Of a stretch of DNA of 64,000 nucleotides, positions 1 through 64,000 are shown piece after piece (the stretch's first letter is position 1; every line of letters starts with the position of its first letter). This DNA comes from Paenibacillaceae bacterium. GTDB lineage: Bacteria; Bacillota; Bacilli; Paenibacillales; NBRC-103111. Location of the stretch: positions 202,409 to 266,408 of the forward strand of contig JAQSYI010000003.1 in NCBI GenBank assembly GCA_029256185.1. Reading direction: 5' to 3'. The position numbers and the translations under genes are program-made. Below the pieces are notes generated by a model. It searched no databases, was not told the DNA's origin, and worked only from the letters and a program-made list of their open reading frames with translations.

Positions 1-317
1 TGACGCGTCAACTTTAATTAACGTCCGGAAAGAATACCATCCAACGGCAGAATGGCCGCCTGTTTCCATGTGGCATTCATAATTGAAAGAACCTTTTGAC
101 CCTCAATTGATTGCTCATGACCGGGCTCTAAACTTCAACGCCCCTCCGTTCCAGGCAGGCTCGGATAACCCCCTCGGCCGCCATTCTGGCCATCCGGTAA
201 CCCAGCCTCAACCTCTTATCCCAAGCCTAATTCCACCAGAAGCCGCTTATTCCCTGCCTGCCCCGGAAAACAAATATAGTATGCGCAGGAACGGTCCGGC
301 TTCTTCCTCCATTACAT

Positions 318-361
318 GAGGAACAGCCCGCGCCAATGAAAAATGGCGTGGGCTGTTCCTC
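318..361. terminator. GC-rich 18-bp hairpin downstream of the kinase gene (terminator or REP-like)
   Basis: GAGGAACAGCCCGCGCCA (318-335) pairs with TGGCGTGGGCTGTTCCTC (344-361). There is no clear poly-U tail, so terminator function is uncertain. Confidence 0.45.
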
Positions 362-406
362 CGCTTATCCGCCGCGGATTCAGCGATCTGTATTTTTAGC
401 GCAATA

Positions 407-1480
407 TCATTGCGGCTCCACTTTTAACCTGACGGTGAAGGTGGACCCCTTGCCCGGTTCGCTCTTGACCGATATGGAGCCTCCTGCCAATTCAATGACG
501 CGCAGCGTAAGCGCCAGGCCAAGCCCGTTGCCCTCGCCGGAATGGGAGGTATCTCCCTGGTAGAATTTATCGAAGATATGCTTCATGGTTTCCTTGTCCA
601 TGCCGCAGCCCGTGTCGGATACGGAAACCGTCACCGAATCCTCGTCCGAGGCTTGCGTCAAGGTGATTGTTCCCCCGGGCTCCGTGAATTTCAGAGCATT
701 GGAAAGCAGGTTATGCCATACGATCTCCAGCATGCTTGCATCGGCCCGGACCATGGCGCGGTCATCCAGATCCGCCACAAACTCAATACCCTTCTGCTCC
801 CATGCATTCTCAAAAGTAAGCGCGCAGTCGCAGAGCTGGCGGCACAGATCGAAGGGCTCTGCTGCGGGACTGATCTCCTGATTGCCCAGCTTATTGAGCT
901 TTAGGATATTCGTCACCAGCGATGTGAGATTTTTGGAGGCGGTGATGATCGTATCGGCATATTCCTTGCGCTTCTCCCGGGGCAAATCCTCTTTTTGCAG
1001 CGCCGTGGCATAGCTTTGGATCACCGAAAGAGGCGTCTTGATTTCATGGGAGACATTGGCGATAAAGTCGTTTTTTAACGTTTCGATGCTGCCCAGTTCC
1101 TCTACCATCTTATTGAAGTCCTCAAACATCACATCCACATAATCCAGCTTGTCTGCGGTATGTGTTGGCTCCAGATAAACCGAGAAATCCCCCTCGGCAA
1201 CTTGCTTGGCAGCTTCGCTGAGCTTTCTCATGGGTTTGTCGAAGGCGAGGAACTTCTGGCGAGCCGTAACCATGCAGAATACGGCGGTAACAATCGCCCA
1301 ATACCCCAGCATCCCCCAGATATATTCCGGAGGCATCTGGTCAAAATCCATATATTCCGCATAAATCATACCTTGTCCGGCAGACAGCGTCAGCAGCACA
1401 AAATAAGTCAGCGCATATTCCCGCCACCGGAAATGCCTGGATTTCACCCGGAGATCCTGTTCGACCGGCTTCTTTTTCAT
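407..1480 (-). CDS. Sensor histidine kinase (2 TM + HAMP + HisKA + HATPase), intramembrane-sensing type
   Basis: H-box FIANVSHEIKTPL, N-box WHNLLSNALKFT, G1 DTGCGM, F-box IFDKFYQGD and G2 GNGLGLAL. Two N-terminal hydrophobic segments are separated by only ~12 residues. Overlaps the regulator stop by 4 nt. Confidence 0.95.
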   Translation of the reverse strand: MKKKPVEQDLRVKSRHFRWREYALTYFVLLTLSAGQGMIYAEYMDFDQMPPEYIWGMLGYWAIVTAVFCMVTARQKFLAFDKPMRKLSEAAKQVAEGDFSVYLEPTHTADKLDYVDVMFEDFNKMVEELGSIETLKNDFIANVSHEIKTPLSVIQSYATALQKEDLPREKRKEYADTIITASKNLTSLVTNILKLNKLGNQEISPAAEPFDLCRQLCDCALTFENAWEQKGIEFVADLDDRAMVRADASMLEIVWHNLLSNALKFTEPGGTITLTQASDEDSVTVSVSDTGCGMDKETMKHIFDKFYQGDTSHSGEGNGLGLALTLRVIELAGGSISVKSEPGKGSTFTVRLKVEPQ

Positions 1481-2166
1481 TCCAATACCGCCTTGTAGCC
1501 CAGGCCGTGCACGGTGACGATCTTGAAATCCTGGCAGCCGGAGAACTTATCCCGGAGCTTCGTGATATACACATCCACCGCGCGCAGGCTGGTTTCACTG
1601 CCGATGCCCCAGAACTCGTCCATGAGCTGTGCGCGGGAATGGGTGCGCTTGGGATAGGACAGCAGCTTGTAGAGGATATTGAATTCCCGTACGGTTATAG
1701 GGATTTCTTCACCGTTTACCGAAGCAGTCATGGCATCCGCGTCCATCACAAGACTTCCTACAGCCAACCGCTTTTCATTGGTGATATTCCCCCGGCGGAG
1801 CAGCGCGCCCACACGGAGCACCAATTCTTCGATATCGATGGGCTTGACCATATAATCGTCGATGCCGGCGCGGAACCCCTTCTGCTTGGACGAAATATCG
1901 TCGCGGGCGGTCATGAACAGAATAGGGATGGTCTTATTGATATCCCGCACGGTTTCGGCAAATTCAAAACCGTCAATCCCCGGCATCATAATGTCCGAAA
2001 TGATCAGATCGTACAAATGGTTATACATCAAGCTATACGCTTCCTGCGGATTCAAACAGCCCTTCGCGGCATATCCGTTATCATTCAGATACGTGCAGAC
2101 GATTTGGTTAAGCTTCACATCATCTTCCACAACAAGTATGTTGATCATGGCAAAACCCCTGCGCAT
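1477..2166 (-). CDS. OmpR/PhoB-family response regulator
   Basis: REC domain (ILVVEDD, IISDIMMPGIDG, GIDDYMVKP) and winged-helix C-terminus (RAVDVYITKLRDK, TVHGLGYK). Confidence 0.96.
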   Translation of the reverse strand: MRRGFAMINILVVEDDVKLNQIVCTYLNDNGYAAKGCLNPQEAYSLMYNHLYDLIISDIMMPGIDGFEFAETVRDINKTIPILFMTARDDISSKQKGFRAGIDDYMVKPIDIEELVLRVGALLRRGNITNEKRLAVGSLVMDADAMTASVNGEEIPITVREFNILYKLLSYPKRTHSRAQLMDEFWGIGSETSLRAVDVYITKLRDKFSGCQDFKIVTVHGLGYKAVLE

Positions 2167-2181
2167 ATTTTATAGTTGCTA

Positions 2182-2222
2182 CGATTATAACAACCAAATA
2201 TTTGAGAAATGTTAAAGAAAAG
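2182..2222 (-). promoter_or_regulatory. Promoter of the RR-HK operon: extended -10 (TGnTATAAT) plus an 11-bp-period direct-repeat box
   Basis: Minus strand reads CTTTTCTTTAA-CATTTCTCAAA-tatttggtTGtTATAAT. The box recurs at 7064-7085. Confidence 0.6.
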
Positions 2223-2363
2223 CCGCAGGCGCAAAAAATAAGTCGGCGTTCAGGCTAAAGCTTGCGCAGTATCCATTATATGGTAAACTAATTGCAAATG
2301 TCCCAATAGCTGACTGGCCCATGTGCCTAAAGGGAGAATAAATGGCCCGGGTGTGAGCAGCCG

Positions 2364-2768
2364 CCCCCGCTCCCGGGGCAACAGCTTGCACTTTGCCAGC
2401 TGTTGCGGACTTTTCCTCCCGCCCCCGATGCAACAGCTTGCATTTTGATTGCTGTTGCAGAGCTTTGCTCCATCTCCCGGGGCGACGGCTTGCATTTTGA
2501 CAGCTGTTGCAGAGCTTTGCTCCCGCTCCCGATGCAACAGCTTGCATTTTGACAGCTGTTGCGGAGCTTTGCTCCCGCCCCCGGTGCAACAGCTTGCATT
2601 TTGACAGCTGTTGCGGAGCTTTGCTCCCGCTACCGGTGCAACAGCTTGCATTTTGACAGCTGTTGTGGACTTTTGCTCCCGCTCTCGATGCAACAGCTTG
2701 CATTCTGCTAGCTGTTGTGGAATTTAGCTCCCGCTCCCGAGACAACAGCTTGCATTCTGCTAGCTGTG
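2364..2768. repeat. Tandem array of eight 52-bp units, each with a GCAACAGC-N13-GCTGTTGC palindrome
   Basis: Unit starts at 2378, 2430, 2482, 2534, 2586, 2638, 2690 and 2742 (exact 52-bp period). The linkers are mutually similar (ggagctttgctcccgcycccgrt). Confidence 0.95.
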
Positions 2769-2957
2769 ACGTGCGGCTGATCATCGGAATTGCGTTGCAA
2801 CGATCCATCACCCTCGGCCAGTAGCTTTTCGGACCATGTTTGATTTTTGCCGCTTAGGATTGTAATTTTTCAGCATTGTGATGCAGCTTAGATCGTTCAG
2901 GAATTTAAGACAAACGACTGTCGGTGTATTTTGGCGAAGCAGCGCAATCCCCTTAGC

Positions 2958-3141
2958 TTACGGACATCAGCGCTCTTATTTGGCCAAAATCCGAGGGTTA
3001 GGAATTCTAACGGACTCAGTTGCTCTTATGTGACTCCCTTGCCCCCCATCTAGGGGGAATTCGGCATAATAAGGTTTTTCCAGTCCGTTAAACTGCACTA
3101 ACCCCTGCTTTTTCCGCAAATAACGTCCTTCAGGTCCGTCA
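2958..3141. repeat. ~185-bp composite palindromic intergenic element (2 forward + 2 inverted TAACGGAC...TATT units around a central hairpin)
   Basis: Units at 2958, 3008, 3068 and 3119, with central CCCCCATCTAGGGGG. A homologous copy lies in the opposite orientation at 24611-24791. Confidence 0.8.
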
Positions 3142-3227
3142 GCCGAGCTGGGTTGGAGTTCAAAAACCGGGAGCGATGCGAGTATCGCGATAATAGAAGC
3201 ATCCAAAACATAAGCTTGCCCTTTCAG

Positions 3228-3400
3228 CCAGGTAGGCACCTTCTCATGTATGCGCTAAGCGGTTTCCGCCGGGTAGCTCCCTCCCTTGCATGCGCTAAGC
3301 CCTTTCCGCCAGGTAGCCACCTTCTCATGTATGCGCTAAGCGCGTTTCCGCCGGGTAGCCCGCTTCTCTTGCGCTAAGCCTTTTCCGCAAAGTAACCCGC
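3228..3400. repeat. ~40-bp degenerate tandem repeat (GCGCTAAGC...TTTCCGCCrGGTAGC) with 81-bp higher-order duplication
   Basis: The GCGCTAAGC core occurs at 3252, 3292, 3333 and 3371. The segments starting at 3228 and 3309 are nearly identical. Confidence 0.85.
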
Positions 3401-3468
3401 TTCGCAAGCACAAGCTTATTATGCCCTCCAAGAGTTTTGCTTTCGGGTGCCCCGAAACTTATAAATTC

Positions 3469-4851
3469 TTACGTGCAAACAGGACTTTCCGCCTCGGCCC
3501 CACAGCCGGAACAGCGGCCTGAGCAAGCATGCAGCCTGTCTGCCACAGGGGCCCACTTCCCGGCGGTATCCCTGCATTTTGCCGCAAGGTCACGGACGTC
3601 CTCCGGGTTCTGCAGGTCGGTGGAATGGGCCCCGGAGAGCTCCACCATCCGGACAAGAGCATCGGGATTATCCAGCAGCGGACAAGGCCGCAGGTGATTG
3701 CCGTTAAACGGCTGGCCGTTCTTATAGGCCATAAACAGCGGGGACTGCAAGGCTTCCAGCAGCGTCTTGTCACGGATGTTGGAATCGGAATAATGGATGA
3801 AGGCGCATGGCTCCATATCCCCGTTGGCATTGATATGCAGATACCGTCTTCCGCCCGCAATACATCCGCCGGCATATTCCCCGTCATTCCAGAAATCCAT
3901 CGTAAACAGGGGCTTCGTCTCCCGGAAGCGGCGAATCTGGGAGTACATGAAGGCACGCTGTTCGGCAGTCGCCATCAGCTCGGGCACCGCCTCCTTGCCC
4001 ACGGGCATATAAGTAAAGAACCAGCAGAACTTGGCTCCCCATTGGATCATCTGGTCGAAATACTCCTCGGAGCCGATCATCTCCACATTCTTGCTTGTAT
4101 AGCAGCACGAGGTGCCAAAGGGCAGGCGCTTGGCTTTAAGGATCGCCATGGCCTTCTCCACCTTGTTGAAGGTGCCCCCGCCCCGGCGGAAATCCGTGTC
4201 TTCTTCCATTCCTTCCACACTGATTGCGGGAATAAAGTTCTTCACCCGCAGCATCTCATCGGCAAAGGCCTCATCAATGAGGGTGCCGTTGGTAAAGGCG
4301 GCAAACTGGCAATCGGGATGCGCCTCACAAAGGCGGATGATGTCCGCCTTGCGCACCATAGGCTCTCCGCCCGAGTACAGATAGAAATATATGCCCAGTT
4401 CTTTGCCTTGGGAAATAATCGTGTCCAGCGTCTCATAAGACATATTCAGCTTATTGCCGTATTCCGCCGCCCAACAGCCCGTGCAGTGCAGATTGCAGGC
4501 GGAGGTGGGGTCCATCAGGATGGCCCAGGGGATATTGCTGCCGTATTTCTCCCGATTGATCTCCCGTTTCGGATTTCCGATAATACTGGCATTCAGCACG
4601 AAATTGCGGAACAGGGTTTTCAGGATGTCATTGTCAATGTCCTCCCAGAGTCCCATGATATATTGATGCCAATTATTTTCCGGTTTATCCAGGATTTCAT
4701 GAAATACTTCCTTGTGAGCGGCAAAATCCTCCCCCCAGCCCATATAGTCTATCCACGCAAGGAGCTTGGGCAAATTTTTATGCGGATTGCCGGATATATA
4801 GTTCATGGCCTGCTTCAGGGCAAACGCCTGCATTTTATGCTTCGTCTTCAT
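3469..4851 (-). CDS. Radical SAM enzyme with C-terminal SPASM/twitch-like cysteine cluster, function unknown
   Basis: CxxxCxxC motif (TSACNLHCTGCW), SGGEP and TNGT motifs, C-terminal GCIAGG...EPCAF...RPCPLLD and a CSGRCSGC tail. RBS GGAGAGG lies upstream. Confidence 0.92.
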   Translation of the reverse strand: MKTKHKMQAFALKQAMNYISGNPHKNLPKLLAWIDYMGWGEDFAAHKEVFHEILDKPENNWHQYIMGLWEDIDNDILKTLFRNFVLNASIIGNPKREINREKYGSNIPWAILMDPTSACNLHCTGCWAAEYGNKLNMSYETLDTIISQGKELGIYFYLYSGGEPMVRKADIIRLCEAHPDCQFAAFTNGTLIDEAFADEMLRVKNFIPAISVEGMEEDTDFRRGGGTFNKVEKAMAILKAKRLPFGTSCCYTSKNVEMIGSEEYFDQMIQWGAKFCWFFTYMPVGKEAVPELMATAEQRAFMYSQIRRFRETKPLFTMDFWNDGEYAGGCIAGGRRYLHINANGDMEPCAFIHYSDSNIRDKTLLEALQSPLFMAYKNGQPFNGNHLRPCPLLDNPDALVRMVELSGAHSTDLQNPEDVRDLAAKCRDTAGKWAPVADRLHACSGRCSGCGAEAESPVCT

Positions 4852-4889
4852 ATTTTCCCTCTCCTTTTCCTGTTGCCTGATCCGTCCTT

Positions 4890-6392
4890 TTATTTGGTTT
4901 GCCCCGGCACTGCCAAGGGTTTGACCGGTTCATTGGCTTTGTTGCCGGGTTGCGCAATGCCCCCCTGGTTCGTCTTCTTAATGAAAAAGGACAGCGCCAG
5001 TCCGATTAATCCAAAGATGATCACGGCCAAATAAGCGTCGTTCATGCCTTCAATCGAAGCCTTCTGCAGCAGCAGCGCCTGATCGGGAATGGTTCCCGCC
5101 GCTCCCAGCTTCATGGCGTGGCTCTCTGTCCGGTTGCTCAGAATAGTCACCAGCAGCGCTGTTCCGATCGCGCCCGCCACTTGCTTGACCGTATTGGAGA
5201 TCGCGGTTCCGTGGGCATGCAGCGCCGGGGGCAGCTGGTTAAGCCCGGCCGTTGTAATGGGCATCAGGAACAGCGCCATGCCGATCCGTCTTCCGGCCGA
5301 CATGAGCATGAGGTACAGATAGCCGGTGGAGTCTGTTAAGGACATAAATCCGGCTGTCGTCACAATCGTAATGGCAATCCCGCTAATGGACAGCCATTTG
5401 GCCCCGAACCGGTCAAACAGTTTGCCGGACAGCGGCATCAGCAGGCCCATCAGCAATGCTCCGGGCAACATGAGAATTCCCGTATCAAATGCGGAATACT
5501 GTCTCATATTCTGCAGATAGATGGGCAGCAGGATCATATCCGAATACATCACTATGGTCGCCACAATATTAATGATGGTTGTCAGGCTGAACATGTTGTA
5601 CCGAAAGGACCTTAAATCCAGCAATGGATTATCGCTTCTCAGTTGGCTGACAGAGAACAGAACCAGTGCGCACACCCCCACAGCCAGGGCGACGATCACT
5701 TCTGGGCTGGACCAGCCTGCGGCCCCCGCTCTGCTGAACCCGTAGAGCAATGTGCCGAATCCAAGAGTGGATACGGCCATTCCCATGCCATCCAGCTTGG
5801 GATAAAGGCGCTTCGTCACATTTTTCAGGTAGAAGATTGAGAGAAGAGCAACCATCACGGACAAGGGAACCATCACGTAAAACAACGAGCGCCAGCTAAA
5901 ATGGTCCAGCATAAACCCGGCATAAACCGGGCCCACGGCCGGTGCCAGGACGGTGGATAACCCGATCAAGCCCATTACACCTCCCCGCTTCTGCTCGGGA
6001 ATGATCACAAGCACCACGTTCATCAGCAAGGGCATAATAATCCCAGCGCCGGCAGCCTGAATGAGCCGCCCGACCAACAGAACTTCAAACCCGGGAGCCG
6101 CGCCCGCTATCACGGATCCGGCCAGAAACGAGAGCATGGACGCGAGAAATAGCTCGCGGGTTGTAAAGCGCTGCATCAGATAGGCGGTTATGGGAATCAA
6201 TACCCCGTTCACCAGCATATATCCGGTTGTCAGCCACTGGGCCGTTGACGCTGCGATATGGAAATCCGTAATCAGCTCGGGAAGCGCCACGGTCATAATG
6301 GTTTGGTTCAGAATGGCTATGAAGGCGCCCAGGATCATAATAAAGAGAATCGGGCCTTTTTTGACAGCATGGGTTTCCAATTGTTCGTTCAT
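4890..6392 (-). CDS. DHA2 (EmrB/QacA/LmrB-like) 14-TM MFS efflux transporter
   Basis: LNQTIMTVALP, QWLTTGYML, LLVGRLIQAAGAG (motif C region), many hydrophobic helices. Confidence 0.93.
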   Translation of the reverse strand: MNEQLETHAVKKGPILFIMILGAFIAILNQTIMTVALPELITDFHIAASTAQWLTTGYMLVNGVLIPITAYLMQRFTTRELFLASMLSFLAGSVIAGAAPGFEVLLVGRLIQAAGAGIIMPLLMNVVLVIIPEQKRGGVMGLIGLSTVLAPAVGPVYAGFMLDHFSWRSLFYVMVPLSVMVALLSIFYLKNVTKRLYPKLDGMGMAVSTLGFGTLLYGFSRAGAAGWSSPEVIVALAVGVCALVLFSVSQLRSDNPLLDLRSFRYNMFSLTTIINIVATIVMYSDMILLPIYLQNMRQYSAFDTGILMLPGALLMGLLMPLSGKLFDRFGAKWLSISGIAITIVTTAGFMSLTDSTGYLYLMLMSAGRRIGMALFLMPITTAGLNQLPPALHAHGTAISNTVKQVAGAIGTALLVTILSNRTESHAMKLGAAGTIPDQALLLQKASIEGMNDAYLAVIIFGLIGLALSFFIKKTNQGGIAQPGNKANEPVKPLAVPGQTK

Positions 6393-6445
6393 GGTTTATT
6401 TATCCTTTCTGCGTCTGCGGCGCAGCAAATTGCCTTGCCAATGGC

Positions 6446-6979
6446 TTACTGGCCCAGCAGAGTGTTGGCCTTTTCGCATACCTCGTAGATTTCGTCGTGC
6501 TTTTGATCGATCAGGGGCGCAACCTTGGTTGCTCTTTTCTTATGAATCGCGTTGTAGCAGAAGTACGGAACAATCCATCCGATGAAAGCGGGGACCGCCA
6601 GAAGAATGGAAAGAGGCAGCATGTCAGCCAAATAGGCGAACACAGATCCGGCCATAAACGCCGTTCCCACAATGCCGGTGGAAAAAGCGGCAATGGCAGC
6701 CCCGCTGATTTTGGATTTCTCCAGCATTTCCATGTCGCGGATGCAAGAATCGGCCTGGCGCTGGAGTCTGGTCAGCTCAGCCTTATTGCGGATTTTGCGG
6801 TCGCGCTTGAATTTCAGCGTAACGGACGAAAAGCCCTGCAGAGGCTGGGAGGCTCCTTCCAGTGTCCAGCCGAAATTGGTATAGCAATCGGCATATAGCG
6901 ATTCCATATTGCGGCTGACGGTAATGTCCTTGTACTCATACCCCACAAAGTTGTGAGCGTTCTTCGTCATTTCGTTCAT
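6446..6979 (-). CDS. Hypothetical protein with two C-terminal TM helices
   Basis: Good RBS (AAGGAGAG) and first gene of the operon. A soluble/coiled N-terminal part is followed by hydrophobic AAIAAFSTGIVGTAFMAGSVFAYL and LSILLAVPAFIGWIVPYFCY. Confidence 0.8.
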   Translation of the reverse strand: MNEMTKNAHNFVGYEYKDITVSRNMESLYADCYTNFGWTLEGASQPLQGFSSVTLKFKRDRKIRNKAELTRLQRQADSCIRDMEMLEKSKISGAAIAAFSTGIVGTAFMAGSVFAYLADMLPLSILLAVPAFIGWIVPYFCYNAIHKKRATKVAPLIDQKHDEIYEVCEKANTLLGQ

Positions 6980-7063
6980 CGTAATCTCTCCTTGTTAATT
7001 CATATTTTCAATAGGCTGTATGATTTGATGAACTTAGCTTACCGCGGGGTTATTTACAACTTG

Positions 7064-7085
7064 CTTGCGAAATGTTTAAGAAATA
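7064..7085 (-). promoter_or_regulatory. Candidate response-regulator box upstream of the hypothetical-MFS-rSAM operon
   Basis: 7065-7083 TTGCGAAATGTTTAAGAAA vs 2202-2220 TTGAGAAATGTTAAAGAAA (17/19 identical). Confidence 0.6.
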
Positions 7086-7100
7086 TTAAATGCTCCGTGA

Positions 7101-7141
7101 GGAAAACCTGGCGGAAGAACACCGCCAGGTGCTTTTTTTAT
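7101..7141. terminator. Intrinsic terminator-like hairpin
   Basis: AAAACCTGGCGG-aagaaca-CCGCCAGGTGC followed by a T7 run on the plus strand. The minus strand also gives a short T-run. Confidence 0.6.
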
Positions 7142-7186
7142 TGCCAAGGGAGTAACGACTTACTGCAGTCCCGCCCCGCCTACTCC

Positions 7187-7380
7187 TAACGGAAATTTTT
7201 TCCGCTATTCCTGCAAATTCTTCATTTCTCTCTGATTTAGCGGAAATTTTTTCCGCTATTTCCTCCTGGACTCCCCAAAACAGGCATTTTGATCTGGTTT
7301 TGAGGAGTTAACGGAAATTTTTTCCGCTAAATCTCGGTAAATACCGAAAACTGTCCCGATAACGGAAAAAATTTCCGTTA
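7187..7380. repeat. Four copies of a 21-bp palindrome TARCGGAAA-N3-TTTCCGYTA spaced 51/71/51 bp
   Basis: Copies at 7187, 7238, 7309 and 7360 (last one inverted), with a central hairpin at ~7270-7308. Confidence 0.9.
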
Positions 7381-7460
7381 ACCTCGTCCCAAGTGCCCCT
7401 TATTTACCTTACGCCCTTTCGCGCTGTAAGGCACTTAAGCATTCTGATGTGGTAGCAAAG

Positions 7461-7490
7461 ACAAAAACCCTTCCGAAGAAGGGTTTTTGT
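7461..7490. terminator. Bidirectional rho-independent terminator
   Basis: ACAAAAACCCTTC-CGAA-GAAGGGTTTTTGT, a perfect 13-bp stem downstream of the COG0523 gene. Confidence 0.85.
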
Positions 7491-7559
7491 CCAAGCGGCA
7501 ATGATTAATGGTTTTTACCGGATTTCCCGGTGCAGCGCTGAGCATCCTGTTCAGCAGCA

Positions 7560-8786
7560 TTAGTCGCTCTGGCGGACGAGTTCAGCCGGAACAGCTTGCT
7601 CCTCCACCCATGAAGGGAAACCGTCCCTAAATTTGCTCCAGTCCGCCGTCATCTCCTTCTCGGTCAACAGGCAGGCGTCCAGTTTTCGGATAATCTCCGC
7701 TTGATCCAGCCCGATCCCGATCAAAACCAGCTCCGTCTCCCGGTCTCCCCACTCAGGGTCCCAAGCAGCCGCCAACTCCGGCTCCTCCTTCAGAATGAGA
7801 CGCTGCTCCTCCCGGGGCATGGATGCTACCCAGTATCCTGCAGGCCCGAATTGAATGGATGGCCCCGCCTGTCCAAGGGATACGGCAATGGCGTTTCTGC
7901 TGGCCAGCCACAGGATGCCCTTGGACCGGACGATTTCCTCCGGCCACGCCTCCATGAATGCGTACAAGCGCTCCGGCTGGAACGGCTTGCGGCGGCGGTA
8001 AACAAAGGAGCTGATCCCGTATTCCTCCGTTTCGGGAGTATGCTCCTCCTTGGCAAGCTCTCTCATCCATCCTGCCGATTGGCTGGCCTCATCAAAGTTG
8101 AACAAGCCGGTGTTGAGAATTTCCTCCGGATTCACCTGCCCCCGTACAGAGCGAATAAGACGGGCACGGGGCTGAAGCTTACGGAGCATGGCCTCCAGCT
8201 CCAGCAAACTCTTCTCCTCCACCATATCGCATTTGTTCAGCACCAGCACATCACAGAACTCAATCTGATCGATCAGCAGATCCACCACATCCCGTACATC
8301 CTCCGCGCCGGCGGCCTGGGAGCGTTCCAGTAGACTGTCGCCGGATGAGAAATCATGCCAGAAGCGGTAGGCGTCCACCACCGTCACCATACAATCCAGT
8401 CTGCAAACCTCAGACAGGGAGATGGAGGTGTCTTCGTCCTCATACGAGAAGGTCTGGGCGATAGGCAGGGGCTCTCCAACGCCAGTGGACTCAATCAGAA
8501 TATAATCGAAGGTTCCTGCCGAAGCCAGCTTCTGAACTTCCTTCAGCAAATCATCACGCAGGGTGCAGCAGATACAGCCGTTGGAGAGCTGAACCAGTTT
8601 CTCCTCTGTGCGGGAGAGAGTAGAACCGGACTGAATCAGAGCAGCGTCAATATTGACCTCGCTCATATCATTGACAATAACCGCCACCCGCAAGCCCTGC
8701 CGGTTATTCAACACATGGTTCAGCAGGGTCGTCTTGCCTGACCCCAGATAACCGCATAGCACCGTGACGGGAATTTTAGTCTTCAA
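7560..8786 (-). CDS. COG0523 / CobW-YciC family G3E GTPase (zinc metallochaperone)
   Basis: Walker A GYLGSGKTT, NDMSEVNIDA, metal-binding GCICCTLR, ESTG, NKCD and C-terminal CobW_C. TTG start with RBS AAGGAGG. Confidence 0.95.
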   Translation of the reverse strand: MKTKIPVTVLCGYLGSGKTTLLNHVLNNRQGLRVAVIVNDMSEVNIDAALIQSGSTLSRTEEKLVQLSNGCICCTLRDDLLKEVQKLASAGTFDYILIESTGVGEPLPIAQTFSYEDEDTSISLSEVCRLDCMVTVVDAYRFWHDFSSGDSLLERSQAAGAEDVRDVVDLLIDQIEFCDVLVLNKCDMVEEKSLLELEAMLRKLQPRARLIRSVRGQVNPEEILNTGLFNFDEASQSAGWMRELAKEEHTPETEEYGISSFVYRRRKPFQPERLYAFMEAWPEEIVRSKGILWLASRNAIAVSLGQAGPSIQFGPAGYWVASMPREEQRLILKEEPELAAAWDPEWGDRETELVLIGIGLDQAEIIRKLDACLLTEKEMTADWSKFRDGFPSWVEEQAVPAELVRQSD

Positions 8787-8804
8787 AGCAAACGCCTCCT
8801 TGTT

Positions 8805-8825
8805 TAATAGTAATTATTACTATTA
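8805..8825. promoter_or_regulatory. Zur box
   Basis: Perfect 10-1-10 palindrome TAATAGTAAT-T-ATTACTATTA. It resembles the Bacillus Zur consensus (AAATCGTAATnATTACGATTT), overlaps a minus-strand TATAAT and sits directly upstream of the COG0523 gene. Confidence 0.85.
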
Positions 8826-8963
8826 TAAAGCATATTACACATATGCTATGATCTTGTCAATGCCATCCTTATCTGTCTGTTGTTGCACTGCCCTGTTGCA
8901 CTGTCCGGTTGCGATGTCTGTTATTGCACTATCCTATCGTGCTGTCCCGATCAATAGGGAAGC

Positions 8964-9002
8964 AGCAAAAAGAGCCTATTGGCGTCTACGCCGACAGGCC
9001 CT
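8964..9002 (-). terminator. Rho-independent terminator of the GH94/sugar-acid operon
   Basis: Minus strand GGGCCTGTCGGCG-TAGA-CGCCAATAGGCTC-TTTTT. Confidence 0.75.
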
Positions 9003-9037
9003 TCATTTTGGAGTTCGAACAAGATTTTGCAGGAATG

Positions 9038-10033
9038 CTACATCGCCAATATTTGCCGCCAAATATCTTCATTGACAGGAATTCCGTTCGCCATATTATC
9101 CAGCCGGGTTTGATATTCCCGCTCATTGGGATAGAGAATTTCCTTCTCATCGTCCACCCGCACGGACTCCTTCACATTCTGGATTACCTCGTCCACCAGC
9201 CGTCCATTCTCCGGAGTAATTCTCTTCACATCCAGGGCAATAAATACCTGGGATACGGCGTATTCATCCTCTCCCAATTGGCCGACGCGATAGGTGCTGT
9301 TGCCATCGGACAGACAGGCAGCAATCAGATCCAGCAGAATGGAGAAGCCGGAGCCCTTCCAATACCCGATAGGCAGCACACGCCAGGACTTCTCAATTTC
9401 CGCCGGGTCCGTGCTCAAGTTTCCATTGGAGTCAAATCCCCCGGGAACAGGAAGCTGTCTGCCTGCAAGCTTGGCGGCTTCGATAGCTCCGTAAGAGAAT
9501 TGCGCCATGGCGCCATCCACCATCAGGTGTCCATTTTCCTTGGGCACACACATAATCAGAGGGTTATTGCCGATACGGCGGTCCGTAGCCCCCCAAGCCG
9601 GCATGTTGGGCTGGGTATTGGTCCAGCAGATGCCGATGCAGCCCGCATTGGCAGCCTGAAGGCCGTAAGCGCCGCCCCGCATCCAGTGGTTGGTGTTCCG
9701 CAGCGCTACACAGCCGATTCCGAATTGGTGCGCCAGTTCAATCGCCCGGTCCATACAGATTTTGGCGTTGGTATTGCCCATGCCCAGATTGCCGTCCCAT
9801 TTCTCCAATGCACCGAAGGACTGAATGCATTCCGGGTCATTCTCCGGCTTGATATAGGCCTTTTGCAGGTAAGAAATCACCCGGGGAAAACGGTTCACAC
9901 CGTGAGAATATATGCCATCCAGACTATTTTGAGCAAAAATTTCCGCATTTATGCGGGCTTTCTTTTCTTCAAAGCCATACTTGACCAAAACCCGGGTAAA
10001 TTCCTCAATCATTTGCGGGTAGGGGATTCTCAT
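9038..10033 (-). CDS. yiaK: 3-dehydro-L-gulonate 2-dehydrogenase / 2,3-diketo-L-gulonate reductase (Ldh_2 family)
   Basis: YiaK-typical motifs DGIYSHGVNRFPR, ALRNTNHWMRGGAYG, ICWTNT, RRIGNNPL, MAQFSYG and LPIGYWKGSG; 331 aa. Confidence 0.88.
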   Translation of the reverse strand: MRIPYPQMIEEFTRVLVKYGFEEKKARINAEIFAQNSLDGIYSHGVNRFPRVISYLQKAYIKPENDPECIQSFGALEKWDGNLGMGNTNAKICMDRAIELAHQFGIGCVALRNTNHWMRGGAYGLQAANAGCIGICWTNTQPNMPAWGATDRRIGNNPLIMCVPKENGHLMVDGAMAQFSYGAIEAAKLAGRQLPVPGGFDSNGNLSTDPAEIEKSWRVLPIGYWKGSGFSILLDLIAACLSDGNSTYRVGQLGEDEYAVSQVFIALDVKRITPENGRLVDEVIQNVKESVRVDDEKEILYPNEREYQTRLDNMANGIPVNEDIWRQILAM

Positions 10034-10079
10034 TTATATTTGCCTCCTGAGCAACTCTAATGGGTGGTGCGGGCTTTTT

Positions 10080-11093
10080 TTATAAAATCACATTGACTTT
10101 AAGGTAGCCTCCCGGGTTGCGGTCAATATCCATAATCGCAGCGGCTGCCTCCTCCATGGATACAATAGCCGTCAGAATAGCGCGCGCATCGACCTTGCCG
10201 TAATAAATCAGATCGATAGCCTCCTGAAACTCCCCGGCGCTGGTTCTGGCTCCGCGAATATCCACTTCCTTCTTGGTAATCAAGCCTGTAGGAAGCTCGG
10301 TACTCACCTTCGGCCAACCGGTCAAGACAATCCTGCCTGCATTGGATACCAATTCCAGCGTGCTTTGAATAGCAGAATTGGCTCCTGATGCTTCCATCAC
10401 TACCTCCGCCATCCGGCCGCCTGTGATTTCCCGGACTCGCTCTACCGCATTCTCCTTGGCAGGATTAACGGTGTGCACTACGCCGAGCTGTCTGGCTTTC
10501 TCCAGACGCTCATCTACGGGATCAATCATGATCGGCTTGGCCCCGTAATGCAAGGCCCCCATAGCGGCCAGCAGCCCGATGGGTCCCGCTCCGCTGATGG
10601 CAATGTGCTCGCCTTCGGTGAGCCGTCCCCGGTGCAGACCATGCAGGGCAATAGTCAAGGGCTCGGCCATCGGGATGATATCCCAAGGCATGTCGTCCGG
10701 TACCTTGTACAGCATTTCCGCAGGGTGCGTAAAATATTCCACCATGCCGCCGTCCACGTGAACGCCAAGCACCTTCAAGTCCTCACAGCAATTGGTTCTG
10801 CCTATAGAGCAAGGGTAGCAGTGCCCGCAGTACAGATACGGGTCCACGATCACCTTGTCTCCGGGCCTGATCCCTCTGCTGTTGGCAGGAATAGAGATGA
10901 CCTCTCCGGCTATTTCATGGCCGATTACCCGGGGATAGGACACGAGGGGATTGGCTCCCCGGTAAGCGCCGATATCCGAGCCGCAAATTCCGGCGGATTT
11001 TACTTTTATGAGAGCCTCGCCTGCTTGAGGCACCGGCTTGACCATTTCAATGGATTTAATATTCCAGGGTTCCTGCAAGTACATTCCCTTCAT
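10080..11093 (-). CDS. Zinc-binding MDR dehydrogenase, YjjN/L-galactonate- or L-gulonate 5-dehydrogenase-like
   Basis: GICGSD, GHE, structural Zn CGHCYPCSIGRTNCC, GVHVDGGM and Rossmann GAGPIG. Confidence 0.88.
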   Translation of the reverse strand: MKGMYLQEPWNIKSIEMVKPVPQAGEALIKVKSAGICGSDIGAYRGANPLVSYPRVIGHEIAGEVISIPANSRGIRPGDKVIVDPYLYCGHCYPCSIGRTNCCEDLKVLGVHVDGGMVEYFTHPAEMLYKVPDDMPWDIIPMAEPLTIALHGLHRGRLTEGEHIAISGAGPIGLLAAMGALHYGAKPIMIDPVDERLEKARQLGVVHTVNPAKENAVERVREITGGRMAEVVMEASGANSAIQSTLELVSNAGRIVLTGWPKVSTELPTGLITKKEVDIRGARTSAGEFQEAIDLIYYGKVDARAILTAIVSMEEAAAAIMDIDRNPGGYLKVNVIL

Positions 11094-11096
11094 TAT

Positions 11097-11582
11097 TCAA
11101 CTCACCGTCCCATCCAGCGTATTCATATTTATCTTCAGTACGACCTTGATCAACTTGCCGGGCTCGCTCACTGCGCAGCAGGGCCGGTGGATATCCCATG
11201 GGAAAAATACGGCAAAGCTGCCTCCGCCCATCTGAACAAAGCTTTCATTCTCCACGAACCTGTACTGCAGCAGATCCTTCTCTGCCAGGCTGTCCAGCCA
11301 TACGGAGTTCGGGTTTGTGACCGGGGCAAAGCCGATCTGTTCTTCACCTTTTACCGCATAATGAATATCAATAAACCGGGCATGTGTTTCGGGATATATT
11401 TCCTGCACAGGCCGGGTTTGGGTATGAACCACTTGCGCATAAATCTGGTTGCCCTTGATCGGGTATACACCCGGCTGAAGCTCCAATATAGGGTTATCGT
11501 TCAGAAATTCCAGAGCCATCTGTAAGGACAGCGGGTACATTTCCTTCGTCTTCTTATAAGTTTGCAGAGTAGAATAGATCAT
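11097..11582 (-). CDS. YhcH/YjgK/YiaL family protein (sugar-acid anomerase/isomerase-like cupin)
   Basis: ETHARFIDIHY, FAVFFPWDIHRP and IKVVLKI motifs. Confidence 0.9.
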   Translation of the reverse strand: MIYSTLQTYKKTKEMYPLSLQMALEFLNDNPILELQPGVYPIKGNQIYAQVVHTQTRPVQEIYPETHARFIDIHYAVKGEEQIGFAPVTNPNSVWLDSLAEKDLLQYRFVENESFVQMGGGSFAVFFPWDIHRPCCAVSEPGKLIKVVLKINMNTLDGTVS

Positions 11583-11604
11583 CTGAAACGCCCTTTCCGC
11601 GCTA

Positions 11605-13890
11605 TTATCCTAACAAAATGCGGACTTCATAGCTGCTCCCCGCTTCATAAGGCAGCACCTCTCCGTTATAAACCTCTCCATTGACAACAATCTGCTCGAT
11701 GGAGTTGCAGCCGCCCTCACGGGATTGCGTATAGATGATATGATAGTTGGCTCCCCGGAACTCCTTGGTGATTTCGCAGGTTTTCCAGTCAGGCGGCAGG
11801 CAAGGCTCCAGCTTGAGTCCATCCATCTGCGGCTTCAGCCCAAAGACGAACTGGACCAGCGCCTTGACGAACCAGGCTCCGCTGGCCGTTCTCCAGCTTT
11901 GTCCGGGTGTACCGTAGCGGTAACCTGTTTCTTCGGTGAAATAAGAGTTGCACATGGCATAGGGCTCGCCCTTGGTCTCGAACCACTTGTGGTTAAACGG
12001 AAGCACCTTTTCGATTCCCATCTGCACCTTGTCATTGCGCTTCAGCATGGCATCCACGGCAATCTTCCACATGCTGGGATGCAGATAGACACCGCCATTC
12101 TCATGAACACCGGCAGGCTTTTGGGTCATTTCGCCGATATTGGCCACATAATCATGATAGGCCGGCCACGATACCAGCGTACCCAGCTCTGTCTCCAGAT
12201 AGCGGTCAACAGCATCCATGGCTCTTAGCTCCTTATCTCCCTCGCCGATTCCGGAGAGCACGGACCACAGCTGGGGAATCAGGAATACCTTGCCCTCGGT
12301 GCAGCTGAGGGAGCCGATCTTCTCCTCCTGGTCGTTGAACGCATCCAGATAGAACTCGCCGTCCCAGCCGATGCTGTTGACGATGTCCCGCATTTCTGCG
12401 CCATTGCGCTCCGCCAGCCGGACATCCTCCTCCTGGTTCAAGAGCTTGGCCAATTCGATGAACTGGCTGTTGGCTCTGTACCAGGCTATGGACAGCCAGA
12501 CACTGACGCCCTTGCCTTCCAGTCCGGCCTGATTCATCAGGTCGTTCCAGTCGCCGCCCCAGATTTTGACCAGTCCATGCAGCCCCTTGAAATTCCAGAG
12601 GAAATCCACGGCCCGCTTGGCATGCTCATACACCGTTGCGGAGGTGCCGTCGTTGAAGACTACCTCTTCCTTCAGGCGGTCCGCATCCCCCAGCTCCATG
12701 ACCAGACTGTATACGGCCATGGCAATCCATACCGCATTGTCGGCGAAGCTGTTGTCACGGATCAGTCCATCCAGCCAGGTGCGTGGCGCATATCCGGTGC
12801 TGTACTGATAGGTCAACGCCCGCTTCAGACGCTCCCAGCCCAGCTCCGGATTGAAGGTGCCGACGCATTCGCTGTCACTGGTCATGTCCCGGTAGCCGTT
12901 ATGTCTTACCCTGGCCCAGCGGCTGCCCATATTGCTTTCATGCTTCAGCCAGTCGTTGAACAGATGGTTCAGCCCGGTATCCGGCGTTTGAATGCGGACA
13001 CCGTCACTTTGTTTGGCAAGACGTTCGATGGCCTGCGCGAACAGCGCGTCTACCGCTCCCTCCGCAAACAGCTCATTATGCGCCTGCAGAATTTCTTCTT
13101 CGCTGAAGGCAATTCCAGCTGCATAATCAAAGCGGGCTTCCGCTCCGGCAGCCAGCCTCACCCAATTTTCCAGAGCAAAGCAGATTTTCTCCGAATTGCA
13201 ATCGCTGTTCTGGCATCCGCCCTTACTTAATGCCAGTGGCGCCGATTCTTCTCCATATGTGCCGATAAAAGCGTTCTTGCGGGTATCATAGCCGCTGGCG
13301 TCCAGGGAGCCAGTCAGGTAGCCGTACACCTTGCGGGTATCGGCGGAACCGTACTTGCCGAAGGCCTGGCAGACGGCTGCATTGCTTTCTTCTATGAAAT
13401 AGCCAAGGTCGGTATTGTAGCCCTGCGGCCGGTACGGCCCGTCCAGATTCGTTCTGAAATACGGAATCACCTTGAGACTGCAGGGCACTTCCCGCAGATT
13501 GGTAAGGGAGACCGTCCAGATTTCGCAATTCCCCTCTGCAGGGACGAATAACCGGAACTCCGAACGGATGCCCTTGTAAGTCAGGGTTATGACGGTATAT
13601 CCGTTTCCGTGGGAGCATTGATAATCTTCATAGCTGCGCTCCACCGGCAGGGCGTTGGCCAGCCAATATTCCCCGCTTTCCATATCCAGCAGATAGATCT
13701 GGCGGCCTGCAAGCAGCTGCAGCCTCCTGCCCGTGTCATCCTGGGTGAAGCCCTCTCCGTACCCTACCTGCGATGTGAAGGTAATATAAGTATCGTTCCA
13801 CAAATAGTTGTACCAATGCCGTGGCGTGTCGGGAGTTGTAATGCAATATTCCTTCTTGTCCTCCGCAAAAAATCCGTAGTTCTGACTCAT
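11605..13890 (-). CDS. GH94 glycoside phosphorylase (specificity unknown)
   Basis: TPDTPRHWYNYLWN N-terminus, NGYRD, catalytic-region GGDWND, ENGGVYLH and WRTASGAW. 761 aa, no signal peptide. Confidence 0.9.
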   Translation of the reverse strand: MSQNYGFFAEDKKEYCITTPDTPRHWYNYLWNDTYITFTSQVGYGEGFTQDDTGRRLQLLAGRQIYLLDMESGEYWLANALPVERSYEDYQCSHGNGYTVITLTYKGIRSEFRLFVPAEGNCEIWTVSLTNLREVPCSLKVIPYFRTNLDGPYRPQGYNTDLGYFIEESNAAVCQAFGKYGSADTRKVYGYLTGSLDASGYDTRKNAFIGTYGEESAPLALSKGGCQNSDCNSEKICFALENWVRLAAGAEARFDYAAGIAFSEEEILQAHNELFAEGAVDALFAQAIERLAKQSDGVRIQTPDTGLNHLFNDWLKHESNMGSRWARVRHNGYRDMTSDSECVGTFNPELGWERLKRALTYQYSTGYAPRTWLDGLIRDNSFADNAVWIAMAVYSLVMELGDADRLKEEVVFNDGTSATVYEHAKRAVDFLWNFKGLHGLVKIWGGDWNDLMNQAGLEGKGVSVWLSIAWYRANSQFIELAKLLNQEEDVRLAERNGAEMRDIVNSIGWDGEFYLDAFNDQEEKIGSLSCTEGKVFLIPQLWSVLSGIGEGDKELRAMDAVDRYLETELGTLVSWPAYHDYVANIGEMTQKPAGVHENGGVYLHPSMWKIAVDAMLKRNDKVQMGIEKVLPFNHKWFETKGEPYAMCNSYFTEETGYRYGTPGQSWRTASGAWFVKALVQFVFGLKPQMDGLKLEPCLPPDWKTCEITKEFRGANYHIIYTQSREGGCNSIEQIVVNGEVYNGEVLPYEAGSSYEVRILLG

Positions 13891-13901
13891 ATAAGTTCCT
13901 C

Positions 13902-14768
13902 CTAGCCCTTGACTGCTCCAGATGTCAACCCTTCAATAAAGTAACGGTTCAGGAATAAATAAACGATCAGAATCGGCAGAATCGACATCACCGTGCCGGC
14001 CATCATAATATTCCATGCGGCGACGCCTTCCCCCTGGTCCTTCAGAAGCACGACGCCAACGGTCAATGTTCTGAGATCGGGCCGGGACAGAGTAAAGGCC
14101 AGGGGCATCATATAGTTGTTCCAGGCATCCCGGAAGGCCAGTATTCCCGCCGTAGCCAGAATGGGCGTAATAATCGGCATGATGATGGAGGTATAGATCT
14201 TGAAGAAGCTGGCGCCGTCGATCCGCGCGCACTCATCAATTTCCTTCGTAATGCCCTCGCAGTACCCCATAATCAGAATACAGAAGAACGGCTGGGCCGA
14301 GGCTACCTGGGCAATGACCATGCCCCACAGGCTGTTAAGCAATCCTAACTCCTTGCAGATCAGGAAAATGGGAAACAGTGTAACGGCGCCAAGCATAAAC
14401 AGCATGAAGCCAAAGGTGGACAGAATAAATTTTTTGCCCGGAAAATTGGAGCGCGACAAGGTATAGCCCGCCATAGAAGCGGTAATGACCGTTCCGATAA
14501 CCGACATGCCCGCAAAGAAAATACTGTTGAACGTATATCTGGCGAAATTAGCCTGGTTCCAGGCCTTGACATAGTTATCAAATTGGAATACCTCGGGAAA
14601 AATCCGGGTACCGCCCAGCAGAAAATCCTCTGTTGTTTTGAACGAACCGCCAACGGCATAAACAATCGGAAAAGCAATGCCAATCAGCACCAGCGTTAAT
14701 GCTGCATAAATGATGACCAAGTGTGATTTTTTCATTCCCAACTGCATAACGGACCTCCTTAACTGCAA
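13902..14768 (-). CDS. Carbohydrate ABC transporter permease (MalG-type)
   Basis: EAA motif EIDECARIDGAS and six TM segments. Confidence 0.93.
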   Translation of the reverse strand: MQLRRSVMQLGMKKSHLVIIYAALTLVLIGIAFPIVYAVGGSFKTTEDFLLGGTRIFPEVFQFDNYVKAWNQANFARYTFNSIFFAGMSVIGTVITASMAGYTLSRSNFPGKKFILSTFGFMLFMLGAVTLFPIFLICKELGLLNSLWGMVIAQVASAQPFFCILIMGYCEGITKEIDECARIDGASFFKIYTSIIMPIITPILATAGILAFRDAWNNYMMPLAFTLSRPDLRTLTVGVVLLKDQGEGVAAWNIMMAGTVMSILPILIVYLFLNRYFIEGLTSGAVKG

Positions 14769-14772
14769 ACAA

Positions 14773-15714
14773 CTAATAATTCATCTTGCGTGTAAAGAAC
14801 ATATACAAAAGCGTAATGATGCTGACCATCAGCGTGGACACGATACTCACAGCGCTGGCATATCCTTGCTGGGCATTGCCCATGGATTCGAAGAAATAGC
14901 GGAAGATGTACATGGTCATGACTTCCGTTGAGTTGCCGGGACCGCCGTTAGTCAGAGCCTTCACGGAATCGAACAGCTTCAGAGCGTTCAGAATCGAGAG
15001 GGAGGTAATAATCTGGAACATCTTCCCCATCATGGGGATGGTAATCTTGAAGAAGGTCTGAACCGAATTGGCGCCGTCAATCTTGGCGCTCTCGTAGACA
15101 TCAGCCGGAATACTCTGTATGGCCGAGAGAAACAATACCATATAGAAGCCTACGCCGCTCCAGGTGCAGAAGAGGATAATGACCACTTTTGCCATAAAAC
15201 CGCTGCCGAACCATTCAATCGGGCTGTCGATCAGATGAAGGTTCTGCAGAATGTCGTTTACAATCCCATTGTAGGAGGCGAACATGAAGAAGAAAATAAT
15301 CGCCATGATCGCTGTACTGGTAATGTTCGGCACGAATATGACGGCCCTGGAGAAATTGACTCCGGGGAATTTCTTGTTGAGCAGTACCGCCAGAAGAAGC
15401 GCAATCGGAAGTTGGACTAAGGGGATGCCAATTCCCAACTGAAGTGTATTAAGCACCGTTGTCCAGAATGAACCATCCTGAAACACACGTATATAATTGT
15501 CAAGACCGTTGAAGGTTGCTGGAGTGAAGCCGTTATATTCGGTGAAGCTGTAATAAAGAACATATAGAATCGGGAAAATCCCGAACACAACCACCATAAT
15601 GATGGTTGCCGCCATCATCGCGTATTGTGCCCGATGGTCTGCTATGCGCTTGAGCAAGGGCTTTTGCTTCTGCCTGACGGCAGCTGCATGGGGAACAGTA
15701 GGTATCATATGCAT
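14773..15714 (-). CDS. Carbohydrate ABC transporter permease (MalF-type)
   Basis: EAA motif DVYESAKIDGAN, GLDNY and six TM segments. Confidence 0.93.
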   Translation of the reverse strand: MHMIPTVPHAAAVRQKQKPLLKRIADHRAQYAMMAATIIMVVVFGIFPILYVLYYSFTEYNGFTPATFNGLDNYIRVFQDGSFWTTVLNTLQLGIGIPLVQLPIALLLAVLLNKKFPGVNFSRAVIFVPNITSTAIMAIIFFFMFASYNGIVNDILQNLHLIDSPIEWFGSGFMAKVVIILFCTWSGVGFYMVLFLSAIQSIPADVYESAKIDGANSVQTFFKITIPMMGKMFQIITSLSILNALKLFDSVKALTNGGPGNSTEVMTMYIFRYFFESMGNAQQGYASAVSIVSTLMVSIITLLYMFFTRKMNY

Positions 15715-15785
15715 AACACGCCTTCCGGTAAGCTTATTGAGATGAGGCAGAATGGATTGTCTTCTGCCTCATCCGTTTCTCTTGT

Positions 15786-17171
15786 TTATTGCGCCGGCTT
15801 TATGCTCTCCGGGCTGATGCTGCCGTTCTGCACGGCCTTCTCCAATGCTGCCGTATAGCGCTTGTTCAAATCCGCCAGAGCATTGTCCACGCTGGTGGAG
15901 AAATCCTTCTGAGTGTCGGCCACCGCAAACAGGTTGGTTAATACCTTGTTCCGGTCGTCGCCCTCCAGACTGATGAACTTGTGAGGCTCAAATACAGGGA
16001 TCTGCAGATCCGAGGTTTCCATGGAATACTTCAGACCTTGCAGGTTATACTTGGAAGTGGGCAAATTATCCGGATTGTTGGCGGTCAAATCTGTGCGGGG
16101 CACAGGCATAAACTGGTTGGCCAGCTCTTGATTGCCGAGCCACGCCGTATAAAACTTTTTGGCGGCTTCGGAGTTTTTGGAATTGGTGATCACCCAGTTC
16201 ACGCCGCCCTCTGCCCAGTATTTCCCGCTCTCGCCGTCGGCGAATACAGGAATCGGAGCGGCATCCCAGTTGGCTTTGGCCGACATTTGGGTAGCATAAC
16301 TGCCCATCATCCAGTTTCCGTCGATGTACATGCCGATTTTTCCCTGGGCAAAATTGGCCCGCAAAGGATCAATGCCCAATGTCTGGTAGCCGGGGAACAA
16401 GGAACCGTCCTTCTTCAAGTCCAGATAGTAATTGAAAAGACGCTTGTTGGATTCAAATTCGTACTTGCCGGTGCTGCTGTTGAATCCGTACCTGTCGCCA
16501 ACGCCCATGGCAATATTGATGGGGTCTATGATCCGTTCCCAAATTTGTGCTACCCCAAGCGGAAGACCGAAGCCGTAATATTCCCCTTTGCCGGCTTCTG
16601 TGATTTTGCGGGCTGCCTCCCTCATCTCTTCCAGAGTTGCGGGCGGCTTCTCCGGATCAAGTCCTGCTGCTTGGAACAGGTCCTTGTTATAAAGCAAGCG
16701 GTAGGCGCTGATGCGGACCGGAACAGAGTACAACTCGTCCTTGTAGTAAAATTCCTCGGGCTTCAAGGTGTCCGGATGAAGCTTGGCCTTCAATTCGTCG
16801 GTGACCGCATTGCCCAGGGGAATAATATTTCCCTGCTTGGCCAGACTATTGACGGTAATACCTCCGCTTGCCTCCATGATATCAGGCGGATTGCCGGCGG
16901 CAATGGCCATTTGCACAACACTGGCGTAATTCTCCCCGTAATACTCATAGGATACCTTGACCTCGTCTTGCTCCTTGTTAAACTTGTCGATAATGGCAGT
17001 GATGCCTTCGTCGGGACCGCTGGCGCGGATCCATACCTTAATATCGGTAGGGTCCTTCTTGGCTGCACCGCTTTGGGCCGATTCATCATCGCTTGCGCAT
17101 CCGACTGCGGAAGTCAGAAGTGTTGCCGCCAGCACCAGTGCACCCAGCTTGGCGAGTGGTTTTTTCCTCAT
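15786..17171 (-). CDS. Carbohydrate ABC solute-binding lipoprotein
   Basis: Lipobox AVGC after a basic/hydrophobic signal, with SBP family 1 motifs (NPPDI, LYNKDLF, PPATLEE). Confidence 0.93.
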   Translation of the reverse strand: MRKKPLAKLGALVLAATLLTSAVGCASDDESAQSGAAKKDPTDIKVWIRASGPDEGITAIIDKFNKEQDEVKVSYEYYGENYASVVQMAIAAGNPPDIMEASGGITVNSLAKQGNIIPLGNAVTDELKAKLHPDTLKPEEFYYKDELYSVPVRISAYRLLYNKDLFQAAGLDPEKPPATLEEMREAARKITEAGKGEYYGFGLPLGVAQIWERIIDPINIAMGVGDRYGFNSSTGKYEFESNKRLFNYYLDLKKDGSLFPGYQTLGIDPLRANFAQGKIGMYIDGNWMMGSYATQMSAKANWDAAPIPVFADGESGKYWAEGGVNWVITNSKNSEAAKKFYTAWLGNQELANQFMPVPRTDLTANNPDNLPTSKYNLQGLKYSMETSDLQIPVFEPHKFISLEGDDRNKVLTNLFAVADTQKDFSTSVDNALADLNKRYTAALEKAVQNGSISPESIKPAQ

Positions 17172-17295
17172 GCTTTCTTCCCCCTTGCTTCATTTTCGCT
17201 TCAATGTCATTATAGCCTTCCCCGCTTTTGCCGTGTGTCGGGATTGTTATGAAAAAGGACGGATTCGTTAGCCCGGATGCTCCGCTTAAAGTCTG

Positions 17296-18921
17296 CTATT
17301 GGGAACGGCTTTGCTTTTTACGGAAATCGAAGGGCATCTTGCCGGTATTTTTCTCGAATACCTTACTGAAGTGTTGACTGCTATTGTACCCCACTTTCTC
17401 GGCAATGATTTGGATTTTCAGATCGGTGTTCAGCAGCAACCTCCGCGCTTCCTCCATGCGCACCTCCGTCAGGTAATCCGTGAAGCCCTGCCCGGTCACA
17501 TTCTTGAACACTTGGCTTAAATAGGACGGGTTCAGATGGAAGTGCTCCGCTACCATGGATCTCGTCGCATCGGCAAATTGCTGGTTCACGTACTTCTTGA
17601 TCCGGTCCACCAGTTGCTCCTGATGGGTGACAGGCCGGTTCTTGATGCTTTCAATCCACTCATGGATCATTTTCTGCATCCAATTCTGCAATTCCTTATA
17701 AGTCTTGAGGCTCTCCATATATTCCACCTGATAGGTCCGTTCCCGCAATGCAGCGCTCCCTTCGCCAACCGATTCCAGTATCCGCTGGCGCAGGAGGATC
17801 AGGATATACTGGCATTCCGCATAAACCTGCTTCTGCGAGAGATGAAGCTCATGGATCATGCAGACAAACAAACGCTCCAGGGTAAGTGCTGCCTTCTGCG
17901 CTTCTGCCGCCTCCACTTGAAGCACCAGGTCCTCCATAAGCGCATTTTGAACGGCCGGCCTGTATTCATTGCGGGTGTTTGACGCCTCCAGCATATCGAT
18001 ATCGAAGGTATGGTTTTTTCCATGAATGAATTTCATCTCCAGCGCCTGTTGCGCCTCCCGGAAGGACTTGGGCAGCTGGTTAGCTCCCCGGTAGACCCCT
18101 CCTATGCCTACGGACAGGGTAATGCCCCATAGCATAAGTGCCGTCTCCTTCATTTCATTGACGGTGTCGTACAGCTCCTTCTTCAGATTATCCGAATTTT
18201 TTTCACAAGCAATCAAGACGGACTTCTCATCATTGTAGCTGAAGACAATCCCCATATCCGCCTTCATGGTCAGCTCCTCCAGGACATTATCCACGGCATA
18301 TTTCAGCACGAATTTGTCATTCTGGTTCGTGAAGCCACGGGCATTGAAATCATCGATTTCAAATACGGCAACGCAGATGCGGGCCGGAACCTGGCCGAAT
18401 TCGAATAAATTCCAGATGCTCTCGATATCCGACAAGGGCAGATAGTCTTTATTTACCAGCGAGCATAAATACTTGTCTTTTGCCGCACCGCGCATGCTAT
18501 AGAGGCTGATGCTGGCTTTTTGGCCTTCCTCCAGACTCTTCTTGCGCTTTAACAACTGCTCCTTAATGGCCAGAAGCTTCTGTATCAGCTCCTCCTTGCC
18601 CACCGGCTTCAACAGATAACAGTTGGCCCCCTTCTCAATCGCCTGCTGGGCGTAATCGAAATCGCTGTAGCCGCTTAGAATGACCACAGCCGCCAAGGGA
18701 AGCAGCCCTTTGACCCGGTCAATCATGTCCAGACCGTTCAGTACAGGCATGCGGATATCCGTTATGACGATATCAGGCTTGATCCGCTCCATCACTTCCA
18801 GAGCCTCTTCCCCATCGTAGGCTTCACCGGCCACTTCCATCCCCAGGCTTTCCCACGGGATCATAATTTTCAGGCCCTCAATAATGACATCCTCGTCATC
18901 CACCAGCACTACCTTTATCAT
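17296..18921 (-). CDS. YesN-family response regulator (REC + AraC HTH)
   Basis: VVLVDDE, ITDIRMP, YLLKP, and C-terminal HLNPSYLSQVFK...VGY..SQHFSKVF. Confidence 0.95.
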   Translation of the reverse strand: MIKVVLVDDEDVIIEGLKIMIPWESLGMEVAGEAYDGEEALEVMERIKPDIVITDIRMPVLNGLDMIDRVKGLLPLAAVVILSGYSDFDYAQQAIEKGANCYLLKPVGKEELIQKLLAIKEQLLKRKKSLEEGQKASISLYSMRGAAKDKYLCSLVNKDYLPLSDIESIWNLFEFGQVPARICVAVFEIDDFNARGFTNQNDKFVLKYAVDNVLEELTMKADMGIVFSYNDEKSVLIACEKNSDNLKKELYDTVNEMKETALMLWGITLSVGIGGVYRGANQLPKSFREAQQALEMKFIHGKNHTFDIDMLEASNTRNEYRPAVQNALMEDLVLQVEAAEAQKAALTLERLFVCMIHELHLSQKQVYAECQYILILLRQRILESVGEGSAALRERTYQVEYMESLKTYKELQNWMQKMIHEWIESIKNRPVTHQEQLVDRIKKYVNQQFADATRSMVAEHFHLNPSYLSQVFKNVTGQGFTDYLTEVRMEEARRLLLNTDLKIQIIAEKVGYNSSQHFSKVFEKNTGKMPFDFRKKQSRSQ

Positions 18922-18936
18922 CGTCCATCCTCCGCT

Positions 18937-20748
18937 CTATATGGCATCCAGTGATTTGTACAGTGGGAAGCATAGTGTCACCGTGGTTCCCTCGTTTCGG
19001 ATGCTGTCGATCATCAAGCCGTATTCCTCTCCGTAATATAGCTTCAGGCGGCTGTTAATATTCCTCAGCCCGATGTTGGAGCCTGTCTCCTCCGGCTCCG
19101 TCCGCAGGCCTTCATACACCAATTGCAGCTGCTCCTTCTCCATGCCGATGCCGTTATCCTTCACCATCAGCCACACCTTGTCATCTTGAATGCGGGAATC
19201 CACCGTTATCCGCCGGTCATTCTTCTTGACCTCGAGACCATGATAAACGGCATTCTCGACGATGGGTTGAAGAATGAATTTGGGCACAATCATGCTCCCC
19301 AGGTCCTCCGGCAAATCCACAGTCAGCTCAAACTTGTTGCGGAAGCGGATATTCTGCAAGGTAATGTAGCTGTTGATGTAAGCCAGTTCATGCCGCAGCG
19401 GGACAAATTCCTGACGGATATTGGTGGTGCTGCGCAGCATGAAACTCAATTGCTCAATCATAAAGGCAGTGTCATCATCCTTGTTGATCAGAGCCTTCAT
19501 GCGAATACCGTCCAGCGTATTGTATAGAAAGTGAGGGTTGATTTGGCTTTGCAGCACCATCATCTCGGCCTCCTTCTTTTTGACCTGCATTTCCGTATTC
19601 TGGGCCATCAGCACCTTCATCTTTCTCACCATATGATTGAGTCCGTCGGCGATAACGGCGAATTCATCTCTAGTGTTCACATGAATCCGCAAATTCAAAT
19701 TGCCGTCCTCCAATCTCTTGATGCCTTTCAAGATGATCCGGATGGACTTGGTAACGGCAAAAGAGTTCAGTACCAGCAGCAGCAAGGCGGCCAAGCAGCA
19801 GATAACAGCCAGGGTGTTGGTAAAGCTGTGCATTTTCTTCAGGTCCTTGAACAGCACCTCCTCCGGCACAACCAAGGCCGCATACATCCCTGTATAGGAG
19901 GAGCGGACATAGTTGACGATTTTTGAGGCCTGTCCTGCGCCCAATTCCATAGTCCCGGTTTTGGCATTGGCATCTCCGCCGAGGTGGCCGCCAATCTCCC
20001 GGTAGTCCTCGGGAGTAAGCGAGGTGCCTGCGCTGTATGCATGACGTTGTTCGCTGTCAAACAGAAGAATGCTGTTCTCCCCCAGATCATTCTTGTTGCA
20101 AATCTCATCCAGAACGCTGCTTCGCAGATCAATTTTGATCACGCCCAGGACCTGGGGATTGGAATAGGTTCTGATTTTCCGGACTCCCGAAAATACATGA
20201 TAGGTACTGAAATTATTGCGGTGGGGCGCAATAGCCAGGAACATGCTGTTCTGCTTCATAAATGCCTGATACCAGGACTCGGATGCCATATTGTACCCTT
20301 CCGGGACATAATTGTTGGGTCCGCTGGTGAAAGCAAAGCCATTTAGATTGCCGATGATAATCCGGTCAATATCCTTCCGCACGCTGAGAATGCTGTTCGC
20401 CGCTTCACTGATGAGGTTCAACTTTTGCTCATAGCCGCTGTCACCTGGGCTTTGGATTGTGGCAAGCGCATTTGCCAGCTCCTCATTGAGCAGCAGGGTC
20501 TGGGTTAGACGGTCAATCTCATCGAACGTATCATCGATGGCGGAGCTTACGTTATGAATCAGCATCTCCGAATACATCAGAGAATTCTTCTTGATCACCA
20601 TCGATGAATAAGAAAATCCAACCCACTGCAGCACCAGCACAACGGCAATGACAATCAGCGTGTAGGTGGCAATGAGCTTGATCCTTAGATTAATCGCTTT
20701 CTTTTTGTTCAATACCTTGGTTTTCTGCACCTTCATTACCTCCACCAC
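18937..20748 (-). CDS. YesM-family sensor histidine kinase
   Basis: LQSQINPHFLYNTLD, ILQPIVENAVYHG, DNGIGM and IGLRNINSRL. Start is uncertain (alternative ATG at ~20736). Confidence 0.95.
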   Translation of the reverse strand: MVEVMKVQKTKVLNKKKAINLRIKLIATYTLIVIAVVLVLQWVGFSYSSMVIKKNSLMYSEMLIHNVSSAIDDTFDEIDRLTQTLLLNEELANALATIQSPGDSGYEQKLNLISEAANSILSVRKDIDRIIIGNLNGFAFTSGPNNYVPEGYNMASESWYQAFMKQNSMFLAIAPHRNNFSTYHVFSGVRKIRTYSNPQVLGVIKIDLRSSVLDEICNKNDLGENSILLFDSEQRHAYSAGTSLTPEDYREIGGHLGGDANAKTGTMELGAGQASKIVNYVRSSYTGMYAALVVPEEVLFKDLKKMHSFTNTLAVICCLAALLLLVLNSFAVTKSIRIILKGIKRLEDGNLNLRIHVNTRDEFAVIADGLNHMVRKMKVLMAQNTEMQVKKKEAEMMVLQSQINPHFLYNTLDGIRMKALINKDDDTAFMIEQLSFMLRSTTNIRQEFVPLRHELAYINSYITLQNIRFRNKFELTVDLPEDLGSMIVPKFILQPIVENAVYHGLEVKKNDRRITVDSRIQDDKVWLMVKDNGIGMEKEQLQLVYEGLRTEPEETGSNIGLRNINSRLKLYYGEEYGLMIDSIRNEGTTVTLCFPLYKSLDAI

Positions 20749-20892
20749 ATGACATATTGCCAGTTTAACACTTTCCGGCTGTAAAGATAAGGGCAGCGGG
20801 GCCTGCCTTCTTGCGCCGCGGCAGCCGGATACAGAAGAGAAGGCGTATCATCAGCAACCAAGCAAACACCAATCCGGGATTCTTATCATAAA

Positions 20893-21711
20893 TTGGATAA
20901 AAATGAAGGACAGGTGATTATTGTGCCAATGGATGTCCATAACGTTCGTGAAAAGCGGGCCATCTTCCTGGCCGCAGTGTGCAGTCAGACATATGAGCAA
21001 TATGCCAACCAGGACGGCACCTTTATGGTTCCCTCCCATTACTCGCTCCGTCATACGATCCTGGCCCAATCCATCGGAAATAAATGGGAACGCTTCGGTT
21101 TTATTATCGAGTCCCCCAGAGAGATCGTCATTGCCTTCCGTGGAACCAGCTCCAGAAACGATTGGATCTCAGACGCCATGGCCGCCCAAATAAAGTTCAA
21201 ATATGTAAGAGGGACATGTCTTGTCCACCGCGGCTTTGCCAATATCTACGCTTCCGCAAGAAAAGGCATTCATTCCGCGCTGGCCAAACTGCCGCCGGAT
21301 AAGAGCCTGACCGTTACCGGACACAGCCTGGGAGCCGCGCTGGCTACCTTATGCGCCCTGGACCTTGCCGTGAACACCCCATCCCGTTCCCCCAAGCTGT
21401 TCACCTACGGTTCCCCGCGGGTGGGCGATCCGGCTTTTGCCAGAGTCTTCTCCCAAAATGTAAGCTCCAGTTACCGGTTCGCCAACCCCTTCGACCTTGT
21501 CACGCACGCTCCGCCTACGGTCTTAAAGCTCCCTGTCCGGGATAAAACCTACTACTACAGCCATGTCAAAAGCATGGAATCCGTTCCCTTCCAGAAAGGC
21601 TCCATCGAGCTTAACCACATCATCAGCAGCTATTTCGCCAAACTTTCCCGGTCCGAGCCGGATTATTCGAGAAAGATGTGCTCCGCCAATCCGGGCTTCT
21701 GTCCGGACTAA
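20893..21711 (+). CDS. Lipase class 3 family protein
   Basis: IVIAFRGT, VHRGF, nucleophile elbow TGHSLG, YGSPRVGD, DLVTHAP and terminal H. The true start may be a downstream GTG/ATG near 20923-20929. Confidence 0.88.
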   Translation: MDKNEGQVIIVPMDVHNVREKRAIFLAAVCSQTYEQYANQDGTFMVPSHYSLRHTILAQSIGNKWERFGFIIESPREIVIAFRGTSSRNDWISDAMAAQIKFKYVRGTCLVHRGFANIYASARKGIHSALAKLPPDKSLTVTGHSLGAALATLCALDLAVNTPSRSPKLFTYGSPRVGDPAFARVFSQNVSSSYRFANPFDLVTHAPPTVLKLPVRDKTYYYSHVKSMESVPFQKGSIELNHIISSYFAKLSRSEPDYSRKMCSANPGFCPD

Positions 21712-21966
21712 CCACAGATGGAGGAAACACAAAAACATTCCCCCAAAAGTGACGAGATGCTTCGAAGCAAAATCCGGGTACTTTTGGGGGAGCCCCCGAA
21801 TGAAAATGCCATAATCGGGCATTTTCGCACAAAAAGGCAGCATCCGAAAACCGGAATGACTGCCTTAATTCATTATGCCGCCCTGATCTTATATAAGGGC
21901 CATCTTTGCCAATTCGCTTCACGCCTTTGAGCGAGGTGCAGGCCAGCTAACCCCTTATTGCCGATT

Positions 21967-24423
21967 CTAGCCCACACGGCGGAATACGCCGTCCGTCTCT
22001 TCAATAATGACCGTATGTGTTCCCGCAGCCAACGATTGGCCGTACAAATGCCCTGTGCATCCTTCGGGAACGTGCAGTTCTAGTACGTACCGCCCCGCTT
22101 CAGTCTGCTTCAATGCCATGCGGATCTCTCCATACAGCGTCGGCAGCGAAGCTGCGATATCTGTCAGTCCGCATGGTGCCGGAGCCAACTCGAAGTGCTG
22201 GAAGCCGGGAGCCAACGGCTGCAAGCCGAAAATCCCCTCGAATACAAAGAGGATGGGCGAAGCTCCCCAGGCATGGCTGGCGCTGGAATAAGCGACTGTA
22301 CCGTCTGTCTCTTGGTGGAACACGTTCCATCGCTCCCACGTGGTGGTGGCTCCTACATCCAGCATGGCCCCGTACCGGTTCCTGATCAGCTCAAGGGCCC
22401 GGCGGGTCCGGCCGGTTCGGGACAGTGCTCTCCCGATCACCAGCATGAAATAAGGGCTGCCTCTGACAACCGGCGCTCCAGTCTGGCCGCTGAATACGCG
22501 ATGGAAGATGCGGGCAGCCCGCCCGTCTTCCGGGGCGTGAAGGTGAAGCAGGGCCAACGCGTTGGCAGGCTCGCTGATCGTGCCGCTAAGAGCGCCGCCA
22601 ACCAGACAATCCGCATACGCCCCCTCCTCCCCGCTCCACAGCCAGGTTTCCACAGCGGCCTTCAATTTGGCGCATTTGGCCGAAAACAACTGCTCGGCCT
22701 CACTCTCCTTCATCCACGCGGCAAACTCGCCTATCGTCTGCAGCCCTTCCAGATACTGCAGATTTAACGCCGTCACAATCCCGCCACGTTCCACGTCCAG
22801 GGTAGTGCCTCCCGCCCCGTCTCCCCAGTCGATAAACGGCCAGTACGGCACATTCTCCAGCAGACCGTGCTCATTCTCATAGGCTGTGAACCAACGGATG
22901 GCAAGCAATAGCTGCGGCCACCATTCATGCACCAGCCCGGTGTCCCCGGTATAGCGGACATAATCGCGGAAGGAGCAGATCCATGCCAGGCAAAAGGAAG
23001 GAATGGGCGGATAATTGTGATGGCCGTCAGGATATCTGGCCTTGGTCATGCCTGTCCAATCCTGGGATTGCCCCACTTGTCTGAGCAGCTTGCGGTGCAG
23101 ACGGCTGTCGCCGGAATAATGGTAGTTAATCACCGCCTGCCAACGGCCGTCCCCCATCCACTGCTGCTGCTCCCTGCTGGACGAATCGAGAAATCCGTCT
23201 TGCATGCACAGCCGCAGGGTGCGCGCGGAGATATCCCAGATTCCCGCCAACCGCCTGTCACTGCACTGAAGCGTTGCGGTATGCGCAAGCGGATAACGCC
23301 GCGTCCGCAGCCCCACCCGGTGAATGATAACCGGCCCCCGGTGATTGCGCACCCGAAGCTGCGCATACCGGAATGCCCGCCAGGCGAATGCAGGCTCCAG
23401 CACATTGCGCCCCTCGGCAAGAATGTAGCGTTCGACAGGGCGGTTGTTGTTCATATTCAGCAGCGCCTGCCCCTCCCACAATTCCTCGGCATAAATCACA
23501 TCCAGAATATCCCCTTTACTGCCTGTCACTTCAAGCTGCAAGTATCCCGCAGCCATCTCCGCGAAATTGAAGGTGATAACAGAAGCTTGTCCCGGCAAGG
23601 AGGTCGGTACCGTGTATTCGCCTGTTAATGTCTGACAGCAGGGGGAAGCTTCCTGCAGAATGGGCTGCTCCGCATGAATCTGATGATGAAGGCGCTCCGG
23701 AGGCTGCGGCATCTCTGTCAACACTCCCGTATTGACGATGCTCCCCGCTTGGATTTCCTCTTCCTCCAACAGCGGAATATCCCGCACTACCCAATTCCAG
23801 AACGGAGACAAGCGGCTTCCCCGCCCCTTGGCTTGCGCCCAACCCGTCTCCTCGTAATCCGCAGCCGCCCAATTTACCGGTATCAATCCCATATCCACAA
23901 TCTCTATGGGGCCCTGACACCCGTTAATTCTCGGCGCGTTCCTGAGCCATGCGTCGGCGGCAAGGCACTTCCAGCTGGAATCGCTGTGTACATAGAACGG
24001 CTCGCCTCCAGGCAAGACCATCGCCGCCTCCACGGCCAAGGCCGGAATCCGGCTGATGGACTGGCCTGTGCCGTAGCCGTAATACAAGGCCAGTACGGCA
24101 ATGACGTTATTCCCCCGTCTCATATGCGCCGTTATGTCCCATTCATCCACATATTGCTCCCGCGGGTCGCTGCGGCATGGCCCCCTGCCCGCGTAAGTGC
24201 CGTTCACAAACAGCTTGTAGCGGGAATCGGCGAACAGCAGCACCCGGGCATGGTCCGGTTGTGCATCCAGCTCGAAGGTTTTGCGGAAATAACAGAATGC
24301 GTTAACCGGCTGCTCGTAATGGTTTTCCACCTGGTCCGGATGCCAGATCAGCTGGGTTTGCTCCCGCCAGGTCATACCCCGGCTTTGCTCCCGTTTAAAT
24401 CTGGGACTGTCGGCTAGATTCAC
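21967..24423 (-). CDS. GH78-type alpha-L-rhamnosidase-like glycosidase (copy A)
   Basis: FRKTF, ADSRYKLFVNG, AWRAFRY, acid region DSSSREQQQWMGD, base region TTTWERW, SHAW and LAPGF. No signal peptide. Confidence 0.85.
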   Translation of the reverse strand: MNLADSPRFKREQSRGMTWREQTQLIWHPDQVENHYEQPVNAFCYFRKTFELDAQPDHARVLLFADSRYKLFVNGTYAGRGPCRSDPREQYVDEWDITAHMRRGNNVIAVLALYYGYGTGQSISRIPALAVEAAMVLPGGEPFYVHSDSSWKCLAADAWLRNAPRINGCQGPIEIVDMGLIPVNWAAADYEETGWAQAKGRGSRLSPFWNWVVRDIPLLEEEEIQAGSIVNTGVLTEMPQPPERLHHQIHAEQPILQEASPCCQTLTGEYTVPTSLPGQASVITFNFAEMAAGYLQLEVTGSKGDILDVIYAEELWEGQALLNMNNNRPVERYILAEGRNVLEPAFAWRAFRYAQLRVRNHRGPVIIHRVGLRTRRYPLAHTATLQCSDRRLAGIWDISARTLRLCMQDGFLDSSSREQQQWMGDGRWQAVINYHYSGDSRLHRKLLRQVGQSQDWTGMTKARYPDGHHNYPPIPSFCLAWICSFRDYVRYTGDTGLVHEWWPQLLLAIRWFTAYENEHGLLENVPYWPFIDWGDGAGGTTLDVERGGIVTALNLQYLEGLQTIGEFAAWMKESEAEQLFSAKCAKLKAAVETWLWSGEEGAYADCLVGGALSGTISEPANALALLHLHAPEDGRAARIFHRVFSGQTGAPVVRGSPYFMLVIGRALSRTGRTRRALELIRNRYGAMLDVGATTTWERWNVFHQETDGTVAYSSASHAWGASPILFVFEGIFGLQPLAPGFQHFELAPAPCGLTDIAASLPTLYGEIRMALKQTEAGRYVLELHVPEGCTGHLYGQSLAAGTHTVIIEETDGVFRRVG

Positions 24424-24472
24424 AGCTCACGTTCACTCCCAACTGATATGCTGAAAAATATTTGCTGGCTCC

Positions 24473-24530
24473 ATTGTACTTGCAGCGGTCCGCTTCACTT
24501 TATAAAATATATGGGGATCTTTATAAAATT
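24473..24530 (-). promoter_or_regulatory. Promoter of GH78 copy A: -10 TACAAT plus direct repeat TTATAAAAT-N12-TTATAAAAT
   Basis: -10 at 24473-24478 and repeats at 24500 and 24521 (21-bp period). The same motif occurs at 33134 and 42740. Confidence 0.65.
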
Positions 24531-24610
24531 TAAAGATCTTGTCATCTTCTAACTAATATAACGTCTCGTAAATTCATTCCTCATTCTTGGGGCCGGTCCT
24601 TCCCGGCTTG

Positions 24611-24791
24611 CAACGGACCTGAGAGACGCTAATCGGGGGAAAAACGGGGGTTGACGCGGCTAACGGACTGGAAAGACCTTATCCGGCCCAATATCCCTCT
24701 GGATGGGGGCAAAGTAGTCCAATAAGAGCGCTCAAGTCCGTTATAATTCCAAACCCCCGTTTTTTGACCGAATAAAGGCGCTCAGGTCCGT
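24611..24791. repeat. Second, inverted copy of the ~185-bp composite palindromic element
   Basis: Units CAACGGACCTGAGAGACGCTAAT, TAACGGACTGGAAAGACCTTATC, AATAAGAGCGCTCAAGTCCGTTA and AATAAAGGCGCTCAGGTCCGT, with central CCCTCTGGATGGGGG. The reverse complement aligns with 2958-3141. Confidence 0.8.
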
Positions 24792-24804
24792 CCCTCGGAT
24801 TTTA

Positions 24805-24967
24805 GGGGCTTGTCTGAGCACCCGCTTGAGGGCATCTTTTCACTGCCCTTTCACCACGAGCTATCGTTACTTTCGCTTGACGTACCCCGGTACGCCTGCC
24901 CGAGAGGGCCTGGTCAGCAACGACTATCTGGGAATTATCTCCTCCCCTTAGAGGTTCAGACACGCCC
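24805..24967. mobile_element. MITE-like 163-bp element with imperfect terminal inverted repeats flanked by TA
   Basis: TA-GGGGCTTGTCTGA ... TCAGACACGCCC-TA, an internal palindrome GACGTACCCCGGTACGCC, and no ORF. The ends recall IS5-family (TA-target) termini from memory, not from a search. Confidence 0.55.
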
Positions 24968-25217
24968 TAAAGCGGTGACTCTTCTTCGCCAAACTGCTCC
25001 CATAGAAGTCGCTTCCCTTTTGTGCTCACTATGTTTAGCCCGTCCGGGTTGTTCTCCTGTAGGGAACGAATTTACAATATGATGTACTAGGGCGTCCCGC
25101 CGCTGGATGAAGCGGACTCATCCTCGAAGATCACGCCGAATTCACACAGCTCCTTCACAAAAGAATGGATCGCAACCACTCTCAGAAGTGTCCAGAAAAA
25201 TGAAGCGGGCCTTCCTG

Positions 25218-25249
25218 TTGACAAAAAAGGCTTCCAAATGTAACATTTG
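25218..25249 (+). promoter_or_regulatory. SigA promoter of the MFS gene with an overlapping palindrome
   Basis: TTGACA (25218)-17 bp-TAACAT (25241). The palindrome CAAATGT-A-ACATTTG (25235-25249) overlaps the -10. Confidence 0.7.
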
Positions 25250-25327
25250 TTTTTCAGCGCATTCTAGGGCGCGTTTGCAAACACGGCCTAGCGCTGAATT
25301 GGGCTAATCCAAGCTTCGGAAGCAGAA

Positions 25328-26860
25328 ATGGAGTGCAGGGAAATGAACAAACCACAAATGATGAAACGGGAACATGTGCTGGCCGGACTGCTGCTGGCCA
25401 CTTTTTTGGCTGCTATTGAAGGGACGGTCATCGGGCCGGCCGGCCCGACCATAGTCGGAGAGTTGGGAAATGTCAGCCTGCTAAGCTGGATTTTTACCGC
25501 TTATCTGTTAACGATGGCCGTAACAACGCCCATATTCGGCAAGCTGAGCGATTTGTTTGGACGCAAGCCCGTATTTATGGCAGGCTGTGCTTTATTTGCT
25601 CTCGGCTCGCTTTTATGCATGTTTGCGAATTCCATGAGCAGCCTCATTATTTACCGCGCCATCCAAGGCATGGGTGCCGGAAGCGTGATCCCCATTACCT
25701 TTACCATTATCGGAGATATTTACAAACTGGAGGAACGGGGTAAAATCCAGGGGTTAATCAGTTCCGTGTGGGGTGTATCCTCACTAGTCGGCCCACTCTT
25801 GGGCGGATATGTGGTTTCTTATCTGGGATGGGAGTGGATTTTCGGATTTAATGTGCCGCTTACCCTGTTGGCGATGTTTTTTATTTACCGTTATCTGGAG
25901 GAGAATATCGCCAAGCGCAAGGCCAGGATCGATATTCCGGGGGCTGTTACCTTTACATTGGGTATGACAGCACTGCTGCTTGCACTAACCTTGGGCGGGC
26001 AAACGCTGGCTTGGTCATCTCCCGGCCTGCTTTTGCTTGCGGCATGCGCCGTAATTATGCTCGGACTGTTCCTGTGGATTGAGAAAAGAGCCGCCGAGCC
26101 CATTGTCCCCCTGTACTTATTCCGGATTCGCGACCTCACGGTTTCTTATATAGCGGCACTGCTGATCAGCTCACTGGTCATCGGACTGACAAGCTTTCTG
26201 CCGCTGTGGATTCAAGGGGTCCGCGGCGGCGACGCTGCCTCCTCCGGTCTGGCCCTTCTGCCCATGTCCATCGGGTGGTTTACCAGCTCCATTATCGGAG
26301 GGAGATTAATGTTTACCATCGGGTCCCGCCTGTCCACCATGATCGGACTATCCTTTATCGTGCTCGGAGGAATGGGCATGGCCTTCCTGAGCAATGCCTC
26401 GCCCTCCTGGTATTTGCCCTTGTGCACATCCTTGTACGGTCTGGGATTCGGCTTCTGTATAACCGTCTTCACCATCTTGGCCCAGTCCAGCGTCGGCTTT
26501 GAACTGCGGGGGGCATCCACTGCGCTGAGCACCTTCCTGCGGACGTTGGGCCAGACCATCGGAGCCGCGGCCTTCGGCTCATGGCTGAACCACCGGATTG
26601 CCTCCGGTGCCCGGGAATCCGATCTTTTCAGTCAGGGAGTCACCCAATCCCACATCAACTCCCTGCTTGCCCCCCACGGGCAGCAAATTGATAGCCAGAT
26701 TGCCCTGCTGCTGCGCGATCTGCTCGATAACAGTGTCCACTCGCTCTTCATCTTAATGGCAGGCATTGCCGTGATAAGCTGGTTCGCCGGACTGGGCCTG
26801 CGCAAGCATCAGGCTGCCGGCCAACCGGAAAGCCTGGTTCCTAACAGAGAAGGCGCTTGA
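25328..26860 (+). CDS. DHA2-family MFS multidrug transporter
   Basis: FLAAIEGTVIG, FGKLSDLFGRK (motif A), IYRAIQGMGAG, GDIYKLEERG and ~14 TM. The start may be the ATG at 25343. Confidence 0.93.
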   Translation: MECREMNKPQMMKREHVLAGLLLATFLAAIEGTVIGPAGPTIVGELGNVSLLSWIFTAYLLTMAVTTPIFGKLSDLFGRKPVFMAGCALFALGSLLCMFANSMSSLIIYRAIQGMGAGSVIPITFTIIGDIYKLEERGKIQGLISSVWGVSSLVGPLLGGYVVSYLGWEWIFGFNVPLTLLAMFFIYRYLEENIAKRKARIDIPGAVTFTLGMTALLLALTLGGQTLAWSSPGLLLLAACAVIMLGLFLWIEKRAAEPIVPLYLFRIRDLTVSYIAALLISSLVIGLTSFLPLWIQGVRGGDAASSGLALLPMSIGWFTSSIIGGRLMFTIGSRLSTMIGLSFIVLGGMGMAFLSNASPSWYLPLCTSLYGLGFGFCITVFTILAQSSVGFELRGASTALSTFLRTLGQTIGAAAFGSWLNHRIASGARESDLFSQGVTQSHINSLLAPHGQQIDSQIALLLRDLLDNSVHSLFILMAGIAVISWFAGLGLRKHQAAGQPESLVPNREGA

Positions 26861-26923
26861 TGATAATAAGATATTGCCAAACCACCGCCGGAAACGTTCC
26901 TTCCCGTTCTTTTTGCCACCGCA

Positions 26924-26954
26924 GAAAAAAAGCGCCCCGGAAGGCGCTTTTTTT
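26924..26954. terminator. Bidirectional rho-independent terminator between convergent genes
   Basis: AAAAAAAAGCGCC-CCGGAA-GGCGCTTTTTTT. Confidence 0.9.
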
Positions 26955-27075
26955 TCTACGACGGCAAGACTAACACACCAAAATGCCAGGAGAGGGCTGT
27001 GAGACCGGCCGTTGTGCTGAGGGCGTGAAACAACAGGCATTGCCTGAGAGGTGGCCGTCTGCGCTATCGGCAAGG

Positions 27076-27156
27076 CTATTCTATGCGAAATTTCATACAG
27101 AATGGCCCTGCCGAGGGCAGCCCTGGCCTATTCTATGCGAAATTTCATAATAGAAT
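27076..27156. repeat. Two 52-bp-spaced copies of palindromic CTATTCTATGCGAAATTTCATA
   Basis: Identical 22-mers at 27076 and 27128, with a small CTGCC-GAG-GGCAG hairpin between them. Confidence 0.85.
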
Positions 27157-27332
27157 TGGGTGACGAAGGCCCCCCTGTTGTTTGTTCATTTTGCCGCCGT
27201 AGTTTTTTTGAAGGTCTCAGAAAATATAAACGGGGAAGCGGCTCCATTTCTTGACAAACGCCGGTTGACAAAGGACGCCGTCATGCGTTTATCCTCGGAT
27301 AAGCTGTTCGGCTGTTCCTTCGCAAATCAGCT

Positions 27333-30032
27333 TCATTCCTGCCGGACAAAAGCAGCGGCGGCAGCCCGCAGCGCTCCTCCGGGAGCCAGCGGGTCCAGGT
27401 GGGACAATTTCACGTATCCCCCGGTGCCCGCCTGGAAAGAGTAAGTGCCCAAGGACACCCAGCCGGCGCTTCCCGCCGTATAATCCAACACCCGCTGGCT
27501 TACACCGGCGGTATGGTATACCTGCAGCCTGCTGGCGGGTTCGCTGTTGGAGCTGGTTACCCGGTATACAAACACCTCGTAGGTTCCCGCTTCAAGGTCC
27601 GGCGTCCAGGAGGCCGTGGCATTGCCTGCAAAGCTGTAGCGGGTAAGATTGCCGTCATGCCCCTTCAGACCGCTGTTGATCCATGATGATCCCGTCTCCC
27701 CATACCCCGCTCCCCATACAGGGACAACCAGGGCATCTTCCGGCAAAGGCGCCGTGGACCAATCCAGAATATCCGGTACGCCCGCGCCAAGGGCAAAGCT
27801 CAGCCGGTTCGCCGCAATATTGTCCACAATGCCTTGGATCAGAATGCCTGCAGTCAATTGCGGCCTGGAATCGGCAATCGTTAACCCGTCGACCTCAATA
27901 TCGTCGCTATGCTCAATGGACAGGCCCGCGAAGACGCCGTTAACCGCTTGTGTACCTGTAACTTCAATCCCGTTGTCGGTAAGTACGGCTCCCCTCACGC
28001 CGCCCAGATAGATGCCGTTGCGCACCGGATTGCGGACCAGATTACCCTCCAAGACAATATCCGTAATATTTCTGCCGTCCGCCACCGCCCGGCCGCTCTT
28101 CTGCGAGAACACGGTAATGGCTGCCGCATAAGGGTGCCTGCTGTACACATCCAGAAAATTAACATGGTCCGTTACATTGTTGAGGACATGAATATTCATG
28201 GGGGCGGGTCCGTTGGGAACGTCAGGATCATCCGTGAGCATAACGCCCGCATTACCCAGATTTTGGAACAGATTGCCCTCAATCCAGCCGTCCGTGGATT
28301 TCAGATACAGCCCATTGCGCCGGGAATCGCGGAAAATGCTGTCCGTTATGCTGAAGCCCGCTCCCACCGTACTCAAATTGTAAACCAAATCGGAGTCGGA
28401 CGGAGTGGAACCGGCATGGAGTCCGGCTACCGGCGTGTCCAGCGTAATCAGCGCCTTGGTCGCCGGAGCCAGGGCATCCGGCTGCACGGAGACAACCGTG
28501 GCCGTGCCCAGCACAACCCCGTTCACCGCGCGGAAAAATTGCAGACGGTCTCCGGCCCGGGGCACCTTCGATCCGGATATCCCCTGCACATGCAGCTCCG
28601 TCTCCGAGATGATCTGCGAGATAAGCAGCGGCCGGTTGTAGATGGCCACGATATCATCCATCACCCCTTCAAACAGGGAATCATGAACCACAGGCCCTGT
28701 TCTTGCCGATTGCACATGAACGGAATCCGCATTGGTGACGATCATCTGGTTGCTTCCGGGCTTTCGCATAATGCGCAAACAGTCGATCTCAATACCGTCG
28801 GTGTAGTAGCCCACAAGCGTGGCGCCGGAGGAGGCGTGGACCGTTACATCCGTAACGGCGACAGTATCCGACTCCTCCAAGCGGAAGATGCCGTTGCCGT
28901 GATCCCGTGTGACGATGACGAACGGATCTCCGGCCTCGATTTGTCCCGGACCCACCTGAGACGGTACAGCCGCCTGGAACCGGTACGTCATCCCGTCGGG
29001 CAGCTTCGTCCAACCGTTCACATTAATATGATCGTTGGCGCTGCTCTTCATCAGCAGGGGGTTGGCCGCATCCCGGACGGTGCCCCATATTCTGGGCAGC
29101 TCCCCAAAGCGCGGGTCCGCGAGCAAGGTGTAGCCCGGATCTGGAACAAAATCGAAGGTGGATGCCGCCGGATCGATGGAGGCAACCGTCCCCTGGATAA
29201 ACGGCGGCGTCTCGTATTCGATGGTTATTCCCTCAAACGAAAGCTCCGAGCAATCCACACAGCGGAAAAAGCCGGCAACGGGATCGGTAATCAACAGCAC
29301 CGTTTCGTCTCCAACCAGCTCAAGATTCTGCAATTCATGGAATAAAAAGCTGAAGGAGTACATGAGTTCATTGCGGACCGTACCTGCATCAAACCGGAGA
29401 TGATCCAACTCCAATACGCCGCTTGCCGGGTCATCTCCGAAACGGACGGACACCTGATGAACAGCCCCGCTCCACTGGGCATATCCGCTCAAATCGAAGA
29501 CATATTCCGTGGCCTGCGTATCGTACGGCGTCAGCGCAATGGTTGCGCTTCGCAGAGCGGTCCACGGCTGTCCCGGGGCATCCGTCCAGAAGATCGTGGC
29601 CTCCTCCGCATCCGATGCATTCTTCAGCAGCAGCTTCACTTGCTTGTATTTGCTTGCGTCCAATCCCAAATAAGCGGGCGAGGTGATGCTTAATGGTCCC
29701 GCAGCCCCTGCCGTTGCCGACAAGCTGCCTCCGCCCACCGACGAATAAGCGGCATTGGTTACTGTCCAATCCCCGTCCGTTCCACCGTTCGAGAAGCCCC
29801 ATTGCGCCTGCGGCGGAGCAATCCGGTATGTTCCCGGCGAGAGGGATACAGGCAGGCCTGCACCGGCCCCTTCCAGCATGGCTTGCCGAATCGCCCGGGT
29901 ATCATCCAGCCCGTCACCGGCCACAGCCCCGTAATGCTCGGGTCTGACAACGGCATCGGCAGAAACGGTGAAAACCGCAGCGCCGCCACCGCCAATCCCA
30001 AGGACAACCCATAACGCAAGCAGCAGCTTCAT
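27333..30032 (-). CDS. Secreted right-handed beta-helix glycosidase, GH110 (alpha-galactosidase)-like, with an inserted CBM-like module and a C-terminal golvesin/Xly-CBD-like domain
   Basis: Start re-called at ATG 30032 (RBS GGAGGG, signal peptide MKLLLALWVVLGIGGGG...ADA). Motifs: HYGAVAGDGLDDTRAI, GITIEYETPPFIQGTV, NADSVH...FEGVMDD and C-terminal ATASWTPDLEAGTYEV...GWVSLGTYSF. Confidence 0.7.
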   Translation of the reverse strand: MKLLLALWVVLGIGGGGAAVFTVSADAVVRPEHYGAVAGDGLDDTRAIRQAMLEGAGAGLPVSLSPGTYRIAPPQAQWGFSNGGTDGDWTVTNAAYSSVGGGSLSATAGAAGPLSITSPAYLGLDASKYKQVKLLLKNASDAEEATIFWTDAPGQPWTALRSATIALTPYDTQATEYVFDLSGYAQWSGAVHQVSVRFGDDPASGVLELDHLRFDAGTVRNELMYSFSFLFHELQNLELVGDETVLLITDPVAGFFRCVDCSELSFEGITIEYETPPFIQGTVASIDPAASTFDFVPDPGYTLLADPRFGELPRIWGTVRDAANPLLMKSSANDHINVNGWTKLPDGMTYRFQAAVPSQVGPGQIEAGDPFVIVTRDHGNGIFRLEESDTVAVTDVTVHASSGATLVGYYTDGIEIDCLRIMRKPGSNQMIVTNADSVHVQSARTGPVVHDSLFEGVMDDIVAIYNRPLLISQIISETELHVQGISGSKVPRAGDRLQFFRAVNGVVLGTATVVSVQPDALAPATKALITLDTPVAGLHAGSTPSDSDLVYNLSTVGAGFSITDSIFRDSRRNGLYLKSTDGWIEGNLFQNLGNAGVMLTDDPDVPNGPAPMNIHVLNNVTDHVNFLDVYSRHPYAAAITVFSQKSGRAVADGRNITDIVLEGNLVRNPVRNGIYLGGVRGAVLTDNGIEVTGTQAVNGVFAGLSIEHSDDIEVDGLTIADSRPQLTAGILIQGIVDNIAANRLSFALGAGVPDILDWSTAPLPEDALVVPVWGAGYGETGSSWINSGLKGHDGNLTRYSFAGNATASWTPDLEAGTYEVFVYRVTSSNSEPASRLQVYHTAGVSQRVLDYTAGSAGWVSLGTYSFQAGTGGYVKLSHLDPLAPGGALRAAAAAFVRQE

Positions 30033-30092
30033 CGGACAGGGAACCCTCCACCGCTTCCCAACAGTCTCTTCTTTAGAAGCAAACATCGCCGA

Positions 30093-33050
30093 TCACTCCT
30101 TTTTCTTATTCCTATCAGACAGCCCATAGCCCATGTAAACCTTGCCAAGTCCGAAGGGCTGCAGCATCAGCTCATGATGCCGCTGCTCCAGAAAAACGAT
30201 GCGGCGCAAATAAGGCATCCGTTCATCATCGGGCACATAATGGGGGCCGTACACATTTCTCAGCGTGTTGACAACATGGAAGACAAGCTCATTTTGCCCC
30301 GGCACCAGCCAGTCGGTAACATCCCAGGCCCAGGGCTCCCACACCCTTGCGGCTGCAGCATGGCCATTGATCTCCAGTACGGCTCCGGCGAATTGCGGCT
30401 CCTCACAATAAATATGCCACCGGCTGCCATGCTCCTCCCCGGCATCCCCGGTCCAGTGAAATTCCGTGCGCAGCGACAGCGAACCGCTGAAAAACGGATA
30501 CCCGCTGTTCACCAGATCCGACGGATCGCAATCCCCATTCCAGGGATGCAGCCTGAACTGCTTGGGACCGCAACGGACGACCCTGAAATTGCCGCGCAAA
30601 TACATATTTTCCAGCTCACGGCATTCGGTCCGCAGCTCGATCTCGGCATAATGGATTCCCGGGCCCAGCAGCTGTTCGGGCACTGCATATCCCTCATACT
30701 CCGGATCCACCCAGTCGGCCTCCGTGCGCTCCAGCATAACTCCGTCCCACCGCACGCTATGGCAGATGCCCGGCTCGGCGATCAGCCGCACCGGGGCAGG
30801 CAAGCCTTCCGAAGAGACAGCCACGGCGGTCCGGACCAGCCTTGTCCGCATGGAAGCGATCTCCGTATCCTGGGCGCATGCAGGCTGGTGCCAGCCTCCC
30901 CCTTCCTCGTCCCGGCATTGAAATTGATCCAGCAGCAGCAGATTATCGTCGCCGCCGGCAACGTTGAATCCGCCAATCTCTACGGTACCTCCGTATGTCC
31001 GCTCCTCATTCAAGCGTACAGCCGGGCCGGAATGGGAAGCCGCTATCCCCTCTTCCTGCCCACCGGCAGCCTCCGCATCCGCTCCTTCCTTCCATTCCAG
31101 CAGCAGGGACTGGCGCGGGCGGAAGCTCACCCGAACGGATAACGCTCCGTCTTCTCCGGCCGTTGCCGCAACCCGGCTGACCTCTCCCGTTTCCCCATCC
31201 CAACAATACAACCCGCCCCGGGCGCCCCCTGGAATGCGCAGCTCCCCCCGCACTTGGCCGCTCATGGACAAATTGCTGAGAAACAGCAGCCTTTCCCCTG
31301 CGGCCTGCCGCTCGTGCAGCCAGATGGGAGGGTCTCCCTCCTTCCCGTAAAACCTGCATAACGCCGGCTGTACAAGACGCAGCTCTTCGATATCCAGCCT
31401 GCGGGCCGCCGGAATGAGGGAAGCGGTTTCAAGCAATCCCGGAATGGTTGCGCTGGGCCATTCGTCATACCAAATCCCCCCTCCCTCCCCGTGAAACTGT
31501 CTCAGCAGTTCAAGCGTAGATGGCCTTAACCGCGTGCAGACGGGGATGACAACCCCCTTATAGGCGGCGCTGCCCACCATAAGCTGTCCCCCCTCTACAC
31601 GCCCATGCCTGGCAACAATCGCTTCATTGCCGTAGTCAAAGTCCAATTGCGCGTCCAGCAGCCTGAGGGACAGCTCCGCAAGCCGGTCGCTGAGCGCCTC
31701 CACTGCCCCGGTCTCCTGGGGCCGGTACAGCTCCCAGGCGGATTCCATGGGATGGAGGACCAACAGCGGCACCTGACGCTCTCCCTGGGACAAGGCATAA
31801 GACACTCTGGCCAGATAATCATGAAGCTGTCCTGCATGGCTCCACCAGGGCTGCTGCGGGCCGATCACAGGCGGCCAATCCCGCTTGGCCACCCCCAGCA
31901 TGGAATAGGGGAGCAGATGGGGCGTAAACATATTGACTCCCAGCACCAGATGCCAGTCGATCATCCATTTTTGCATGCGGAGATCGAACATCTGACCGGC
32001 GCCGCCAAACAATTCGGACAGCACGCGGGGCTTATTCAATTGGCGGGCTGCGCTGGTCACCTGCTTGACAGTCATGACCGTGCCTCCCGCAGCGCACAGC
32101 TCCGTATCCGATTTGTGGATTTGCCTGCCCAGATAATCCAGTCCGGGAATATGCATGTACTCATAATGGGGCATGGGATCGCCCAAATACCGCATGATTT
32201 TCGTCAAATGATCCTCGCCCATGTAATGTCCCGTGAAGGCAAGCCCCCGCGCCCCGCACCACTCGAAGATCGGCTTGCTGTAATGGTTGACCAGCAGCTC
32301 CACCATGAGCCTCCAATAATCGTATCTGATCTCCCGGTACCGCTCCCCGGCGCAATGGAACAGGGAAGCAAGATGAGGAATCAAATCATAGCCGTAGGCT
32401 TCCTGAAAGCGGGACTGGAACCCTTCCGTCCACGGGAGGGCATTGGCGGTTCCTCCCCGCTCCATCATCAGACTGGCCTCATCGCTGAATATGCCCGGAA
32501 TGGCTGTGCCGAACGCCTCCCCCACATGCTCCTCGTACACACAGTGGGTATGCCGGATAAACGCCTGCACCACATCCGGATTCATCAGATCCACCCCGGA
32601 GGCCCCCAGAAAGCGGGGATTGCCCAGCGGTGCCGTCCATTGATAATAATACCGCCCCAGCTGACCGTCATGCCAAAGCAACCGGTATGCCTCATCCGTC
32701 TCCCGGCGCTCCAGCTCCACCAGCGCCTTGGCCCGGTATGCCGCTCCCAGCCGCGGCACCTCGCCGCCCGCATAGCCGCTGGGCCAGCCGTACTCGTCGT
32801 AGGCCCAAGCCTGCATCCCGTTCCTGCGGGCTTCCTCCAGGCAAAATTGAACCATGCCGAACCACTCCTGCCGCAAATACGGGGTTTGTATCCCCGCACG
32901 CGCATGCATAAAAAAACCGCCAATTCCCGCCTCCTTCATCTGCCGGATTTGCGAGCGAAGCCGGTCGTACTCCAGCATCCCGTTCCAGGACCAGAAGATG
33001 ACCGGCCTCCACTCCCCATGCGGATGCTGAAAGTCGCTTCGCCCAATCAT
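30093..33050 (-). CDS. GH106-type alpha-L-rhamnosidase-like glycoside hydrolase
   Basis: Start re-called at ATG 33050 (RBS GAGGTGA). Motifs: FWSWNG, GIGGFFMHARAG, WAYDEYGWPSGYAGG, FSDE, PGLDYL, SELFG, LGVN...HLLPYS and NTLRN. No signal peptide. Confidence 0.8.
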   Translation of the reverse strand: MIGRSDFQHPHGEWRPVIFWSWNGMLEYDRLRSQIRQMKEAGIGGFFMHARAGIQTPYLRQEWFGMVQFCLEEARRNGMQAWAYDEYGWPSGYAGGEVPRLGAAYRAKALVELERRETDEAYRLLWHDGQLGRYYYQWTAPLGNPRFLGASGVDLMNPDVVQAFIRHTHCVYEEHVGEAFGTAIPGIFSDEASLMMERGGTANALPWTEGFQSRFQEAYGYDLIPHLASLFHCAGERYREIRYDYWRLMVELLVNHYSKPIFEWCGARGLAFTGHYMGEDHLTKIMRYLGDPMPHYEYMHIPGLDYLGRQIHKSDTELCAAGGTVMTVKQVTSAARQLNKPRVLSELFGGAGQMFDLRMQKWMIDWHLVLGVNMFTPHLLPYSMLGVAKRDWPPVIGPQQPWWSHAGQLHDYLARVSYALSQGERQVPLLVLHPMESAWELYRPQETGAVEALSDRLAELSLRLLDAQLDFDYGNEAIVARHGRVEGGQLMVGSAAYKGVVIPVCTRLRPSTLELLRQFHGEGGGIWYDEWPSATIPGLLETASLIPAARRLDIEELRLVQPALCRFYGKEGDPPIWLHERQAAGERLLFLSNLSMSGQVRGELRIPGGARGGLYCWDGETGEVSRVAATAGEDGALSVRVSFRPRQSLLLEWKEGADAEAAGGQEEGIAASHSGPAVRLNEERTYGGTVEIGGFNVAGGDDNLLLLDQFQCRDEEGGGWHQPACAQDTEIASMRTRLVRTAVAVSSEGLPAPVRLIAEPGICHSVRWDGVMLERTEADWVDPEYEGYAVPEQLLGPGIHYAEIELRTECRELENMYLRGNFRVVRCGPKQFRLHPWNGDCDPSDLVNSGYPFFSGSLSLRTEFHWTGDAGEEHGSRWHIYCEEPQFAGAVLEINGHAAAARVWEPWAWDVTDWLVPGQNELVFHVVNTLRNVYGPHYVPDDERMPYLRRIVFLEQRHHELMLQPFGLGKVYMGYGLSDRNKKKE

Positions 33051-33107
33051 GTGCCCCTCACCTCTTTCCATGCTTCTTCCCGCGAGCGTCTTGCGCTCTG
33101 TCCTCAT

Positions 33108-33164
33108 CTTATATCAGGCCGCAAAGCGGAGGCCTCTAAAATATTTGGGGATTGCTTTAATATT
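33108..33164 (-). promoter_or_regulatory. Promoter of the GH106-GH110 operon with the shared 21-bp-spaced direct repeat
   Basis: CTCTAAAAT-atttggggattg-CTTTAATAT at 33134-33163; TG-a-TATAAG -10 on the minus strand at 33108-33113. Confidence 0.6.
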
Positions 33165-33192
33165 TTAAGAATGCGGCAATCCCCGCATGGCT

Positions 33193-34869
33193 TCAGCCCA
33201 AAGGCCGCTTGCGCAGATTCCGCATGAACCTCTGCGGCGAGATCCCCGTATGCTTGCGGAACAGCGTGCAGAAGTAACGCTCGTCGGCGATGCCTGCCGC
33301 CTCGGCCAGCTCCGCATTGGTATAGTCGCGCTGCTCCATAAGCAGCTTGGCGCTGTCAATCCTCCGCCGGTTTAGGTAATCGATGAAGCCCTCGCCGGTT
33401 TCCTTCTTGAAGAAGGCGCTGAAATAGGCGGGATTCATATTGACATGCTCGGCCACCTGATGCAGCGTCAGCCGCTCTGCCAGCCGTCCGTCGATAAATT
33501 GCTTCGCCTTGCGGATTTCCGTCCGCTCCTCCGTTTGATGCAGCCGCTCCAACCAGCCGGGCAGTCCGTTCTCCAGCCAGTCCAGTAAGCCGTGGCAGCT
33601 TGCAAACCGGGGCGGATCGTTATGTCCCGGCATTTGTCCCCCCGTTTGTTCCACCGTCTGTTCCACCTTTTGTCCCCCCGGTTGCCCCGCCTCTTGCCTG
33701 CCCTGTCCGTTCCCGGGGTCCGCCGCCCGGATAAACCGCTCCGTCTCTTCCAGCACCCGCCCCGGCTGCAGCTTGCGGCTCTGGAGCAGCCGCCTGATGC
33801 GCTGGACCGCGCGCTGCCTCGCCTGCCCGTCGGCTCCGGGTGCCAGCAGCCCTTGCAGCTGCCGCAAAGCCGCAGCAAACTCGTCCGCGGCCGCAGTCTC
33901 ATACAGCAGCCGGCTGGAGGGGGTGATAACCCGGCCTTCCCCGATATAGAAGGTATCCTCCAGGGCCTGCTTGGCTTCCTGGAATGCCTGGGGCGCCGTC
34001 CCCCAGCCGGAATGCCAACCGCTGAAGGATACAGTGACCGTGAGCTTCAGATAGCCGTGAATGTGGTCCCTGATGCTTTGTCCCAGGGATTGGTTGGCTT
34101 GCAGCAAGTCCAGCTCGCTGTTCAGCTCCGCCCGGGAAACAAAACCGGCAATCAGCTCCGGCTCCAGCTCGCAGCAGAAGCCCCGTTCCGAAGCGCCCAG
34201 CAGCTCCTCGATGATATTGAGCATCCCGTACTTCAGCGCCTTCCGGTCCTTGGATTCATATTGCCGGCGGAAATCTCCCAGGTTCTCAATCCGCACGGCA
34301 AAGCAGCTGTACTTCTGCGGCTTGAACCGGATCATCAGCTCCCCGCAGCGGGCCTCCATGCCGCCCGGGCCCACCTCGCCATGAAGAAGCTCCTCCACCA
34401 CCTGCTTGCGCAGCCCGTGCAGATTGCCCCTTACCGTGGCGTTCAGCTGCCTCAGCTTCACCGCCTCCGACTCCCGGGCCTCCAGTGTCTGCTGGGCCCG
34501 CAGCAGGGCGGCGGCCACCTCCGTCTCGCTTAACGGCACCTTAAGCAAATATTGCTGCACATTCATCTCCAGGGCCCGCCGGGCATAGTCGAAATCCGTA
34601 TAGGCGCTGAGAATGACCAGAATCGCCCGGGGCAGCAGCTCCTTCAGCCGGCCGGTCAGCTCCAGCCCGTCCATTCCCGGCATCACAATATCCGTGATCA
34701 CAATGTCCGGCTTCAGGTCTGCGGCAAGCTCCAACGCCTCCGCGCCGTTCCTGGCCGTTGCCACAAGCCGGAACTGGCGGTGCTGCCGCTCTATTCCGGC
34801 AAATAAAAGGCGCAGCCGCTGCACAATCAACGCCTCGTCATCCACAACCATGCAAGTGTAGGTTCTCAC
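33193..34869 (-). CDS. YesN-family response regulator (REC + AraC HTH)
   Basis: Start re-called at GTG 34869 (RBS GGAGG). CMVVDDE, ITDIVMP, YLLKVP, and C-terminal NMNPAYFSAFFKKETG...YFCTLFRK. Confidence 0.93.
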   Translation of the reverse strand: MRTYTCMVVDDEALIVQRLRLLFAGIERQHRQFRLVATARNGAEALELAADLKPDIVITDIVMPGMDGLELTGRLKELLPRAILVILSAYTDFDYARRALEMNVQQYLLKVPLSETEVAAALLRAQQTLEARESEAVKLRQLNATVRGNLHGLRKQVVEELLHGEVGPGGMEARCGELMIRFKPQKYSCFAVRIENLGDFRRQYESKDRKALKYGMLNIIEELLGASERGFCCELEPELIAGFVSRAELNSELDLLQANQSLGQSIRDHIHGYLKLTVTVSFSGWHSGWGTAPQAFQEAKQALEDTFYIGEGRVITPSSRLLYETAAADEFAAALRQLQGLLAPGADGQARQRAVQRIRRLLQSRKLQPGRVLEETERFIRAADPGNGQGRQEAGQPGGQKVEQTVEQTGGQMPGHNDPPRFASCHGLLDWLENGLPGWLERLHQTEERTEIRKAKQFIDGRLAERLTLHQVAEHVNMNPAYFSAFFKKETGEGFIDYLNRRRIDSAKLLMEQRDYTNAELAEAAGIADERYFCTLFRKHTGISPQRFMRNLRKRPLG

Positions 34870-34882
34870 GTATGGACCTCCT

Positions 34883-36610
34883 TCATAACGGAAACGCCAG
34901 GCGAACAACTGTTCCCTCTCCCGGTTTGCTGCTGACCTCAACTCCGTAGTCCTCGCCATAATAAAGCTGAATCCGCTTATGAATGTTGTACAAGCCGATG
35001 CGCTGGCGCCGTTTCGGCCGCTCCGCTCCGTAGGAGCGCTGCAAGATCCGCCCTGCAAGCTCTTCCTCCATCCCCACGCCTTCATCCGAGACGGCAATGA
35101 TCATCCTACCCCCGTCCCGGCAGGCGGAGACCGTGATGGTTCCCTCCAGCGTTCCCCCTTGGTAGCCGTGGAAGATGCCGTTCTCCACAACGGGCTGCAG
35201 GATCATGCGCAGCACCGGCGCATCCAGCAGCTCCGCGTCCATCTGCTCCTCCAACGCAAACATCTGGTCGTAACGGATGTTCTGAATATACAGATAATCC
35301 TTCACATTGCGCAGTTCCTCCCGCAGCGTGACACGGTCGGAGGCGTCGGCAATCCCGTACTCCAGAATGGAAATAAGCGAACGGACAAGGCGGTCCACCT
35401 CCCCGGTTCTCCCCAGCGCCACCACATTGCTGATGGAGCCCAAGGCATTGTAGAGAAAATGGGGATTGATCTGCGACTGCAGCACCTGGATTTCCATATC
35501 CCGCTTCATTTGCTCACTGACGTTCAGATGGCTGATCAGATGGCGGATGCGCCCGATCATGTCATCGAAGGTGTCCGCCAGCTCCCCGAATTCATCCTGG
35601 CGGTGGTTGGAGATGACAATATCCAGATTGCCGTTGCGAACCTCCCGCATCTTGCGCTTCAAATAATACACCGGCCTGCGGATGAAGCGGGATACGAGGA
35701 AGGCTGTGACCAGGCTGAGCAGAAAACCGACAAGCCCCAGGCCCGCAGAGTAGGCGCGCAGCCGCTCCAGCGACTTCCGTAGCGGTGTTTCATCCAGCAC
35801 CGAATATACAATCCAGTTTTGCCTGGGCATCAGGAGCTTGGTAATGGTGGCCGGGGCGCCGTTGATTTGTGCCGTGAAGACATCCTTGCCTGCATTGTAA
35901 ATACTCATGAATTCAAGCGTCCCCAGCTTATATTCGCCAGCTGCGGAAACCGTCATGGCATTCAAGCTGAGGCTTTGCGCCACCGGCACGCCGGATTGAT
36001 GGAGAATGCCGATCTTATAGTCGTTGTAATCGCCGATTCTCAGCAGATGATCCTCCAGGGCCTCCAAATCCAGGTCGAACGCCAGCACCGCATTTTCGTT
36101 ATTGTAGGAAAGCAGCCGCGTTACCGTAATCGTGCGCCCCGAATACGCGGACATATACGGCTCCGTCGCCTTGATGCTCAAGGGATTGGCAAGGGCCTGC
36201 TCATACAGCCTTTGCCGCTCCGGCAGCGGCTCGTCATACGCCTTGGATATCACATTGCCGCCGATAATGGACAGGTCCTCATTGATGATATAGATATTTT
36301 TCAAGTGTCCCCCGTTGGCCAGATACAGCTGATCCAGCTGATTTTGCAAAATTTCACGGTTGTCCATGGACAGCTTGATCGTGGACAGCACCGTATAGTG
36401 GGTGTTTTCGATCATGAGGAAATACATGTCCAAATACTGCTTGACCTTCTGCAAAATTTGCCGGTTCTGCTCCACCCGGCTGTGGATCGTATCCTCCTTG
36501 ATATAGTTATAGAACAGCACACTGATCATAAGCACGGTGCTGCCTGCGAATACGAGACAAATGACAAACAGCTTGAAGGTGATTCCCTTCATCCAGGACA
36601 TCATACCCAT
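34883..36610 (-). CDS. YesM-family sensor histidine kinase
   Basis: LQSQINPHFLYNAL, ILQPVVENGIFHG, DEGVGM and IGLYNIHKRI. Confidence 0.94.
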   Translation of the reverse strand: MGMMSWMKGITFKLFVICLVFAGSTVLMISVLFYNYIKEDTIHSRVEQNRQILQKVKQYLDMYFLMIENTHYTVLSTIKLSMDNREILQNQLDQLYLANGGHLKNIYIINEDLSIIGGNVISKAYDEPLPERQRLYEQALANPLSIKATEPYMSAYSGRTITVTRLLSYNNENAVLAFDLDLEALEDHLLRIGDYNDYKIGILHQSGVPVAQSLSLNAMTVSAAGEYKLGTLEFMSIYNAGKDVFTAQINGAPATITKLLMPRQNWIVYSVLDETPLRKSLERLRAYSAGLGLVGFLLSLVTAFLVSRFIRRPVYYLKRKMREVRNGNLDIVISNHRQDEFGELADTFDDMIGRIRHLISHLNVSEQMKRDMEIQVLQSQINPHFLYNALGSISNVVALGRTGEVDRLVRSLISILEYGIADASDRVTLREELRNVKDYLYIQNIRYDQMFALEEQMDAELLDAPVLRMILQPVVENGIFHGYQGGTLEGTITVSACRDGGRMIIAVSDEGVGMEEELAGRILQRSYGAERPKRRQRIGLYNIHKRIQLYYGEDYGVEVSSKPGEGTVVRLAFPL

Positions 36611-36715
36611 CGCTTCCCTGTCTTTTTTTCTGAATGATACCGCAAGTTATATTACAGCCCTTCGCAAGACGCCAAAAAAGAAGGCGGATGCCTCCCTTTT
36701 TGCCGGTATGCAGCT

Positions 36716-38278
36716 CTACCGGAGGATACCCTCCTCCTGAAGCTGGGTGGTATAAATGCCCAGCAGTTCGCTGAGCTTGAACTTGTCCTCCAGCGTCTTC
36801 ACATAATCCCCCCACTTGGCAAGCGGCTCCTTGCCGGTGGCGAATTTCAGCATCATTTCGTTCATATACTTGAGCCTGTCGGCGGCCAGTGTGTCCTTGG
36901 AATCGCTGACCAGACGGGGCATGACGTTGTTATCCCGCAGATATTGCATATTCAGCGCATGATGATTCTTGGTCTCCGGGTTCTTGAAGGCGAAATAAGC
37001 CTCATCGTCTGCCCGGCGGACGAATGCATAATGATACTTCCAGTCATATTCCTTCTCGTTGTAGGACGTCTTATCCGTAATCTCCGCCTTGCCGTTCACT
37101 TCCTTCCAGGTTACATCCTTCACGCCGTAAGCCAGGTACGGATACGCCTCTTCATCCGTGTACAGGTATTGCAGCAATTCCATGATCCGCTTCGCCTTCA
37201 CCGGGTCCTTGGCCGCTTCCTTGGAAACCGCCCATTGGGAGTTCTGGAACACCTTCAGGTCCAGAATCTGGTCCCCGTGCGGACCCTTGGGCGGGGCAAT
37301 CAGCTTCCAGTCCGGCAAGGAACCGCCGATCTCCTGCATCTTCTGCACATGCTCCGGCTCCAGCCTGCGCCAGTCCTGAATGATAATGCCCACCTTGCCC
37401 TTGTACATTTTTTCATCCAGCTGCAGGCTGGTGGTGATGGTGAGCCAATCGGGATCAACCACCTTGGCCTCAATCATCCGGTTAATGAAGGTCAGCGCCT
37501 CTTGCATCCGCGGTTCCGTGTTATGATACACCACTTTTCCGTCCACGACATCCACATAATTGGGATTGACGCCGAACATCCAGAATATTTTTTGCCAGCC
37601 GTGAGTCAGGGTGCCGTCCTTCAGCATCCCGGCGACAAAGCCGTACGTATCGTTTTTGCCGTTGCCGTCGGGATCATTGTAGGTAAACGCTTTCATCACC
37701 TCCAGCAGCTCATCAGCCGTTTCCGGCACCTTCAGGTTCAGCTTCTTCAGCCAGTCATTGTTGATCCACCAGCCGTTAATGCCCCCTACCGACTCCACGC
37801 CCGGCACGCCGATGGTATTGCCTTTGTACCGAAGGGGCTCCCAACGCCATGCGTCAAAAGCGTCCACCAGCCGGGGCGTTCCCTTCAGCAGCTCATCCAG
37901 CTCCGCCGTTACGCCCTGATTGTAATATTTCACCGCATCCACCCGCGTCGGCAGATGAATAAGGTCCGGCGTTTGCCCGGAGGCCACCAATGTATTCAGC
38001 TTATCCAGGGCCCCATCGCCGATCACCGTCATATCCAGCTCAATATTGACGGCTTTTTCGATCATTTGCCGGATGGGATCTTTATCGATGGGCAATACAG
38101 GAACCGTAGGGCGGAACCCCGCCGTATTGAACATGGTGATCTTAATCCGGGCATTCTCCTCTCCTCCGGTCGCGGACGGCTCCCCTTCCTTCTCCGCACC
38201 TCCGCCGCAGCCTGCCAGCAGACCGCCGGCCAGCAATAGGGCTGCCATCCCCTGGAAGATTTGCTTGTTCTTTTTCAT
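36716..38278 (-). CDS. Oligosaccharide ABC solute-binding lipoprotein (LplA-like)
   Basis: Lipobox LAGC, KLNTLVASGQTPD, PETADELLEVMKAFTYNDPDGNGKNDTYG. Confidence 0.93.
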   Translation of the reverse strand: MKKNKQIFQGMAALLLAGGLLAGCGGGAEKEGEPSATGGEENARIKITMFNTAGFRPTVPVLPIDKDPIRQMIEKAVNIELDMTVIGDGALDKLNTLVASGQTPDLIHLPTRVDAVKYYNQGVTAELDELLKGTPRLVDAFDAWRWEPLRYKGNTIGVPGVESVGGINGWWINNDWLKKLNLKVPETADELLEVMKAFTYNDPDGNGKNDTYGFVAGMLKDGTLTHGWQKIFWMFGVNPNYVDVVDGKVVYHNTEPRMQEALTFINRMIEAKVVDPDWLTITTSLQLDEKMYKGKVGIIIQDWRRLEPEHVQKMQEIGGSLPDWKLIAPPKGPHGDQILDLKVFQNSQWAVSKEAAKDPVKAKRIMELLQYLYTDEEAYPYLAYGVKDVTWKEVNGKAEITDKTSYNEKEYDWKYHYAFVRRADDEAYFAFKNPETKNHHALNMQYLRDNNVMPRLVSDSKDTLAADRLKYMNEMMLKFATGKEPLAKWGDYVKTLEDKFKLSELLGIYTTQLQEEGILR

Positions 38279-38346
38279 ATGACCCTCTCCTTCAGACAGA
38301 TATATATGAAGGGATGCGTCCCTATCATATCATAACATGAAAGCCG

Positions 38347-39219
38347 TTACCCCTTTACCGAGCCCAGCAGGACCCCTTTGGCAAAATGCTTCTGGATAAA
38401 CGGATATACCAGCAGAATCGGAACCGTCGTCACGATGACCGCCGCCATCTGAATCGAGATGGGATTGACCGCATCCTGCATGTCGGGAATATTCTCGTTA
38501 TTAAGGGCTGTTGCGCCCAGCAATATATTGCGCAGCACCACCTGGAGGGGATATTTGTCCGCATCCTGAATGTACAATACGGCGTCGAAGAAGCTGTTCC
38601 AATGCCCGACGGCGTAAAACAAGCCGATGGTGGCAAGAATCGGCGCAGACAACGGCAGCACCACGCTCCACAGAATCCGCAGCTCCCCGGCTCCGTCCAT
38701 TCGCGCCGACTCGTCGATGGCCTCCGGCAGCTGCTCGAAAAAGCCTTTGACAATAAGCAGATTAAACGCGCTGATCAGGCCGGGAACCATAAGCGACCAG
38801 ACGGAATTCAGCATTCCCAGCTCCTTCACCAGCAGATATTGGGGAATCATCCCGCCGCTGAACAGCATGGTAAAGACGATGTACAGCAGGAAGAATCGGC
38901 GTCCCTTCAGGCTCTTCCGGGCAAGGGGGTAGGCGGTCAGCATGGTAAAAGCCAGGTTCAGGAGTGTTCCCGCAGCCGTTACGAACAAGGTGACGCGATA
39001 GGCGCTGTAGATCAGCTTCGTGCCCAATATTTCCTTATAGGCAGCCAACGTAATATGCTCGGGTATGATGACGATGGAACGGCGCATGGCTTCCGCCTGG
39101 GAGGTGAAGGACACCCCCAGCACATACAGGAAGGGAAACAGACAGATGGCCATAAGCGCCAGCAGGGTAAGATAAATGAGCGCATGGACGATTTTTTCGG
39201 CCGGGGTCAGCTTATACAT
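38347..39219 (-). CDS. ABC permease (LplC/YtcP-like)
   Basis: Start re-called at ATG 39219 (RBS AAGGAGG). AYPLARK, EAA motif IDESARMDGAG, YAVGHWNSFF and KHFAKGVLLGSVKG. Confidence 0.92.
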   Translation of the reverse strand: MYKLTPAEKIVHALIYLTLLALMAICLFPFLYVLGVSFTSQAEAMRRSIVIIPEHITLAAYKEILGTKLIYSAYRVTLFVTAAGTLLNLAFTMLTAYPLARKSLKGRRFFLLYIVFTMLFSGGMIPQYLLVKELGMLNSVWSLMVPGLISAFNLLIVKGFFEQLPEAIDESARMDGAGELRILWSVVLPLSAPILATIGLFYAVGHWNSFFDAVLYIQDADKYPLQVVLRNILLGATALNNENIPDMQDAVNPISIQMAAVIVTTVPILLVYPFIQKHFAKGVLLGSVKG

Positions 39220-39230
39220 GGAGTTCCTCC

Positions 39231-40184
39231 TTACCAGATTTGCCCGTCGAATTTTTTGGCTGTCTGATTCGCGGCAATTAACAGGATTAAACCGATGAAA
39301 GATTTGAACAGGCCGACAGCCGTAGCCAAGCCGTAGCGCATTTCCTGAATGCCCACGCGGTACACCCAGGTGTCCAAAATATCGGAGGCTTCCCGGTTCA
39401 TGGCGTTGCTCATCATAAATACCTGATCGAAGCCCACATCCAGAATGTGGCTTAGCCGCAAAATCAGCATCAGGATAATGACGTTCCGTATCCCCGGAAG
39501 CGTGATATGCCACAGCTGCCTGGTCTTGGAGGCCCCGTCCACCACAGCCGCCTCATACAAGCTGGGGTCCACCCCGGCAATGGCCGCCAAATAGACGATA
39601 GCTCCCCAGCCCATGGAATGCCACAGATCCGTGGACACCAGCAGGGTGCGAATCCAGCCCGGCTCCGTCAGGAAAAAGACCGGGTCCATGCCCAACTGCT
39701 TCAGAATCAGATTGAACAGTCCCTCTCCCGGGGCCATAAAGGCAATCAGCAGACCGTAAATGATAATCCACGAGATAAAATGGGGCAAATAGCTGATGGT
39801 CTGCACCAGCTTCTTGAACCAGCCGAAGCGGACCTCATTTAACATCAAGGCCAGAAGAATCGGCGCCGGAAACACGAACACCAGCTTGTAAAAGGCGATC
39901 ATGATGGTGTTGCCCAGCAGTTCGGCGAAATACACACCTTCAAAAAACATTCTGAAATTATCCCAGCCCACCCACGGGCTGCCCCACACGCCTTCGGTCA
40001 GGCGGTAATCCTTGAATGCAATCAGAATGCCCCCCATAGGCACATACTTGAACAGCGTAAAGTAAACCAGACCGGGGAGCAGCAGCACATACAGCATGGC
40101 GTTCAGGCGGAACGGACGCAGGCTCCGGTTCAAGGCCGATGCCCGCAGCCCGGCCGACAGCTTGGCAAAAGTTGCATTTATCAT
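39231..40184 (-). CDS. ABC permease (LplB/YteP-like)
   Basis: Start re-called at ATG 40184. FKYVPMGGILIAFKDY, YLPHFISW, EAA motif LYEAAVVDGAS and ATAVGLFKS. Confidence 0.92.
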   Translation of the reverse strand: MINATFAKLSAGLRASALNRSLRPFRLNAMLYVLLLPGLVYFTLFKYVPMGGILIAFKDYRLTEGVWGSPWVGWDNFRMFFEGVYFAELLGNTIMIAFYKLVFVFPAPILLALMLNEVRFGWFKKLVQTISYLPHFISWIIIYGLLIAFMAPGEGLFNLILKQLGMDPVFFLTEPGWIRTLLVSTDLWHSMGWGAIVYLAAIAGVDPSLYEAAVVDGASKTRQLWHITLPGIRNVIILMLILRLSHILDVGFDQVFMMSNAMNREASDILDTWVYRVGIQEMRYGLATAVGLFKSFIGLILLIAANQTAKKFDGQIW

Positions 40185-40209
40185 GGGCTTCACCCTCCTC
40201 TCCGCAGCA

Positions 40210-42666
40210 TCAGGACAAGCGGCGGAACCCGTCCGCCTGATTTTCGATGATGATGGTTTGTGCCCCCGCGGCCAGCGTCTGTCCATACAGCCTTCCCCAG
40301 CATCCTTCGGGAATGGCCAGCTCAAGGGCATACCGGCCTGTCCCTGCTCGCTGGAGCGCCATACGGATTTCCCCATGGGGGGTTGGCAGCGCAGCGCTGA
40401 GCTGCTCCAGCCCGCAGGGAGCCGGGGCCAGCTCGAAGCTTCGGAAGCCGGGAGCCAGGGGCCGCAGGCCGAAGATCCCCTCGAATACAAACACGATGGG
40501 CGAGGCTCCCCAGGCGTGGCTGGCGCTGGAATACGAGATTGTCCCGTCCGCCTGGCGGTGGAATACGCTCCAGCGCTCCCATGTGGTGGTGGAGCCTGCA
40601 TCCAGCATCGCCCCATAACGGCTCATGATCAGCTCAAGTGCCCGGCCGGTTCTCCCGATCCGGGATAAGGCGCGCCCGATCACCAGCATGAAGTAGGGAC
40701 TGCCGCCCACAACCGGCGCTCCTGTCCTGCCGCTGAACACACGCCGGAATATGCGGGGAACCCGCTCATCGTCCGGGTCGTGGAGATGAAGCAACGCCAA
40801 AGCATTGGTGGGTTCGCTTACAATGCCGCTAAGGGCGCCGTCAACCAGGCAATCCGCGTACGCCCCCTCCTCCCCGCTCCACAGCCAAGCGGCCACAGCA
40901 GCCTTCAGCCTGGCGCTTTTGGCGGCGAACAGCTGCTGCGCATCATTCTCGTTCATCCGTGCGGCGAACTCGGCCATCGTCAGCAGCCCTTCCAGATACT
41001 GCAGATTCAGCGCCGTCACAATCCCGCCGCGGTTTACGTCCAGGGTGGTGTTTCCCGCTCCGTCCCCCCAGTCGATGAACGGCCAATACGGCACATCTTC
41101 CAACAGACCGTGCCCATTCTCGTACGCCGTGAACCAACGGATGGCAAGCAGCAGCTGCGGCCACCACTCCTGAAGCAGCCCGGTATCCCCGGTGTAGTGG
41201 ACATAGTCACGGAAGGAACAAATCCAGGCCAGACAGAAGGAGGGAATCGGCGGATAATTATGGTGGCCGTCGGGATATCTGGCCTTGGTCATGCCCGTCC
41301 AATCCTGGGATTGCCCCACCTGCCTGAGCAGCTTGCGGTGCAGACGGCTGTCGCCCGAATAATAATAGTTGATCACCGCCTGCCAGCGGCCATCCCCCAT
41401 CCACTGCTGCTGCTCCCTGCTGGCCGAGTCGAGAAATCCGTCCTGCATGCACAGGCGCAGCGTGCGCGCGGAGATATTCCAGATTCCCGCCAGACGCTTA
41501 TCCCTGCACTGAAGCGATGCCGTATGCTCAAGGGGATAACGCCGCGTCCGCATTCCCGCCCGGTGCAAGGTGACCGGGCCCCGGTGATTGCGCACACGAA
41601 GCTGCACGTACCGGAACGCCCGCCAGGCGAACGCTGTCTCCAGCACATGGCGCCCTTCGGCCAGAATGTAACGGTCAATGGGGCGGTTGTTGTTCATGTT
41701 CAGCAGCGCCTGCCCCTCCCACAATTCCTCGGCATAGACCACATCAAGGATCTCCCCTTCGCTGCCTGTCACCTCCAGTTGCAAGTACCCCGCCGCCATC
41801 TCTCCGAAATCCAAGGTGACAACGGAAGCTTGCCCCGGCAAGGATGCGGGCACCGTGTATTCGCCTGCTAATGTCTGACGGCAGGGGGAAGCTTCCTGCA
41901 GAATGGGCTGCTCCGCATGAATCTGATGATGAAGGCGCTCCGGAGGCAGCGGCAGCTCCGCCACCACTCCCTTGTTGACAATACCGACCGCTTGGATTTG
42001 CCCTTCCTCCAGCAGCGGAATGTCACGCACCACCCAGTTCCAGAAGGGCGACAGGCGGGTCCCCCGCCCTTTGGCCTGCACCCAGCCCTTGTCTTCATAA
42101 TCCGCTTCCGTCCAATTGCCCGGCAGCAGTCCCATATCCACAATTTCCATAGGGCCCTGGCATCCGTTGATTCTCGGCGCGCTGCGGAGCCATGCGTTGG
42201 CGGTCAAGCATTTCCAAGCGGCGTCGCTGTGCACATAGAGGGGCTCCTGTCCCGGCAGGTCAATGGCCGCCTCCACGGCCAATGCCGGAATCCGGCTGAT
42301 GGATTGGCCCGTTCCGTAGCCGTAATACAACGCCAGCACCGCAAAGACATTTTTCCCCCGTCTCAGATGCGCCGTTATATCCCACTCATCCACATATTGC
42401 TCCCGCGGATCGCTGCGGCACGGTCCCCTGCCCACATACGCTCCGTTCACATACAGCATGTAGCGGGAATCGGCGAATAACAGCACCCGGGCCGCTTCGG
42501 GCTGTCCGCTCAGGCCGAAGGTTTTGCGGAAATAACAGAAGGCGTTCTCCGGCTGCTCGTAATGGGTCTCCACCTCGTCCGGATGCCAGATCAACTGCGT
42601 TTGCTCCCGCCAGGCCATCGTCCGGCCCTGCTCCCGTTTAAATCTGGGACTGCTGGCTATATTCAC
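40210..42666 (-). CDS. GH78-type alpha-L-rhamnosidase-like glycosidase (copy B)
   Basis: Same length (818 aa) and motifs as copy A (DSASREQQQWMGD, TTTWERW, SHAW). First gene of the ABC operon. Confidence 0.85.
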   Translation of the reverse strand: MNIASSPRFKREQGRTMAWREQTQLIWHPDEVETHYEQPENAFCYFRKTFGLSGQPEAARVLLFADSRYMLYVNGAYVGRGPCRSDPREQYVDEWDITAHLRRGKNVFAVLALYYGYGTGQSISRIPALAVEAAIDLPGQEPLYVHSDAAWKCLTANAWLRSAPRINGCQGPMEIVDMGLLPGNWTEADYEDKGWVQAKGRGTRLSPFWNWVVRDIPLLEEGQIQAVGIVNKGVVAELPLPPERLHHQIHAEQPILQEASPCRQTLAGEYTVPASLPGQASVVTLDFGEMAAGYLQLEVTGSEGEILDVVYAEELWEGQALLNMNNNRPIDRYILAEGRHVLETAFAWRAFRYVQLRVRNHRGPVTLHRAGMRTRRYPLEHTASLQCRDKRLAGIWNISARTLRLCMQDGFLDSASREQQQWMGDGRWQAVINYYYSGDSRLHRKLLRQVGQSQDWTGMTKARYPDGHHNYPPIPSFCLAWICSFRDYVHYTGDTGLLQEWWPQLLLAIRWFTAYENGHGLLEDVPYWPFIDWGDGAGNTTLDVNRGGIVTALNLQYLEGLLTMAEFAARMNENDAQQLFAAKSARLKAAVAAWLWSGEEGAYADCLVDGALSGIVSEPTNALALLHLHDPDDERVPRIFRRVFSGRTGAPVVGGSPYFMLVIGRALSRIGRTGRALELIMSRYGAMLDAGSTTTWERWSVFHRQADGTISYSSASHAWGASPIVFVFEGIFGLRPLAPGFRSFELAPAPCGLEQLSAALPTPHGEIRMALQRAGTGRYALELAIPEGCWGRLYGQTLAAGAQTIIIENQADGFRRLS

Positions 42667-42712
42667 GGCTTACCCACTCCCGACTTGTCATGTTAAATTG
42701 TTTTCTGAGTTC

Positions 42713-42770
42713 ATTGTACCGGGCAAGCGGCCTTCCACCTTCTAATATTTATGGGGGTCCTTCTAAAATT
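42713..42770 (-). promoter_or_regulatory. Promoter of the GH78B-ABC operon with the shared direct repeat
   Basis: -10 TACAAT at 42713-42718; TTCTAATAT-N12-TTCTAAAAT at 42740 and 42761. Confidence 0.65.
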
Positions 42771-42902
42771 TTTGGGTGCTCCCCCTCCCGGCTTCTATCC
42801 TGATAAGATTGGATGAAGGTGTTGACCGTGATCGGGTTTCTGGCATGCAAGTTATAAAAAGAAAAAACCCTTCCGAAGAAGAGTTCATTCTAGGATAAAA
42901 AT

Positions 42903-43322
42903 TTATTCTAGTTGAAAGCTTTCTGTTTTTAAGTTGCAATAATACCGTCCTTTGATAGCCTTAAACCTCAACACACAGTAGTCTGGATCGGTCACCCCTC
43001 CTTTGTAAAACATGGTATCGCCGATTCTCCAAATGTCCTGCTTGACATCCGTATCCTCCAACACATCCACGGTACCAATGAGCATAACTCCTTCATAACG
43101 AAAGCGTCCCTTGTTATAAAAATAAATGCTTGCTTTCTCATTTTCTTGGTATTGGCTTACCCGCAGGGAAGATGTATTTGTTGTAAAATAATAACAGTTT
43201 CCATCTATTTTGCGCGGCATAAGCATGGCCTTCATGTTTGGGAAGCCATCCTCATCTATCGATGCAATAAAAGCAACCTTTTGCTTCCCAATGAACTCAA
43301 TTAGTTGGTCTTTTGTTATCAT
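42903..43322 (-). CDS. Pyridoxamine 5'-phosphate oxidase-like FMN-binding protein (general stress protein 26 family)
   Basis: Start re-called at ATG 43322. ASIDEDGFPNMKAM, YFTTNTSS, ASIYF and GVTDPDYCVLRF. The DNA is AT-rich. Confidence 0.85.
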   Translation of the reverse strand: MITKDQLIEFIGKQKVAFIASIDEDGFPNMKAMLMPRKIDGNCYYFTTNTSSLRVSQYQENEKASIYFYNKGRFRYEGVMLIGTVDVLEDTDVKQDIWRIGDTMFYKGGVTDPDYCVLRFKAIKGRYYCNLKTESFQLE

Positions 43323-43416
43323 CAAGGTAAATTCCTTTCTATCCTCATACACATTTATAATTAATCTAAAATTCATGGACGCTGTTTCAATATTATTGTA
43401 AGTGTAACACAATAAA

Positions 43417-43458
43417 CAGGGCTGAGACAGATACAATTCTGCATCTGTTTCAGCCCTG
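43417..43458. terminator. Long hairpin downstream of the giant glycosidase gene
   Basis: CAGGGCTGAGACAGAT ... ATCTGTTTCAGCCCTG; the minus strand continues TTTATT. Confidence 0.55.
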
Positions 43459-43554
43459 GACAACCTTTTGATAAAATACATATAAGGACGGGACCGGGTG
43501 CTTTTGGGGGAGCTCCGAATGAGAAAGGGCTCCCCTAGGCGGGAGGCTTCTCCC

Positions 43555-46500
43555 TCATTCCTGGGACATGCTGCTCTGTGTTACCTGTACAATAACAGCT
43601 TCACTGACGGTTACTCCCGCGGCATTCTCCAGCTCGGCACGATATTCATAGCTGCCTGGAGGTTTGCCGGTGATCGTCGTGGCTGCCGCCTGGGCCTGGG
43701 GCGTGAGCTCTGCCAGCGTCTGCGTGTCCACCAGCACGCCGTTCTCATACAGACGATAGGTGGCTCCATTCGTTCCCCACCACATGTTCATCGTGACGGT
43801 ATAGCTGCCGTCGCCGTCCCAGTTATCCTGGGAGAGCACAGGCTGGGCCGGTGCCGCATCTGTAACGTTGACGCTCCATTCCTCACTTCTTGTCGTGCCG
43901 CTTTCATTGGTCAGCTCAGCATAATAACGGTATACGCCGTTATTGCGTCCCCTTATATGGGTCTGGGCAAACTGGGCCTGGGGAGTATGGGCGGTCAACT
44001 GCCGGCTGTCAATCAACTGACCGTTCTCATACAGCTTATATTCGCTGCCGTTATTGCCCCACCACATATTCATGGAAATATTATAGTCCCCGTCTTGGAG
44101 TCCGTGGTCCACTCCATTGTCATCCGACAGCACCGGCTTGCCCGGAGCCCCTTCGGAATCGGGCGCCGCCTGTCCTGCTGATTCATTCATAAAACCCCAA
44201 CGGGGAATGAAGGAGCCTCCCCGCGCCTTGCTTCCCGTACCCCAGAATGGGGCAAAGGCGTAGCTGCCCGATTCCACCTGTCCTGCCTCCCTTGTCCAGT
44301 AGGAGGTGCCCTTCCCCCCGGTTCCGGCATCCTGGATGGCGAAGGCGAAGCTGCTCTCATGCACCTGTCCCGCCTCCAGACCCAGCAAGCTGTTCTTCAG
44401 CTCCGGCACTGTATTCCAAGACAGGGCAATATCATATACGGTGGTTTTGCCCGCATCGTCGCGGCTAACCTTGATTCTCCCCTCCGAGCCCGTGGAGGCA
44501 GTGGCGTCTATGGGCCCCAGCGGAGCAGGCAGATCCGCATTGGTCGGATAATAGGTTTGCTTGTTGGTTCCCGGCGCAGCCTGCCGGTGCAGCTCGGGGA
44601 TCTCCCCTTGCGCCATTGTTCCGATAAACAGGTAATCCATGTTGGCAGAGGTGGCCTTGGCATAGTGGGAACGACCCAGCAGCAGATCATCCGGGTTGTT
44701 CGTCAGCACGTCGAAGGCCAGCTGCACGCTGTCGGCATTGAAGGGAAAGGCGTAAGGGTCCTCAGCAAAGGGTTTGTTGGACAACTGCATTTCGTCCGGC
44801 ACAACCGCCCTGAAATAGAAATTGTCTTCATCCCATGCGGTTTTTACGGTGTAAACCACATTGTCCGACTGCTGGGGATTCTCCAGAATATCACCGATCT
44901 TGCTCGGGTCCATAATCAGCTCCAGATAATCCACGCTGCCATTGCTCACCATCGTGACCGGCAGTACGCTGCTCCAGTCCTCCGCCGTATGCTCATCCAT
45001 CCGGATGGTCTTCTTGGGCGCATAAGCGACCTGCACAGTCTGCTGTCCGGAGAATGCAGAGACCGTCTGTCCCGCTGCATTCAGCCGCTCAAATATATAC
45101 CGCACCGGATAACGGTTCCATTCATTCACGGCCGTTTCACTGGCGGGGAAGATCAGCCGCCGTTTCTCTCCCGGCTGGAGCTGCCGCACCTCCATGACAG
45201 TGCCGGCCAGCTGCCAGCCCTCCGGCGCCTGTACAGCAAGCCGGCCGTCTATGGTCTCCGGGGTGACATTCTCCACCTCGAACTCCAAGGCAGCATCCGC
45301 CGCCGTAACCGGCTTAAGCAGAGATAACGGACTGACGGACACAGGCTCCGTATAATCGAACCGGGCAGTCCGCAGCCGTTCCTTCAATTCCGCAGGGGAC
45401 AGCGAGGACACCAGATAGAAGGTTTCCCACGGCTTCAACTGCAGGACGGCCTGCTCAGCGCTGCCGTCGGAAACCAGGCGGCCCAGATAATCGTAGATTT
45501 TGATCCCCGCGGCGTTCTCCAGCTTGACTGTTCCGTTATACGGCTCCTCTGCATAGAGGGCAGCCGTAGCCTGACCGTCCTGCCGTTGGAACAGGAAGCC
45601 CCAGGTGGACTTCTCGACCGGGTACAGCTCCTCCAGAAGCTTGCTGTCCTCCAGGAAATGGGTCATGGCCGAATAGGCGATCACCCCCGGCTTGGGAGCG
45701 CGGGAAGCCGTGTCATACAGATTGAAGGCATCCCCGGAATAGGTCAGGTCCGCCGATAGGGAGAACCAGAATACATGCAGTGGGGTTTCCCCGGCGGCCA
45801 GCATATTCAGCAGATAGATGGGCGCAATCGTGCGTGCCACTCCATAGGGACGCTCCTCCGCAGGAAAATGGGCAAAATCGTACGGCTCCGCCGTTCCCAG
45901 CTCGGTCTGCCACATCCCCCCTTTCCCCTGCCCCTTCGATTCTGTTTCATCCATAATTTTCTGCAGGCTGATCATGGCGAATTTCTCCGGGTCGGGCAGA
46001 CCGTATGCATGGTTCACAGAGCCGTCCACATAGCCGGTGTCCGGCGAACCCTTGGCGTAGAGAATGTCCCGGTTGTACATGGCCGAGCCTCCGCCGATCA
46101 GCATCACATCGGGATACTCGGGCTTGACCCGCTCCCAGATCAGCTTGGCCATCTCCCGGTAATCCTGAGCCTCGCCCGTCTTCCAGGTCCATCCATGAAT
46201 CCATGGCTCGTTCCAAATCTCCCAGTTCTTCACCAAATCCTGCAGCGGAGCGATAGTGTGGTACACCATCTCCGCTTGGGCAGCAAGATCAAGGGGCCTG
46301 TTCTGATGCCGGGACAGGTTGGGCATGCCGGGAACCGGCATCACGTTCCAGGCCATGTTGTAATTAATATATCCCAAGGAGCTGACGCCGTGCTCCTGCC
46401 AGTCCAGCACCTCCTGTCGGGCTGCCTGTATCTGCGCATCAGTCCAGTACTTGCCTGGCTCGGGATTGACGATGGTGGGATCAACCTTATCAATCGCTCT

Positions 46501-49500
46501 CTTCCACTTGACCCCTATTCTTTCTGCAATGGTCTGGGCCAGCTCCTCGTTGCCCACCCGCAGGTCCAGGCCGAACGGGGATTGCTCCCGGACTCCCTCG
46601 GCCGCCGGATGGAGCAGGCCAAAGGCCAGCTCCTTGCTCCCTGAGACAGAGCCGCTGCTGCCGTCGATCACTTCCACCTTCACCTTATAGTAATCGCCCT
46701 GGTCAAGCGCTTGGAGCGGTACAGTCACTCTTTGGGTTGCATTCACAGCCAGACTGAACGGGGCTGTCTGCTCCAGCACCTGCTCGGTTCCCCTGGAATA
46801 GACCGAGAGCCTCACCGTTCCTCCGGCGCTATGGGGATAGCTGTTGCGGATTTCCGCCACAACCGCCGGAGGCTGCTGCCCCTCCTGCAGCACATATAGT
46901 CCTGTAGGGTCGGACAATTCCACGCCATCCACAAGCAGCTTGTTCTGGATAACCGCTTCCCCCGGCAATTCGTAGACGGCCAGATCATCGATGGCATAAG
47001 CCTCATCCGTCCCACCCGTGTCCACCCGCACGGCAAAACGAAGCTCGATATTGCTGATATGCCGCTGTCCGCCATTGGGAATAATCTTGAACCTGAAGGA
47101 GGGGATATCCTCCTCTGTCACCGGCAGCAGAGCGCCATCCCCGCTGCGGTAGGCGGCTGTCTCCATCAGCGGCTGCTCCCCGGTGGGGAAGCGGGGGATC
47201 AGAGCATTGTCGTAATTGCCGAATTGAATGCCCGCCTTGATATCCTTGGGAACCGCCTTGCTGCTGGCGCCGGTGCGGGCCAGCTTGAAGCGGAACACAA
47301 ACTCCACCGGTGTGTCCCCTACCTGGCGGTCATAAATCCGATTAATCCGATTCAGAAGGCTGCCGCTTGTAATCCGGGCCGTAAACAAGCTGCCCAGATT
47401 GGAGCCCAAGGAAGCATCACGCAGCTCCAGCGCTGGATTGCCGTTCATCTCCACAATGGCTTGGGAGCCCCCGGTGTTGGCCTGCTGCAGCGTGAACAAT
47501 CCTGCGCCATCCCCGAAGCCGGGATCGAGCACATCGGCCAGCAGATTCACCGGCTCCTCTTCCTCCGCCTCCTCGATGGTGAGCAGATACGGATAATCCG
47601 TGGCCTGCAGGCGAAGATTCAATGTATTGCCGGTGCTGCTGTTCACCTGGACGGGTACCTCCATATTGTTAATGGGATCATAGACCGTAACTGCCGCCGC
47701 TGTTCCCTTTATACCGGATAACTGCAGCGTGTATTCCTCGGGAGCCAGATTCCGGGTCACATCACGAGTCATTACATAATAAGGAATGACGAATTTGTGG
47801 TCATTGACCTGATAGGGAAGAACAGTGAACAACTCCCGGTTATACAGCGCCGGATGCTCCACCGTGCCGTCTCCGGCAAACTGGTAGTTTCCGTGAGTAT
47901 CTGTAATGGAATCCACCTGCAAGGGGCGGGTGGCTGTCAGCTGCGGATCAAGCCCCTCTTCCATCTTGGATGCCATACGCCCAATGACAGACAGGGCGGG
48001 CGAAGTGTAGGCGGCATCATCCTGAGGGTAGGAGCTGTTGGTGCGGGAGTATTCCAGGAAGCTGTCCGACATAATGCCCAGCCACATGTCTCCTCCGGCA
48101 GCTCCGTACAGATACAGCTTCTCCACTCCTTTATTCAGGAAGAAGGGGTAGTAACGGGACGTTGTCTTCTCCTTCAGCTTCATAGCCTGGGTGTGATCTG
48201 TTATTCCCGTCTCATTGGGCGCGATGCCCACCTCGGTAATCCATACAGGCGTGGGATTACTGGCCCGCGCATAGCGTCCATGCAGCACACGGTTCACCGG
48301 TGCAGTGAACGGCCCCATGTCCCGGACCATGGTTTCTGTCTGGATGGCTGTGGCGAAATACTCAGGAAACAATTCCGTATATGCGGGAACATAGGCATCT
48401 GGCGCCCCCAGAGCATTCAGCTTGGTCCCGGCCGTCTCATTGGCCGGGAAGGTTTTCCTCCCTGAATAGGGATGCTTGTTGATCGCCCTGATCCGGTCAG
48501 GCTCCTGCGAGGAGGCGGGCCAGGGGATGGTATTGGCAAAGCCGTCGGTTATGCTTACTCCCTGGAACAAGTCGGGATGGGAAGCGGCATAATCTGCGCT
48601 GGCGCGCACCAGGTTGGCCCATATGCTCCGCTCGTCATAGGTGTATGGAGCCGGATTGTAATATTTGTTGATATACAGATAGTTGGAGCCGAAGCTCAGC
48701 TCATTCCAGATCTCCAGGTCAAACCCTCTGTCCTGGCCTTGCTCCGTCCCCAGCTCACTGCCCACAAACCTGGCGACCGTGTCCATGTAGCGGGTCCAGC
48801 CCTGCATGGTCTCCAGATATTCGGGGCTGTCGGGCACGGAGAACGGCAGATACTTCAGGGTGGCCAGGGTAACCTGCGCGCCTGCCGCCAGGGCTTGGGG
48901 CAGGGGCTTGGATAACGTCACTGTCTGCTGGTCAACCGAGGTGATCAGCGCTTCGGCCGCCCAATAACCGGTGAGATTGGACAAGCCGCTTTTGCCCGCG
49001 ACCAGGCCGGACGTATTATTAAGCTGAAGCTCACTGGCTCCCACAGCCGCGGACACCGCTACGGTCCGGGTCGTGGACAGCATGGGACCGGGAATCCCCT
49101 GATGGGCGTTAAGCAGGATCAGCGGCCGGATATTCCAAGTCTTGCATGCCTGGAGCATCGCCTGCAGCTTGGCCTTCTGACTGGGCAGCAACCGGGTTTC
49201 ATCCGCATAATCCACGCTGCTCCAGCCGATCTCAATCCGCACCGTACGAATCCCGTTCTTGGCCAGCATGCGCACGATCAGCTCCGGATTTTCCTGGTTC
49301 AGGTTAAGAACCATCCCGATCCCTTCCAGGAACTGTCCGGCCGGCACTGTCTCCAGATAGGCGCGCCAGGGCTGCAGCCAGTGGGAATGGGAGCCGAAGG
49401 GAATGCCGGTGAAATAAGCGGGATCCGTGTAGGAGCCGGCCAGCCCCTGCAATGCGGTGAGCGTCGAGCCTGCGGGAGCGTTGGCTGCCGCGGGCACAGC

Positions 49501-49662
49501 TTGGGAAGCGGCGGCGCCTGCAGCTGTGGCTGTAATATCCTGGATAAATGCTGCTGCGTCCGAAGCGGCAGGCGCAGACGCGGCGGCGATTCCGCCGAAA
49601 GCCTGGGCAAACAATAGCAACGAAACCAGCAGGACCGGCAGAAAGCGTTTACTTATTGTCAT
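43555..49662 (-). CDS. ~2035-aa secreted multimodular protein with two clan GH-A-like catalytic modules, an Ig-like module, a CBM9/DOMON-like module and two C-terminal Ig-like repeats
   Basis: Start re-called at ATG 49662 (signal peptide [28 protein letters not shown]). Module 1: LEIWNEL and VWITEVG. Module 2: WEIWNEPW and MWQTELG. Also [19 protein letters not shown] and two repeats of PVLSxDN..DGxY.(I/V).MNMWWG.NG..Y.LYENG. Confidence 0.8.
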
Positions 49663-49704
49663 AGAGTGAACTCCCTCTTCCCTTTTTGAAATAAATGCCA
49701 TTCA

Positions 49705-51522
49705 TCATAACGGTTCATCCCCGCCCGCAAGCAGACGCACCTCCACCAATGTTCCTTCGCCTGCCGCTGATGTATAATAAAGTCCGCAGTCCATTCCATA
49801 TTTCAGCTGCAAGCGCCCATTGACATTCTTGATCCCGTAGGAAGCGGTCAGCTCAGCAGAGCGCCCGCTGCGAAACAGGTCCTTGATCGCCTTCAGGCGT
49901 TCCGCCGGAATGCCTTTGCCGTTGTCGGAAACCGTCAGCACAACAACATCCCCCTCCATTCTGCCATTGATTTCGATATGTCCCTTGTTCGACATTTGCA
50001 GAATGCCGTGATGAAGCGCATTTTCCACCAGCGGCTGCAGGATCAGCTTCGGACACGTGAGCGCATGCAGGCTGTCCGGGACGGCAATTTCATAGGTAAA
50101 CCGGTCTCCATGGCGGATGCGCTCGATTGCCAGATAATGCTCAGCATGCTCAAGCTCCGCCTGCAGGGGAACCACATCCATCCCGCTGGACAGACTCAAC
50201 CGATAATATTTGCCAAGCTTGGAGATAATCTCGGTTATTTCCTCATAATCCCCGTCTTCTGCCAGCCAAATCACGGATTCCAGCGTGTTATAGAGGAAGT
50301 GCGGATTAATATTGGCCTGGAGCGCCCGCAGCTCCGCCTCCTTCTCCTTCTTGTGGCTCTCCTTCAACTGCATCAGCAGCTCGCTGATCCGGGACAGCAT
50401 GGCGTTGAAGGCATGGCTCAGCATCCCGATCTCATCCCGATTCTGCACCTCCGCCTTCACATCCAGATTGCCGGCCTTCACATCCTTCATCACCCCCGTC
50501 AGCCGCCTGATCGGCTTGGTTATGGAATACGATAATCCCCAGGTGACTCCAATGGACAGGAGAAGGATGATCACAATAAAATACCAGATTCCTTGAATGA
50601 TCCGCTCCTTGTCACGCAGCATCTCATTTACCGGCACAGCGCCGATAGTAATCCAATCCACTCCGCTTAACTCGTGAAATACGAAGAGATGAGAGCTTCC
50701 CCGGAATTCCGCAGCGAAGCTGCCCTCCCGCAGCTTTGCTGCAAGCGCCAAGGGCTCGGCATCCCCCCCTTCGTCATCCTGCAGCACGCCCGTGCCGGAT
50801 ATCATCCGATTGGCTTTATCCAGAACATAGAAGACCGTGCTGGCAGGTGTATTTATATTTTGGAAAAAATGCGAGATCTCCCGCTCACTTATGTTTATAA
50901 TCATCGTCGCCACATAGTTGATATTGGGGTCGTAGATATCTCTTACCAGCTTGATGAGGATTTCGCCGGCATGATTCTTGCTGGCATAATCCATGGAGTG
51001 GGCGGGCTCCCACATGACACCCCGGGTAAATTGTTCATCCCCATAGGAGTAATAATGCGCAATGGCGGCATCCACACCCGCCGCAAAATAGTCAAAATCC
51101 GCAGAGGGAATAAACAGCCGCTTCTGCTTGTTAACCAGCATAATGGAGACGATTCCCGGATCGGACAAAACGAACTTGTTGATCGCCGGATTGACCGTAT
51201 TCACTAAGTAGAACTCGTCGGGTGAAGCTTCAGCGGACATGCCCTCAAACAGCTTGATTATATTGGGATCGTTGAATACCAGATTGGAGGTATTCATAAT
51301 GGCGTTAATCCGCACATCGATCAGCTTGTTCGTCTGCTCCAGAATGTTGCTCATATTTTCCCTGGCCCGTTTCTCCAAGGAGTCGGAGAATACGCTCATC
51401 ATCCATTGCGCCGATATGAGCAGCGTCGTGACCATCACTGCTGCAGTCATCATAAAAATCCGGTAATAAATGCTGGTTCCCTTCAACAGAGGCAGGAAGC
51501 GCAAGCGACCCCATCGTTTCAT
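49705..51522 (-). CDS. YesM-family sensor histidine kinase
   Basis: LQANINPHFLYNTLE, ILQPLVENALHHG, DNGKGI and YGIKNVNGRL. Confidence 0.94.
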   Translation of the reverse strand: MKRWGRLRFLPLLKGTSIYYRIFMMTAAVMVTTLLISAQWMMSVFSDSLEKRARENMSNILEQTNKLIDVRINAIMNTSNLVFNDPNIIKLFEGMSAEASPDEFYLVNTVNPAINKFVLSDPGIVSIMLVNKQKRLFIPSADFDYFAAGVDAAIAHYYSYGDEQFTRGVMWEPAHSMDYASKNHAGEILIKLVRDIYDPNINYVATMIINISEREISHFFQNINTPASTVFYVLDKANRMISGTGVLQDDEGGDAEPLALAAKLREGSFAAEFRGSSHLFVFHELSGVDWITIGAVPVNEMLRDKERIIQGIWYFIVIILLLSIGVTWGLSYSITKPIRRLTGVMKDVKAGNLDVKAEVQNRDEIGMLSHAFNAMLSRISELLMQLKESHKKEKEAELRALQANINPHFLYNTLESVIWLAEDGDYEEITEIISKLGKYYRLSLSSGMDVVPLQAELEHAEHYLAIERIRHGDRFTYEIAVPDSLHALTCPKLILQPLVENALHHGILQMSNKGHIEINGRMEGDVVVLTVSDNGKGIPAERLKAIKDLFRSGRSAELTASYGIKNVNGRLQLKYGMDCGLYYTSAAGEGTLVEVRLLAGGDEPL

Positions 51523-51528
51523 GGCTCC

Positions 51529-53154
51529 CTACACCTGCTCTCTGAACTCGGTGGGATTCATACCGGTATGCTTCTTGAACAGCGTGCTGAAATAGAAGGG
51601 GTCCTTCACACCCACGGCAAATGCGACCTCTGAAACCCGCAGCGCAGTTCCGCTCAGATACTCCTTGGCCTTCTCCATGCGCACTTTCATGAGATATTCG
51701 GTAAAGGTGCTGCCGGTTTCCTGTCTGAATAATCTGCTGAAATAGGTGGGATGGACCTGCAGCTCTGCGCTTAGCACATTAATAGAAATATTCTCCATTT
51801 GATAGTGCTCATGGATGAAGGCGGCAGCAATTTCAATCAGCTTATTCTTCCTGCCGCCACGGCTGTCCAGAATATAGCGGGATATATCCGACAGCAGTGT
51901 CATCAGTCCCTGCTCTGCCTCATCCATGGTCTTGTATTGGGCGATTGCCTCGTATGGATTATAGTCCTTGCCGTACATATCCTTTAGCCGCAGGGCCGTT
52001 TGCAGGGATTGGGTGATGATGCGGGCGGTGCATTCCGTCACATAAAGCCGCATGTCGGTGATACTGAGTCCCCTTGCTTGCCGCAGCCGTTCGAAGAAAG
52101 CGTTGAGGGACTGCTTCAGCTCCGCCACTGCTCCGGAGCGGATCGCCGCTATGATCCTGTCCGGATATTCATCAGGAAATCCGGACCAGACCTGGCTTGG
52201 ATGGAGATGAATCAGGTCTACAGGAATAACCGCGTTCCTGCCGATCAGAAACCGGTATTCAATCGCCTCCCTCGCCTCCTTGTAGGATTCCGGGACGCCT
52301 GCATACCCGCTTTTCACCCCTCCCACTCCGATGCTTACCGTTACACGGCAGGCCTCCAGAATCCTCTGCCTGAGCTGATCGATACTATCGAATACCGTTT
52401 CGTCTGCGGCATGCTCCTCTGCATGCTGCAGAATCACCACAATTTGGTCATGCTCGCTGTGGAAGGACACTCCTTTGGAGGAATCGCTTACATAACGCTC
52501 CACCTCTCGCTCAATCAGTACAGACAAGAGTCCCTTGCCTACAGCAGGCTCCATCTTGCCGCCAAAGAGACTTTCCTCCGGTTGATCCGGCTCGATAATC
52601 AGTACGCAATAGCGTTCTCCGTCAAGAGGCAGCTGGAGCATCTGCAGCTTGGCAGGAACATCCCCCGCCGCCATGCGCCCGGACACCCATAGATTCAGGT
52701 AGCGCTCCCGCAGAAGAGGGAAGCTTGTTTCCAGAATGCTCATGGCCGCCTGAAGACGTCGCTCCTCCTGACGCATGGCCTCCGCCTCGTCCCTGGCCTG
52801 AAGAATGGCCTCCTCCAGCTCCCTTTTCGTGAAGGGCTTCAGCACATATTTCATCACCGACAGCTCCATGGCGCGCTTGGCGAACCGGAACTCCTCATAG
52901 CCCGACAGGAAGACGATCTTAATATGGGGATACAGCCTTCGTGCTTCCTCTGCCAGCTGAATCCCGTTCATCAGCGGCATATGAATATCCGTGATCAGGA
53001 TATCGGCGTAATCCCTGCGCAGCATCTCCAAGGCCTCAAGACCGTTCTCGGCCGAGCCTGCAAAGTCAAGCCGGAGGGACGGCCAATCCATCTTACCGGC
53101 AATTTTTTCCCGGATTATCCTTTCGTCATCAACCAGCAGCACTCGCATATTCAT
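51529..53154 (-). CDS. YesN-family response regulator
   Basis: VLLVDDE, ITDIHMP, YVLKP, VHPTYFSRLFRQETG and DPFYFSTLFKK. Confidence 0.95.
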   Translation of the reverse strand: MNMRVLLVDDERIIREKIAGKMDWPSLRLDFAGSAENGLEALEMLRRDYADILITDIHMPLMNGIQLAEEARRLYPHIKIVFLSGYEEFRFAKRAMELSVMKYVLKPFTKRELEEAILQARDEAEAMRQEERRLQAAMSILETSFPLLRERYLNLWVSGRMAAGDVPAKLQMLQLPLDGERYCVLIIEPDQPEESLFGGKMEPAVGKGLLSVLIEREVERYVSDSSKGVSFHSEHDQIVVILQHAEEHAADETVFDSIDQLRQRILEACRVTVSIGVGGVKSGYAGVPESYKEAREAIEYRFLIGRNAVIPVDLIHLHPSQVWSGFPDEYPDRIIAAIRSGAVAELKQSLNAFFERLRQARGLSITDMRLYVTECTARIITQSLQTALRLKDMYGKDYNPYEAIAQYKTMDEAEQGLMTLLSDISRYILDSRGGRKNKLIEIAAAFIHEHYQMENISINVLSAELQVHPTYFSRLFRQETGSTFTEYLMKVRMEKAKEYLSGTALRVSEVAFAVGVKDPFYFSTLFKKHTGMNPTEFREQV

Positions 53155-53185
53155 CAGGCGTCCCCCTTTTCGTTCTTACAACATT

Positions 53186-56100
53186 TTACTGTAAAAAGGG
53201 TGAGCCGTCAGCCATAATATTGGAAATTATTCTTGTCCCTCCCCTGCTCCGGTCTGTCAACAAGATCCCTCCGCCGGCTGCAGAACGAAGCTCACAATCA
53301 AAGCCCCGGCCTTGAAGCCGCCAGCCCTCCGGGCTCTTGCACACCGTCGGTCCAGGCTGCCCATCCGGTCCGTCCGCCGTCAGCAGCATGGCGAACAGCG
53401 GCTCCCCGCCCTCCGATGAACAGCGGATCTCGATTGTCCCCTGTCCGGACCGCTCCCCCTTGCTGCCCTTGGCCGGATAATCCGTACCCATGACCCTGAG
53501 CGGTCCGGGAGCCAGGATAGCCTGCAGACGCAGCCTGCAATCCTTCCCGTAGTCAGCCCGGACCTCTTGGTCCGTCCGCTCAATTGCGGTCTCCGCAAGG
53601 TGATATCTGACAGTCTGGGACAGCGGATCGGAGGCGGAATCTATAATAAGATAGGCTGCGGGAGCCAGCTGCACCACGGTGCGGTGATGGCATACGGCCG
53701 ATGGCATGGGAGCATACAAGGCATGCGCGGAGGTATGCATGATCACAGGAATGCAGGCGGTGGCGTAAGGAAACGGCCCCTGCACGTCATGGGATATTAG
53801 CCAGCCCCGGTTAAAGCTCCACAGATAATCAAGCGGCTCGTATCGGTCAAGCGTCCAGCGGCTGTGGCCGTCTGAAGTGAACTTCCTGCGCCCGGACTCC
53901 TGATCGTGGCCGAAAGCCGCATCTGCAATCAGGGATTTGCCTCTGGCAAAAAACTGGATGCTCCCATCGTCATTATGGTGATGGGCCCAGGCTCCTCCGC
54001 TGCGAAGGGCGAGCAGACATTCCTGACCATCCTCATCCACGTCCCGAAACATGAAGCCCAATCCCTGCACGTACTCATTGACCGGCTCACAGGCGATGGG
54101 CTGGACTGACGTTGGCGCCGGCGCTGCCGCAGCTGGCAGGTCAGCCCTATACGAGAGCCCATCCCCGTCCCGGGAAGCCGCAGTCGCCGGCGCATTGGGG
54201 GAGGGATCGCCGCCCATCTCCCGGTGCAGCCAGAGCAATCGGCCGGCCAGCTCCGGGTAATGGGGCTCCATCGCCTGCCCATAAGCGGCATAGAGGTACC
54301 TGTAGGTGTCCGGGTCGGCAAAATGGTCGCCAAAGGCAATCAGATGTCTTCTCCCGTGCATATGACCGGTTCGCGGAGTACGCATCTTCAAGGCAGCTCC
54401 TGCCAGTTTGGCCAACGCCGGATTGGCGAATTCGTCATCCACTCCATCCGCCCTCCGGCGAAGGAGCGTAGGCAGCACAGTATGCAGCACATGCTGGTAA
54501 TACGTATGGCTCTCCTCCCACAGACCGCTGTCCGGGTACATATGAAGCTCCAGCTGGCGGTGCCACATGCGGATAAACCATTCCTGCCACTGTCTTGCCT
54601 CCGGATGTTGGCTGAACACCTGAGCCGCCATTCCCGCAATATTGAACGCATCCGTGTAGAAGTTTTGGTTGCACATGCCGCCGTAAGCAAGACTGAGGGA
54701 ATCCGGGTTATCCGCCGGCAGCATGGACGCTTCTCCCGGATAGTAGTGAGGGGAAGCGGCCAGATGCACCAGAAAGCTGCAATGCGCTCTGATGAGGAGA
54801 AGCTGCTTCTCCGTCAGCAGATGTTGCTCCGCCAGCCATTCCAGGTAAAGCAGATTGGGGGCCGTTTCCCTGCTTACCACATAATTCGTATAGGCGCTGC
54901 CTGAGCCCTCCCAGAAGCCGTATATCCGCGCCTCCAGATAATCCGTGAGACAGCGGATGCGCTGCTGCTCCGAAGGGTTGGCCAGCCCGTTCTTCACGGC
55001 AAGGAGCAGATGCTTGTCGAGGACGAAGTGAGGGTAGCGAAAAGACGGCATCTCTCCCGCTTCAGCCCCGCCCTGCCGCTCCTGAGGCCAGTCAAACACC
55101 ATGCGGCACATATTTTGCAGCGGCATCAATCCGAACTGGGTATGCAGCTTGCGCAGCAGGACCTGCTGCCGCCTGTAGCGGCTGCGGTCCGGCCGGTACT
55201 CGAAATGGCCCAGAGCGGCGTCTTCGTCCGCCTGAAGCTGCCGGACTTGCCGAGCCTCGCGGAATTCCCGGACCTCCTGCGGCCTCCGTCCGTCCCCGCT
55301 TCCCTGAAGTCCCTCGGCTGCTCCGAATTTCCCGCCTCCTCCCGGCGGCAGCATCTTCGGCCAGTCTGCGGCAGCAAGGCCGTAGCTTCGCTCCCCTCCG
55401 CCGATCCAGCCCTCCACGCACAGATGCGGCTCGCACACCTGCCGCCCCCGCATCGGGATGCTCTCCGGCCCCGGCCTCCCATCAGCCTTCACTTCCGGCG
55501 GCACCTCCCTGCGGCTCCCCCTGTCACCCTGCGGCCACCTGCGGGTCCAAAGCTCCAGTTGATTCAGACGCGCCCCTCGCCAGCCTCCGCCCTCCAGGGC
55601 GAAGAAGCCGGCGCAATCGCCCTCCTGGAACCGGATTGCATAGCCATCCCGCAGATCGAACAGCTGAGAGTTTTGGGTCCAGCCCGCCAGGCGGGCATGT
55701 CGCTGGTCGAATTGCCGCTGCGGCCGGATCATCGTATATCCGGCTGTAGCATCCAGCATATGAAGCGACTGCGGGAACTCCGTGGGTCCGAAATCCCAAA
55801 CCAGTTGATCCCCTGGCGATGCGCTGAAGCGCTCCTTGATGCGGGCAAACGGCAGTCCCGCGTCCACGATCACATCTGCCTCATAGTAGCCGTCTGCGCC
55901 GATAAGAGCCTGGTAGCGGTAATGAATTCTCAGCGGCCCCTTTTCCAGAAGGGCGCCGGAGGTATGTCTGACAGGCTGGCGTGTATCGAAGAAGGTGCCG
56001 CCCCGCCAGCTCCCCTGAGCCGCCTTGAAGCGGAGCACCGGTCCGGGAACCGCCAGCTCCATATGCTCTCTGCAGCCCTCTGCGTATTGCCGCTGCTGCT

Positions 56101-56500
56101 GCGAGACCTGGATGCTCATAAGCCCGTTGGACAGCGTCTGCGTTTTGCCGGCCTCTTCAACAGTGCATTCCCCCGCGATTGCGCTTGGCGCCTTCCCTTC
56201 GTCAGCCTGCACCGGTGCCCCATTGGCCGCCTCGCTCTGCCTCCCGGTATCATCGGCAGTCAGGCTGAGCCGTTGGAAGGGCTCCAGCTTAACCAGCAGG
56301 AAGCCGGTGCCCGGCTTAGAGCGGGAGGACTGAAGGGGAAACTCCCCGCCCGCGCATCGGTCCTTCAGCAGCATTTGCTCCGGTGAATCCGGCGGTATTG
56401 GAACCTCAATCACTTGTATATCATGGGCCAAGCCGCAGGATTCCGTTATTTCTATAAGATAAGGGTTCATCTGAACGTGAAGCATGCTTTTAGCTATCAT
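53186..56500 (-). CDS. Large cytoplasmic protein with C-terminal heparinase II/III-like fold (putative oligosaccharide lyase)
   Basis: GLWEESHTYYQH, IAFGDH, and ALRSGGAWAHHHNDDGSIQFFARG.SLIAD. No signal peptide. Family assignment is by motif resemblance only. Confidence 0.6.
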   Translation of the reverse strand: MIAKSMLHVQMNPYLIEITESCGLAHDIQVIEVPIPPDSPEQMLLKDRCAGGEFPLQSSRSKPGTGFLLVKLEPFQRLSLTADDTGRQSEAANGAPVQADEGKAPSAIAGECTVEEAGKTQTLSNGLMSIQVSQQQRQYAEGCREHMELAVPGPVLRFKAAQGSWRGGTFFDTRQPVRHTSGALLEKGPLRIHYRYQALIGADGYYEADVIVDAGLPFARIKERFSASPGDQLVWDFGPTEFPQSLHMLDATAGYTMIRPQRQFDQRHARLAGWTQNSQLFDLRDGYAIRFQEGDCAGFFALEGGGWRGARLNQLELWTRRWPQGDRGSRREVPPEVKADGRPGPESIPMRGRQVCEPHLCVEGWIGGGERSYGLAAADWPKMLPPGGGGKFGAAEGLQGSGDGRRPQEVREFREARQVRQLQADEDAALGHFEYRPDRSRYRRQQVLLRKLHTQFGLMPLQNMCRMVFDWPQERQGGAEAGEMPSFRYPHFVLDKHLLLAVKNGLANPSEQQRIRCLTDYLEARIYGFWEGSGSAYTNYVVSRETAPNLLYLEWLAEQHLLTEKQLLLIRAHCSFLVHLAASPHYYPGEASMLPADNPDSLSLAYGGMCNQNFYTDAFNIAGMAAQVFSQHPEARQWQEWFIRMWHRQLELHMYPDSGLWEESHTYYQHVLHTVLPTLLRRRADGVDDEFANPALAKLAGAALKMRTPRTGHMHGRRHLIAFGDHFADPDTYRYLYAAYGQAMEPHYPELAGRLLWLHREMGGDPSPNAPATAASRDGDGLSYRADLPAAAAPAPTSVQPIACEPVNEYVQGLGFMFRDVDEDGQECLLALRSGGAWAHHHNDDGSIQFFARGKSLIADAAFGHDQESGRRKFTSDGHSRWTLDRYEPLDYLWSFNRGWLISHDVQGPFPYATACIPVIMHTSAHALYAPMPSAVCHHRTVVQLAPAAYLIIDSASDPLSQTVRYHLAETAIERTDQEVRADYGKDCRLRLQAILAPGPLRVMGTDYPAKGSKGERSGQGTIEIRCSSEGGEPLFAMLLTADGPDGQPGPTVCKSPEGWRLQGRGFDCELRSAAGGGILLTDRSRGGTRIISNIMADGSPFLQ

Positions 56501-56515
56501 AGTGGGCTTCTACTC

Positions 56516-57397
56516 CTACTTTTCCGCCGCCGATATGACGAAATCCTGCATCAGGAAGCGTTGCGATACGAAGTACAGGATAACCGGAATCAATGCCATG
56601 AACAAGGCGACACACATGATATACGACCACTGCACGTAGAACACCCGGTTAAAGGTGGACAGCGCGACCGACAGCGTCCGGGTAGCCGCATCGTTGCCTA
56701 CATACATGAGCGGGCCGAAGAACTCGGACCAGTGCCCGTTCACCTGCTGGATAATCACCATAATCAGCGGCGCCTTGATATTGGGCAGCACGATCCGCCA
56801 CAGGATGGTCAGAGCGCCCGCCCCGTCCATTTTGGCCGATTCGAACAAGCTGATGCTTAAGGTGAGCATAAACTGCCGCAGCAGGAAGATGGTGCCGGGG
56901 CCTCCTCCCAATGCCGGAATCAGCAAGGGAAGGTATGTCCCCGTCCAGCCCCAATCGGCGAACATGACATAATTGGGGATGAACATCACCGTGCTGGGGA
57001 TCATCATGGTGGCCAGCAGGAAGAAGAACAGCTTGTTCCGGTAAGGAAACCGGAAGAAGGAGAAGCCGTAAGCGATCAGCAAGGAAGATACAATAAAGAA
57101 GATGGTGCCGAATACGGTATAGAACACCGTATTCTTCAAGGCGGACAAAAACTGAAAATCCTGCTGGGAAAAGGCCTGCTCAAAGTTGGTCCACAGAAAT
57201 TGCCGGAACCATTGGCCTCCAAGCGTGTACGTATCACTTTGCAGCGCAGCGCTGACCATCCATAGAAAGGGAACCATAAAGACAAACGAGCATCCGGCAA
57301 TCAACACATAAATGACGGTCATTTCCAGTATGCTGCGCCTGTTCTTCCGCTTGCGTCCAATGGAAAACGCCGTTTGCACCCTGCCAGCTGTTTCCAT
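56516..57397 (-). CDS. Carbohydrate ABC permease (MalG-type)
   Basis: AYGFSFFRFPYRN, FLLRQF and EAA motif LFESAKMDGAG. Start at 57397 (RBS GAAAGGA) or 57418. Confidence 0.92.
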   Translation of the reverse strand: METAGRVQTAFSIGRKRKNRRSILEMTVIYVLIAGCSFVFMVPFLWMVSAALQSDTYTLGGQWFRQFLWTNFEQAFSQQDFQFLSALKNTVFYTVFGTIFFIVSSLLIAYGFSFFRFPYRNKLFFFLLATMMIPSTVMFIPNYVMFADWGWTGTYLPLLIPALGGGPGTIFLLRQFMLTLSISLFESAKMDGAGALTILWRIVLPNIKAPLIMVIIQQVNGHWSEFFGPLMYVGNDAATRTLSVALSTFNRVFYVQWSYIMCVALFMALIPVILYFVSQRFLMQDFVISAAEK

Positions 57398-57401
57398 AGG
57401 G

Positions 57402-58370
57402 CTATCGTCCTTTCGCATTCATATTCTCGTAATACACCCAAGCGCCGGACGAGCGGAATACAAGCGCCGCAAATCCTGCAATAATGGCAAACAGCACCCA
57501 GGAGATGGCAGCGGCATAGCCGAATTGGAAATCCACGAATGCCGCCTTGTACAGCTTCAAAAATATAAAGTAGGTGGCGCCGTTAGGGTTGCCCCAGGAC
57601 CGGATATCGTTGTTGTTGCTGGTCATCACATAAGCCTGGTCAAAAGCCTGGAGATTGGCGATAATGCTCATGATCAGATTGTACAGGATAATCGGCGAAA
57701 TCATCGGCATGGTGATACGGGTGAATCTCACCCAACGGTTGGCTCCATCTATTTCCGCCGCTTCATACAGATTGCTCGGGACCCCTTGAAGCGCCCCCAG
57801 ATAGAGAATGATTCCCGTTCCCGCCATAAAGCAGTTCATGATTACGAAGCTGGGAATAACGGTCGCTTCATTCTCCAGCCAATGAAGCGAAGGAACTCCG
57901 AATACCGACAACGCTTTGTTCAGAATGCCGCTTTCGGCAAAGATCAGTCTCCATAGCACAGCGCTGGCCACACCGGGAATTACCGCCGGCAGATAGAAGA
58001 GGGTCCTCCACAGAGGCAGTCCCTTCACCTTCTGGTTCAGCAGCACGGCAAAGAATAACGCTGTACACAAGGTTGCGGGAACGTTCAGCAGGGCATACCG
58101 GAAGGTGACCAGGATGGATTTCCAGGTCTCCGGGTCCCGCAGCAGCAGATCGGCAAAATTGCTTGTTCCCACCCACTCCGGCGCGCTCAGCACATCATAC
58201 CTGGTCAACGCGTAATACATGGACATGAAGAACGGCCGGATAAAAAACAGGGAACAGCCCACAACCCAGGGAAGAATGAACAGAATACCGGCCAGCGCTT
58301 CCTTTTGGGACATGCTCCATCTCAGTCTCCGGATTCCGGACCGGTATGTTTTATTTGCTTGCGGCATCAT
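57402..58370 (-). CDS. Carbohydrate ABC permease (MalF-type)
   Basis: FILPWVVG, RTLFYLP and EAA motif LYEAAEIDGAN. Confidence 0.92.
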   Translation of the reverse strand: MMPQANKTYRSGIRRLRWSMSQKEALAGILFILPWVVGCSLFFIRPFFMSMYYALTRYDVLSAPEWVGTSNFADLLLRDPETWKSILVTFRYALLNVPATLCTALFFAVLLNQKVKGLPLWRTLFYLPAVIPGVASAVLWRLIFAESGILNKALSVFGVPSLHWLENEATVIPSFVIMNCFMAGTGIILYLGALQGVPSNLYEAAEIDGANRWVRFTRITMPMISPIILYNLIMSIIANLQAFDQAYVMTSNNNDIRSWGNPNGATYFIFLKLYKAAFVDFQFGYAAAISWVLFAIIAGFAALVFRSSGAWVYYENMNAKGR

Positions 58371-59865
58371 ATTTGGTCCAGGCTTCCTTGTAGTCGTTAT
58401 ACTGCTGCTCGAACAGCGGCGGAATAATATCCTTGTAGTTCAGCTTGCCCTTGCGCAGGTCCGGAATCTGCGCGTTCAATTTCTCCAGCGGCTTCTGTCC
58501 TGCCGGATACTGCTTCAGCATTTCCTGCGGCGGCTGTTGAACCGGCAGAGAGCCTTCCTTGATCAGATGCTCCCCCAGCTCGATCATAATCTGCGCATTG
58601 ATCTCTCCCACCTGCTGCTTCAGCTTCGCCAGGGCTGCATTGTCGGTGAAGGAGGGCAGTGTTCCGACGGAGGACAGATCATAATTGGCACTTTCATATT
58701 CAGGTGAGTGGAGGAATTTCACGAATTCCCAAGCCGCTTTCGGATAGGGTGTTGCGGCGAAAATTTTGGGACCTTGACCGGTGAAGCCGTGAACCCTGAA
58801 TTGATCCTCCATTCCTTCCTTGTGGGGATACATGGTGAAGGCGTATTCAATTGGCTTTTTTCCCGCCTTTTCCCGCTCGGGGTTGGCCTTGGCATCGAAA
58901 TAATCGAAGGCCCACGAGCCCATGCGGCGGATGACCACCTTCTCATTCTCGATATTGATGCCGTCCGCCTTCACATCCACATCAGGATGGGGAGCCACCT
59001 TATGCACCAGCGCCAGATCGCTCATGAATTGCAGCGCTTCTATTGCCTCCGGCTTCACAAAGTTGATGCCCGGCGCCATCATTCTGCCGTTCTCGATCAG
59101 ATCGGTATAGACCCCCACCGATGCCGCCCAGTCCGTCCGTCCCCAGCCGAAATTGTCATCCGTCCCGTAAATATCCGTTTTGCCATCTCCATTGGTATCC
59201 ACAGTGGCCTTCTTCAGAAGCTCCGCGTAGTTGTTCCAAGTCCAGTTCTTGTAGCTGGGATCATCGAAGGACTTGGGGATCTGGTCGTAAATCCCGTATT
59301 TCTTGGCCAGTTCCACGTTATACCAGAGTCCGTACACAACGCTTCCCGTAGGCAAATAATAAATTTGTCCATTATAAGGAAGATATTGGAATATATCCTT
59401 CTGTGCCCAGGGCCAGTTCTTGAGCCCGTCCCGCTCAATCCAATCATTGTAGGACAAAAACACCTTCTTGTCATAAAATTGATTGTAGCCGTCACCTCCA
59501 AGATCAAGCACGGAGATGTCGGCCGTCTGCTTGGCTGCCACCTTGGACAGCATGAATTGACGCAGCTCGTTATCCTTCAGACCTACCTCCTCCACCTCTA
59601 CCTTAATGCCGAACTTCTTCTCGAATTCCTGCGCCGGTTTATCCAGAACCGACTTGGAGCCCCAGACCTTTAAGGAGGCTCCCTTCTCCACTAGCTCCTT
59701 CGCTTCCCCTGCAGCCGATGCCGCAGGAGCGCTTGCTGCAGCCGTGCCTGCCGGGCTTGGCTCACTGCCGCTCTTGTCGCTGCTGCACCCTCCCAGCACC
59801 AATCCTGAGATCAGAACAGACGCTGTCAACCATTGAACCGTTTTCATTTTTGACGGATATCGCAT
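58351..59865 (-). CDS. Carbohydrate ABC solute-binding lipoprotein
   Basis: Lipobox LGGC and Ala-rich linker; LWYNVELAKKYG, WTWNNY and KAAWEFVKFL. Confidence 0.92.
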   Translation of the reverse strand: MRYPSKMKTVQWLTASVLISGLVLGGCSSDKSGSEPSPAGTAAASAPAASAAGEAKELVEKGASLKVWGSKSVLDKPAQEFEKKFGIKVEVEEVGLKDNELRQFMLSKVAAKQTADISVLDLGGDGYNQFYDKKVFLSYNDWIERDGLKNWPWAQKDIFQYLPYNGQIYYLPTGSVVYGLWYNVELAKKYGIYDQIPKSFDDPSYKNWTWNNYAELLKKATVDTNGDGKTDIYGTDDNFGWGRTDWAASVGVYTDLIENGRMMAPGINFVKPEAIEALQFMSDLALVHKVAPHPDVDVKADGINIENEKVVIRRMGSWAFDYFDAKANPEREKAGKKPIEYAFTMYPHKEGMEDQFRVHGFTGQGPKIFAATPYPKAAWEFVKFLHSPEYESANYDLSSVGTLPSFTDNAALAKLKQQVGEINAQIMIELGEHLIKEGSLPVQQPPQEMLKQYPAGQKPLEKLNAQIPDLRKGKLNYKDIIPPLFEQQYNDYKEAWTKYDAASK

Positions 59866-60087
59866 GCTTACCCTCCTTATTGTTTCTGCTTCTATGATAC
59901 CAGCAGCGCCTTTCGGACAGAATAGAGCATTTTAGTATTTCCTTTAAGATGTTGATGTGCCGGTGAAGCTGATCTGGTCTTGCTTCAAACCGCCGCGTAC
60001 CGGAAAAAGATTCAAACTTGAGGAATGATGTTACCAATATTGTGAACACTAGGTTAATAGCTAATAATTCTACAATGAGGTGATCCC

Positions 60088-60573
60088 ATGCTACATGAAA
60101 CCCAAGCAAACCGCGAAGCGTTGGAGACGATTCGTAAGCTGATCAAGGGCATCGATACCGCCATGCTGACTACCATTACGGAAGAAGGCATTGTTTCCCG
60201 CCCGATGAAAACCCAGGATGTGGAGTTTGACGGAGATATCTGGTTTTTGACCAAGAAGGATACCAGCAAATACCATGAGGTTCTACGCAACCCGAAGGTA
60301 AACGTATCGTATGCCGACAAATCCTATATCTCTATCCGCGGTACAGCTGAAATTGTAGAGAATCGTGCCAAGGTCAAGGAATTCTGGAATACTTTTTACG
60401 AAAAAATGCTGGAAACCTCCTGGGAGGACCCCAATGTGGTGCTGATTAAGGTTTCCGCCGAAACCGCGGAATACTGGGAATCCGGTAGTCTAATCAAGCA
60501 GGCCAAATTTATGTTTGAGTGGCTGACAGGTAAGGAAACCGACTCCAATCTTAACAATACCGTGCGCTTATAA
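60088..60573 (+). CDS. General stress protein 26 / YdaG-like FMN-binding split-barrel protein
   Basis: AMLTT...SRPM..Q..EFDGDIWF, VNVSY, DPNVVLIKV..AEYW. RBS GAGGTGA. Confidence 0.9.
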   Translation: MLHETQANREALETIRKLIKGIDTAMLTTITEEGIVSRPMKTQDVEFDGDIWFLTKKDTSKYHEVLRNPKVNVSYADKSYISIRGTAEIVENRAKVKEFWNTFYEKMLETSWEDPNVVLIKVSAETAEYWESGSLIKQAKFMFEWLTGKETDSNLNNTVRL

Positions 60574-60606
60574 CCATGGCAGGATGTGGCGGAATGACTC
60601 CAGAAC

Positions 60607-60646
60607 AAGCCGCCGGCAACGAAACCGTAACCGGCGGCTTTTTTTT
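60607..60646 (+). terminator. Rho-independent terminator
   Basis: AAGCCGCCGG ... CCGGCGGC-TTTTTTT. Confidence 0.85.
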
Positions 60647-60796
60647 ACCATTACCCTATGGCTTAACTGAAATCGTATGCGCGTATGGCATCAAGCTTCT
60701 GCCAGATGCTATCACTGCCGCGGCTGACTATCGCATTCGTGAAGCTGTTCCTTATGCAGCCTTTTATTTCCCTCTCATACTTTACAATAAAAACCG

Positions 60797-61948
60797 CTAT
60801 CCCTGTTTAGCTTTGCCAGAAGTAAAAAAGTAGATAATTCCTGCCAGGATGGGTAAGAAAGCAAACAACAAATACATAGAACCGTATCCCATTGAGGATG
60901 CGACTATTCCCGCAAGGATTGCACCAAATCCTATTCCGCCATCAAATCCCGTAAAAAAGGTGGCGTTAGCCGTACCAAGTCGATCTTTGGGCGCATAGAT
61001 AACGGCCAGAGTCTGCAGGCTTGACTGTACGGCTCCAAACCCTATGCCATACAACAGAGCTACGATCAAAAAGATCAGCATTGTGGATGCCTGGGACAAC
61101 GTGGCCATCGCTATAATCAGCAAGACCAAACCCAGATACATGGGGATATTAAATCCGAAGCGATCGACTAATCGCCCAAAAAGAGGTCTGGTTACCAGCA
61201 TCGCGCCAGCGTAAATTAAAAAAAACACGCCAATATTAGAAATGCCCTTTTCCAATGCATATAACGAAAGGAAACTGACTACGGAGCCATAGGCGGCTGA
61301 AACAAAAAACATAATGACTGCGGGCCGCATAGAAGAACGTTCAAACATGGCCATTTTTTTAATTGTTTTTTGCTGCGGCTCCACTGCACGATAGCGTAAG
61401 AAAAAGGACAAGATAAAGGCTATTGCTCCAAAGCCGGCAGACACAAGCATCAGCCCCGGGGCCTTGAGCCCGGCATATAAAGTAAGACCAAGCCCTGGAG
61501 CCAGCGCCATCGCCAAACCGGATGAAAGACTGAAAAAGCCCATGGCTTCTCCAAAGCGCTCTTTTGGAATGACGTCCGTTGCTACCGTATTACTTGCGGT
61601 ACCGGCAGCACCCCATCCAAACCCATGCAGAAAACGGATTGCCAGAATAATCCCCACATATGGAAACCACCAATAGGCCAAAGTCATGGCGATGATTACC
61701 CCAACACCGGTCAGAAGTATACCTTTGCGCCCTAATTTATCAACGGCAATACCGGAAACAGGACGGATCATAATCGCCGAAATTGTGGTAAGTCCGGTAA
61801 TCCATCCAATGATTGAATCAGCGCCGCCCAGAGATTTAACGTAAATCGGCAGTGTGGGTATAAGCATTTGAAATCCAAAAAAGATCATCAGGTTAATGAT
61901 GAGGATAGCCAGAAAATCTTTTGTCCATATTTTCGTTTTATTTTCCAT
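60797..61948 (-). CDS. 12-TM MFS transporter
   Basis: Motif A GIAVDKLGRK, RFLHGFGWG, PKERFGEA and second-half GRLVDRFG. Confidence 0.92.
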   Translation of the reverse strand: MENKTKIWTKDFLAILIINLMIFFGFQMLIPTLPIYVKSLGGADSIIGWITGLTTISAIMIRPVSGIAVDKLGRKGILLTGVGVIIAMTLAYWWFPYVGIILAIRFLHGFGWGAAGTASNTVATDVIPKERFGEAMGFFSLSSGLAMALAPGLGLTLYAGLKAPGLMLVSAGFGAIAFILSFFLRYRAVEPQQKTIKKMAMFERSSMRPAVIMFFVSAAYGSVVSFLSLYALEKGISNIGVFFLIYAGAMLVTRPLFGRLVDRFGFNIPMYLGLVLLIIAMATLSQASTMLIFLIVALLYGIGFGAVQSSLQTLAVIYAPKDRLGTANATFFTGFDGGIGFGAILAGIVASSMGYGSMYLLFAFLPILAGIIYFFTSGKAKQG

Positions 61949-61949
61949 G

Positions 61950-62426
61950 TTATTTTTCCCCTTGCAGTAATTCAGATGAAATGATTGCTTCCTCGGGGAT
62001 GTCTTCGTTTTCCTCTAAGACATTATGTAATATCATTCTTAGATACTCAGTCGTTTGTTCAACTTGCAACGGTGAAAGATTTCTTGTCGTAATTCGCACA
62101 ACATCCATGAAGGTCTCTTTCATCCGCTCGGATATCTGTTGGCCTTTTTCTGTGAGGTATAAACGATCAAATCGTTTGTCTTGTACATCCTTTTCTTTTC
62201 GGATATAGCCATGATCAATAAGATTTTTTACCGCCTTGGCCGTTGTGGACTTGCTGATATATAGCCATTCGCTTAATTCTTTTTGCGTTATTCCTTCTTT
62301 TAATGAAATAACGTAGAAAAAATCGTGTTGTCCACTCCGGATCGAAATTCCCTTCAGCTTATTATTTATTATCATCTGCAAATTTCGATGAATAGCCGCA
62401 TTCAGTTTCCCTATGCTTTCATGCAT
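61950..62426 (-). CDS. MarR-family transcriptional regulator
   Basis: ITQKELS...KSTTAKAVKNL...GYI.KEKD.QDKR...LYLTEKG. ATG at 62426 with RBS GGAGGG. Confidence 0.92.
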   Translation of the reverse strand: MHESIGKLNAAIHRNLQMIINNKLKGISIRSGQHDFFYVISLKEGITQKELSEWLYISKSTTAKAVKNLIDHGYIRKEKDVQDKRFDRLYLTEKGQQISERMKETFMDVVRITTRNLSPLQVEQTTEYLRMILHNVLEENEDIPEEAIISSELLQGEK

Positions 62427-62441
62427 AATAATCACCCTCCA

Positions 62442-62489
62442 TAAATTAGTTTCTATTGAAACTAATTTGATTATAATTCAAACTAGTTT
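62442..62489. promoter_or_regulatory. MarR operator palindromes flanking a -10 TATAAT
   Basis: AAATTAGTTT-N7-AAACTAATTT (62442-62468), minus-strand TATAAT at 62470-62475, and AAACTAGTTT (62480-62489). Confidence 0.7.
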
Positions 62490-62700
62490 CCTTTGCAACT
62501 ATTTATGGACATTATGATGTTGCATCCACTGCTTTTTTCTGCTGATTTTTTATGCATCCTCTGTCAACGATTTGCCTCTGCCGCCATGCTGCCTGCTCGG
62601 CTTCCGCATGACGCTCTGCTCATTGTGACTCGGATAGAACCTCACATCGCCAATTTAGCCCTATTTACTATCTTCAGTTGCCCACTCCTTCTCCTACCGC

Positions 62701-63498
62701 TCATTTCTTATAGGTAACGACATATTTTTTCCCAGCAATTTTTCCGATTATATAGAAGAGCTGCCCGATTGGTTTTTTATAAAAAGGGACTTGGACGGCA
62801 CTGTCATATACCCCCCTCTTCCTTGACTCCTCTGCCCAATGAACGCCGTCCTGCATTTCATATTCCGTACCTTTCACATATGAAAGAGACATACCTCTGA
62901 ATAAGTTATACGGAATAAGAAGCACACAGGAAGGACTGTGCAAGGTTCGTGAAGCAATATCGCTGCAGAATTTGCTTGTAATTTTATGAAGCTTTGCCGA
63001 TACTGCTTCGGTTATCTTATAATCATTCCAGCTATAAGTGGATACACTGAATCGGTAGCAGCGGTTAAACCCAATCCCTTTCAAGAATGATGCTATACTT
63101 TTTGCTGCCGCCTTGGCTCCAACCCCTCCGGTGGTCGTAATGACAAGTGCCTTGCTTTGAAAAAAGTATGGACGATGCAGCATAAAACAAAGATGATCAA
63201 ACAGATTCTTCAGCAATGCGGTTTCTCTCCTGTTATAAGTAGCGGATGCAAAGATGACGCCATCTGCCTTTGCTATCTTTTCAATTATTGCTGTCATTAT
63301 TCCACTGTGCGGGCATTTCTCGTGACCCAAGCGGAAACAGGCGCTACAACCCCGGCAAAAAGCCAGATTCAACTCCGCAAGATGAATAACAGCGAATTCT
63401 GCAAGGTTATCTTCTTGCTGAATGCACAATTTCGCTTGTTCAACGACTTTCCATGTATTGCCCTTATGAGGGCTTCCATTAATAATCAAATAATTCAT
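62701..63498 (-). CDS. Flavodoxin-like NADPH-dependent FMN reductase family protein
   Basis: IINGSPHKGNT, Cys motif CRGCSACF...C, ADGVIFAS and LVITTTGG. Start re-called at ATG 63498. Confidence 0.88.
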   Translation of the reverse strand: MNYLIINGSPHKGNTWKVVEQAKLCIQQEDNLAEFAVIHLAELNLAFCRGCSACFRLGHEKCPHSGIMTAIIEKIAKADGVIFASATYNRRETALLKNLFDHLCFMLHRPYFFQSKALVITTTGGVGAKAAAKSIASFLKGIGFNRCYRFSVSTYSWNDYKITEAVSAKLHKITSKFCSDIASRTLHSPSCVLLIPYNLFRGMSLSYVKGTEYEMQDGVHWAEESRKRGVYDSAVQVPFYKKPIGQLFYIIGKIAGKKYVVTYKK

Positions 63499-63499
63499 T

Positions 63500-64000
63500 T
63501 CACACAAACCTTTCTGCGATATCGTTAATAAAAAGGTCACGCTGCTCTTTGTCGTAAAAGTCTATGCCTAAACTATCCTTCAAGCAATCTTTCCTCAAAA
63601 AAGCTTCCTGTAAAACAGAGGTGATCATAAAGGCTTTGATTTTGTCCTCCCGTGTCATCTGGCCCTCCGACAAGGAGGATGCAAATCCCACCACGGTTTT
63701 CATCGTATTGTCCATTGAATGAGGCTGCTTTAAGTCACCCAGGATAGACATTTTTGATATTTGTTGATTATTCATAAGGAAGTCCATTACTTGTATGGCG
63801 ACACTCTTCGTAATTTCCAATTTACTCCTGTTTTCATTCAAGGCAGGACGAAAGGCGCTAATGACTCCGCTGATGATGGTTTGAACACAATTTTCGACCA
63901 GATTTTCCTTCGAACCAAAATAATGGTTGATTAGCCCGACACCACAATGAGCCTTCTCGGCAATTTTTCGAATCGTTATATTCTCGATCATTCCATCAGA
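63500..64000 (-). CDS. TetR-family regulator (5' end beyond the window)
   Basis: ITIRKIAEKAHCGVGLINHYFGSKENL HTH. The frame is open to the window edge. Confidence 0.88.
   Translation of the reverse strand, partial: SDGMIENITIRKIAEKAHCGVGLINHYFGSKENLVENCVQTIISGVISAFRPALNENRSKLEITKSVAIQVMDFLMNNQQISKMSILGDLKQPHSMDNTMKTVVGFASSLSEGQMTREDKIKAFMITSVLQEAFLRKDCLKDSLGIDFYDKEQRDLFINDIAERFV

Follow-up and report, generated by a model that had tools for sequence, protein, structure and literature searches.

A candidate two-promoter regulon for inducible membrane-lipid remodeling in a Paenibacillaceae bacterium

Near one end of a 64-kb stretch of DNA from a Paenibacillaceae bacterium (the whole stretch is called the window here), genes for a two-component system lie beside genes for an uncharacterized membrane protein, an efflux permease, and a radical SAM enzyme, all on the same strand. 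What would such an arrangement sense, and what would its enzyme make? A sequence-only reading had proposed a five-gene inducible module that answers a membrane-active compound with export plus radical chemistry. We put a probability of roughly 55% on a different answer, namely, that the locus forms a two-promoter regulon for the inducible remodeling of membrane lipids, with a radical SAM effector that is most probably a homologue of Mss, the bacterial membrane-spanning lipid synthase (Sahonero-Canavesi et al. 2022, PMC13159169). The features concerned are as follows (positions are those of the window).

407-1480, minus strand: HK, sensor histidine kinase, 357 aa; HisKA and HATPase_c (Pfam, NCBIfam)
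1477-2148, minus strand: RR, OmpR/PhoB-family response regulator, 223 aa; Response_reg and Trans_reg_C
2185-2214, minus strand: predicted autoregulatory RR-HK promoter; two operator units and a -10 box
3440-3456, minus strand: stem-loop TTTCGGG-GCA-CCCGAAA, 13 nt past the rSAM stop, read from the sequence
3469-4851, minus strand: rSAM, radical SAM enzyme, 460 aa; PF04055 59 bits, SPASM 23.7 bits
4890-6392, minus strand: DHA2 MFS efflux permease, 500 aa; LmrB/EmrB-like, TIGR00711 397 bits
6446-6979, minus strand: HYP, uncharacterized membrane protein, 177 aa; no family match
7036-7088, minus strand: predicted target promoter of HYP-MFS-rSAM; four operator units and a -10 box
7106-7130, no strand assigned: stem-loop with A/T runs on both sides, from terminator scan and sequence

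Transcription units, sensor, and operator

The regulator gene starts at the ATG at 2148 (MINILVV, with the RBS AGGGG) and not at 2166, as set by the starts of its orthologues, and its last 4 nt overlap the start of the kinase gene. The other three genes are separated by short gaps (53 nt from HYP to MFS and 38 nt from MFS to rSAM) in which a terminator scan predicted no minus-strand terminator, and a three-gene HYP-MFS-rSAM operon is therefore plausible; since the RR promoter and the rSAM operon are 1.3 kb apart, they represent two transcription units. The stem-loop at 7106 to 7130 is terminator-like both ways and insulates the HYP-MFS-rSAM promoter from the upstream region, while the G+C-rich stem-loop at 3440 to 3456, which has no clear T tract and was missed by the terminator scan, is a possible, weak candidate for the transcript end of the rSAM operon. 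Both the PF04055 and SPASM scores of rSAM exceed their cut-offs. The MFS protein exceeded the TIGR00711 cut-off of 230 bits, which places it among DHA2 permeases, and scored 388 bits with the Lmr(B) model, under that model's cut-off of 800. A long antisense ORF (3529 to 5034) and the ORFs within a 52-bp repeat array were discarded as artefacts. An Rfam search of the 64-kb window found no riboswitch or other known RNA, and no lipid gene was found in the window besides the putative one, rSAM.

RR and HK form an OmpR/PhoB-type pair, with a receiver (Asp52) and a winged-helix Trans_reg_C domain in the regulator and with HisKA and HATPase_c domains in the kinase (phospho-acceptor His145); no NCBIfam equivalog reached its cut-off with RR. 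The kinase has two N-terminal membrane helices, one at residues 53 to 72 by hydropathy and a weaker one, read by eye, at about residues 22 to 41, after which come a HAMP-like linker and the two catalytic-region domains. The loop that joins the helices is about 11 to 14 residues long (EYMDFDQMPPEYIW) and carries MPPEYIW; helices and loop are kept in orthologues with 75 to 82% identity, where the motif MPPE(Y/F)IW is conserved. Two helices joined by fewer than 25 residues, with no extracytoplasmic domain, are characteristic of intramembrane-sensing kinases; HK shows this layout and so belongs to the type to which it had been assigned from the sequence alone. HYP has an N-terminal beta-alpha-beta-beta domain with GYEYK and FGW motifs, a long basic helix (KFKRDRKIRNKAEL), and two hydrophobic helices, predicted to be membrane helices, in the C-terminal part of the protein. 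It matched nothing in Pfam, NCBIfam, or the PDB, and its single-sequence model was poor (pLDDT 55) and too weak for a fold search. A second 177-aa ORF, directly outside the window, is unrelated to HYP.

The two transcription units share an upstream sequence. The minus-strand 19-mers TTTCTTTAACATTTCTCAA (2202 to 2220) and TTTCTTAAACATTTCGCAA (7065 to 7083) are identical at 17 of 19 positions and are the only two matches in the 64 kb with 3 mismatches allowed (0.05 expected); none of 100 shuffled windows gave two. They belong to an 11-bp-period repeat with the half-site AAACATTTC, whose units can be written (T/A)AACATTTC, and the two-unit consensus with 11-bp spacing also matched only these 2 places in the window (0.01 expected). 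Before RR-HK, two units (TAACATTTC at 2206 to 2214 and AAATATTTG at 2195 to 2203; whole array, 2195 to 2214) are followed by a 7-nt spacer and then the -10 box TATAAT (2185 to 2190), and a -35 consensus is absent. Before HYP-MFS-rSAM, four units (TAATATTTC at 7080 to 7088, AAACATTTC at 7069 to 7077, AAGCAAGTT at 7058 to 7066, and AAATAACCC at 7047 to 7055; array, 7047 to 7088) are followed by a 7-nt spacer, the -10 box TAAGCT (7036 to 7041), and a conserved CATCAAAT directly downstream. Alignment of 15 promoters from 10 genomes gave TTAATATTTCnnAAACATTTCnnAAGCAATTCnTAAACAAT-N7-TAAGAT-N6-CATCAAATGGAT, and all 15 retain the 11-bp period, an array of 2 or 4 units, and a constant distance of 7 nt to the -10 box. 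The predicted operator has the form expected for OmpR/PhoB-type regulators, with tandem direct repeats spaced by about one helical turn and covering the -35 position. A consensus promoter scan found neither promoter, as expected for activator-dependent promoters without a -35 box. One further site, near 33138, resembles the operator more weakly, lies at the wrong distance from any -10 box, and is probably a chance match.

Conserved core and regulon in relatives

Position, orientation, and spacing of the operator are conserved before both RR-HK and HYP-rSAM in related loci (L001, L003 to L008, L021, L030, and L061), and the two-unit layout precedes the RR orthologues of L001, L003, L004, L006, L008, L061, and L020. 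The operator was also found in loci outside the set used to build the matrix (L009, L012, L013, L015, L020, and L082, the last from Paenibacillus donghaensis). Together with RR-HK and HYP, it is conserved beside the closest rSAM orthologues, including those of the cultured P. donghaensis and Ruminiclostridium cellobioparum. The rSAM orthologues beside conserved RR-HK genes are 67 to 81% identical, and the adjoining RR and HK orthologues are 80 to 87% and 68 to 82% identical, respectively. In RNA contigs of R. cellobioparum, a single 1956-nt piece covers HYP and rSAM, which are thus co-transcribed in this relative.

In a survey of 80 homologous rSAM loci, in which neighbors were sought within 8 kb, HYP homologues (39 to 67% identity) were present in 12, always of the type with the operator and two-component system and in 0 of 25 TetR-linked loci. 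They lie directly before rSAM or directly after the kinase, and the HYP paralogue of L030, L061, and L008 comes after the kinase and not after rSAM; HYP may be a kinase accessory or a membrane partner of rSAM. An MFS homologue was found within 8 kb of rSAM in none of the 80 loci, and the slot between HYP and rSAM is empty in relatives or filled by other genes, a pattern that marks the permease as a lineage-specific insertion in the window operon. The operator has further targets in relatives, where it precedes cls-rSAM-degV (L020), rSAM-plsY-...-cls-HYP (L013), SDR and NAD-reductase genes (L004, L021, and L061), a region that runs into reductase-degV (L006), and genes for chemoreceptors. Among the regulon members of L005 is a toastrack (DUF4097) protein, with a domain also present in the envelope-stress protein LiaG. 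Gene content across these loci therefore points to a conserved core of RR-HK, HYP, and rSAM within a regulon that is predicted to be larger in relatives.

These results revise the sequence-only reading. Its 17/19-identical pair of upstream 19-mers was borne out as unique in the window, and the 11-bp direct repeat that it described stands, although its consensus (YATTTCKYAAR x2) was a frame-shifted view of the same repeat. Its claim that both units are co-regulated by an OmpR-type regulator is strongly backed by operator conservation at orthologous RR-HK and HYP-rSAM loci; the gene neighborhoods and upstream regions of orthologues, which it had suggested examining, indeed held RR, HK, and HYP beside rSAM and the operator in the aligned promoters. 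The five-gene module and export as its output did not survive, the pump being a local addition to the core.

The radical SAM enzyme and its possible chemistry

The probable effector of the system is rSAM, for which no membrane helix was predicted. In an AlphaFold model of the enzyme (pLDDT 85), the N-terminal domain (residues 1 to 103) consists of five helices with no strands. Invariant in 40 homologues are the CX3CX2C core (C119, C123, and C126), C330, C349, and C390 of a partial SPASM/Twitch region, and C175, C181, and C250. More than 8000 relatives of the family were returned. A fold search gave generic SPASM/Twitch enzymes only (SkfB, SuiB, anSME, and viperin), with Tes not among the top 50 matches, and the family profile matched the Tes structure 7tol in the core only (E = 0.24). 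A heme enzyme of the AhbD/NirJ kind was rejected (NirJ2, 70 bits, and AhbD, 61 bits, versus a cut-off of 500), and no heme genes were found near rSAM.

Across the 80 loci, the neighbors of rSAM include phospholipid and fatty-acid genes; the counts were 25 for TetR_C_8, 9 for DegV, 7 for MetK, 6 for cardiolipin synthase, 5 for a VTT/DedA protein, and 4 for PlsY. Loci without a two-component system often have a TetR regulator, and the 25 TetR-linked and 12 two-component-linked loci do not overlap, which suggests that rSAM is a single effector under two alternative regulators. The lipid-gene neighborhoods and the operator targets in relatives favor lipid or envelope remodeling over detoxification, both of which had been offered as options by the sequence-only reading.

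Mss homologues are listed for P. donghaensis, Fusibacter ferrireducens, F. paucivorans, Caproiciproducens faecalis, C. galactitolivorans, and Proteiniborus (PMC13274423 supplement), and all six taxa hold an rSAM-family member 65 to 79% identical to the window enzyme (79% in P. donghaensis). Distant full-length relatives (35 to 48% identity) occur in Spirochaetia, Synergistales, Caldisericia, and Nanoarchaeota, and Mss homologues have been reported from phyla including Spirochaetes, Synergistetes, Caldiserica, and DPANN archaea (PMC13159169, PMC11868695). The shared spread takes in Bacillota, Coriobacteriia, Chloroflexota, Synergistota, Spirochaetota, Caldisericota, and DPANN archaea. Mss and the rSAM family are, in addition, both radical SAM proteins with CX3CX2C, neither is a Tes homologue (Mss is only remotely like Tes, according to its authors), and both belong mostly to anaerobes. 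The validated Mss proteins are WP_129545148.1 of T. ethanolicus and Tmari_0825 of T. maritima, and homology to either was defined by the Mss authors as E <= 1e-50 with at least 30% identity; cut-offs in the published lists of homologues are loose, and homologues and membrane-spanning lipids do not always coincide, as the authors state. The overlap in species and phyla, rather than alignment to a validated Mss, is the basis on which rSAM most probably belongs to the Mss family, and the earlier view that it could not be assigned to a characterized reaction probably gives way to this placement. Homologue searches with the window enzyme and with proteins from a Thermoanaerobacterales MAG and a 'Fervidobacterium' MAG returned no named Thermotoga or Thermoanaerobacter protein, nor did cluster look-ups for 20 distant rSAM representatives. 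A link to Thermotogota through the 'Fervidobacterium' MAG protein P0205 was dropped, as its close relatives lie on contigs of other metagenome assemblies and it may be mis-binned. Mss activity has been seen only under anaerobic conditions, and the window organism, from a soil metagenome, may be a facultative aerobe, which would count against such activity.

In the mechanism that we propose, the intramembrane kinase would detect a membrane change (physical state, free fatty acids, or an envelope-active compound), possibly assisted by the two-helix HYP, and would phosphorylate the regulator. RR would then bind the head-to-tail 11-bp direct repeats that replace the -35 box, with two repeats driving RR-HK in a positive feedback and four driving HYP-MFS-rSAM. 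The effector, presumably a soluble or peripheral SPASM/Twitch-type enzyme from a highly conserved family of mostly anaerobes, would perform Mss-type chemistry, abstracting hydrogen at the ends of acyl chains and coupling two chains into bolaform lipids of the diabolic acid type, which would tighten the membrane.

Other explanations share parts of this scheme. The same lipid regulon could serve a different reaction, in which rSAM would modify acyl chains or phospholipids by something other than tail-to-tail coupling, e.g., a methylation-independent cross-link within one lipid, a cyclization, or a reaction on a DegV/FakB-bound fatty acid. The lipid neighborhood argues for a lipid substrate and leaves the reaction unnamed, and the adjacency of rSAM and DegV at 9 loci fits a free fatty acid. 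The family is also unusually conserved (61 to 81% identity across phyla) for one whose Mss placement rests on distribution, and cultured holders such as Paenibacillus are not known as producers of diabolic acids, with no paper found that links the two. The overlap with the Mss lists in both species and phyla would, however, be hard to explain for an unrelated family, and the outline of a review on lipid-modifying radical SAM enzymes (PMC13459092) lists no other bacterial one that acts on ordinary phospholipid acyl chains; we regard a different lipid reaction as unlikely, yet deserving of real weight. Modification of a protein by an anSME-like rSAM, with HYP or another membrane protein as its substrate, is very improbable. 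It would account for an anaerobic sulfatase maturase being the closest solved relative by sequence (E = 5.5e-9) and for HYP being encoded directly upstream and co-transcribed, but HYP homologues are confined to the 12 operator-linked loci and absent from the TetR-linked ones, the HYP paralogue can follow the kinase and not the enzyme, and no sulfatase is encoded nearby.

An antimicrobial or xenobiotic stress module would make efflux the main output, with a kinase that senses a membrane-active drug and an rSAM that detoxifies a small molecule or matures a peptide. Antimicrobial peptides act as signals for intramembrane kinases of the Bce, Gra, and Lia types, the window operon has its LmrB-like DHA2 pump, one relative has MarR-MATE genes after rSAM, and the toastrack protein is a regulon member in L005. 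The pump is nevertheless missing from all 80 related loci, in which no conserved small ORF or precursor peptide, protease, or ABC exporter was found near rSAM. As a RiPP maturase, rSAM was rejected, because the modeled N-terminal domain is all-helical and not a winged-helix (PqqD-like) RRE and because the RiPP, heme, and sulfatase maturase models all scored 70 bits or less against cut-offs of 225 to 650. A stress module of this kind therefore appears improbable, and lipid remodeling by a probable Mss homologue is the reading that we carry forward.

Relation to known systems and significance

Several known systems resemble this locus in part. In DesK-DesR of Bacillus subtilis, a membrane-internal sensing kinase switches on the desaturase Des and thereby alters acyl chains, and here, too, the product of the enzyme would be expected to feed back on the sensor. 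DesK has HisKA_3, 4 to 5 helices, and a NarL-type partner, and Des is an O2-dependent desaturase; in comparison, the window kinase combines HisKA and two helices with an OmpR-type partner, its effector is a predicted oxygen-independent rSAM, and its operator is a direct repeat of 2 to 4 units. SaeRS of Staphylococcus aureus combines a two-helix, short-loop kinase and an OmpR-type regulator with the accessory membrane proteins SaeP and SaeQ, and the window system is similar in its kinase helices, very short loop, size, OmpR-type partner, and locus-encoded membrane proteins. The SaeR operator (GTTAAN6GTTAA) and that of the window are both 11-bp-spaced direct repeats containing TTAA(C). Free fatty acids affect the activity of Sae, as do the DegV-family FakB proteins of the fatty acid kinase FakA/FakB, and DegV genes belong to the window-type regulon in relatives. 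Sae, however, controls virulence factors and not lipid enzymes, and the likeness is one of layout, all NCBIfam equivalogs being under cut-off. LiaFSR/VraTSR and BceRS-AB likewise pair an intramembrane kinase with a required, co-encoded membrane partner, positive autoregulation, and membrane protection, and LiaFSR has been linked to cardiolipin changes. The Lia and Vra regulators are of the NarL type, and Bce-type kinases lack the linker and, as far as is known, always adjoin an ABC transporter; no ABC transporter was found at positions 1 to 9000 of the window or adjoining the orthologous systems, and Pfam and NCBIfam scans showed no relation of HYP to LiaF or BceB.

Past climates are widely reconstructed with proxies based on bacterial membrane-spanning lipids and their ether derivatives (brGDGTs), and synthesis of these lipids is reported to depend on growth conditions, a trait that an inducible rSAM would share. 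The searched literature yielded no description of a regulator, operator, or partner protein for Mss, whereas the window rSAM is under a two-component system and paired with an uncharacterized two-helix protein. If rSAM is an Mss, the locus supplies a sensor, a regulator, a precise operator, and a list of co-regulated lipid genes, with P. donghaensis and R. cellobioparum as culturable hosts for induction tests. If it does otherwise, it stands for one of the most conserved uncharacterized radical SAM families in anaerobes of gut and soil, the function of which is approachable because of its clear lipid context and its two alternative controls (TetR or two-component). The inducible membrane-remodeling response predicted for this switch appears not to have been described. 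As a tentative extension, some Bacillota, culturable Paenibacillus and Ruminiclostridium among them, might make bolaform lipids on demand through a DesK-like kinase that reads the bilayer state, a two-helix partner, and a four-repeat operator, in concert with cardiolipin, PlsY, and DegV functions; if so, the cells would have a homeoviscous response that needs no oxygen, and its regulator would be the first one known for the synthesis of monolayer lipids in bacteria.

Genes and operator of the locus

Gene calls and Pfam/NCBIfam domain searches placed five genes within positions 407 to 7130 of the window DNA, which belongs to a 272-kb soil-metagenome contig, every one of them on the minus strand:

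407 to 1480, minus strand: histidine kinase (HK), HisKA and HATPase_c domains
1477 to 2148, minus strand: OmpR-type response regulator (RR) by domain matches, start ATG 2148
3469 to 4851, minus strand: radical SAM protein (rSAM), radical SAM domain and weak SPASM match
4890 to 6392, minus strand: DHA2 MFS permease, TIGR00711 score exceeding the cutoff
6446 to 6979, minus strand: HYP, 177 aa with two C-terminal membrane helices, without family assignment

For the regulator, ATG 2148 (MINILVV), preceded by an AGGGG ribosome-binding site, is the most likely start codon, since all orthologues begin M-(I/V)-N-I. No terminator was predicted in the HYP-MFS gap (53 nt) or the MFS-rSAM gap (38 nt). A plus-strand 501-aa ORF antisense to the rSAM gene (3529 to 5034) recurs in 11 related loci and is a by-product of codon usage, not a gene.

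Between the rSAM stop codon and the regulator promoter lies 1.3 kb of noncoding DNA rich in tandem repeats. It contains 7.7 copies of a 52-bp unit (2366 to 2767; 87% matches) found nowhere else in the window, each unit holding the palindrome GCAACAGCT-N11-AGCTGTTGC; ORFs in this array (e.g., 2212 to 2811) are spurious and repeat made. A second array, just downstream of the rSAM operon (3218 to 3403), has ~4.7 copies of a 40-bp unit (73 to 77% matches). Between the operon's upstream stem-loop and a CobW-family GTPase gene (7560 to 8786), a 20-bp palindrome, AACGGAAATTTTTTCCG(C/T)TA, occurs four times at 7187 to 7380 (start spacing, 51, 71, and 51 bp), with no further copies in the 64 kb; these palindromes may serve as an array of operators or make up a small repeat element.

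The sequence-only reading had both operons sharing a 19-bp upstream element built as an 11-bp-period repeat. The two copies are indeed identical at 17/19 positions and are the sole matches in 64 kb at ≤3 mismatches (0.05 expected). The period also held, but the register had to be corrected to a (T/A)AACATTTC unit every 11 bp. A consensus of two units at this spacing found the same two sites alone in the window, versus 0.01 expected. The operators and their promoters are as follows:

2185 to 2190, minus strand: −10 hexamer TATAAT, 7 nt past the last unit of the two-unit operator
2195 to 2214, minus strand: two-unit operator, ahead of the regulator-kinase operon
7036 to 7041, minus strand: −10 hexamer TAAGCT, 7 nt past the last unit of the four-unit operator
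7047 to 7088, minus strand: four-unit operator, ahead of HYP

A −35 box is absent from both promoters (2185 to 2214 and 7036 to 7088). Repeats with a 7-nt gap to the −10 box and no −35 box are an arrangement known for PhoB/OmpR-type activators. Alignment of 15 promoters gave the consensus TTAATATTTCnnAAACATTTCnnAAGCAATTCnTAAACAAT-N7-TAAGAT-N6-CATCAAATGGAT. Leaders in the promoter/leader alignment (A3; window 7015 to 7035) share CATCAAAT(G)GAT directly past the −10 box, and in many of them a short hairpin follows (GGATGAnAATCATCC, GGATCAnAAAAGATCC). The window copy has CATCAAAT and lacks the hairpin. The shared element or hairpin may be a 5′ stabilizer or a second control site. At 33138 to 33157 on the minus strand, ahead of a minus-strand gene, a pair weakly resembling the operator (AAGCAATCCCCAAATATTTT, 19 bits) is probably a chance match, since no −10 box lies at the distance seen in the real sites.

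Conservation and regulon

Taking one genome per species yielded 80 loci with rSAM 63 to 81% identical to the window enzyme. In the closest orthologue loci (L001, L003-L008, L021, L030, and L061), rSAM adjoins RR (78 to 87% identical), HK (52 to 82%), and HYP (53 to 69%), with HYP mostly 15 to 60 nt upstream of rSAM. The proposed five-gene inducible module is therefore retained in the closest relatives for RR, HK, HYP, and rSAM but not for the pump, which is peculiar to the window because none of the 80 loci has an MFS homologue. The motif itself recurs at orthologous loci, where HYP is preceded by four units and the regulator by two. When unit pairs 11 bp apart were scored with a position matrix from orthologue operator sites, arrays of ≥24 bits occurred solely in loci that also had the two-component system (TCS), HYP, or a close rSAM orthologue. 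Such arrays were also found in loci outside the training set (L009, L010, L012, L013, L015, L020, and cultured Paenibacillus donghaensis, L082).

HYP and rSAM appear to be expressed and cotranscribed in Ruminiclostridium cellobioparum (L061), where one 1956-nt RNA-seq piece spans both genes; the support is modest because the contigs are assembled. Other RNA pieces start at 9409, ~10 nt downstream of the start site placed from the −10 box.

Further operator targets in related loci were as follows:

L020: cardiolipin synthase-rSAM-DegV
L013: rSAM-PlsY-AI-2E transporter-NAD reductase-PlsY-...-cardiolipin synthase-HYP
L004, L021, L061: SDR and NAD-dependent epimerase/"male sterility" type reductase genes
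L006: stretch leading to reductase-DegV
L082: family of multi-pass membrane proteins
L009:1123, L013:1136, L082:11513: methyl-accepting chemotaxis protein genes
L005: HTH regulator with toastrack (DUF4097) protein

By gene content, the regulon is one concerned with lipids, and chemoreceptors seem to belong to it, including in P. donghaensis. A census clustering every ORF of the 80 loci, in which the operator was not used, found as recurrent rSAM neighbors a TetR_C_8 regulator (25 loci), DegV proteins, which bind fatty acids (9), SAM synthetase (7), cardiolipin synthase (6), a VTT/DedA protein (5), and PlsY (4). The 25 loci with the (divergent) TetR_C_8 regulator and the 12 with TCS and operator do not overlap, which suggests one conserved effector under two alternative control systems, in what appears to be a regulator swap. 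Of the 80 loci, 12 have a HYP homologue ≤8 kb from rSAM, and as none of these is TetR linked, HYP is tied to the TCS and not to the enzyme as such. A HYP paralogue directly follows the kinase gene in L030, L061, and L008.

Affiliation of the radical SAM enzyme

The enzyme's N-terminal domain (~100 residues) is all helical, its core has the standard CX3CX2C motif, and its partial SPASM/Twitch region holds the invariant cysteines C330, C349, and C390. It has no predicted membrane helix. The family is, by sequence comparison, remarkably conserved: a 40-sequence sample from several phyla was 61 to 81% identical to the window enzyme. At least 8000 homologues were found at E ≤ 0.001, and of 828 further cluster representatives at E ≤ 1e-30, many were full length at 35 to 55% identity. 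Beside rSAM in Fusibacter and other Clostridia lies a divergently transcribed ~357-aa paralogue with 20 to 25% identity (L050:8547-9620, minus strand; also L019, L033, L037-L040, L051, and L063). The one copy read, that of L050, has NIPWSITFSLTDTHRISQ in place of the lost CX3CX2C and no Pfam match; the paralogue may be an inactive partner subunit.

Matches to solved structures were generic only (anSME, SuiB, SkfB, and viperin). The enzyme is unlikely to be a RiPP maturase, as it comes without a peptide-recognition domain, precursor gene, protease, or exporter. No curated NCBIfam model came near its cutoff, NirJ2 being the best at 70 bits versus 500, and a heme enzyme is likewise unlikely given such very low scores and the absence of heme genes nearby. 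The favored candidate is the bacterial membrane-spanning lipid synthase, Mss, which joins pairs of fatty acyl tails to give diabolic or iso-diabolic acids (PMC13159169) and which, by that paper and a review (PMC13459092), is the sole published bacterial radical SAM enzyme acting on ordinary membrane-lipid acyl chains. A 2026 survey of Bacillota with Mss (and Ger) homologues includes P. donghaensis, Fusibacter ferrireducens, F. paucivorans, Caproiciproducens faecalis, C. galactitolivorans, and Proteiniborus (PMC13274423); all six carry an rSAM-family member. Close rSAM relatives include Coriobacteriia, Anaerolineae, and Synergistes, and named distant full-length ones are Spirochaetia, Synergistales, Caldisericia, and Nanoarchaeota. 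This spread agrees with the unusual phylum list reported for Mss homologues, which includes DPANN archaea (PMC13159169, PMC11868695). To the archaeal tetraether synthase, Tes, the rSAM family is only remotely related, as is Mss; a Tes-like protein of T. ethanolicus was reported inactive (preprint).

From three indirect lines, we put the probability that the window enzyme is a member of the published Mss homologue family at roughly 0.75 to 0.8. That tail coupling is actually performed in the window organism is more tentative, at slightly under an even chance. Four points tell against the Mss reading: the published homologue cutoffs are loose; the Mss authors note that homologues are not always accompanied by membrane-spanning lipids; our literature search found no paper connecting Paenibacillus with diabolic acids; and the sole Thermotogota-labeled match, P0205 from a "Fervidobacterium sp." MAG, may be misbinned. 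P0205 shares 67% identity with the window enzyme, and its label is in doubt since its relatives (78 to 100%) occupy contigs of other metagenome assemblies, beside TetR, MarR, and MATE genes (L083-L085).

A candidate membrane-lipid control circuit

Each component belongs to a known class, namely an OmpR-type system whose kinase is of the intramembrane type, a DHA2 pump, and a radical SAM enzyme resembling Mss. The literature searched describes neither the linkage of these components nor the operator defined here, the family to which HYP belongs, the broader lipid regulon, or the TetR-versus-TCS alternative. The system probably works like the Bce, Lia/Vra, and DesKR types, by analogy, but is a member of none: it is without the ABC partner of Bce, Lia/Vra has NarL-type regulators, and DesKR pairs HisKA_3 with a NarL-type regulator.

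As anticipated, the kinase spans the membrane with two helices and has a very short conserved loop of ~11 to 14 residues carrying MPPE(Y/F)IW; it must therefore sense within or at the membrane. Such kinases often depend on a co-encoded membrane partner, for which HYP is the obvious candidate. The signal could be the physical state of the membrane, free fatty acids, or membrane-active compounds; the case for free fatty acids comes from the association with DegV and from the precedent of SaeS, whose activity they influence.

Beyond these sequence features, we infer each step of the circuit. RR phosphorylated at Asp52 would occupy the direct repeats, its predicted binding sites, and recruit RNA polymerase to the promoters without a −35 box. 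At the two-unit site, RR would amplify its own synthesis; the four-unit target promoter would then be turned on, and rSAM would alter acyl chains. If rSAM is an Mss, bolaform lipids would make the membrane less fluid and less permeable and act back on the sensor, in a loop comparable to that of DesK-DesR-Des, which acts via desaturation.

Follow-up and report, generated by a model that had tools for sequence, protein, structure and literature searches.

Gene organization of the locus

The window analyzed here, a stretch of 64,000 nucleotides from contig JAQSYI010000003.1 of a Paenibacillaceae bacterium, contains nine minus-strand ORFs whose coordinates and domains, according to ORF checking and profile searches, agree with the description in an earlier note on this DNA. 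Domain searches identified a YesM-type sensor histidine kinase (18937..20748, minus strand, as are all features below; dCache_1, HAMP, His_kinase and HATPase_c) and a YesN-type response regulator (17296..18921; Response_reg plus AraC HTH), which are 51% and 46% identical, respectively, to their counterparts at the syntenic locus L105. They are followed by a lipoprotein SBP (15786..17171; SBP_bac_1, lipobox AVGC) of a CUT1-type ABC importer, two permeases, one MalF/UgpA-like (14773..15714) and one MalG/UgpE-like (13902..14768), a GH94 glycoside phosphorylase, a DUF386 (YhcH/YiaL) protein, a Zn-dependent dehydrogenase (Zn-DH) and a YiaK-type dehydrogenase. No ABC ATPase gene is present within the operon.

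The earlier note had treated these genes as one transcription unit ending in a terminator. The genes from SBP to YiaK are separated by gaps of 3-71 nt. The two regulator genes are probably transcribed apart from them, as a separate or additional unit, because a 124-nt intergenic region (17172..17295) precedes the SBP gene and contains a promoter-like TATAAT (17210-17215), seen by direct reading of the sequence and not flagged by a consensus promoter scan. The terminator is supported by RNA folding: an intrinsic terminator-like hairpin with a U-run lies past YiaK at the operon end (8964..9004), and the segment 8955-9010(-) folds into a 15-pair hairpin (-22.5 kcal/mol, z = -3.5) whose 3′ end enters UUUUU; a consensus terminator scan made no call downstream of YiaK. 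The operon is genuine, and a chance juxtaposition of its genes can be rejected because the same combination recurs at other loci. It was probably imported into this soil bacterium of the Paenibacillus family.

The GH94 phosphorylase

The GH94 gene (11605..13890) encodes a cytoplasmic glycoside phosphorylase of a large and uncharacterized subfamily, of which over 600 relatives with a length of ~760 aa were found in soil and gut bacteria, all under generic names (e.g., 'GH36-type glycosyl hydrolase domain-containing protein', 'hypothetical protein' or 'cellobiose phosphorylase'). Matches to PF06165 (E = 7.6e-40) and PF17167 (E = 4.1e-77) indicate the GH94 fold, with a beta-supersandwich N-terminal domain and an (alpha/alpha)6 domain, and the protein aligns over its full length with the ChBP and CBP structures. 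Its best PDB matches are ChBP (1V7V, 323 bits), CBP (~277 bits) and CBAP (4ZLE, 217 bits), all at ~30% identity. With such low identity and a different +1 loop, the sequence is not that of a standard cellobiose or laminaribiose phosphorylase, an outcome that the earlier note had weighed against its own proposal, nor is it that of a chitobiose phosphorylase. The suggestion of a new GH94 specificity has to be tempered, since GH94 enzymes with acidic acceptors are already known (CBAP and, reportedly, a 3-O-beta-glucosyl glucuronide phosphorylase of P. borealis).

The catalytic D450 lies within a DWND motif, and this residue as well as R334, D335, W448, Y602, H604 and T668 of the -1 and phosphate sites are invariant or nearly so among 76 relatives. 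They correspond to the residues described for PBOR_28850, namely Asp456, Arg342, Asp343, Trp454, Tyr609, His611 and Thr676 (PMC8741936). Judged from its sequence, the enzyme is predicted to split a beta-glycoside in a phosphate-dependent manner, yielding an alpha-sugar-1-phosphate.

The +1 loop (GEMTQK591PAGVHENGGVYLH604) aligns with G608-R609-VTQ-K613-...-H626 of SdCBAP, and K591 occupies the position of Lys613, which is taken by Tyr in CBP and by Val in ChBP. As Nam et al. reportedly found in 2015, R609 and K613 of SdCBAP bind the carboxylate. K591 is conserved in 69 of the 76 relatives, with Arg in two further ones, and the equivalent of Arg609 is Glu587 in the window enzyme and Ser in most relatives. 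One lysine by itself is no proof of an acidic acceptor. An assignment as a CBAP orthologue was considered and rejected, since equivalents of both Arg609 and Asn350 are absent and three paralogues in the genome are better CBAP-like candidates.

Partner enzymes and genome context

The DUF386 protein (11097..11582), found by domain search, may act on a cyclic keto-sugar acid as an anomerase or ring-opener. It matches the family models over its full length (PF04074, E = 2e-35; TIGR00022, 122.7 bits against a cut-off of 45.5); it falls under the Neu5Ac-anomerase equivalog cut-off (102 vs 160) and shares 38% identity with E. coli YiaL. DUF386/YhcH proteins have been described as anomerases that make a 2-keto sugar acid available in its open form (PMC8141875). 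The adjacent Zn-DH (10080..11093), a Zn-dependent polyol/aldonate-type dehydrogenase (Zn-ADH) by domain search and motifs, has the catalytic C37/H59/E60, the structural Cys cluster, GAGPIG and the Asp for NAD. Its identity is 37% to RspB (4ILK, the best PDB match), 37% to LgoD and 30% to IdnD, and its PRK10083 score of 250.7 bits lies under the 376 cut-off of the RspB/LgoD-type family. The YjjN-like identity proposed earlier is not supported, the protein being below the YjjN/RspB-type model cut-off and equally similar to RspB and LgoD.

The last gene encodes a YiaK-type Ldh_2 dehydrogenase (9038..10033), a 2-oxo-acid reductase annotated as 3-dehydro-L-gulonate 2-dehydrogenase by NF009750 (468.6 bits against an equivalog cut-off of 316). 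It is present in a single copy in the genome, matches PDB 1NXU/1S20 with 342 bits over residues 1-330 and is 49% identical to E. coli YiaK. The score above the NCBIfam equivalog cut-off, together with a neighboring YiaL-family gene that parallels the yiaK-yiaL operon of E. coli, would suit the version put forward in the earlier note, in which an ascorbate-derived glucoside or glucosyl-L-gulonate is imported and YiaK converts 2,3-diketo-L-gulonate to 3-keto-L-gulonate as in E. coli. However, 3-keto-L-gulonate would be a dead end in this organism, since neither SgbH/UlaD nor SgbU/UlaE has a homologue that tblastn could detect in the assembly, which is 94% complete. The earlier observation that the window has no kinase or decarboxylase is thus correct and extends to the whole assembly, in which E. 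coli SgbH and SgbU had no tblastn match; the sole SgbE match is an AraD-like gene on a different contig, and the LyxK matches, likewise on other contigs, are all generic FGGY kinases. An E. coli-type context for YiaK (3-keto-L-gulonate kinase, 6-phosphate decarboxylase and epimerases) was not found in the assembly, which means that YiaK cannot act as it does in E. coli. Moreover, what a polyol-type Zn-DH would do with a 3-keto acid is not obvious, and beta-glucosyl ascorbate is rare in nature. We consider this version very improbable.

Conserved synteny and phyletic pattern

A seven-member clade of the GH94 tree (clade A; SH-aLRT 99) unites the window enzyme with those of L105 and L107 and with four Lachnospiraceae sequences; its members share an orthologous SBP and permeases. 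The SBP orthologues upstream of the clade-A GH94 genes are 62-70% identical, and the corresponding values are 69-78% for the MalF/UgpA-like and 68-75% for the MalG/UgpE-like permease. L105/L106 (43% GC) has the gene order HK-RR-SBP-perm-perm-GH94-ZnDH-Ldh_2 with identities of 46-75% for the individual genes, and L147 has the same core followed by YiaK at 63% identity. Zn-DH/YiaK genes follow GH94 in three independent loci. The four Lachnospiraceae loci (L003, L004, L005 and L032) have a PFK-family gene after GH94 instead, and no gene follows GH94 at L203. At the genome level, a YiaK homologue (E<=1e-60) was detected in all four other clade-A genomes and in none of 66 genomes with other clades, a comparison that is confounded in that three of the four positives are close relatives and the negatives include many small gut genomes. 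In Lacrimispora and Hungatella, the Zn-DH partner of YiaK is 70% identical to the window Zn-DH.

The pair of YiaK and Zn-DH is a mobile cassette. The window Zn-DH is 70-75% identical to the YiaK partner genes in L105, L132, L133 and L231, and the cassette (71-75% identity) also occurs beside RpiR, RraA and a dedicated ABC importer, or next to a class-V aminotransferase, a neighbor that fits a 2-oxo-acid substrate for YiaK. Such mobility, with at least three unrelated contexts that have their own transporters, raises the alternative that GH94 acts on a neutral beta-glucoside, of an undescribed or a known specificity (e.g., glucosyl-galactose), and that Zn-DH/YiaK(/DUF386) are an unrelated mobile module for a separately acquired compound. 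Consistent with this, the gene order of the cassette is inverted between loci, and it is absent beside most GH94 relatives: neither YiaK nor Zn-DH nor DUF386 was found within 10 kb at any of 80 genome loci with GH94 relatives of 47-59% identity. The SBP is also of the oligosaccharide type, its best PDB match (4R9F, 87 bits) being deposited merely as 'MBP1', which we take to be a mannobiose-binding protein, and the usual cargo of CUT1 importers is neutral oligosaccharides, which counts against an acidic substrate. On the other hand, at three independent clade-A loci YiaK lies 50-120 nt past GH94 or Zn-DH and has no transporter of its own, YiaK co-occurs with the clade as described above, sugar-acid regulators and genes surround other clade-A loci, and Lys591 is found where enzymes with neutral acceptors have Tyr or Val. 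A neutral substrate therefore appears distinctly unlikely.

The sugar-acid setting claimed earlier is corroborated by other members of the subfamily, whose loci include AraC|GH115-UxaC-SDR-UxuA-RraA-GH94, GH88-DUF2264-GH94, and GH28 with GntR/FCD regulators and DUF386; beta-helix enzymes adjoin some other-clade GH94 genes. These neighborhoods (GH115-UxaC-SDR-UxuA-RraA, GH88 and DUF2264, beta-helix enzymes) could also suggest a beta-glucosyl-D-glucuronate or glucuronide phosphorylase, equivalent in activity to the P. borealis 3-O-beta-D-glucopyranosyl beta-D-glucuronide phosphorylase or to what CBAP does as a side reaction. Glucuronate would then enter UxaC/UxuB/UxuA, all three of which are encoded in the genome (UxuA and UxuB on C1, UxaC on C83), and YhcH, Zn-DH and YiaK would have a bypass or by-product role. 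The conserved Lys at the K613 position would suit a C6 carboxylate too, and the Lachnospiraceae clade-A loci lack extra acid genes, which would be in keeping with a common metabolite as the product. CBAP has been crystallized with 3-O-beta-glucosyl-glucuronic acid (PMC8741936), which is compatible with such an activity. However, the uronate-linked clades lie in the opposite half of the GH94 tree from clade A, and it is clade A that specifically co-occurs with YiaK. To our knowledge, YiaK has no role on glucuronate. Furthermore, no beta-glucuronidase gene adjoins any GH94 gene of this genome, and given the presence of the subfamily in only 2 of 136 Paenibacillaceae genomes, an orthologue in P. 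borealis is unlikely, provided that these genomes include that species. Taken together, a glucuronide substrate is unlikely.

Proposed pathway and significance

The non-glucose half of the substrate is most likely a sugar acid. At this class level the beta-glucosylated sugar acid of the earlier note is supported by the lysine, the YiaK/Zn-DH synteny and the 4/4 versus 0/66 pattern; nothing identifies L-gulonate or an ascorbate-derived acid in particular. That the locus is a two-component-regulated operon for the uptake and catabolism of a beta-D-glucoside with a sugar acid as its other half is a reading about which we are evenly divided. In the route that we infer, the SBP and the two permeases would import the disaccharide with a shared ATPase encoded elsewhere, and GH94 would phosphorolyze the beta-glucosyl sugar acid to Glc1P and the free acid, with Lys591 standing in for the carboxylate-binding lysine of CBAP. 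The acid might then be isomerized by redox steps, without the phosphorylation and decarboxylation used in E. coli: the DUF386 protein would open or anomerize the cyclic keto-acid, YiaK would reduce the 2-oxo group beside the carboxylate, and the polyol-type Zn-DH would oxidize the penultimate carbon, possibly in that order. The end product would be a ketose of the hexuronate pathway, for instance D-fructuronate (alternatively 5-keto-D-gluconate or D-tagaturonate); UxuB and UxuA, whose genes lie elsewhere in the genome, could process it further.

A more specific form of this proposal, which we advance tentatively and regard as unlikely as it stands, is that clade A comprises phosphorylases for beta-glucosides of a hexonic acid that carries a 2-keto group or is L-configured (e.g., glucosyl-2-keto-L-gulonate or glucosyl-L-gulonate), coupled to a kinase-free DUF386/YiaK/Zn-DH route of ring opening, 2-oxo reduction and C5 oxidation to D-fructuronate. 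We know of no natural beta-glucosyl 2-keto- or L-hexonate. If true, both this acceptor class and the pathway would be undescribed, the former for any glycoside phosphorylase, and YiaK/YiaL-type genes would gain a physiological role beyond the E. coli ascorbate scheme; if the acid is ordinary glucuronate or gluconate, the finding shrinks to one more enzyme with an activity already known. There is demand for GH94 phosphorylases as catalysts in the synthesis of rare glycosides from glucose-1-phosphate, and each new acceptor class has so far been a publishable discovery. The locus offers a testable lead, with a subfamily of hundreds of members, a diagnostic +1-loop Lys and a small clade in which the range of acceptors is narrowed by the partner genes to sugar acids, and it points to a recurrent YiaK/Zn-DH(/DUF386) cassette that cannot operate in the manner of the textbook E. 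coli YiaK pathway.

Comparison with known systems

CBAP (EC 2.4.1.321; SdCBAP, PDB 4ZLE-4ZLI) resembles the window enzyme in being an inverting GH94 enzyme of the same domain architecture, with the same catalytic Asp, phosphate site and glucose -1 site, a Lys at the Lys613 position within a shared TQK motif, and the same predicted logic of releasing Glc1P and a free sugar acid. However, 4ZLE ranks only 15th among the matches (217 bits, ~26-30% identity), the basic Arg609/Lys613 pair is broken by Glu587, and R334-D335 replaces the Arg-Asn (Asn350) of the CBAP -1 site. The three closer CBAP-like paralogues in this genome have both R and K (for that on C82, 4ZLE is the top PDB match with 358 bits), and the window partners are YiaK, Zn-DH and DUF386 rather than gluconate genes.

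According to Isono et al. in 2022, P. borealis PBOR_13355 is reportedly a 3-O-beta-D-glucopyranosyl beta-D-glucuronide phosphorylase of GH94 with an acidic acceptor, adjoins a beta-glucuronidase gene and is proposed to work with neighboring acid-sugar enzymes; this activity name is present in CAZy-derived lists. By description, it is similar as a Paenibacillus GH94 enzyme with an acidic acceptor but differs in its beta-glucuronidase neighbor, which no GH94 gene has here. The window Zn-DH belongs to the same Zn-dependent polyol-dehydrogenase subfamily as the L-aldonate 5-dehydrogenases RspB, LgoD (YjjN) and IdnD, whereas 37%, 37% and 30% identity and the sub-cut-off NCBIfam score mean that their substrates are not transferable to it. 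Finally, the E. coli yiaK-S (2,3-diketo-L-gulonate) operon shares an orthologue-level YiaK next to a YiaL-family gene; the operon described here has no TRAP transporter, LyxK, SgbH, SgbU or SgbE partner, and instead has a Zn-DH partner and entry via a glycoside phosphorylase.

Organization and origin of the locus

The nine minus-strand genes that an earlier note had reported at 9038-20748 are all present, each with the domains expected in domain searches: a YesM-type kinase (dCache_1, HAMP, His_kinase and HATPase_c), a YesN-type regulator (receiver plus AraC HTH), a solute-binding (SBP) lipoprotein (SBP_bac_1, lipobox AVGC), two MalFG-type permeases, a GH94 protein of 761 aa (PF06165 plus PF17167), a DUF386 (YhcH/YiaL) protein, a zinc-dependent dehydrogenase (Zn-DH) with all catalytic and structural zinc ligands and a GAGPIG...D NAD motif, and a YiaK-type Ldh_2 dehydrogenase that scores 468.6 bits against an NCBIfam equivalog cut-off of 316. 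The proposal that they form one unit holds for the genes from SBP to YiaK, which are separated by only 3-71 nt, but the two regulatory genes are probably a transcription unit of their own, the 124-nt gap between regulator and SBP containing a TATAAT. The predicted terminator is borne out by folding of the RNA 3′ of YiaK (8955-9010, minus strand), which gave a hairpin of -22.5 kcal/mol (z = -3.5) followed by UUUUU and missed by a simple terminator consensus scan. Solved structures offered no informative relative of the SBP. Two plus-strand ORFs (8909-10060, 383 aa; 10473-11525, 350 aa) overlap genes with strong matches and were judged to be antisense shadows of YiaK and Zn-DH, respectively. The flanking genes, a CobW/COG0523 GTPase (7560-8786, minus) and a class-3 lipase (20893-21711, plus), are unrelated to the operon. 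Glycan-utilisation loci are densely packed in the remainder of the window, which contains two 818-aa GH78 alpha-L-rhamnosidase paralogues (21967-24423 and 40210-42666, minus), a GH106, a beta-helix/golvesin-domain protein and more YesM/YesN pairs.

The window belongs to contig C37 of a Paenibacillaceae assembly (8.57 Mb, 91 contigs), which is a metagenome-assembled genome, since the single sequencing run containing the locus is a soil metagenome. Judging from its patchy distribution, the locus looks horizontally acquired: YiaK occurs in 21 of 136 Paenibacillaceae genomes and in none of seven from the same genus, and the GH94 subfamily in only 2 of the 136.

A distinct GH94 subfamily

Among all solved structures, the GH94 protein matched chitobiose phosphorylase best (ChBP, 1V7V; 323 bits), followed by cellobiose phosphorylases (CBP; about 255-278 bits), the GH94 domain of cyclic beta-1,2-glucan synthase (223 bits) and cellobionic acid phosphorylase (CBAP, 4ZLE; 217 bits), each at near 30% identity. 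It has more than 600 relatives of approximately 760 aa (47-65% identity) in Clostridia, a few Paenibacillus, Kiritimatiellota, Planctomycetota and Hydrogenedentota, all under generic names, and represents a distinct, uncharacterised subfamily. Across 76 aligned relatives, the general acid D450 (in G-D-W-N-D), the R334-D335 pair, W448, Y602, H604 and T668 are invariant or nearly so. These residues act in catalysis, in phosphate binding and at the glucose -1 subsite of GH94 enzymes (PMC8741936), so the enzyme is expected to be a genuine phosphorylase that yields alpha-Glc1P.

A second member of the subfamily (59% identity) is encoded on contig C71 of the same genome (87888-90170; locus L108, 8837-11176). 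A common operon context was considered for it and rejected, as this gene has no operon partners, only a divergent AraC regulator in front of it; a few kb upstream are genes for a GH130 phosphorylase and an ABC importer.

Conserved linkage to YiaK and Zn-DH

In 80 genome loci whose GH94 is 47-59% identical to that of the window, no gene for YiaK, Zn-DH or DUF386 lies within 10 kb, whereas the YiaK/Zn-DH linkage is present at the closest relatives. One, P0002 (GH94 65% identical, 43% GC; in GCA_023410375.1 and also an ENA assembly), belongs to an HK-RR-SBP-perm-perm-GH94-ZnDH-Ldh_2 locus whose products are, in that order, 51, 46, 70, 74, 75, 65, 70 and 64% identical to those of the window. The same core recurs on a metagenome contig, L147, where GH94 (57%) is followed directly by YiaK (63%), itself cut by the contig end.

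In a maximum-likelihood tree, the GH94 proteins of the window, L105 (the P0002 locus), L107 and four Lachnospiraceae sequences (Lacrimispora and Hungatella) form a clade, here clade A, with an SH-aLRT of 99. All clade-A loci share SBP and permease orthologues (62-78% identity). Within clade A, the genes 3′ of GH94 differ. The window and L105 have Zn-DH and YiaK there, L147 has YiaK, and the Lachnospiraceae loci have a PFK-family gene. In L107, GH94 is followed by a second SBP, GH28, an AP_endonuc_2 protein and GntR/FCD, with a cyclase, GntR/FCD, LacI and DUF386 upstream. At locus L203 no gene follows GH94 in the operon and a convergent cluster abuts. That cluster (10648-17243, minus) encodes a TRAP transporter, GntR/FCD, a cupin, a beta-keto acid cleavage enzyme (BKACE) and a four-carbon acid-sugar kinase family protein (SBD_N plus NBD_C).

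When 70 reference genomes were searched for a YiaK homologue (E<=1e-60), it was found in 4/4 genomes with clade-A GH94 vs 0/66 with GH94 of other clades. The naive probability of such a split is approximately 1e-6 (1/C(70,4)), but three of the four positive genomes are closely related and small gut genomes make up many of the negatives; the true support is thus much weaker, though it clearly points the same way as the synteny. In Lacrimispora (G136) and Hungatella (G138), YiaK (57%) adjoins a Zn-DH 70% identical to that of the window. The operon is real and its linkage is conserved; to our knowledge, and in the literature searched, there is no earlier description of a GH94 partnership with a YiaK/Zn-DH(/DUF386) cassette.

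The YiaK/Zn-DH pair itself is a mobile cassette. The nearest YiaK relatives are 68-75% identical, and the Zn-DH that partners YiaK at loci L132 and L133 is 71-75% identical to that of the window. Two further settings were found, one with RpiR, an RraA-like protein, SBP and two permeases, and another with LacI, a class-V aminotransferase, a branched-chain-type ABC importer, a shikimate-DH-like protein and an AlaDH-like protein. Ldh_2 enzymes generally reduce 2-oxo acids, which the transaminase adjoining YiaK fits. The second setting, together with a NicX-like gene, recurs as a pathway at six loci (L134-L137, L231 and L233), which may act on an amino sugar acid or an opine-like compound. In addition, a distant trio in Hungatella and Lacrimispora comprises YiaK (43%), DUF386 and an RspB-like Zn-DH next to GntR/FCD, a DHDPS-type aldolase and an ApbA-type reductase, and the YiaK homologues of other Paenibacillaceae lie in ABC/TCS loci with GH2, enolase-superfamily acid-sugar dehydratases and a Udh-like epimerase-family dehydrogenase.

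Dehydrogenase chemistry and a possible route

The assignment of YiaK, present as one copy in the genome, stands as far as the equivalog cut-off and 49% identity to E. coli YiaK are concerned, but not for the E. coli route downstream. SgbH and SgbU have no match in the whole assembly, and the SgbE match is an AraD-type gene; the lack of a kinase or decarboxylase for 3-keto-gulonate, noted earlier for the window, thus extends to the assembly, where a 3-keto-L-gulonate product would have nowhere to go. The best match of Zn-DH is RspB (PDB 4ILK, 220 bits; 37% identity), with LgoD at 37% and IdnD at 30%, and its score is below the family-model cut-off. Enzymes of this polyol-dehydrogenase branch oxidise the secondary alcohol next to a terminal CH2OH, converting L-gulonate to D-fructuronate, L-galactonate to D-tagaturonate and L-idonate to 5-keto-D-gluconate. 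The genome holds UxuA and UxuB (C1:201220-203809) and UxaC (contig C83), and YhcH, the characterised DUF386 member, makes the cyclic 2-keto acid Neu5Ac available in open-chain form (PMC8141875). Considering these facts together, the most economical chemistry, each step of which we infer, would be ring opening of the acid, reduction of its 2-oxo group by YiaK and oxidation at C5 by Zn-DH to a ketose of the hexuronate pathway.

Acid-sugar contexts and the aglycone

Several neighbourhoods of the subfamily contain genes for acid-sugar metabolism. One GH94 clade lies in AraC|GH115-UxaC-SDR-UxuA-RraA-like-GH94 clusters, other genes are 3′ of a right-handed beta-helix protein of approximately 790 aa, and still others occur in HK-RR-SBP-perm-perm-GH88-DUF2264-GH94-HAD order. 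In a large GH94 clade found in small gut Clostridia, the gene is 3′ of a G5-M23 peptidase gene, an arrangement that hints at a role in turnover of cell-wall or teichuronic-type glycans. Taken together, the neighbourhoods make acidic glycans the favoured origin of the substrates, and they also keep glucuronate alive as a rival aglycone. Summed over all acid variants, an acidic aglycone is likely; the acid glucoside proposed in the earlier note as the imported substrate is supported as a class rather than for any particular acid.

The GH115 cluster is conserved at L015, L019, L049, L052 and L063, and also at L013, L024, L029 and L151; its RraA-like protein (304 aa) occupies the place expected for a KDG kinase or aldolase, and two copies at 75% identity are present in the window's genome (contigs C40 and C63). 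The G5-M23 arrangement, with GH94 directly downstream and an ABC ATPase gene usually nearby, was observed at 17 gut Clostridia loci (L025, L027, L028, L035, L037, L038, L042, L046-L048, L054, L056, L057, L059-L061 and L067).

Comparison with known acid-accepting phosphorylases

The 3-O-beta-glucosyl beta-glucuronide phosphorylase of Paenibacillus borealis reportedly works with a neighbouring beta-glucuronidase, whereas a beta-glucuronidase, looked for on that model, adjoins no GH94 gene of the window's genome. Three other GH94 genes of this genome, on contigs C82 (266627-268918), C66 (146686-148986) and C8 (26579-28879), encode Arg-Asn at the -1 site and R...K in the +1 loop, as in CBAP, with 4ZLE as the first match of the C82 protein (358 bits); three putative cellobionic-acid-type phosphorylases within one genome is unusual.

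Using the C82 protein as the query of a PDB search, the +1 loop of the CBAP of 4ZLE (SdCBAP) was placed at G608-R609-V-T-Q-K613-F-P-G-S-A-E-N-G-S-V-Y-N-H626. The loop of the window GH94, G586-E587-M-T-Q-K591-P-A-G-V-H596-E-N-G-G-V-Y-L-H604, aligns with it without gaps, so K591 corresponds to K613 and E587 to R609. These R609/K613 positions are Glu/Tyr in Clostridium thermocellum CBP and Phe/Val in ChBP. K591 is conserved in 69 of the 76 relatives and Arg in two more, and position 587 is mostly Ser. R609, K613 and Q190 of SdCBAP are said to have been found by Nam et al. in 2015 to hold the carboxylate of gluconate or glucuronate.

The earlier proposal of a new GH94 specificity needs tempering, since acid-accepting members of the family have been described: CBAP (included in the tables of PMC8950772) and, reportedly, the P. 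borealis enzyme. Two sequence hallmarks of CBAP do not appear in the window GH94, which falls in a different cluster and is not a CBAP. Of the two basic acid-site residues of SdCBAP, R609 and K613, it has the counterpart of one, K591.

Follow-up and report, generated by a model that had tools for sequence, protein, structure and literature searches.

Two adjacent and probably independent glycan-utilisation operons with divergent enzymes in a Paenibacillus genome

The closest described counterparts of the region reported here are the yes/ytc rhamnogalacturonan loci of Bacillus subtilis, polysaccharide-utilisation loci (PULs) of the Gram-positive ABC/YesMN type. Like the present region, they combine a lipoprotein solute-binding protein (SBP) and two permeases with no ATPase gene, a YesM-like Cache/HAMP/PF06580 kinase with a YesN-like REC-AraC regulator, and a secreted depolymerase with cytoplasmic exo-enzymes, in a co-directional arrangement. 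Single enzymes have known relatives as well: RhaB of Bacillus sp. GL1 (GH78) acts on rhamnosyl oligosaccharides from the bacterial exopolysaccharide (EPS) gellan, and PL15 lyases display a three-domain layout including an N-terminal beta domain. PslG of Pseudomonas aeruginosa is a GH39 endoglycosidase of an EPS cluster (PMC11912335), and the characterised GH110 enzymes are all alpha-1,3-galactosidases (PMC7939477).

We analyzed a window of 64,000 nucleotides from a Paenibacillus with about 96% identity to Paenibacillus sp. YN15; the sequence of the window was present in only one DNA soil-metagenome run. A sequence-only reading had described about 38 kb of this window as a PUL for a glycan containing rhamnose and probably uronate, and every gene class that it listed proved to be real and to lie where it had been placed, Pfam confirming both SBP and two-permease sets and both YesM/YesN-type pairs. 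The genes of the region are nearly all on the minus strand, as are GH78a and all features of the two loci located below, and the co-directional genes are packed tightly, little DNA separating them, and have plausible ribosome-binding sites (RBS); some of the mechanically called ORFs are too long at the 5' end (likely starts: RR1, 34851; perm1a, 40184; perm1b, 39219). The view that this is not a canonical pectin locus also holds, GH28, PL1, PL11 and GH105 being absent among the Pfam-scanned candidate genes chosen from the window's ORF lists (ORFs of at least 120 aa beyond 18 kb and at least 150 aa before 18 kb). A third ABC, YesMN and GH94 locus is found directly upstream (10.1-20.7 kb). We consider it reasonably probable that the region holds two glycan-utilisation operons of Gram-positive type that lie side by side yet are independent and separately regulated.

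Locus 1 (27.3-42.8 kb) encodes a GH78 enzyme, an ABC importer, a YesMN-type two-component system, a GH106 enzyme and a secreted GH110-like beta-helix protein. The first gene of the operon, GH78b (40210-42666), has a satellite paralog with 82% identity, GH78a (21967-24423), which sits outside the block syntenic with YN15 and is missing downstream of the YN15 GH110-like gene. Both are predicted cytoplasmic alpha-L-rhamnosidases, with Pfam Bac_rhamnosid6H matches of E=2.6e-33 for GH78a and 7.1e-32 for GH78b, and among solved structures RhaB (2okx, E=3.7e-91) is closest to both copies. The GH106-type alpha-L-rhamnosidase (30093-33107, likely start 33050 by RBS check), presumably cytoplasmic too, matched Pfam Glyco_hydro_106 with 68.8 bits (cut-off 29) and NCBIfam AlphaRhamBT4145 with E=1.6e-22, and showed an N-terminal match with BT0986. 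The GH110-like right-handed beta-helix glycosidase (27333-30086; Pfam Beta_helix and C-terminal Golvesin_C) is predicted to be secreted, with a hydrophobic signal-like segment at its N-terminus, and matched the alpha-1,3-galactosidase 8pvs (E=2.2e-13) and 9i4f (E=1.4e-6) in the PDB. In the alignments the catalytic triad of GH110 enzymes falls on its Asp454, Asp477 and Asp478, with an Asp spacing of 23, the same as in the catalytic residues D321/D344/D345 of PdGH110B (PMC7939477). Pfam, NCBIfam and PDB matches bear out the two GH78-type, one GH106-type and one secreted GH110-like enzymes proposed from the sequence.

The remaining genes of locus 1 encode the response regulator RR1 (33193-34851, start M83; YesN-type, with REC, GGDEF_2-like and AraC HTH domains by Pfam), the YesM-type sensor kinase HK1 (34883-36610; dCache_1, HAMP, His_kinase PF06580 and HATPase_c by Pfam), the lipoprotein SBP1 (36716-38278, LAGC lipobox), for which neither a Pfam nor an NCBIfam family was found and whose YN15 counterpart is 99% identical, and the BPD_transp_1 permeases perm1b (38347-39219) and perm1a (39231-40184). 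Across the whole locus-1 block the identity to YN15 is 96%, and synteny reaches precisely to the 3' end of the GH110-like gene. The segment duplicated with GH78 (21977-24531 and 40220-42771) takes in a leader of about 105 bp, in which the 11-mer ATWTTAKAARG occurs as a direct repeat of two copies 21 bp apart, at 24498-24529 before GH78a and at 42738-42769 upstream of GH78b, the latter being the candidate operator/promoter of locus 1. All four occurrences of the 11-mer in the window are at these two GH78 promoters, and the repeat is probably an operator of the AraC-type regulator RR1.

From this gene content we propose that the secreted GH110-like enzyme, inverting and equipped with a Golvesin_C-type binding domain, would trim or cut an extracellular rhamnose-bearing glycan, that the LplABC-like importer would bring in the products, and that cytoplasmic GH78 and GH106 would remove alpha-L-rhamnose from them. 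As locus 1 has no ATPase gene, the importer is presumably energised by an ATPase encoded elsewhere. The Cache-type kinase and the AraC-type regulator would turn the operon on, probably via the repeat before both GH78 genes. The substrate of locus 1 would accordingly be a rhamnosylated glycan.

Locus 2 (43.6-60.0 kb) is composed of seven genes, encoding an SBP, two permeases, a 1104-aa lyase-like protein, a response regulator, a kinase and a giant secreted enzyme. The lipoprotein SBP2 (58351-59865, Pfam SBP_bac_1), encoded by the first gene, is 74-75% identical in P. donghaensis and in a metagenome contig, and for the Pfam-assigned permeases perm2a (57402-58370) and perm2b (56516-57418) the figure rises to 81-82%. 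The YesN-type regulator RR2 (51529-53154) and the YesM-type kinase HK2 (49705-51522) were likewise assigned by Pfam, the kinase being 65-67% identical in the same two genomes. Aligned with P. donghaensis and the metagenome contig, the window shows a promoter block that is conserved in all three genomes, TCAACA..TTAAAGG..AAAAT.CTCTATTCT...TGGTAT (59895-59955).

The giant protein (43555-49701, likely start 49662) is 2048 aa long and has a signal peptide. Module mapping placed module A at nt 47554-49446, followed by a CBM-like and an Ig domain, then module B with an Ig and a CBM9/DOMON-like domain (nt ~44185-46614) and two ChitinaseA_N domains (nt ~43580-44140). The AF2 model of module B (pLDDT 95.7) was closest in Foldseek to the GH39 structure 5jvk (E=4e-19) and to PslG (~1e-16), and on this model module B is predicted to be GH39-like, of clan GH-A. 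Module A is a putative GH39-like module of the same clan, on the strength of a profile match to 5jvk (E=2e-6 over about 70 residues), which came together with GH1 enzymes, and of its motifs. The catalytic motifs of the protein are N333-E334/E490 and N1164-E1165/E1267; the NE(P) acid/base and the E nucleophile are nearly invariant in both modules, and the Pfam GH39 model stayed below threshold (16 bits, cut-off 26). The secreted protein with two GH-A domains claimed previously is thereby confirmed, from the signal peptide, the structural model of module B and the profile search with module A.

The 1104-aa protein (53186-56500) lacks a signal peptide and is presumably cytoplasmic. Its AF2 model, of medium confidence (pLDDT 74.8, pTM 0.78), shows three domains, namely an N-terminal beta domain, an alpha/alpha toroid and a C-terminal beta-sandwich, and Foldseek retrieved PL12 4mmi (E=6e-12) and PL15 3afl (E=2e-11). 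The 20 best fold matches were all polysaccharide lyases (E 1e-8 to 1e-12), at 10-14% identity to the solved enzymes. Residues N613, Y667 and H840-842 (ORF numbering) form a candidate triad, and the Asn-54-Tyr...His pattern is invariant across the family, which fits the lyase triad spacing in Table 4 of PMC12088678. The model and this motif spacing suggest, though at low sequence identity, a PL12/PL15-like lyase, in agreement with the cytoplasmic lyase-like protein proposed earlier. It is rather unlikely that the protein is instead a non-lyase using its toroid and beta-sandwich for C5-epimerisation, hydrolysis or binding, in which case locus 2 need not target a uronate-containing glycan. Dermatan-sulfate epimerase does have the same fold (6hzn, E=6e-8), most fold matches lack anything comparable in size to the large N-terminal beta domain, and Pfam gave only sub-threshold hits (Hepar_II_III_C/N and DUF4962; E=0.06-0.09 for the heparinase models); however, the lyases fill the 20 best matches, the Asn-Tyr-His-rich motif is family-invariant, and an epimerase would likewise act on uronates. 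Genes for unsaturated-uronate catabolism (GH88/GH105 or KduI/KduD-type) were not found among the Pfam-scanned candidates of the window, but exo-lyases that free unsaturated monomers, as is established among the oligoalginate lyases of PL15 and PL17, need no GH88/GH105. As had been anticipated for several enzymes, neither the 1104-aa protein nor either giant module fits a curated family: Pfam and NCBIfam gave nothing above threshold for them, and their sequences had no direct match in the PDB.

Retaining the lyase-like assignment, we propose that the giant enzyme, with two different GH39-like (retaining) modules and several binding domains, would depolymerise an extracellular polysaccharide, that the importer of locus 2 would take the oligosaccharides in, and that the 1104-aa protein would cut them beside uronic acid by beta-elimination, under control of the locus's own kinase and regulator.

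The sequence-only reading preferred a single PUL and allowed for two adjacent loci, and comparative genomics favors the latter. P. donghaensis, the metagenome contig and Paenibacillaceae WGS1546, the last with the gene order permuted, each carry the locus-2 cassette by itself and in other surroundings than here; no rhamnosidase was detected in the 10-kb flanks fetched around it in these three Paenibacillaceae. Each locus has its own importer and two-component system, their conserved promoter motifs are unrelated, and a compositionally odd, low-GC PNPOx gene (GC3 0.43) lies between them; thus rhamnose (locus 1) and uronate (locus 2) were deduced from different units. That both loci and GH78a cooperate on one complex glycan containing both rhamnose and uronic acid, each importer serving its own class of fragment, seems distinctly improbable in view of these results, although the loci are adjacent (about 0.9 kb apart), on the same strand and similar in GC3, complex glycans such as RG-II require many enzymes, and adjacency in this genome could still mean a functional link. 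The unrelated GH94-containing neighbor further suggests that clustering of such loci is simply common here.

As to the substrate of locus 2, an acidic microbial exopolysaccharide is most likely. Of the microbial exo- or capsular polysaccharide originally suggested as target, the exopolysaccharide part gained some support, since the nearest folds belong to PslG and further GH39 enzymes and relatives of module A lie within EPS-biosynthesis clusters in two of four contexts, the other two not being EPS clusters. A module B of Streptomyces has next to it a distant relative of the lyase-like protein (hhalign probability 94.5%) as well as an SBP and a pair of permeases, and enzymes of GH2 (beta-galactosidase) and GH36 (alpha-galactosidase) flank it. 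The latter arrangement would suit a plant type-II arabinogalactan of gum-arabic type, gum arabic bearing Rha-GlcA and alpha-Gal-Araf caps. There, the GH110-like enzyme would remove alpha-1,3-galactose caps, as expected from characterised GH110 enzymes (PMC7939477), the GH39-like modules would act as bifidobacterial GH39 enzymes do in releasing side chains, terminal rhamnose would be taken off by GH78 and GH106, and the lyase-like protein would attack Rha-alpha-1,4-GlcA or GlcA-containing stubs. We regard this target as very unlikely: no beta-galactanase, beta-galactosidase, arabinofuranosidase or GH79/GH2 glucuronidase was found among the Pfam-scanned candidates of the window, and in other genomes the loci are genetically independent of each other. 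Moreover, the families that we take to be the known Rha-GlcA lyases are absent from the top 50 fold matches of the 1104-aa protein.

Judged by sequence comparison, both operons appear to be of ordinary Gram-positive type, with several enzymes unusually divergent and fitting no curated family. In contrast to the yes/ytc loci, the RG-I enzymes PL11, GH105, CE12, GH28 and GH42 are absent here among the Pfam-scanned candidates, and GH78/GH106/GH110-like enzymes occupy one locus and GH39-like/PL-like enzymes the other. The GH78 proteins, whose predicted cytoplasmic location matches that of RhaB, are shorter than this enzyme (818 vs 956 aa) and have no gellan lyase, GH88 or GH3 partners. With the GH110 alpha-1,3-galactosidases (PdGH110B, the 8pvs enzyme, PpaGal) the beta-helix protein shares the right-handed fold, the AD..H and FEG.MDD motifs and the D-x22-DD catalytic spacing, but just about 240 residues align (E=2e-13) and it carries extra N-terminal and Golvesin_C domains; given its place in a rhamnosidase operon, the sugar in its -1 subsite may not be galactose. 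Heparinase III (PL12), the PL15 exo-lyases Atu3025 and exoHep, and PL17, PL21, PL33, PL35 and PL39 share with the 1104-aa protein the alpha/alpha toroid, the antiparallel beta-sandwich and the Asn-(54)-Tyr...His pattern, and its presumed cytoplasmic location next to an importer resembles that of oligosaccharide exo-lyases. It differs from them in having no sequence-level match, a far larger N-terminal beta domain (about 375 aa) and a Tyr-to-His distance of 173-175, as against 130-166. Finally, module B comes closest in fold to PslG and BACCELL_00856 (5jvk), with E 1e-16 to 4e-19 and TM to target 0.65-0.69, 5jvk is also the closest profile match of module A, and both enzymes have the TIM barrel with NE acid/base and E nucleophile. 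pslG sits in an EPS-biosynthesis cluster, like the module A relatives in two of the four contexts; nevertheless, identity is only 16-19%, the modules described here belong to a catabolic operon with an importer instead of a biosynthetic cluster, and module B is always accompanied by an Ig and a CBM9/DOMON-like domain.

According to the ORF listing and the Pfam and NCBIfam scans, the genes between 21,967 and 59,865 lie on the minus strand in a nearly unbroken run, and every element named by the sequence-only reading, which took them as a single ~38-kb polysaccharide-utilisation region for one glycan containing rhamnose and probably uronate, was found in its place. The run starts with a GH78 gene on the minus strand (GH78a, 21967-24423), next to which lies an MFS transporter gene on the plus strand (25328-26860). 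Locus 1 is entirely on the minus strand and comprises the genes for a 917-aa GH110-like beta-helix protein (27333-30086), a GH106-type protein (30093-33107), the YesN-type regulator RR1 (33193-34851), the YesM-type kinase HK1 (34883-36610), the binding lipoprotein SBP1 (36716-38278), two permeases (38347-40184) and a second GH78 enzyme, GH78b (40210-42666). A small PNPOx-family gene (42903-43481) separates it from locus 2, likewise on the minus strand, which encodes a 2048-aa secreted protein, here termed the giant (43555-49701), a second YesM-type kinase (HK2, 49705-51522) and a second YesN-type regulator (RR2, 51529-53154), a 1104-aa lyase-like protein without signal peptide (53186-56500), two permeases (56516-58370) and the binding protein SBP2 (58351-59865).

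In both loci a binding protein, two CUT1-type permeases, a YesM-like kinase, a YesN-like REC-AraC regulator and CAZyme genes are co-directional, as seen by Pfam together with gene order and spacing. The mechanically called ORFs of RR1 (33193-35097) and of the two locus-1 permeases (perm1b, 38347-39513; perm1a, 39231-40616) run 82-144 codons into the preceding genes, the true starts being likely at 34851, 39219 and 40184, respectively. The canonical pectin RG-I/RG-II markers GH28, PL1/PL9/PL11, GH105/GH88 and CE12 were absent from the Pfam-scanned candidate genes of the whole window, in agreement with the earlier remark that GH28, PL1/PL11 and GH105 are missing. No gene remnants were detected in the gaps at 24.4-25.3, 26.9-27.3 and 42.7-42.9 kb, and an Rfam search of the window gave no RNA family match; the ~800 bp between the GH78a leader and the MFS gene (24532-25327) hold no notable ORF, Rfam match or detectable gene remnant. 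Only one sequencing run, a DNA run from a soil metagenome, was found to contain this sequence, and no RNA run did. Just upstream, at 10080-20748, Pfam revealed a third carbohydrate locus of like style, with a Zn-dehydrogenase, a DUF386 (YhcH/YjgK) protein, a GH94 phosphorylase, two permeases, a binding protein and a YesN/YesM pair.

The recurrence of the genes elsewhere bears directly on whether the region is one locus or two. The locus-2 set (binding protein, two permeases, lyase-like protein, regulator, kinase and a protein with module B, the C-terminal catalytic module of the giant) recurs three times, in identical order in P. donghaensis and one metagenome contig and in permuted order in Paenibacillaceae WGS1546; no rhamnosidases were found in the 10-kb flanks of these three sets, their neighbours being unrelated. 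Moreover, a Streptomyces locus combines module B, a binding protein and two permeases with a distant relative of the lyase-like protein (hhalign probability 94.5%). The putative promoter signals also differ: a ~60-bp block upstream of SBP2 (59895-59955) is conserved across the three genomes compared, while locus 1 carries the 11-mer ATWTTAKAARG twice, 21 bp apart, a repeat that within the window lies only upstream of GH78a (24498-24529) and GH78b (42738-42769), on the minus strand. The duplication that gave the two GH78 genes (82% nucleotide identity) took along ~105 bp of leader. A scaffold of Paenibacillus sp. YN15 is ~96% identical at the DNA level to positions 27,302-40,132 of the window, and the synteny breaks off precisely where the GH110-like gene has its 3' end; neither GH78a nor the MFS gene is present there. 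Because this synteny ends before GH78a and the leader was duplicated with it, GH78a is best read, from sequence comparison, as a satellite copy which retains the operon promoter; the MFS gene is outside the system.

GC3 is 0.43 in the PNPOx gene that lies between the two loci, compared with 0.63-0.79 in the loci themselves. Taken together, the recurrence of the locus-2 set alone, the different promoter signals, the YN15 synteny and the GC3 of the PNPOx gene favour two independent units, the alternative that the sequence-only reading had itself put forward. Since the deduction of rhamnose comes from locus 1 and that of uronate from locus 2, whose set recurs without rhamnosidases in its 10-kb flanks, a single glycan containing both sugars is unsupported.

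PNPOx-family genes are present on both sides of locus 2 (42903-43481 and within 60088-64000), and GC3 is 0.38-0.47 in the inter-locus PNPOx gene and in the genes from 60.8 kb onwards (MFS, MarR, FMN reductase), against 0.6-0.8 elsewhere in the window. Jumps in GC had raised the question of horizontal transfer from high-GC actinobacteria; this was rejected, as GC3 is uniform over the enzyme, transporter and regulator genes, so that the GC differences reflect amino-acid composition. Several repeats were also observed: a tandem array with a palindrome-containing unit (52 bp x 7.7 copies, 87% match) at 2366-2767, overlapped by a 199-aa mechanical ORF (2212-2811) that is probably not a gene; a second palindrome-containing array (40 bp x 4.7 copies) at 3218-3403; and an intergenic 52-bp x 2 tandem repeat with an internal palindrome at 27076-27177, just past the YN15 synteny break. 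A two-component system (407-2166) is followed downstream by a radical-SAM/SPASM enzyme (3469-4851) and an adjacent MFS transporter (4890-6392), and 3469-6392 may be a peptide-maturation cluster.

Among the locus-1 enzymes, GH78a and GH78b are 82% identical as proteins and share as best solved relative RhaB from Bacillus sp. GL1 (E=3.7e-91). In both, the Bac_rhamnosid N, concanavalin-like, six-hairpin and C-terminal domains exceed the Pfam thresholds, the six-hairpin domain reaching 116 and 111 bits (cut-off 24.5). The GH106-type protein passes its family model (PF17132, 68.8 bits versus a cut-off of 29) but is below the NCBIfam equivalog cut-off (79 versus 1300 bits) and is thus a distant GH106 member; its PDB alignment with BT0986 spans residues 19-101 only. 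The beta-helix protein resembles solved GH110 alpha-1,3-galactosidases over ~240 residues (8pvs, E=2.2e-13), with the motifs AD..H and FEG.MDD present in the alignment. Its D454, D477 and D478 lie within these motifs and have the 23-residue spacing of the catalytic triad of PdGH110B, D321, D344 and D345 (PMC7939477). As its N-terminus shows a basic stretch and then a hydrophobic segment, and its C-terminal end is a Golvesin_C domain by Pfam, a secreted, inverting glycosidase is a reasonable reading of the sequence. If the assignments hold, the association of a GH110-like enzyme with rhamnosidases could broaden the specificity known for GH110, whose members to date are all alpha-1,3-galactosidases. 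Other contexts for locus 1 were scarce: when one genome of each species was scanned with the beta-helix protein, only YN15 and one very distant match came up, and a metagenome scan gave no match.

Local BLAST of the relatives found revealed that the giant of locus 2 is a fusion of two modules. Module B (residues ~1030-1839) is the core of proteins of 940-1,450 aa from Paenibacillus, Streptomyces, Nonomuraea, Armatimonadota, Chthoniobacter and Scytonema, nearly all annotated as hypothetical. The model of this module has very high confidence (pLDDT 95.7), and the nearest folds by Foldseek were the GH39 enzyme 5jvk from B. cellulosilyticus (E=4e-19) and PslG (~1e-16), followed by GH30 xylanases; N1164-E1165 and E1267 are nearly invariant among the relatives. 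Module B falls under the Pfam GH39 threshold (PF01229, E=0.0049, 16.2 bits versus a cut-off of 26). Module A (residues ~86-716) matches no Pfam family, GH39 included, and an exhaustive profile search gathered its relatives in 1,144 clusters at 50% identity; it thus represents a large unannotated family. When a profile of 45 members was compared with the PDB, 5jvk was recovered at E=2e-6, the nucleophile segment VWiTEiG aligning as well, together with many GH1 enzymes at ~1e-3. The conserved residues of module A are R..E..W, N333-E334, H410/Y412 and E490.

Clan GH-A is marked by a (beta/alpha)8 barrel in which an Asn-Glu acid/base follows strand 4 and a Glu nucleophile follows strand 7; these features were seen in module B by model and motifs, and are indicated in module A by motif and profile evidence. 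The description of the giant as a dual GH-A protein therefore stands firmly for module B, where model, fold and motifs agree, and at the profile and motif level for module A. In a profile-profile comparison the two modules gave a probability of 3%, so they are not detectably one family, and a direct sequence search of the PDB with the giant gave no match. A word-index search, with only 13, 19 and 72 relatives, had suggested that the families are rare; this idea was dropped after the exhaustive search for module A, for which the word index lists 19 relatives as against 1,144 clusters, its counts not being a measure of family size. With the full giant as query it also missed the 60%-identical module B protein of P. 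donghaensis.

Neither the 1104-aa protein itself nor a profile of its family had a match in Pfam, NCBIfam or the PDB sequences; the 13 relatives listed by the word-index search are unnamed, except for one with the JGI label "Heparinase II/III-like". An AlphaFold2 model made from the alignment of these relatives (pLDDT 74.8, pTM 0.78) displays an N-terminal beta domain (~1-375), an alpha/alpha toroid (~400-760) and a C-terminal beta-sandwich. All top 20 Foldseek matches in the PDB were polysaccharide lyases of toroid plus beta-sandwich fold, among them PL12 heparinase III (6e-12), PL15 Atu3025 and exoHep (2-3e-11), PL39, PL35 and PL33, with PL21 and PL17 further down and dermatan-sulfate epimerase 1 at rank 21; for PL12, PL15, PL39 and PL35, E lay between 6e-12 and 1e-9. 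Matches to Hepar_II_III_C, Hepar_II_III_N and DUF4962 in the C-terminal half were sub-threshold, and the full-length protein gave none; for Hepar_II_III_N/C they reached E=0.06 and 0.09, with 13 bits versus Pfam cut-offs of 22-24. The earlier term "lyase-like" is upheld by the fold, in both the AlphaFold2 model and Foldseek, but not by the curated Hepar_II_III models. N613 (NQNF), Y667 (ESHTYY) and H840-842 (HHHNDD), in ORF numbering, are invariant in the family; the Asn-to-Tyr spacing of 54 is that of PL12, PL35 and PL15 exoHep (Table 4 of PMC12088678), and the downstream His sits in the beta-sandwich as in those same enzymes (PMC12088678). The three would make up a candidate catalytic triad with Asn as the neutraliser, and we infer that the protein may act by lyase chemistry. 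The GH42 and CBM9 neighbours of its relative in another contig (L002) were considered as kin of module B and showed no significant relationship.

Enzymes of clan GH-A work with retention of configuration, on beta-D linkages or on alpha-L linkages that are stereochemically equivalent. PslG is an endo-beta-glucanase acting on the Psl exopolysaccharide (PMC11912335), and other GH39 enzymes free side chains from the arabinogalactan of gum arabic (PMC10688797). Four module A relatives were viewed in their genomic surroundings. Two of these contexts are exopolysaccharide biosynthesis clusters (L010 and L011), of which one encodes exosortase EpsH/EpsI, WecG, epimerases and nucleotidyl-transferases and the other has AsnB and numerous GT2/GT4 genes; the third (L012) is mixed and the fourth (L013) is catabolic-looking, with a distant module B-like gene. 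Two unrelated contigs also carry a GH172-family gene at a distance of 4-5 kb from the module A relative (L010, 18306-19454; L012, 17863-19299). The giant itself is not in a PslG-type setting, there being no glycosyltransferases among the window genes scanned. On the basis of what is known of GH39 and PslG and of the module A contexts, we weakly favour an acidic microbial exopolysaccharide as the substrate of locus 2, ahead of a plant arabinogalactan-type glycan; locus 1 would act on a rhamnosylated glycan.

A further reading, to which we assign a rather low probability, is that the locus-2 cassette would serve the dedicated scavenging, by soil Paenibacillaceae, of acidic exopolysaccharide from other bacteria, and that its three catalytic units would found three new CAZy families, a polysaccharide-lyase family for the 1104-aa protein and two clan GH-A families near GH39. 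Module A would then be, by analogy with PslG, the catabolic counterpart of a widespread unannotated family of hydrolases from exopolysaccharide clusters (>1,100 clusters at 50% identity). Provided the assignments are correct, locus 2 offers a compact and conserved handle on three enzyme families absent from curated libraries, since one set unites the importer and sensor with the secreted depolymerase and the cytoplasmic lyase-like enzyme. The module A family is large and often encoded in exopolysaccharide clusters; its substrate, once found, would annotate >1,000 protein clusters, and the family could supply PslG-type enzymes that degrade biofilm matrix.

Compared with known systems, three of the enzymes miss the sequence thresholds of their nearest curated families, while all belong to established fold classes: GH78, GH106, clan GH-N/GH110-like, clan GH-A/GH39-like and toroid-type lyases. 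The architecture is that of an ordinary Gram-positive ABC/YesMN polysaccharide-utilisation operon, and as a genomic object the whole region is a standard Paenibacillus carbohydrate-utilisation region.
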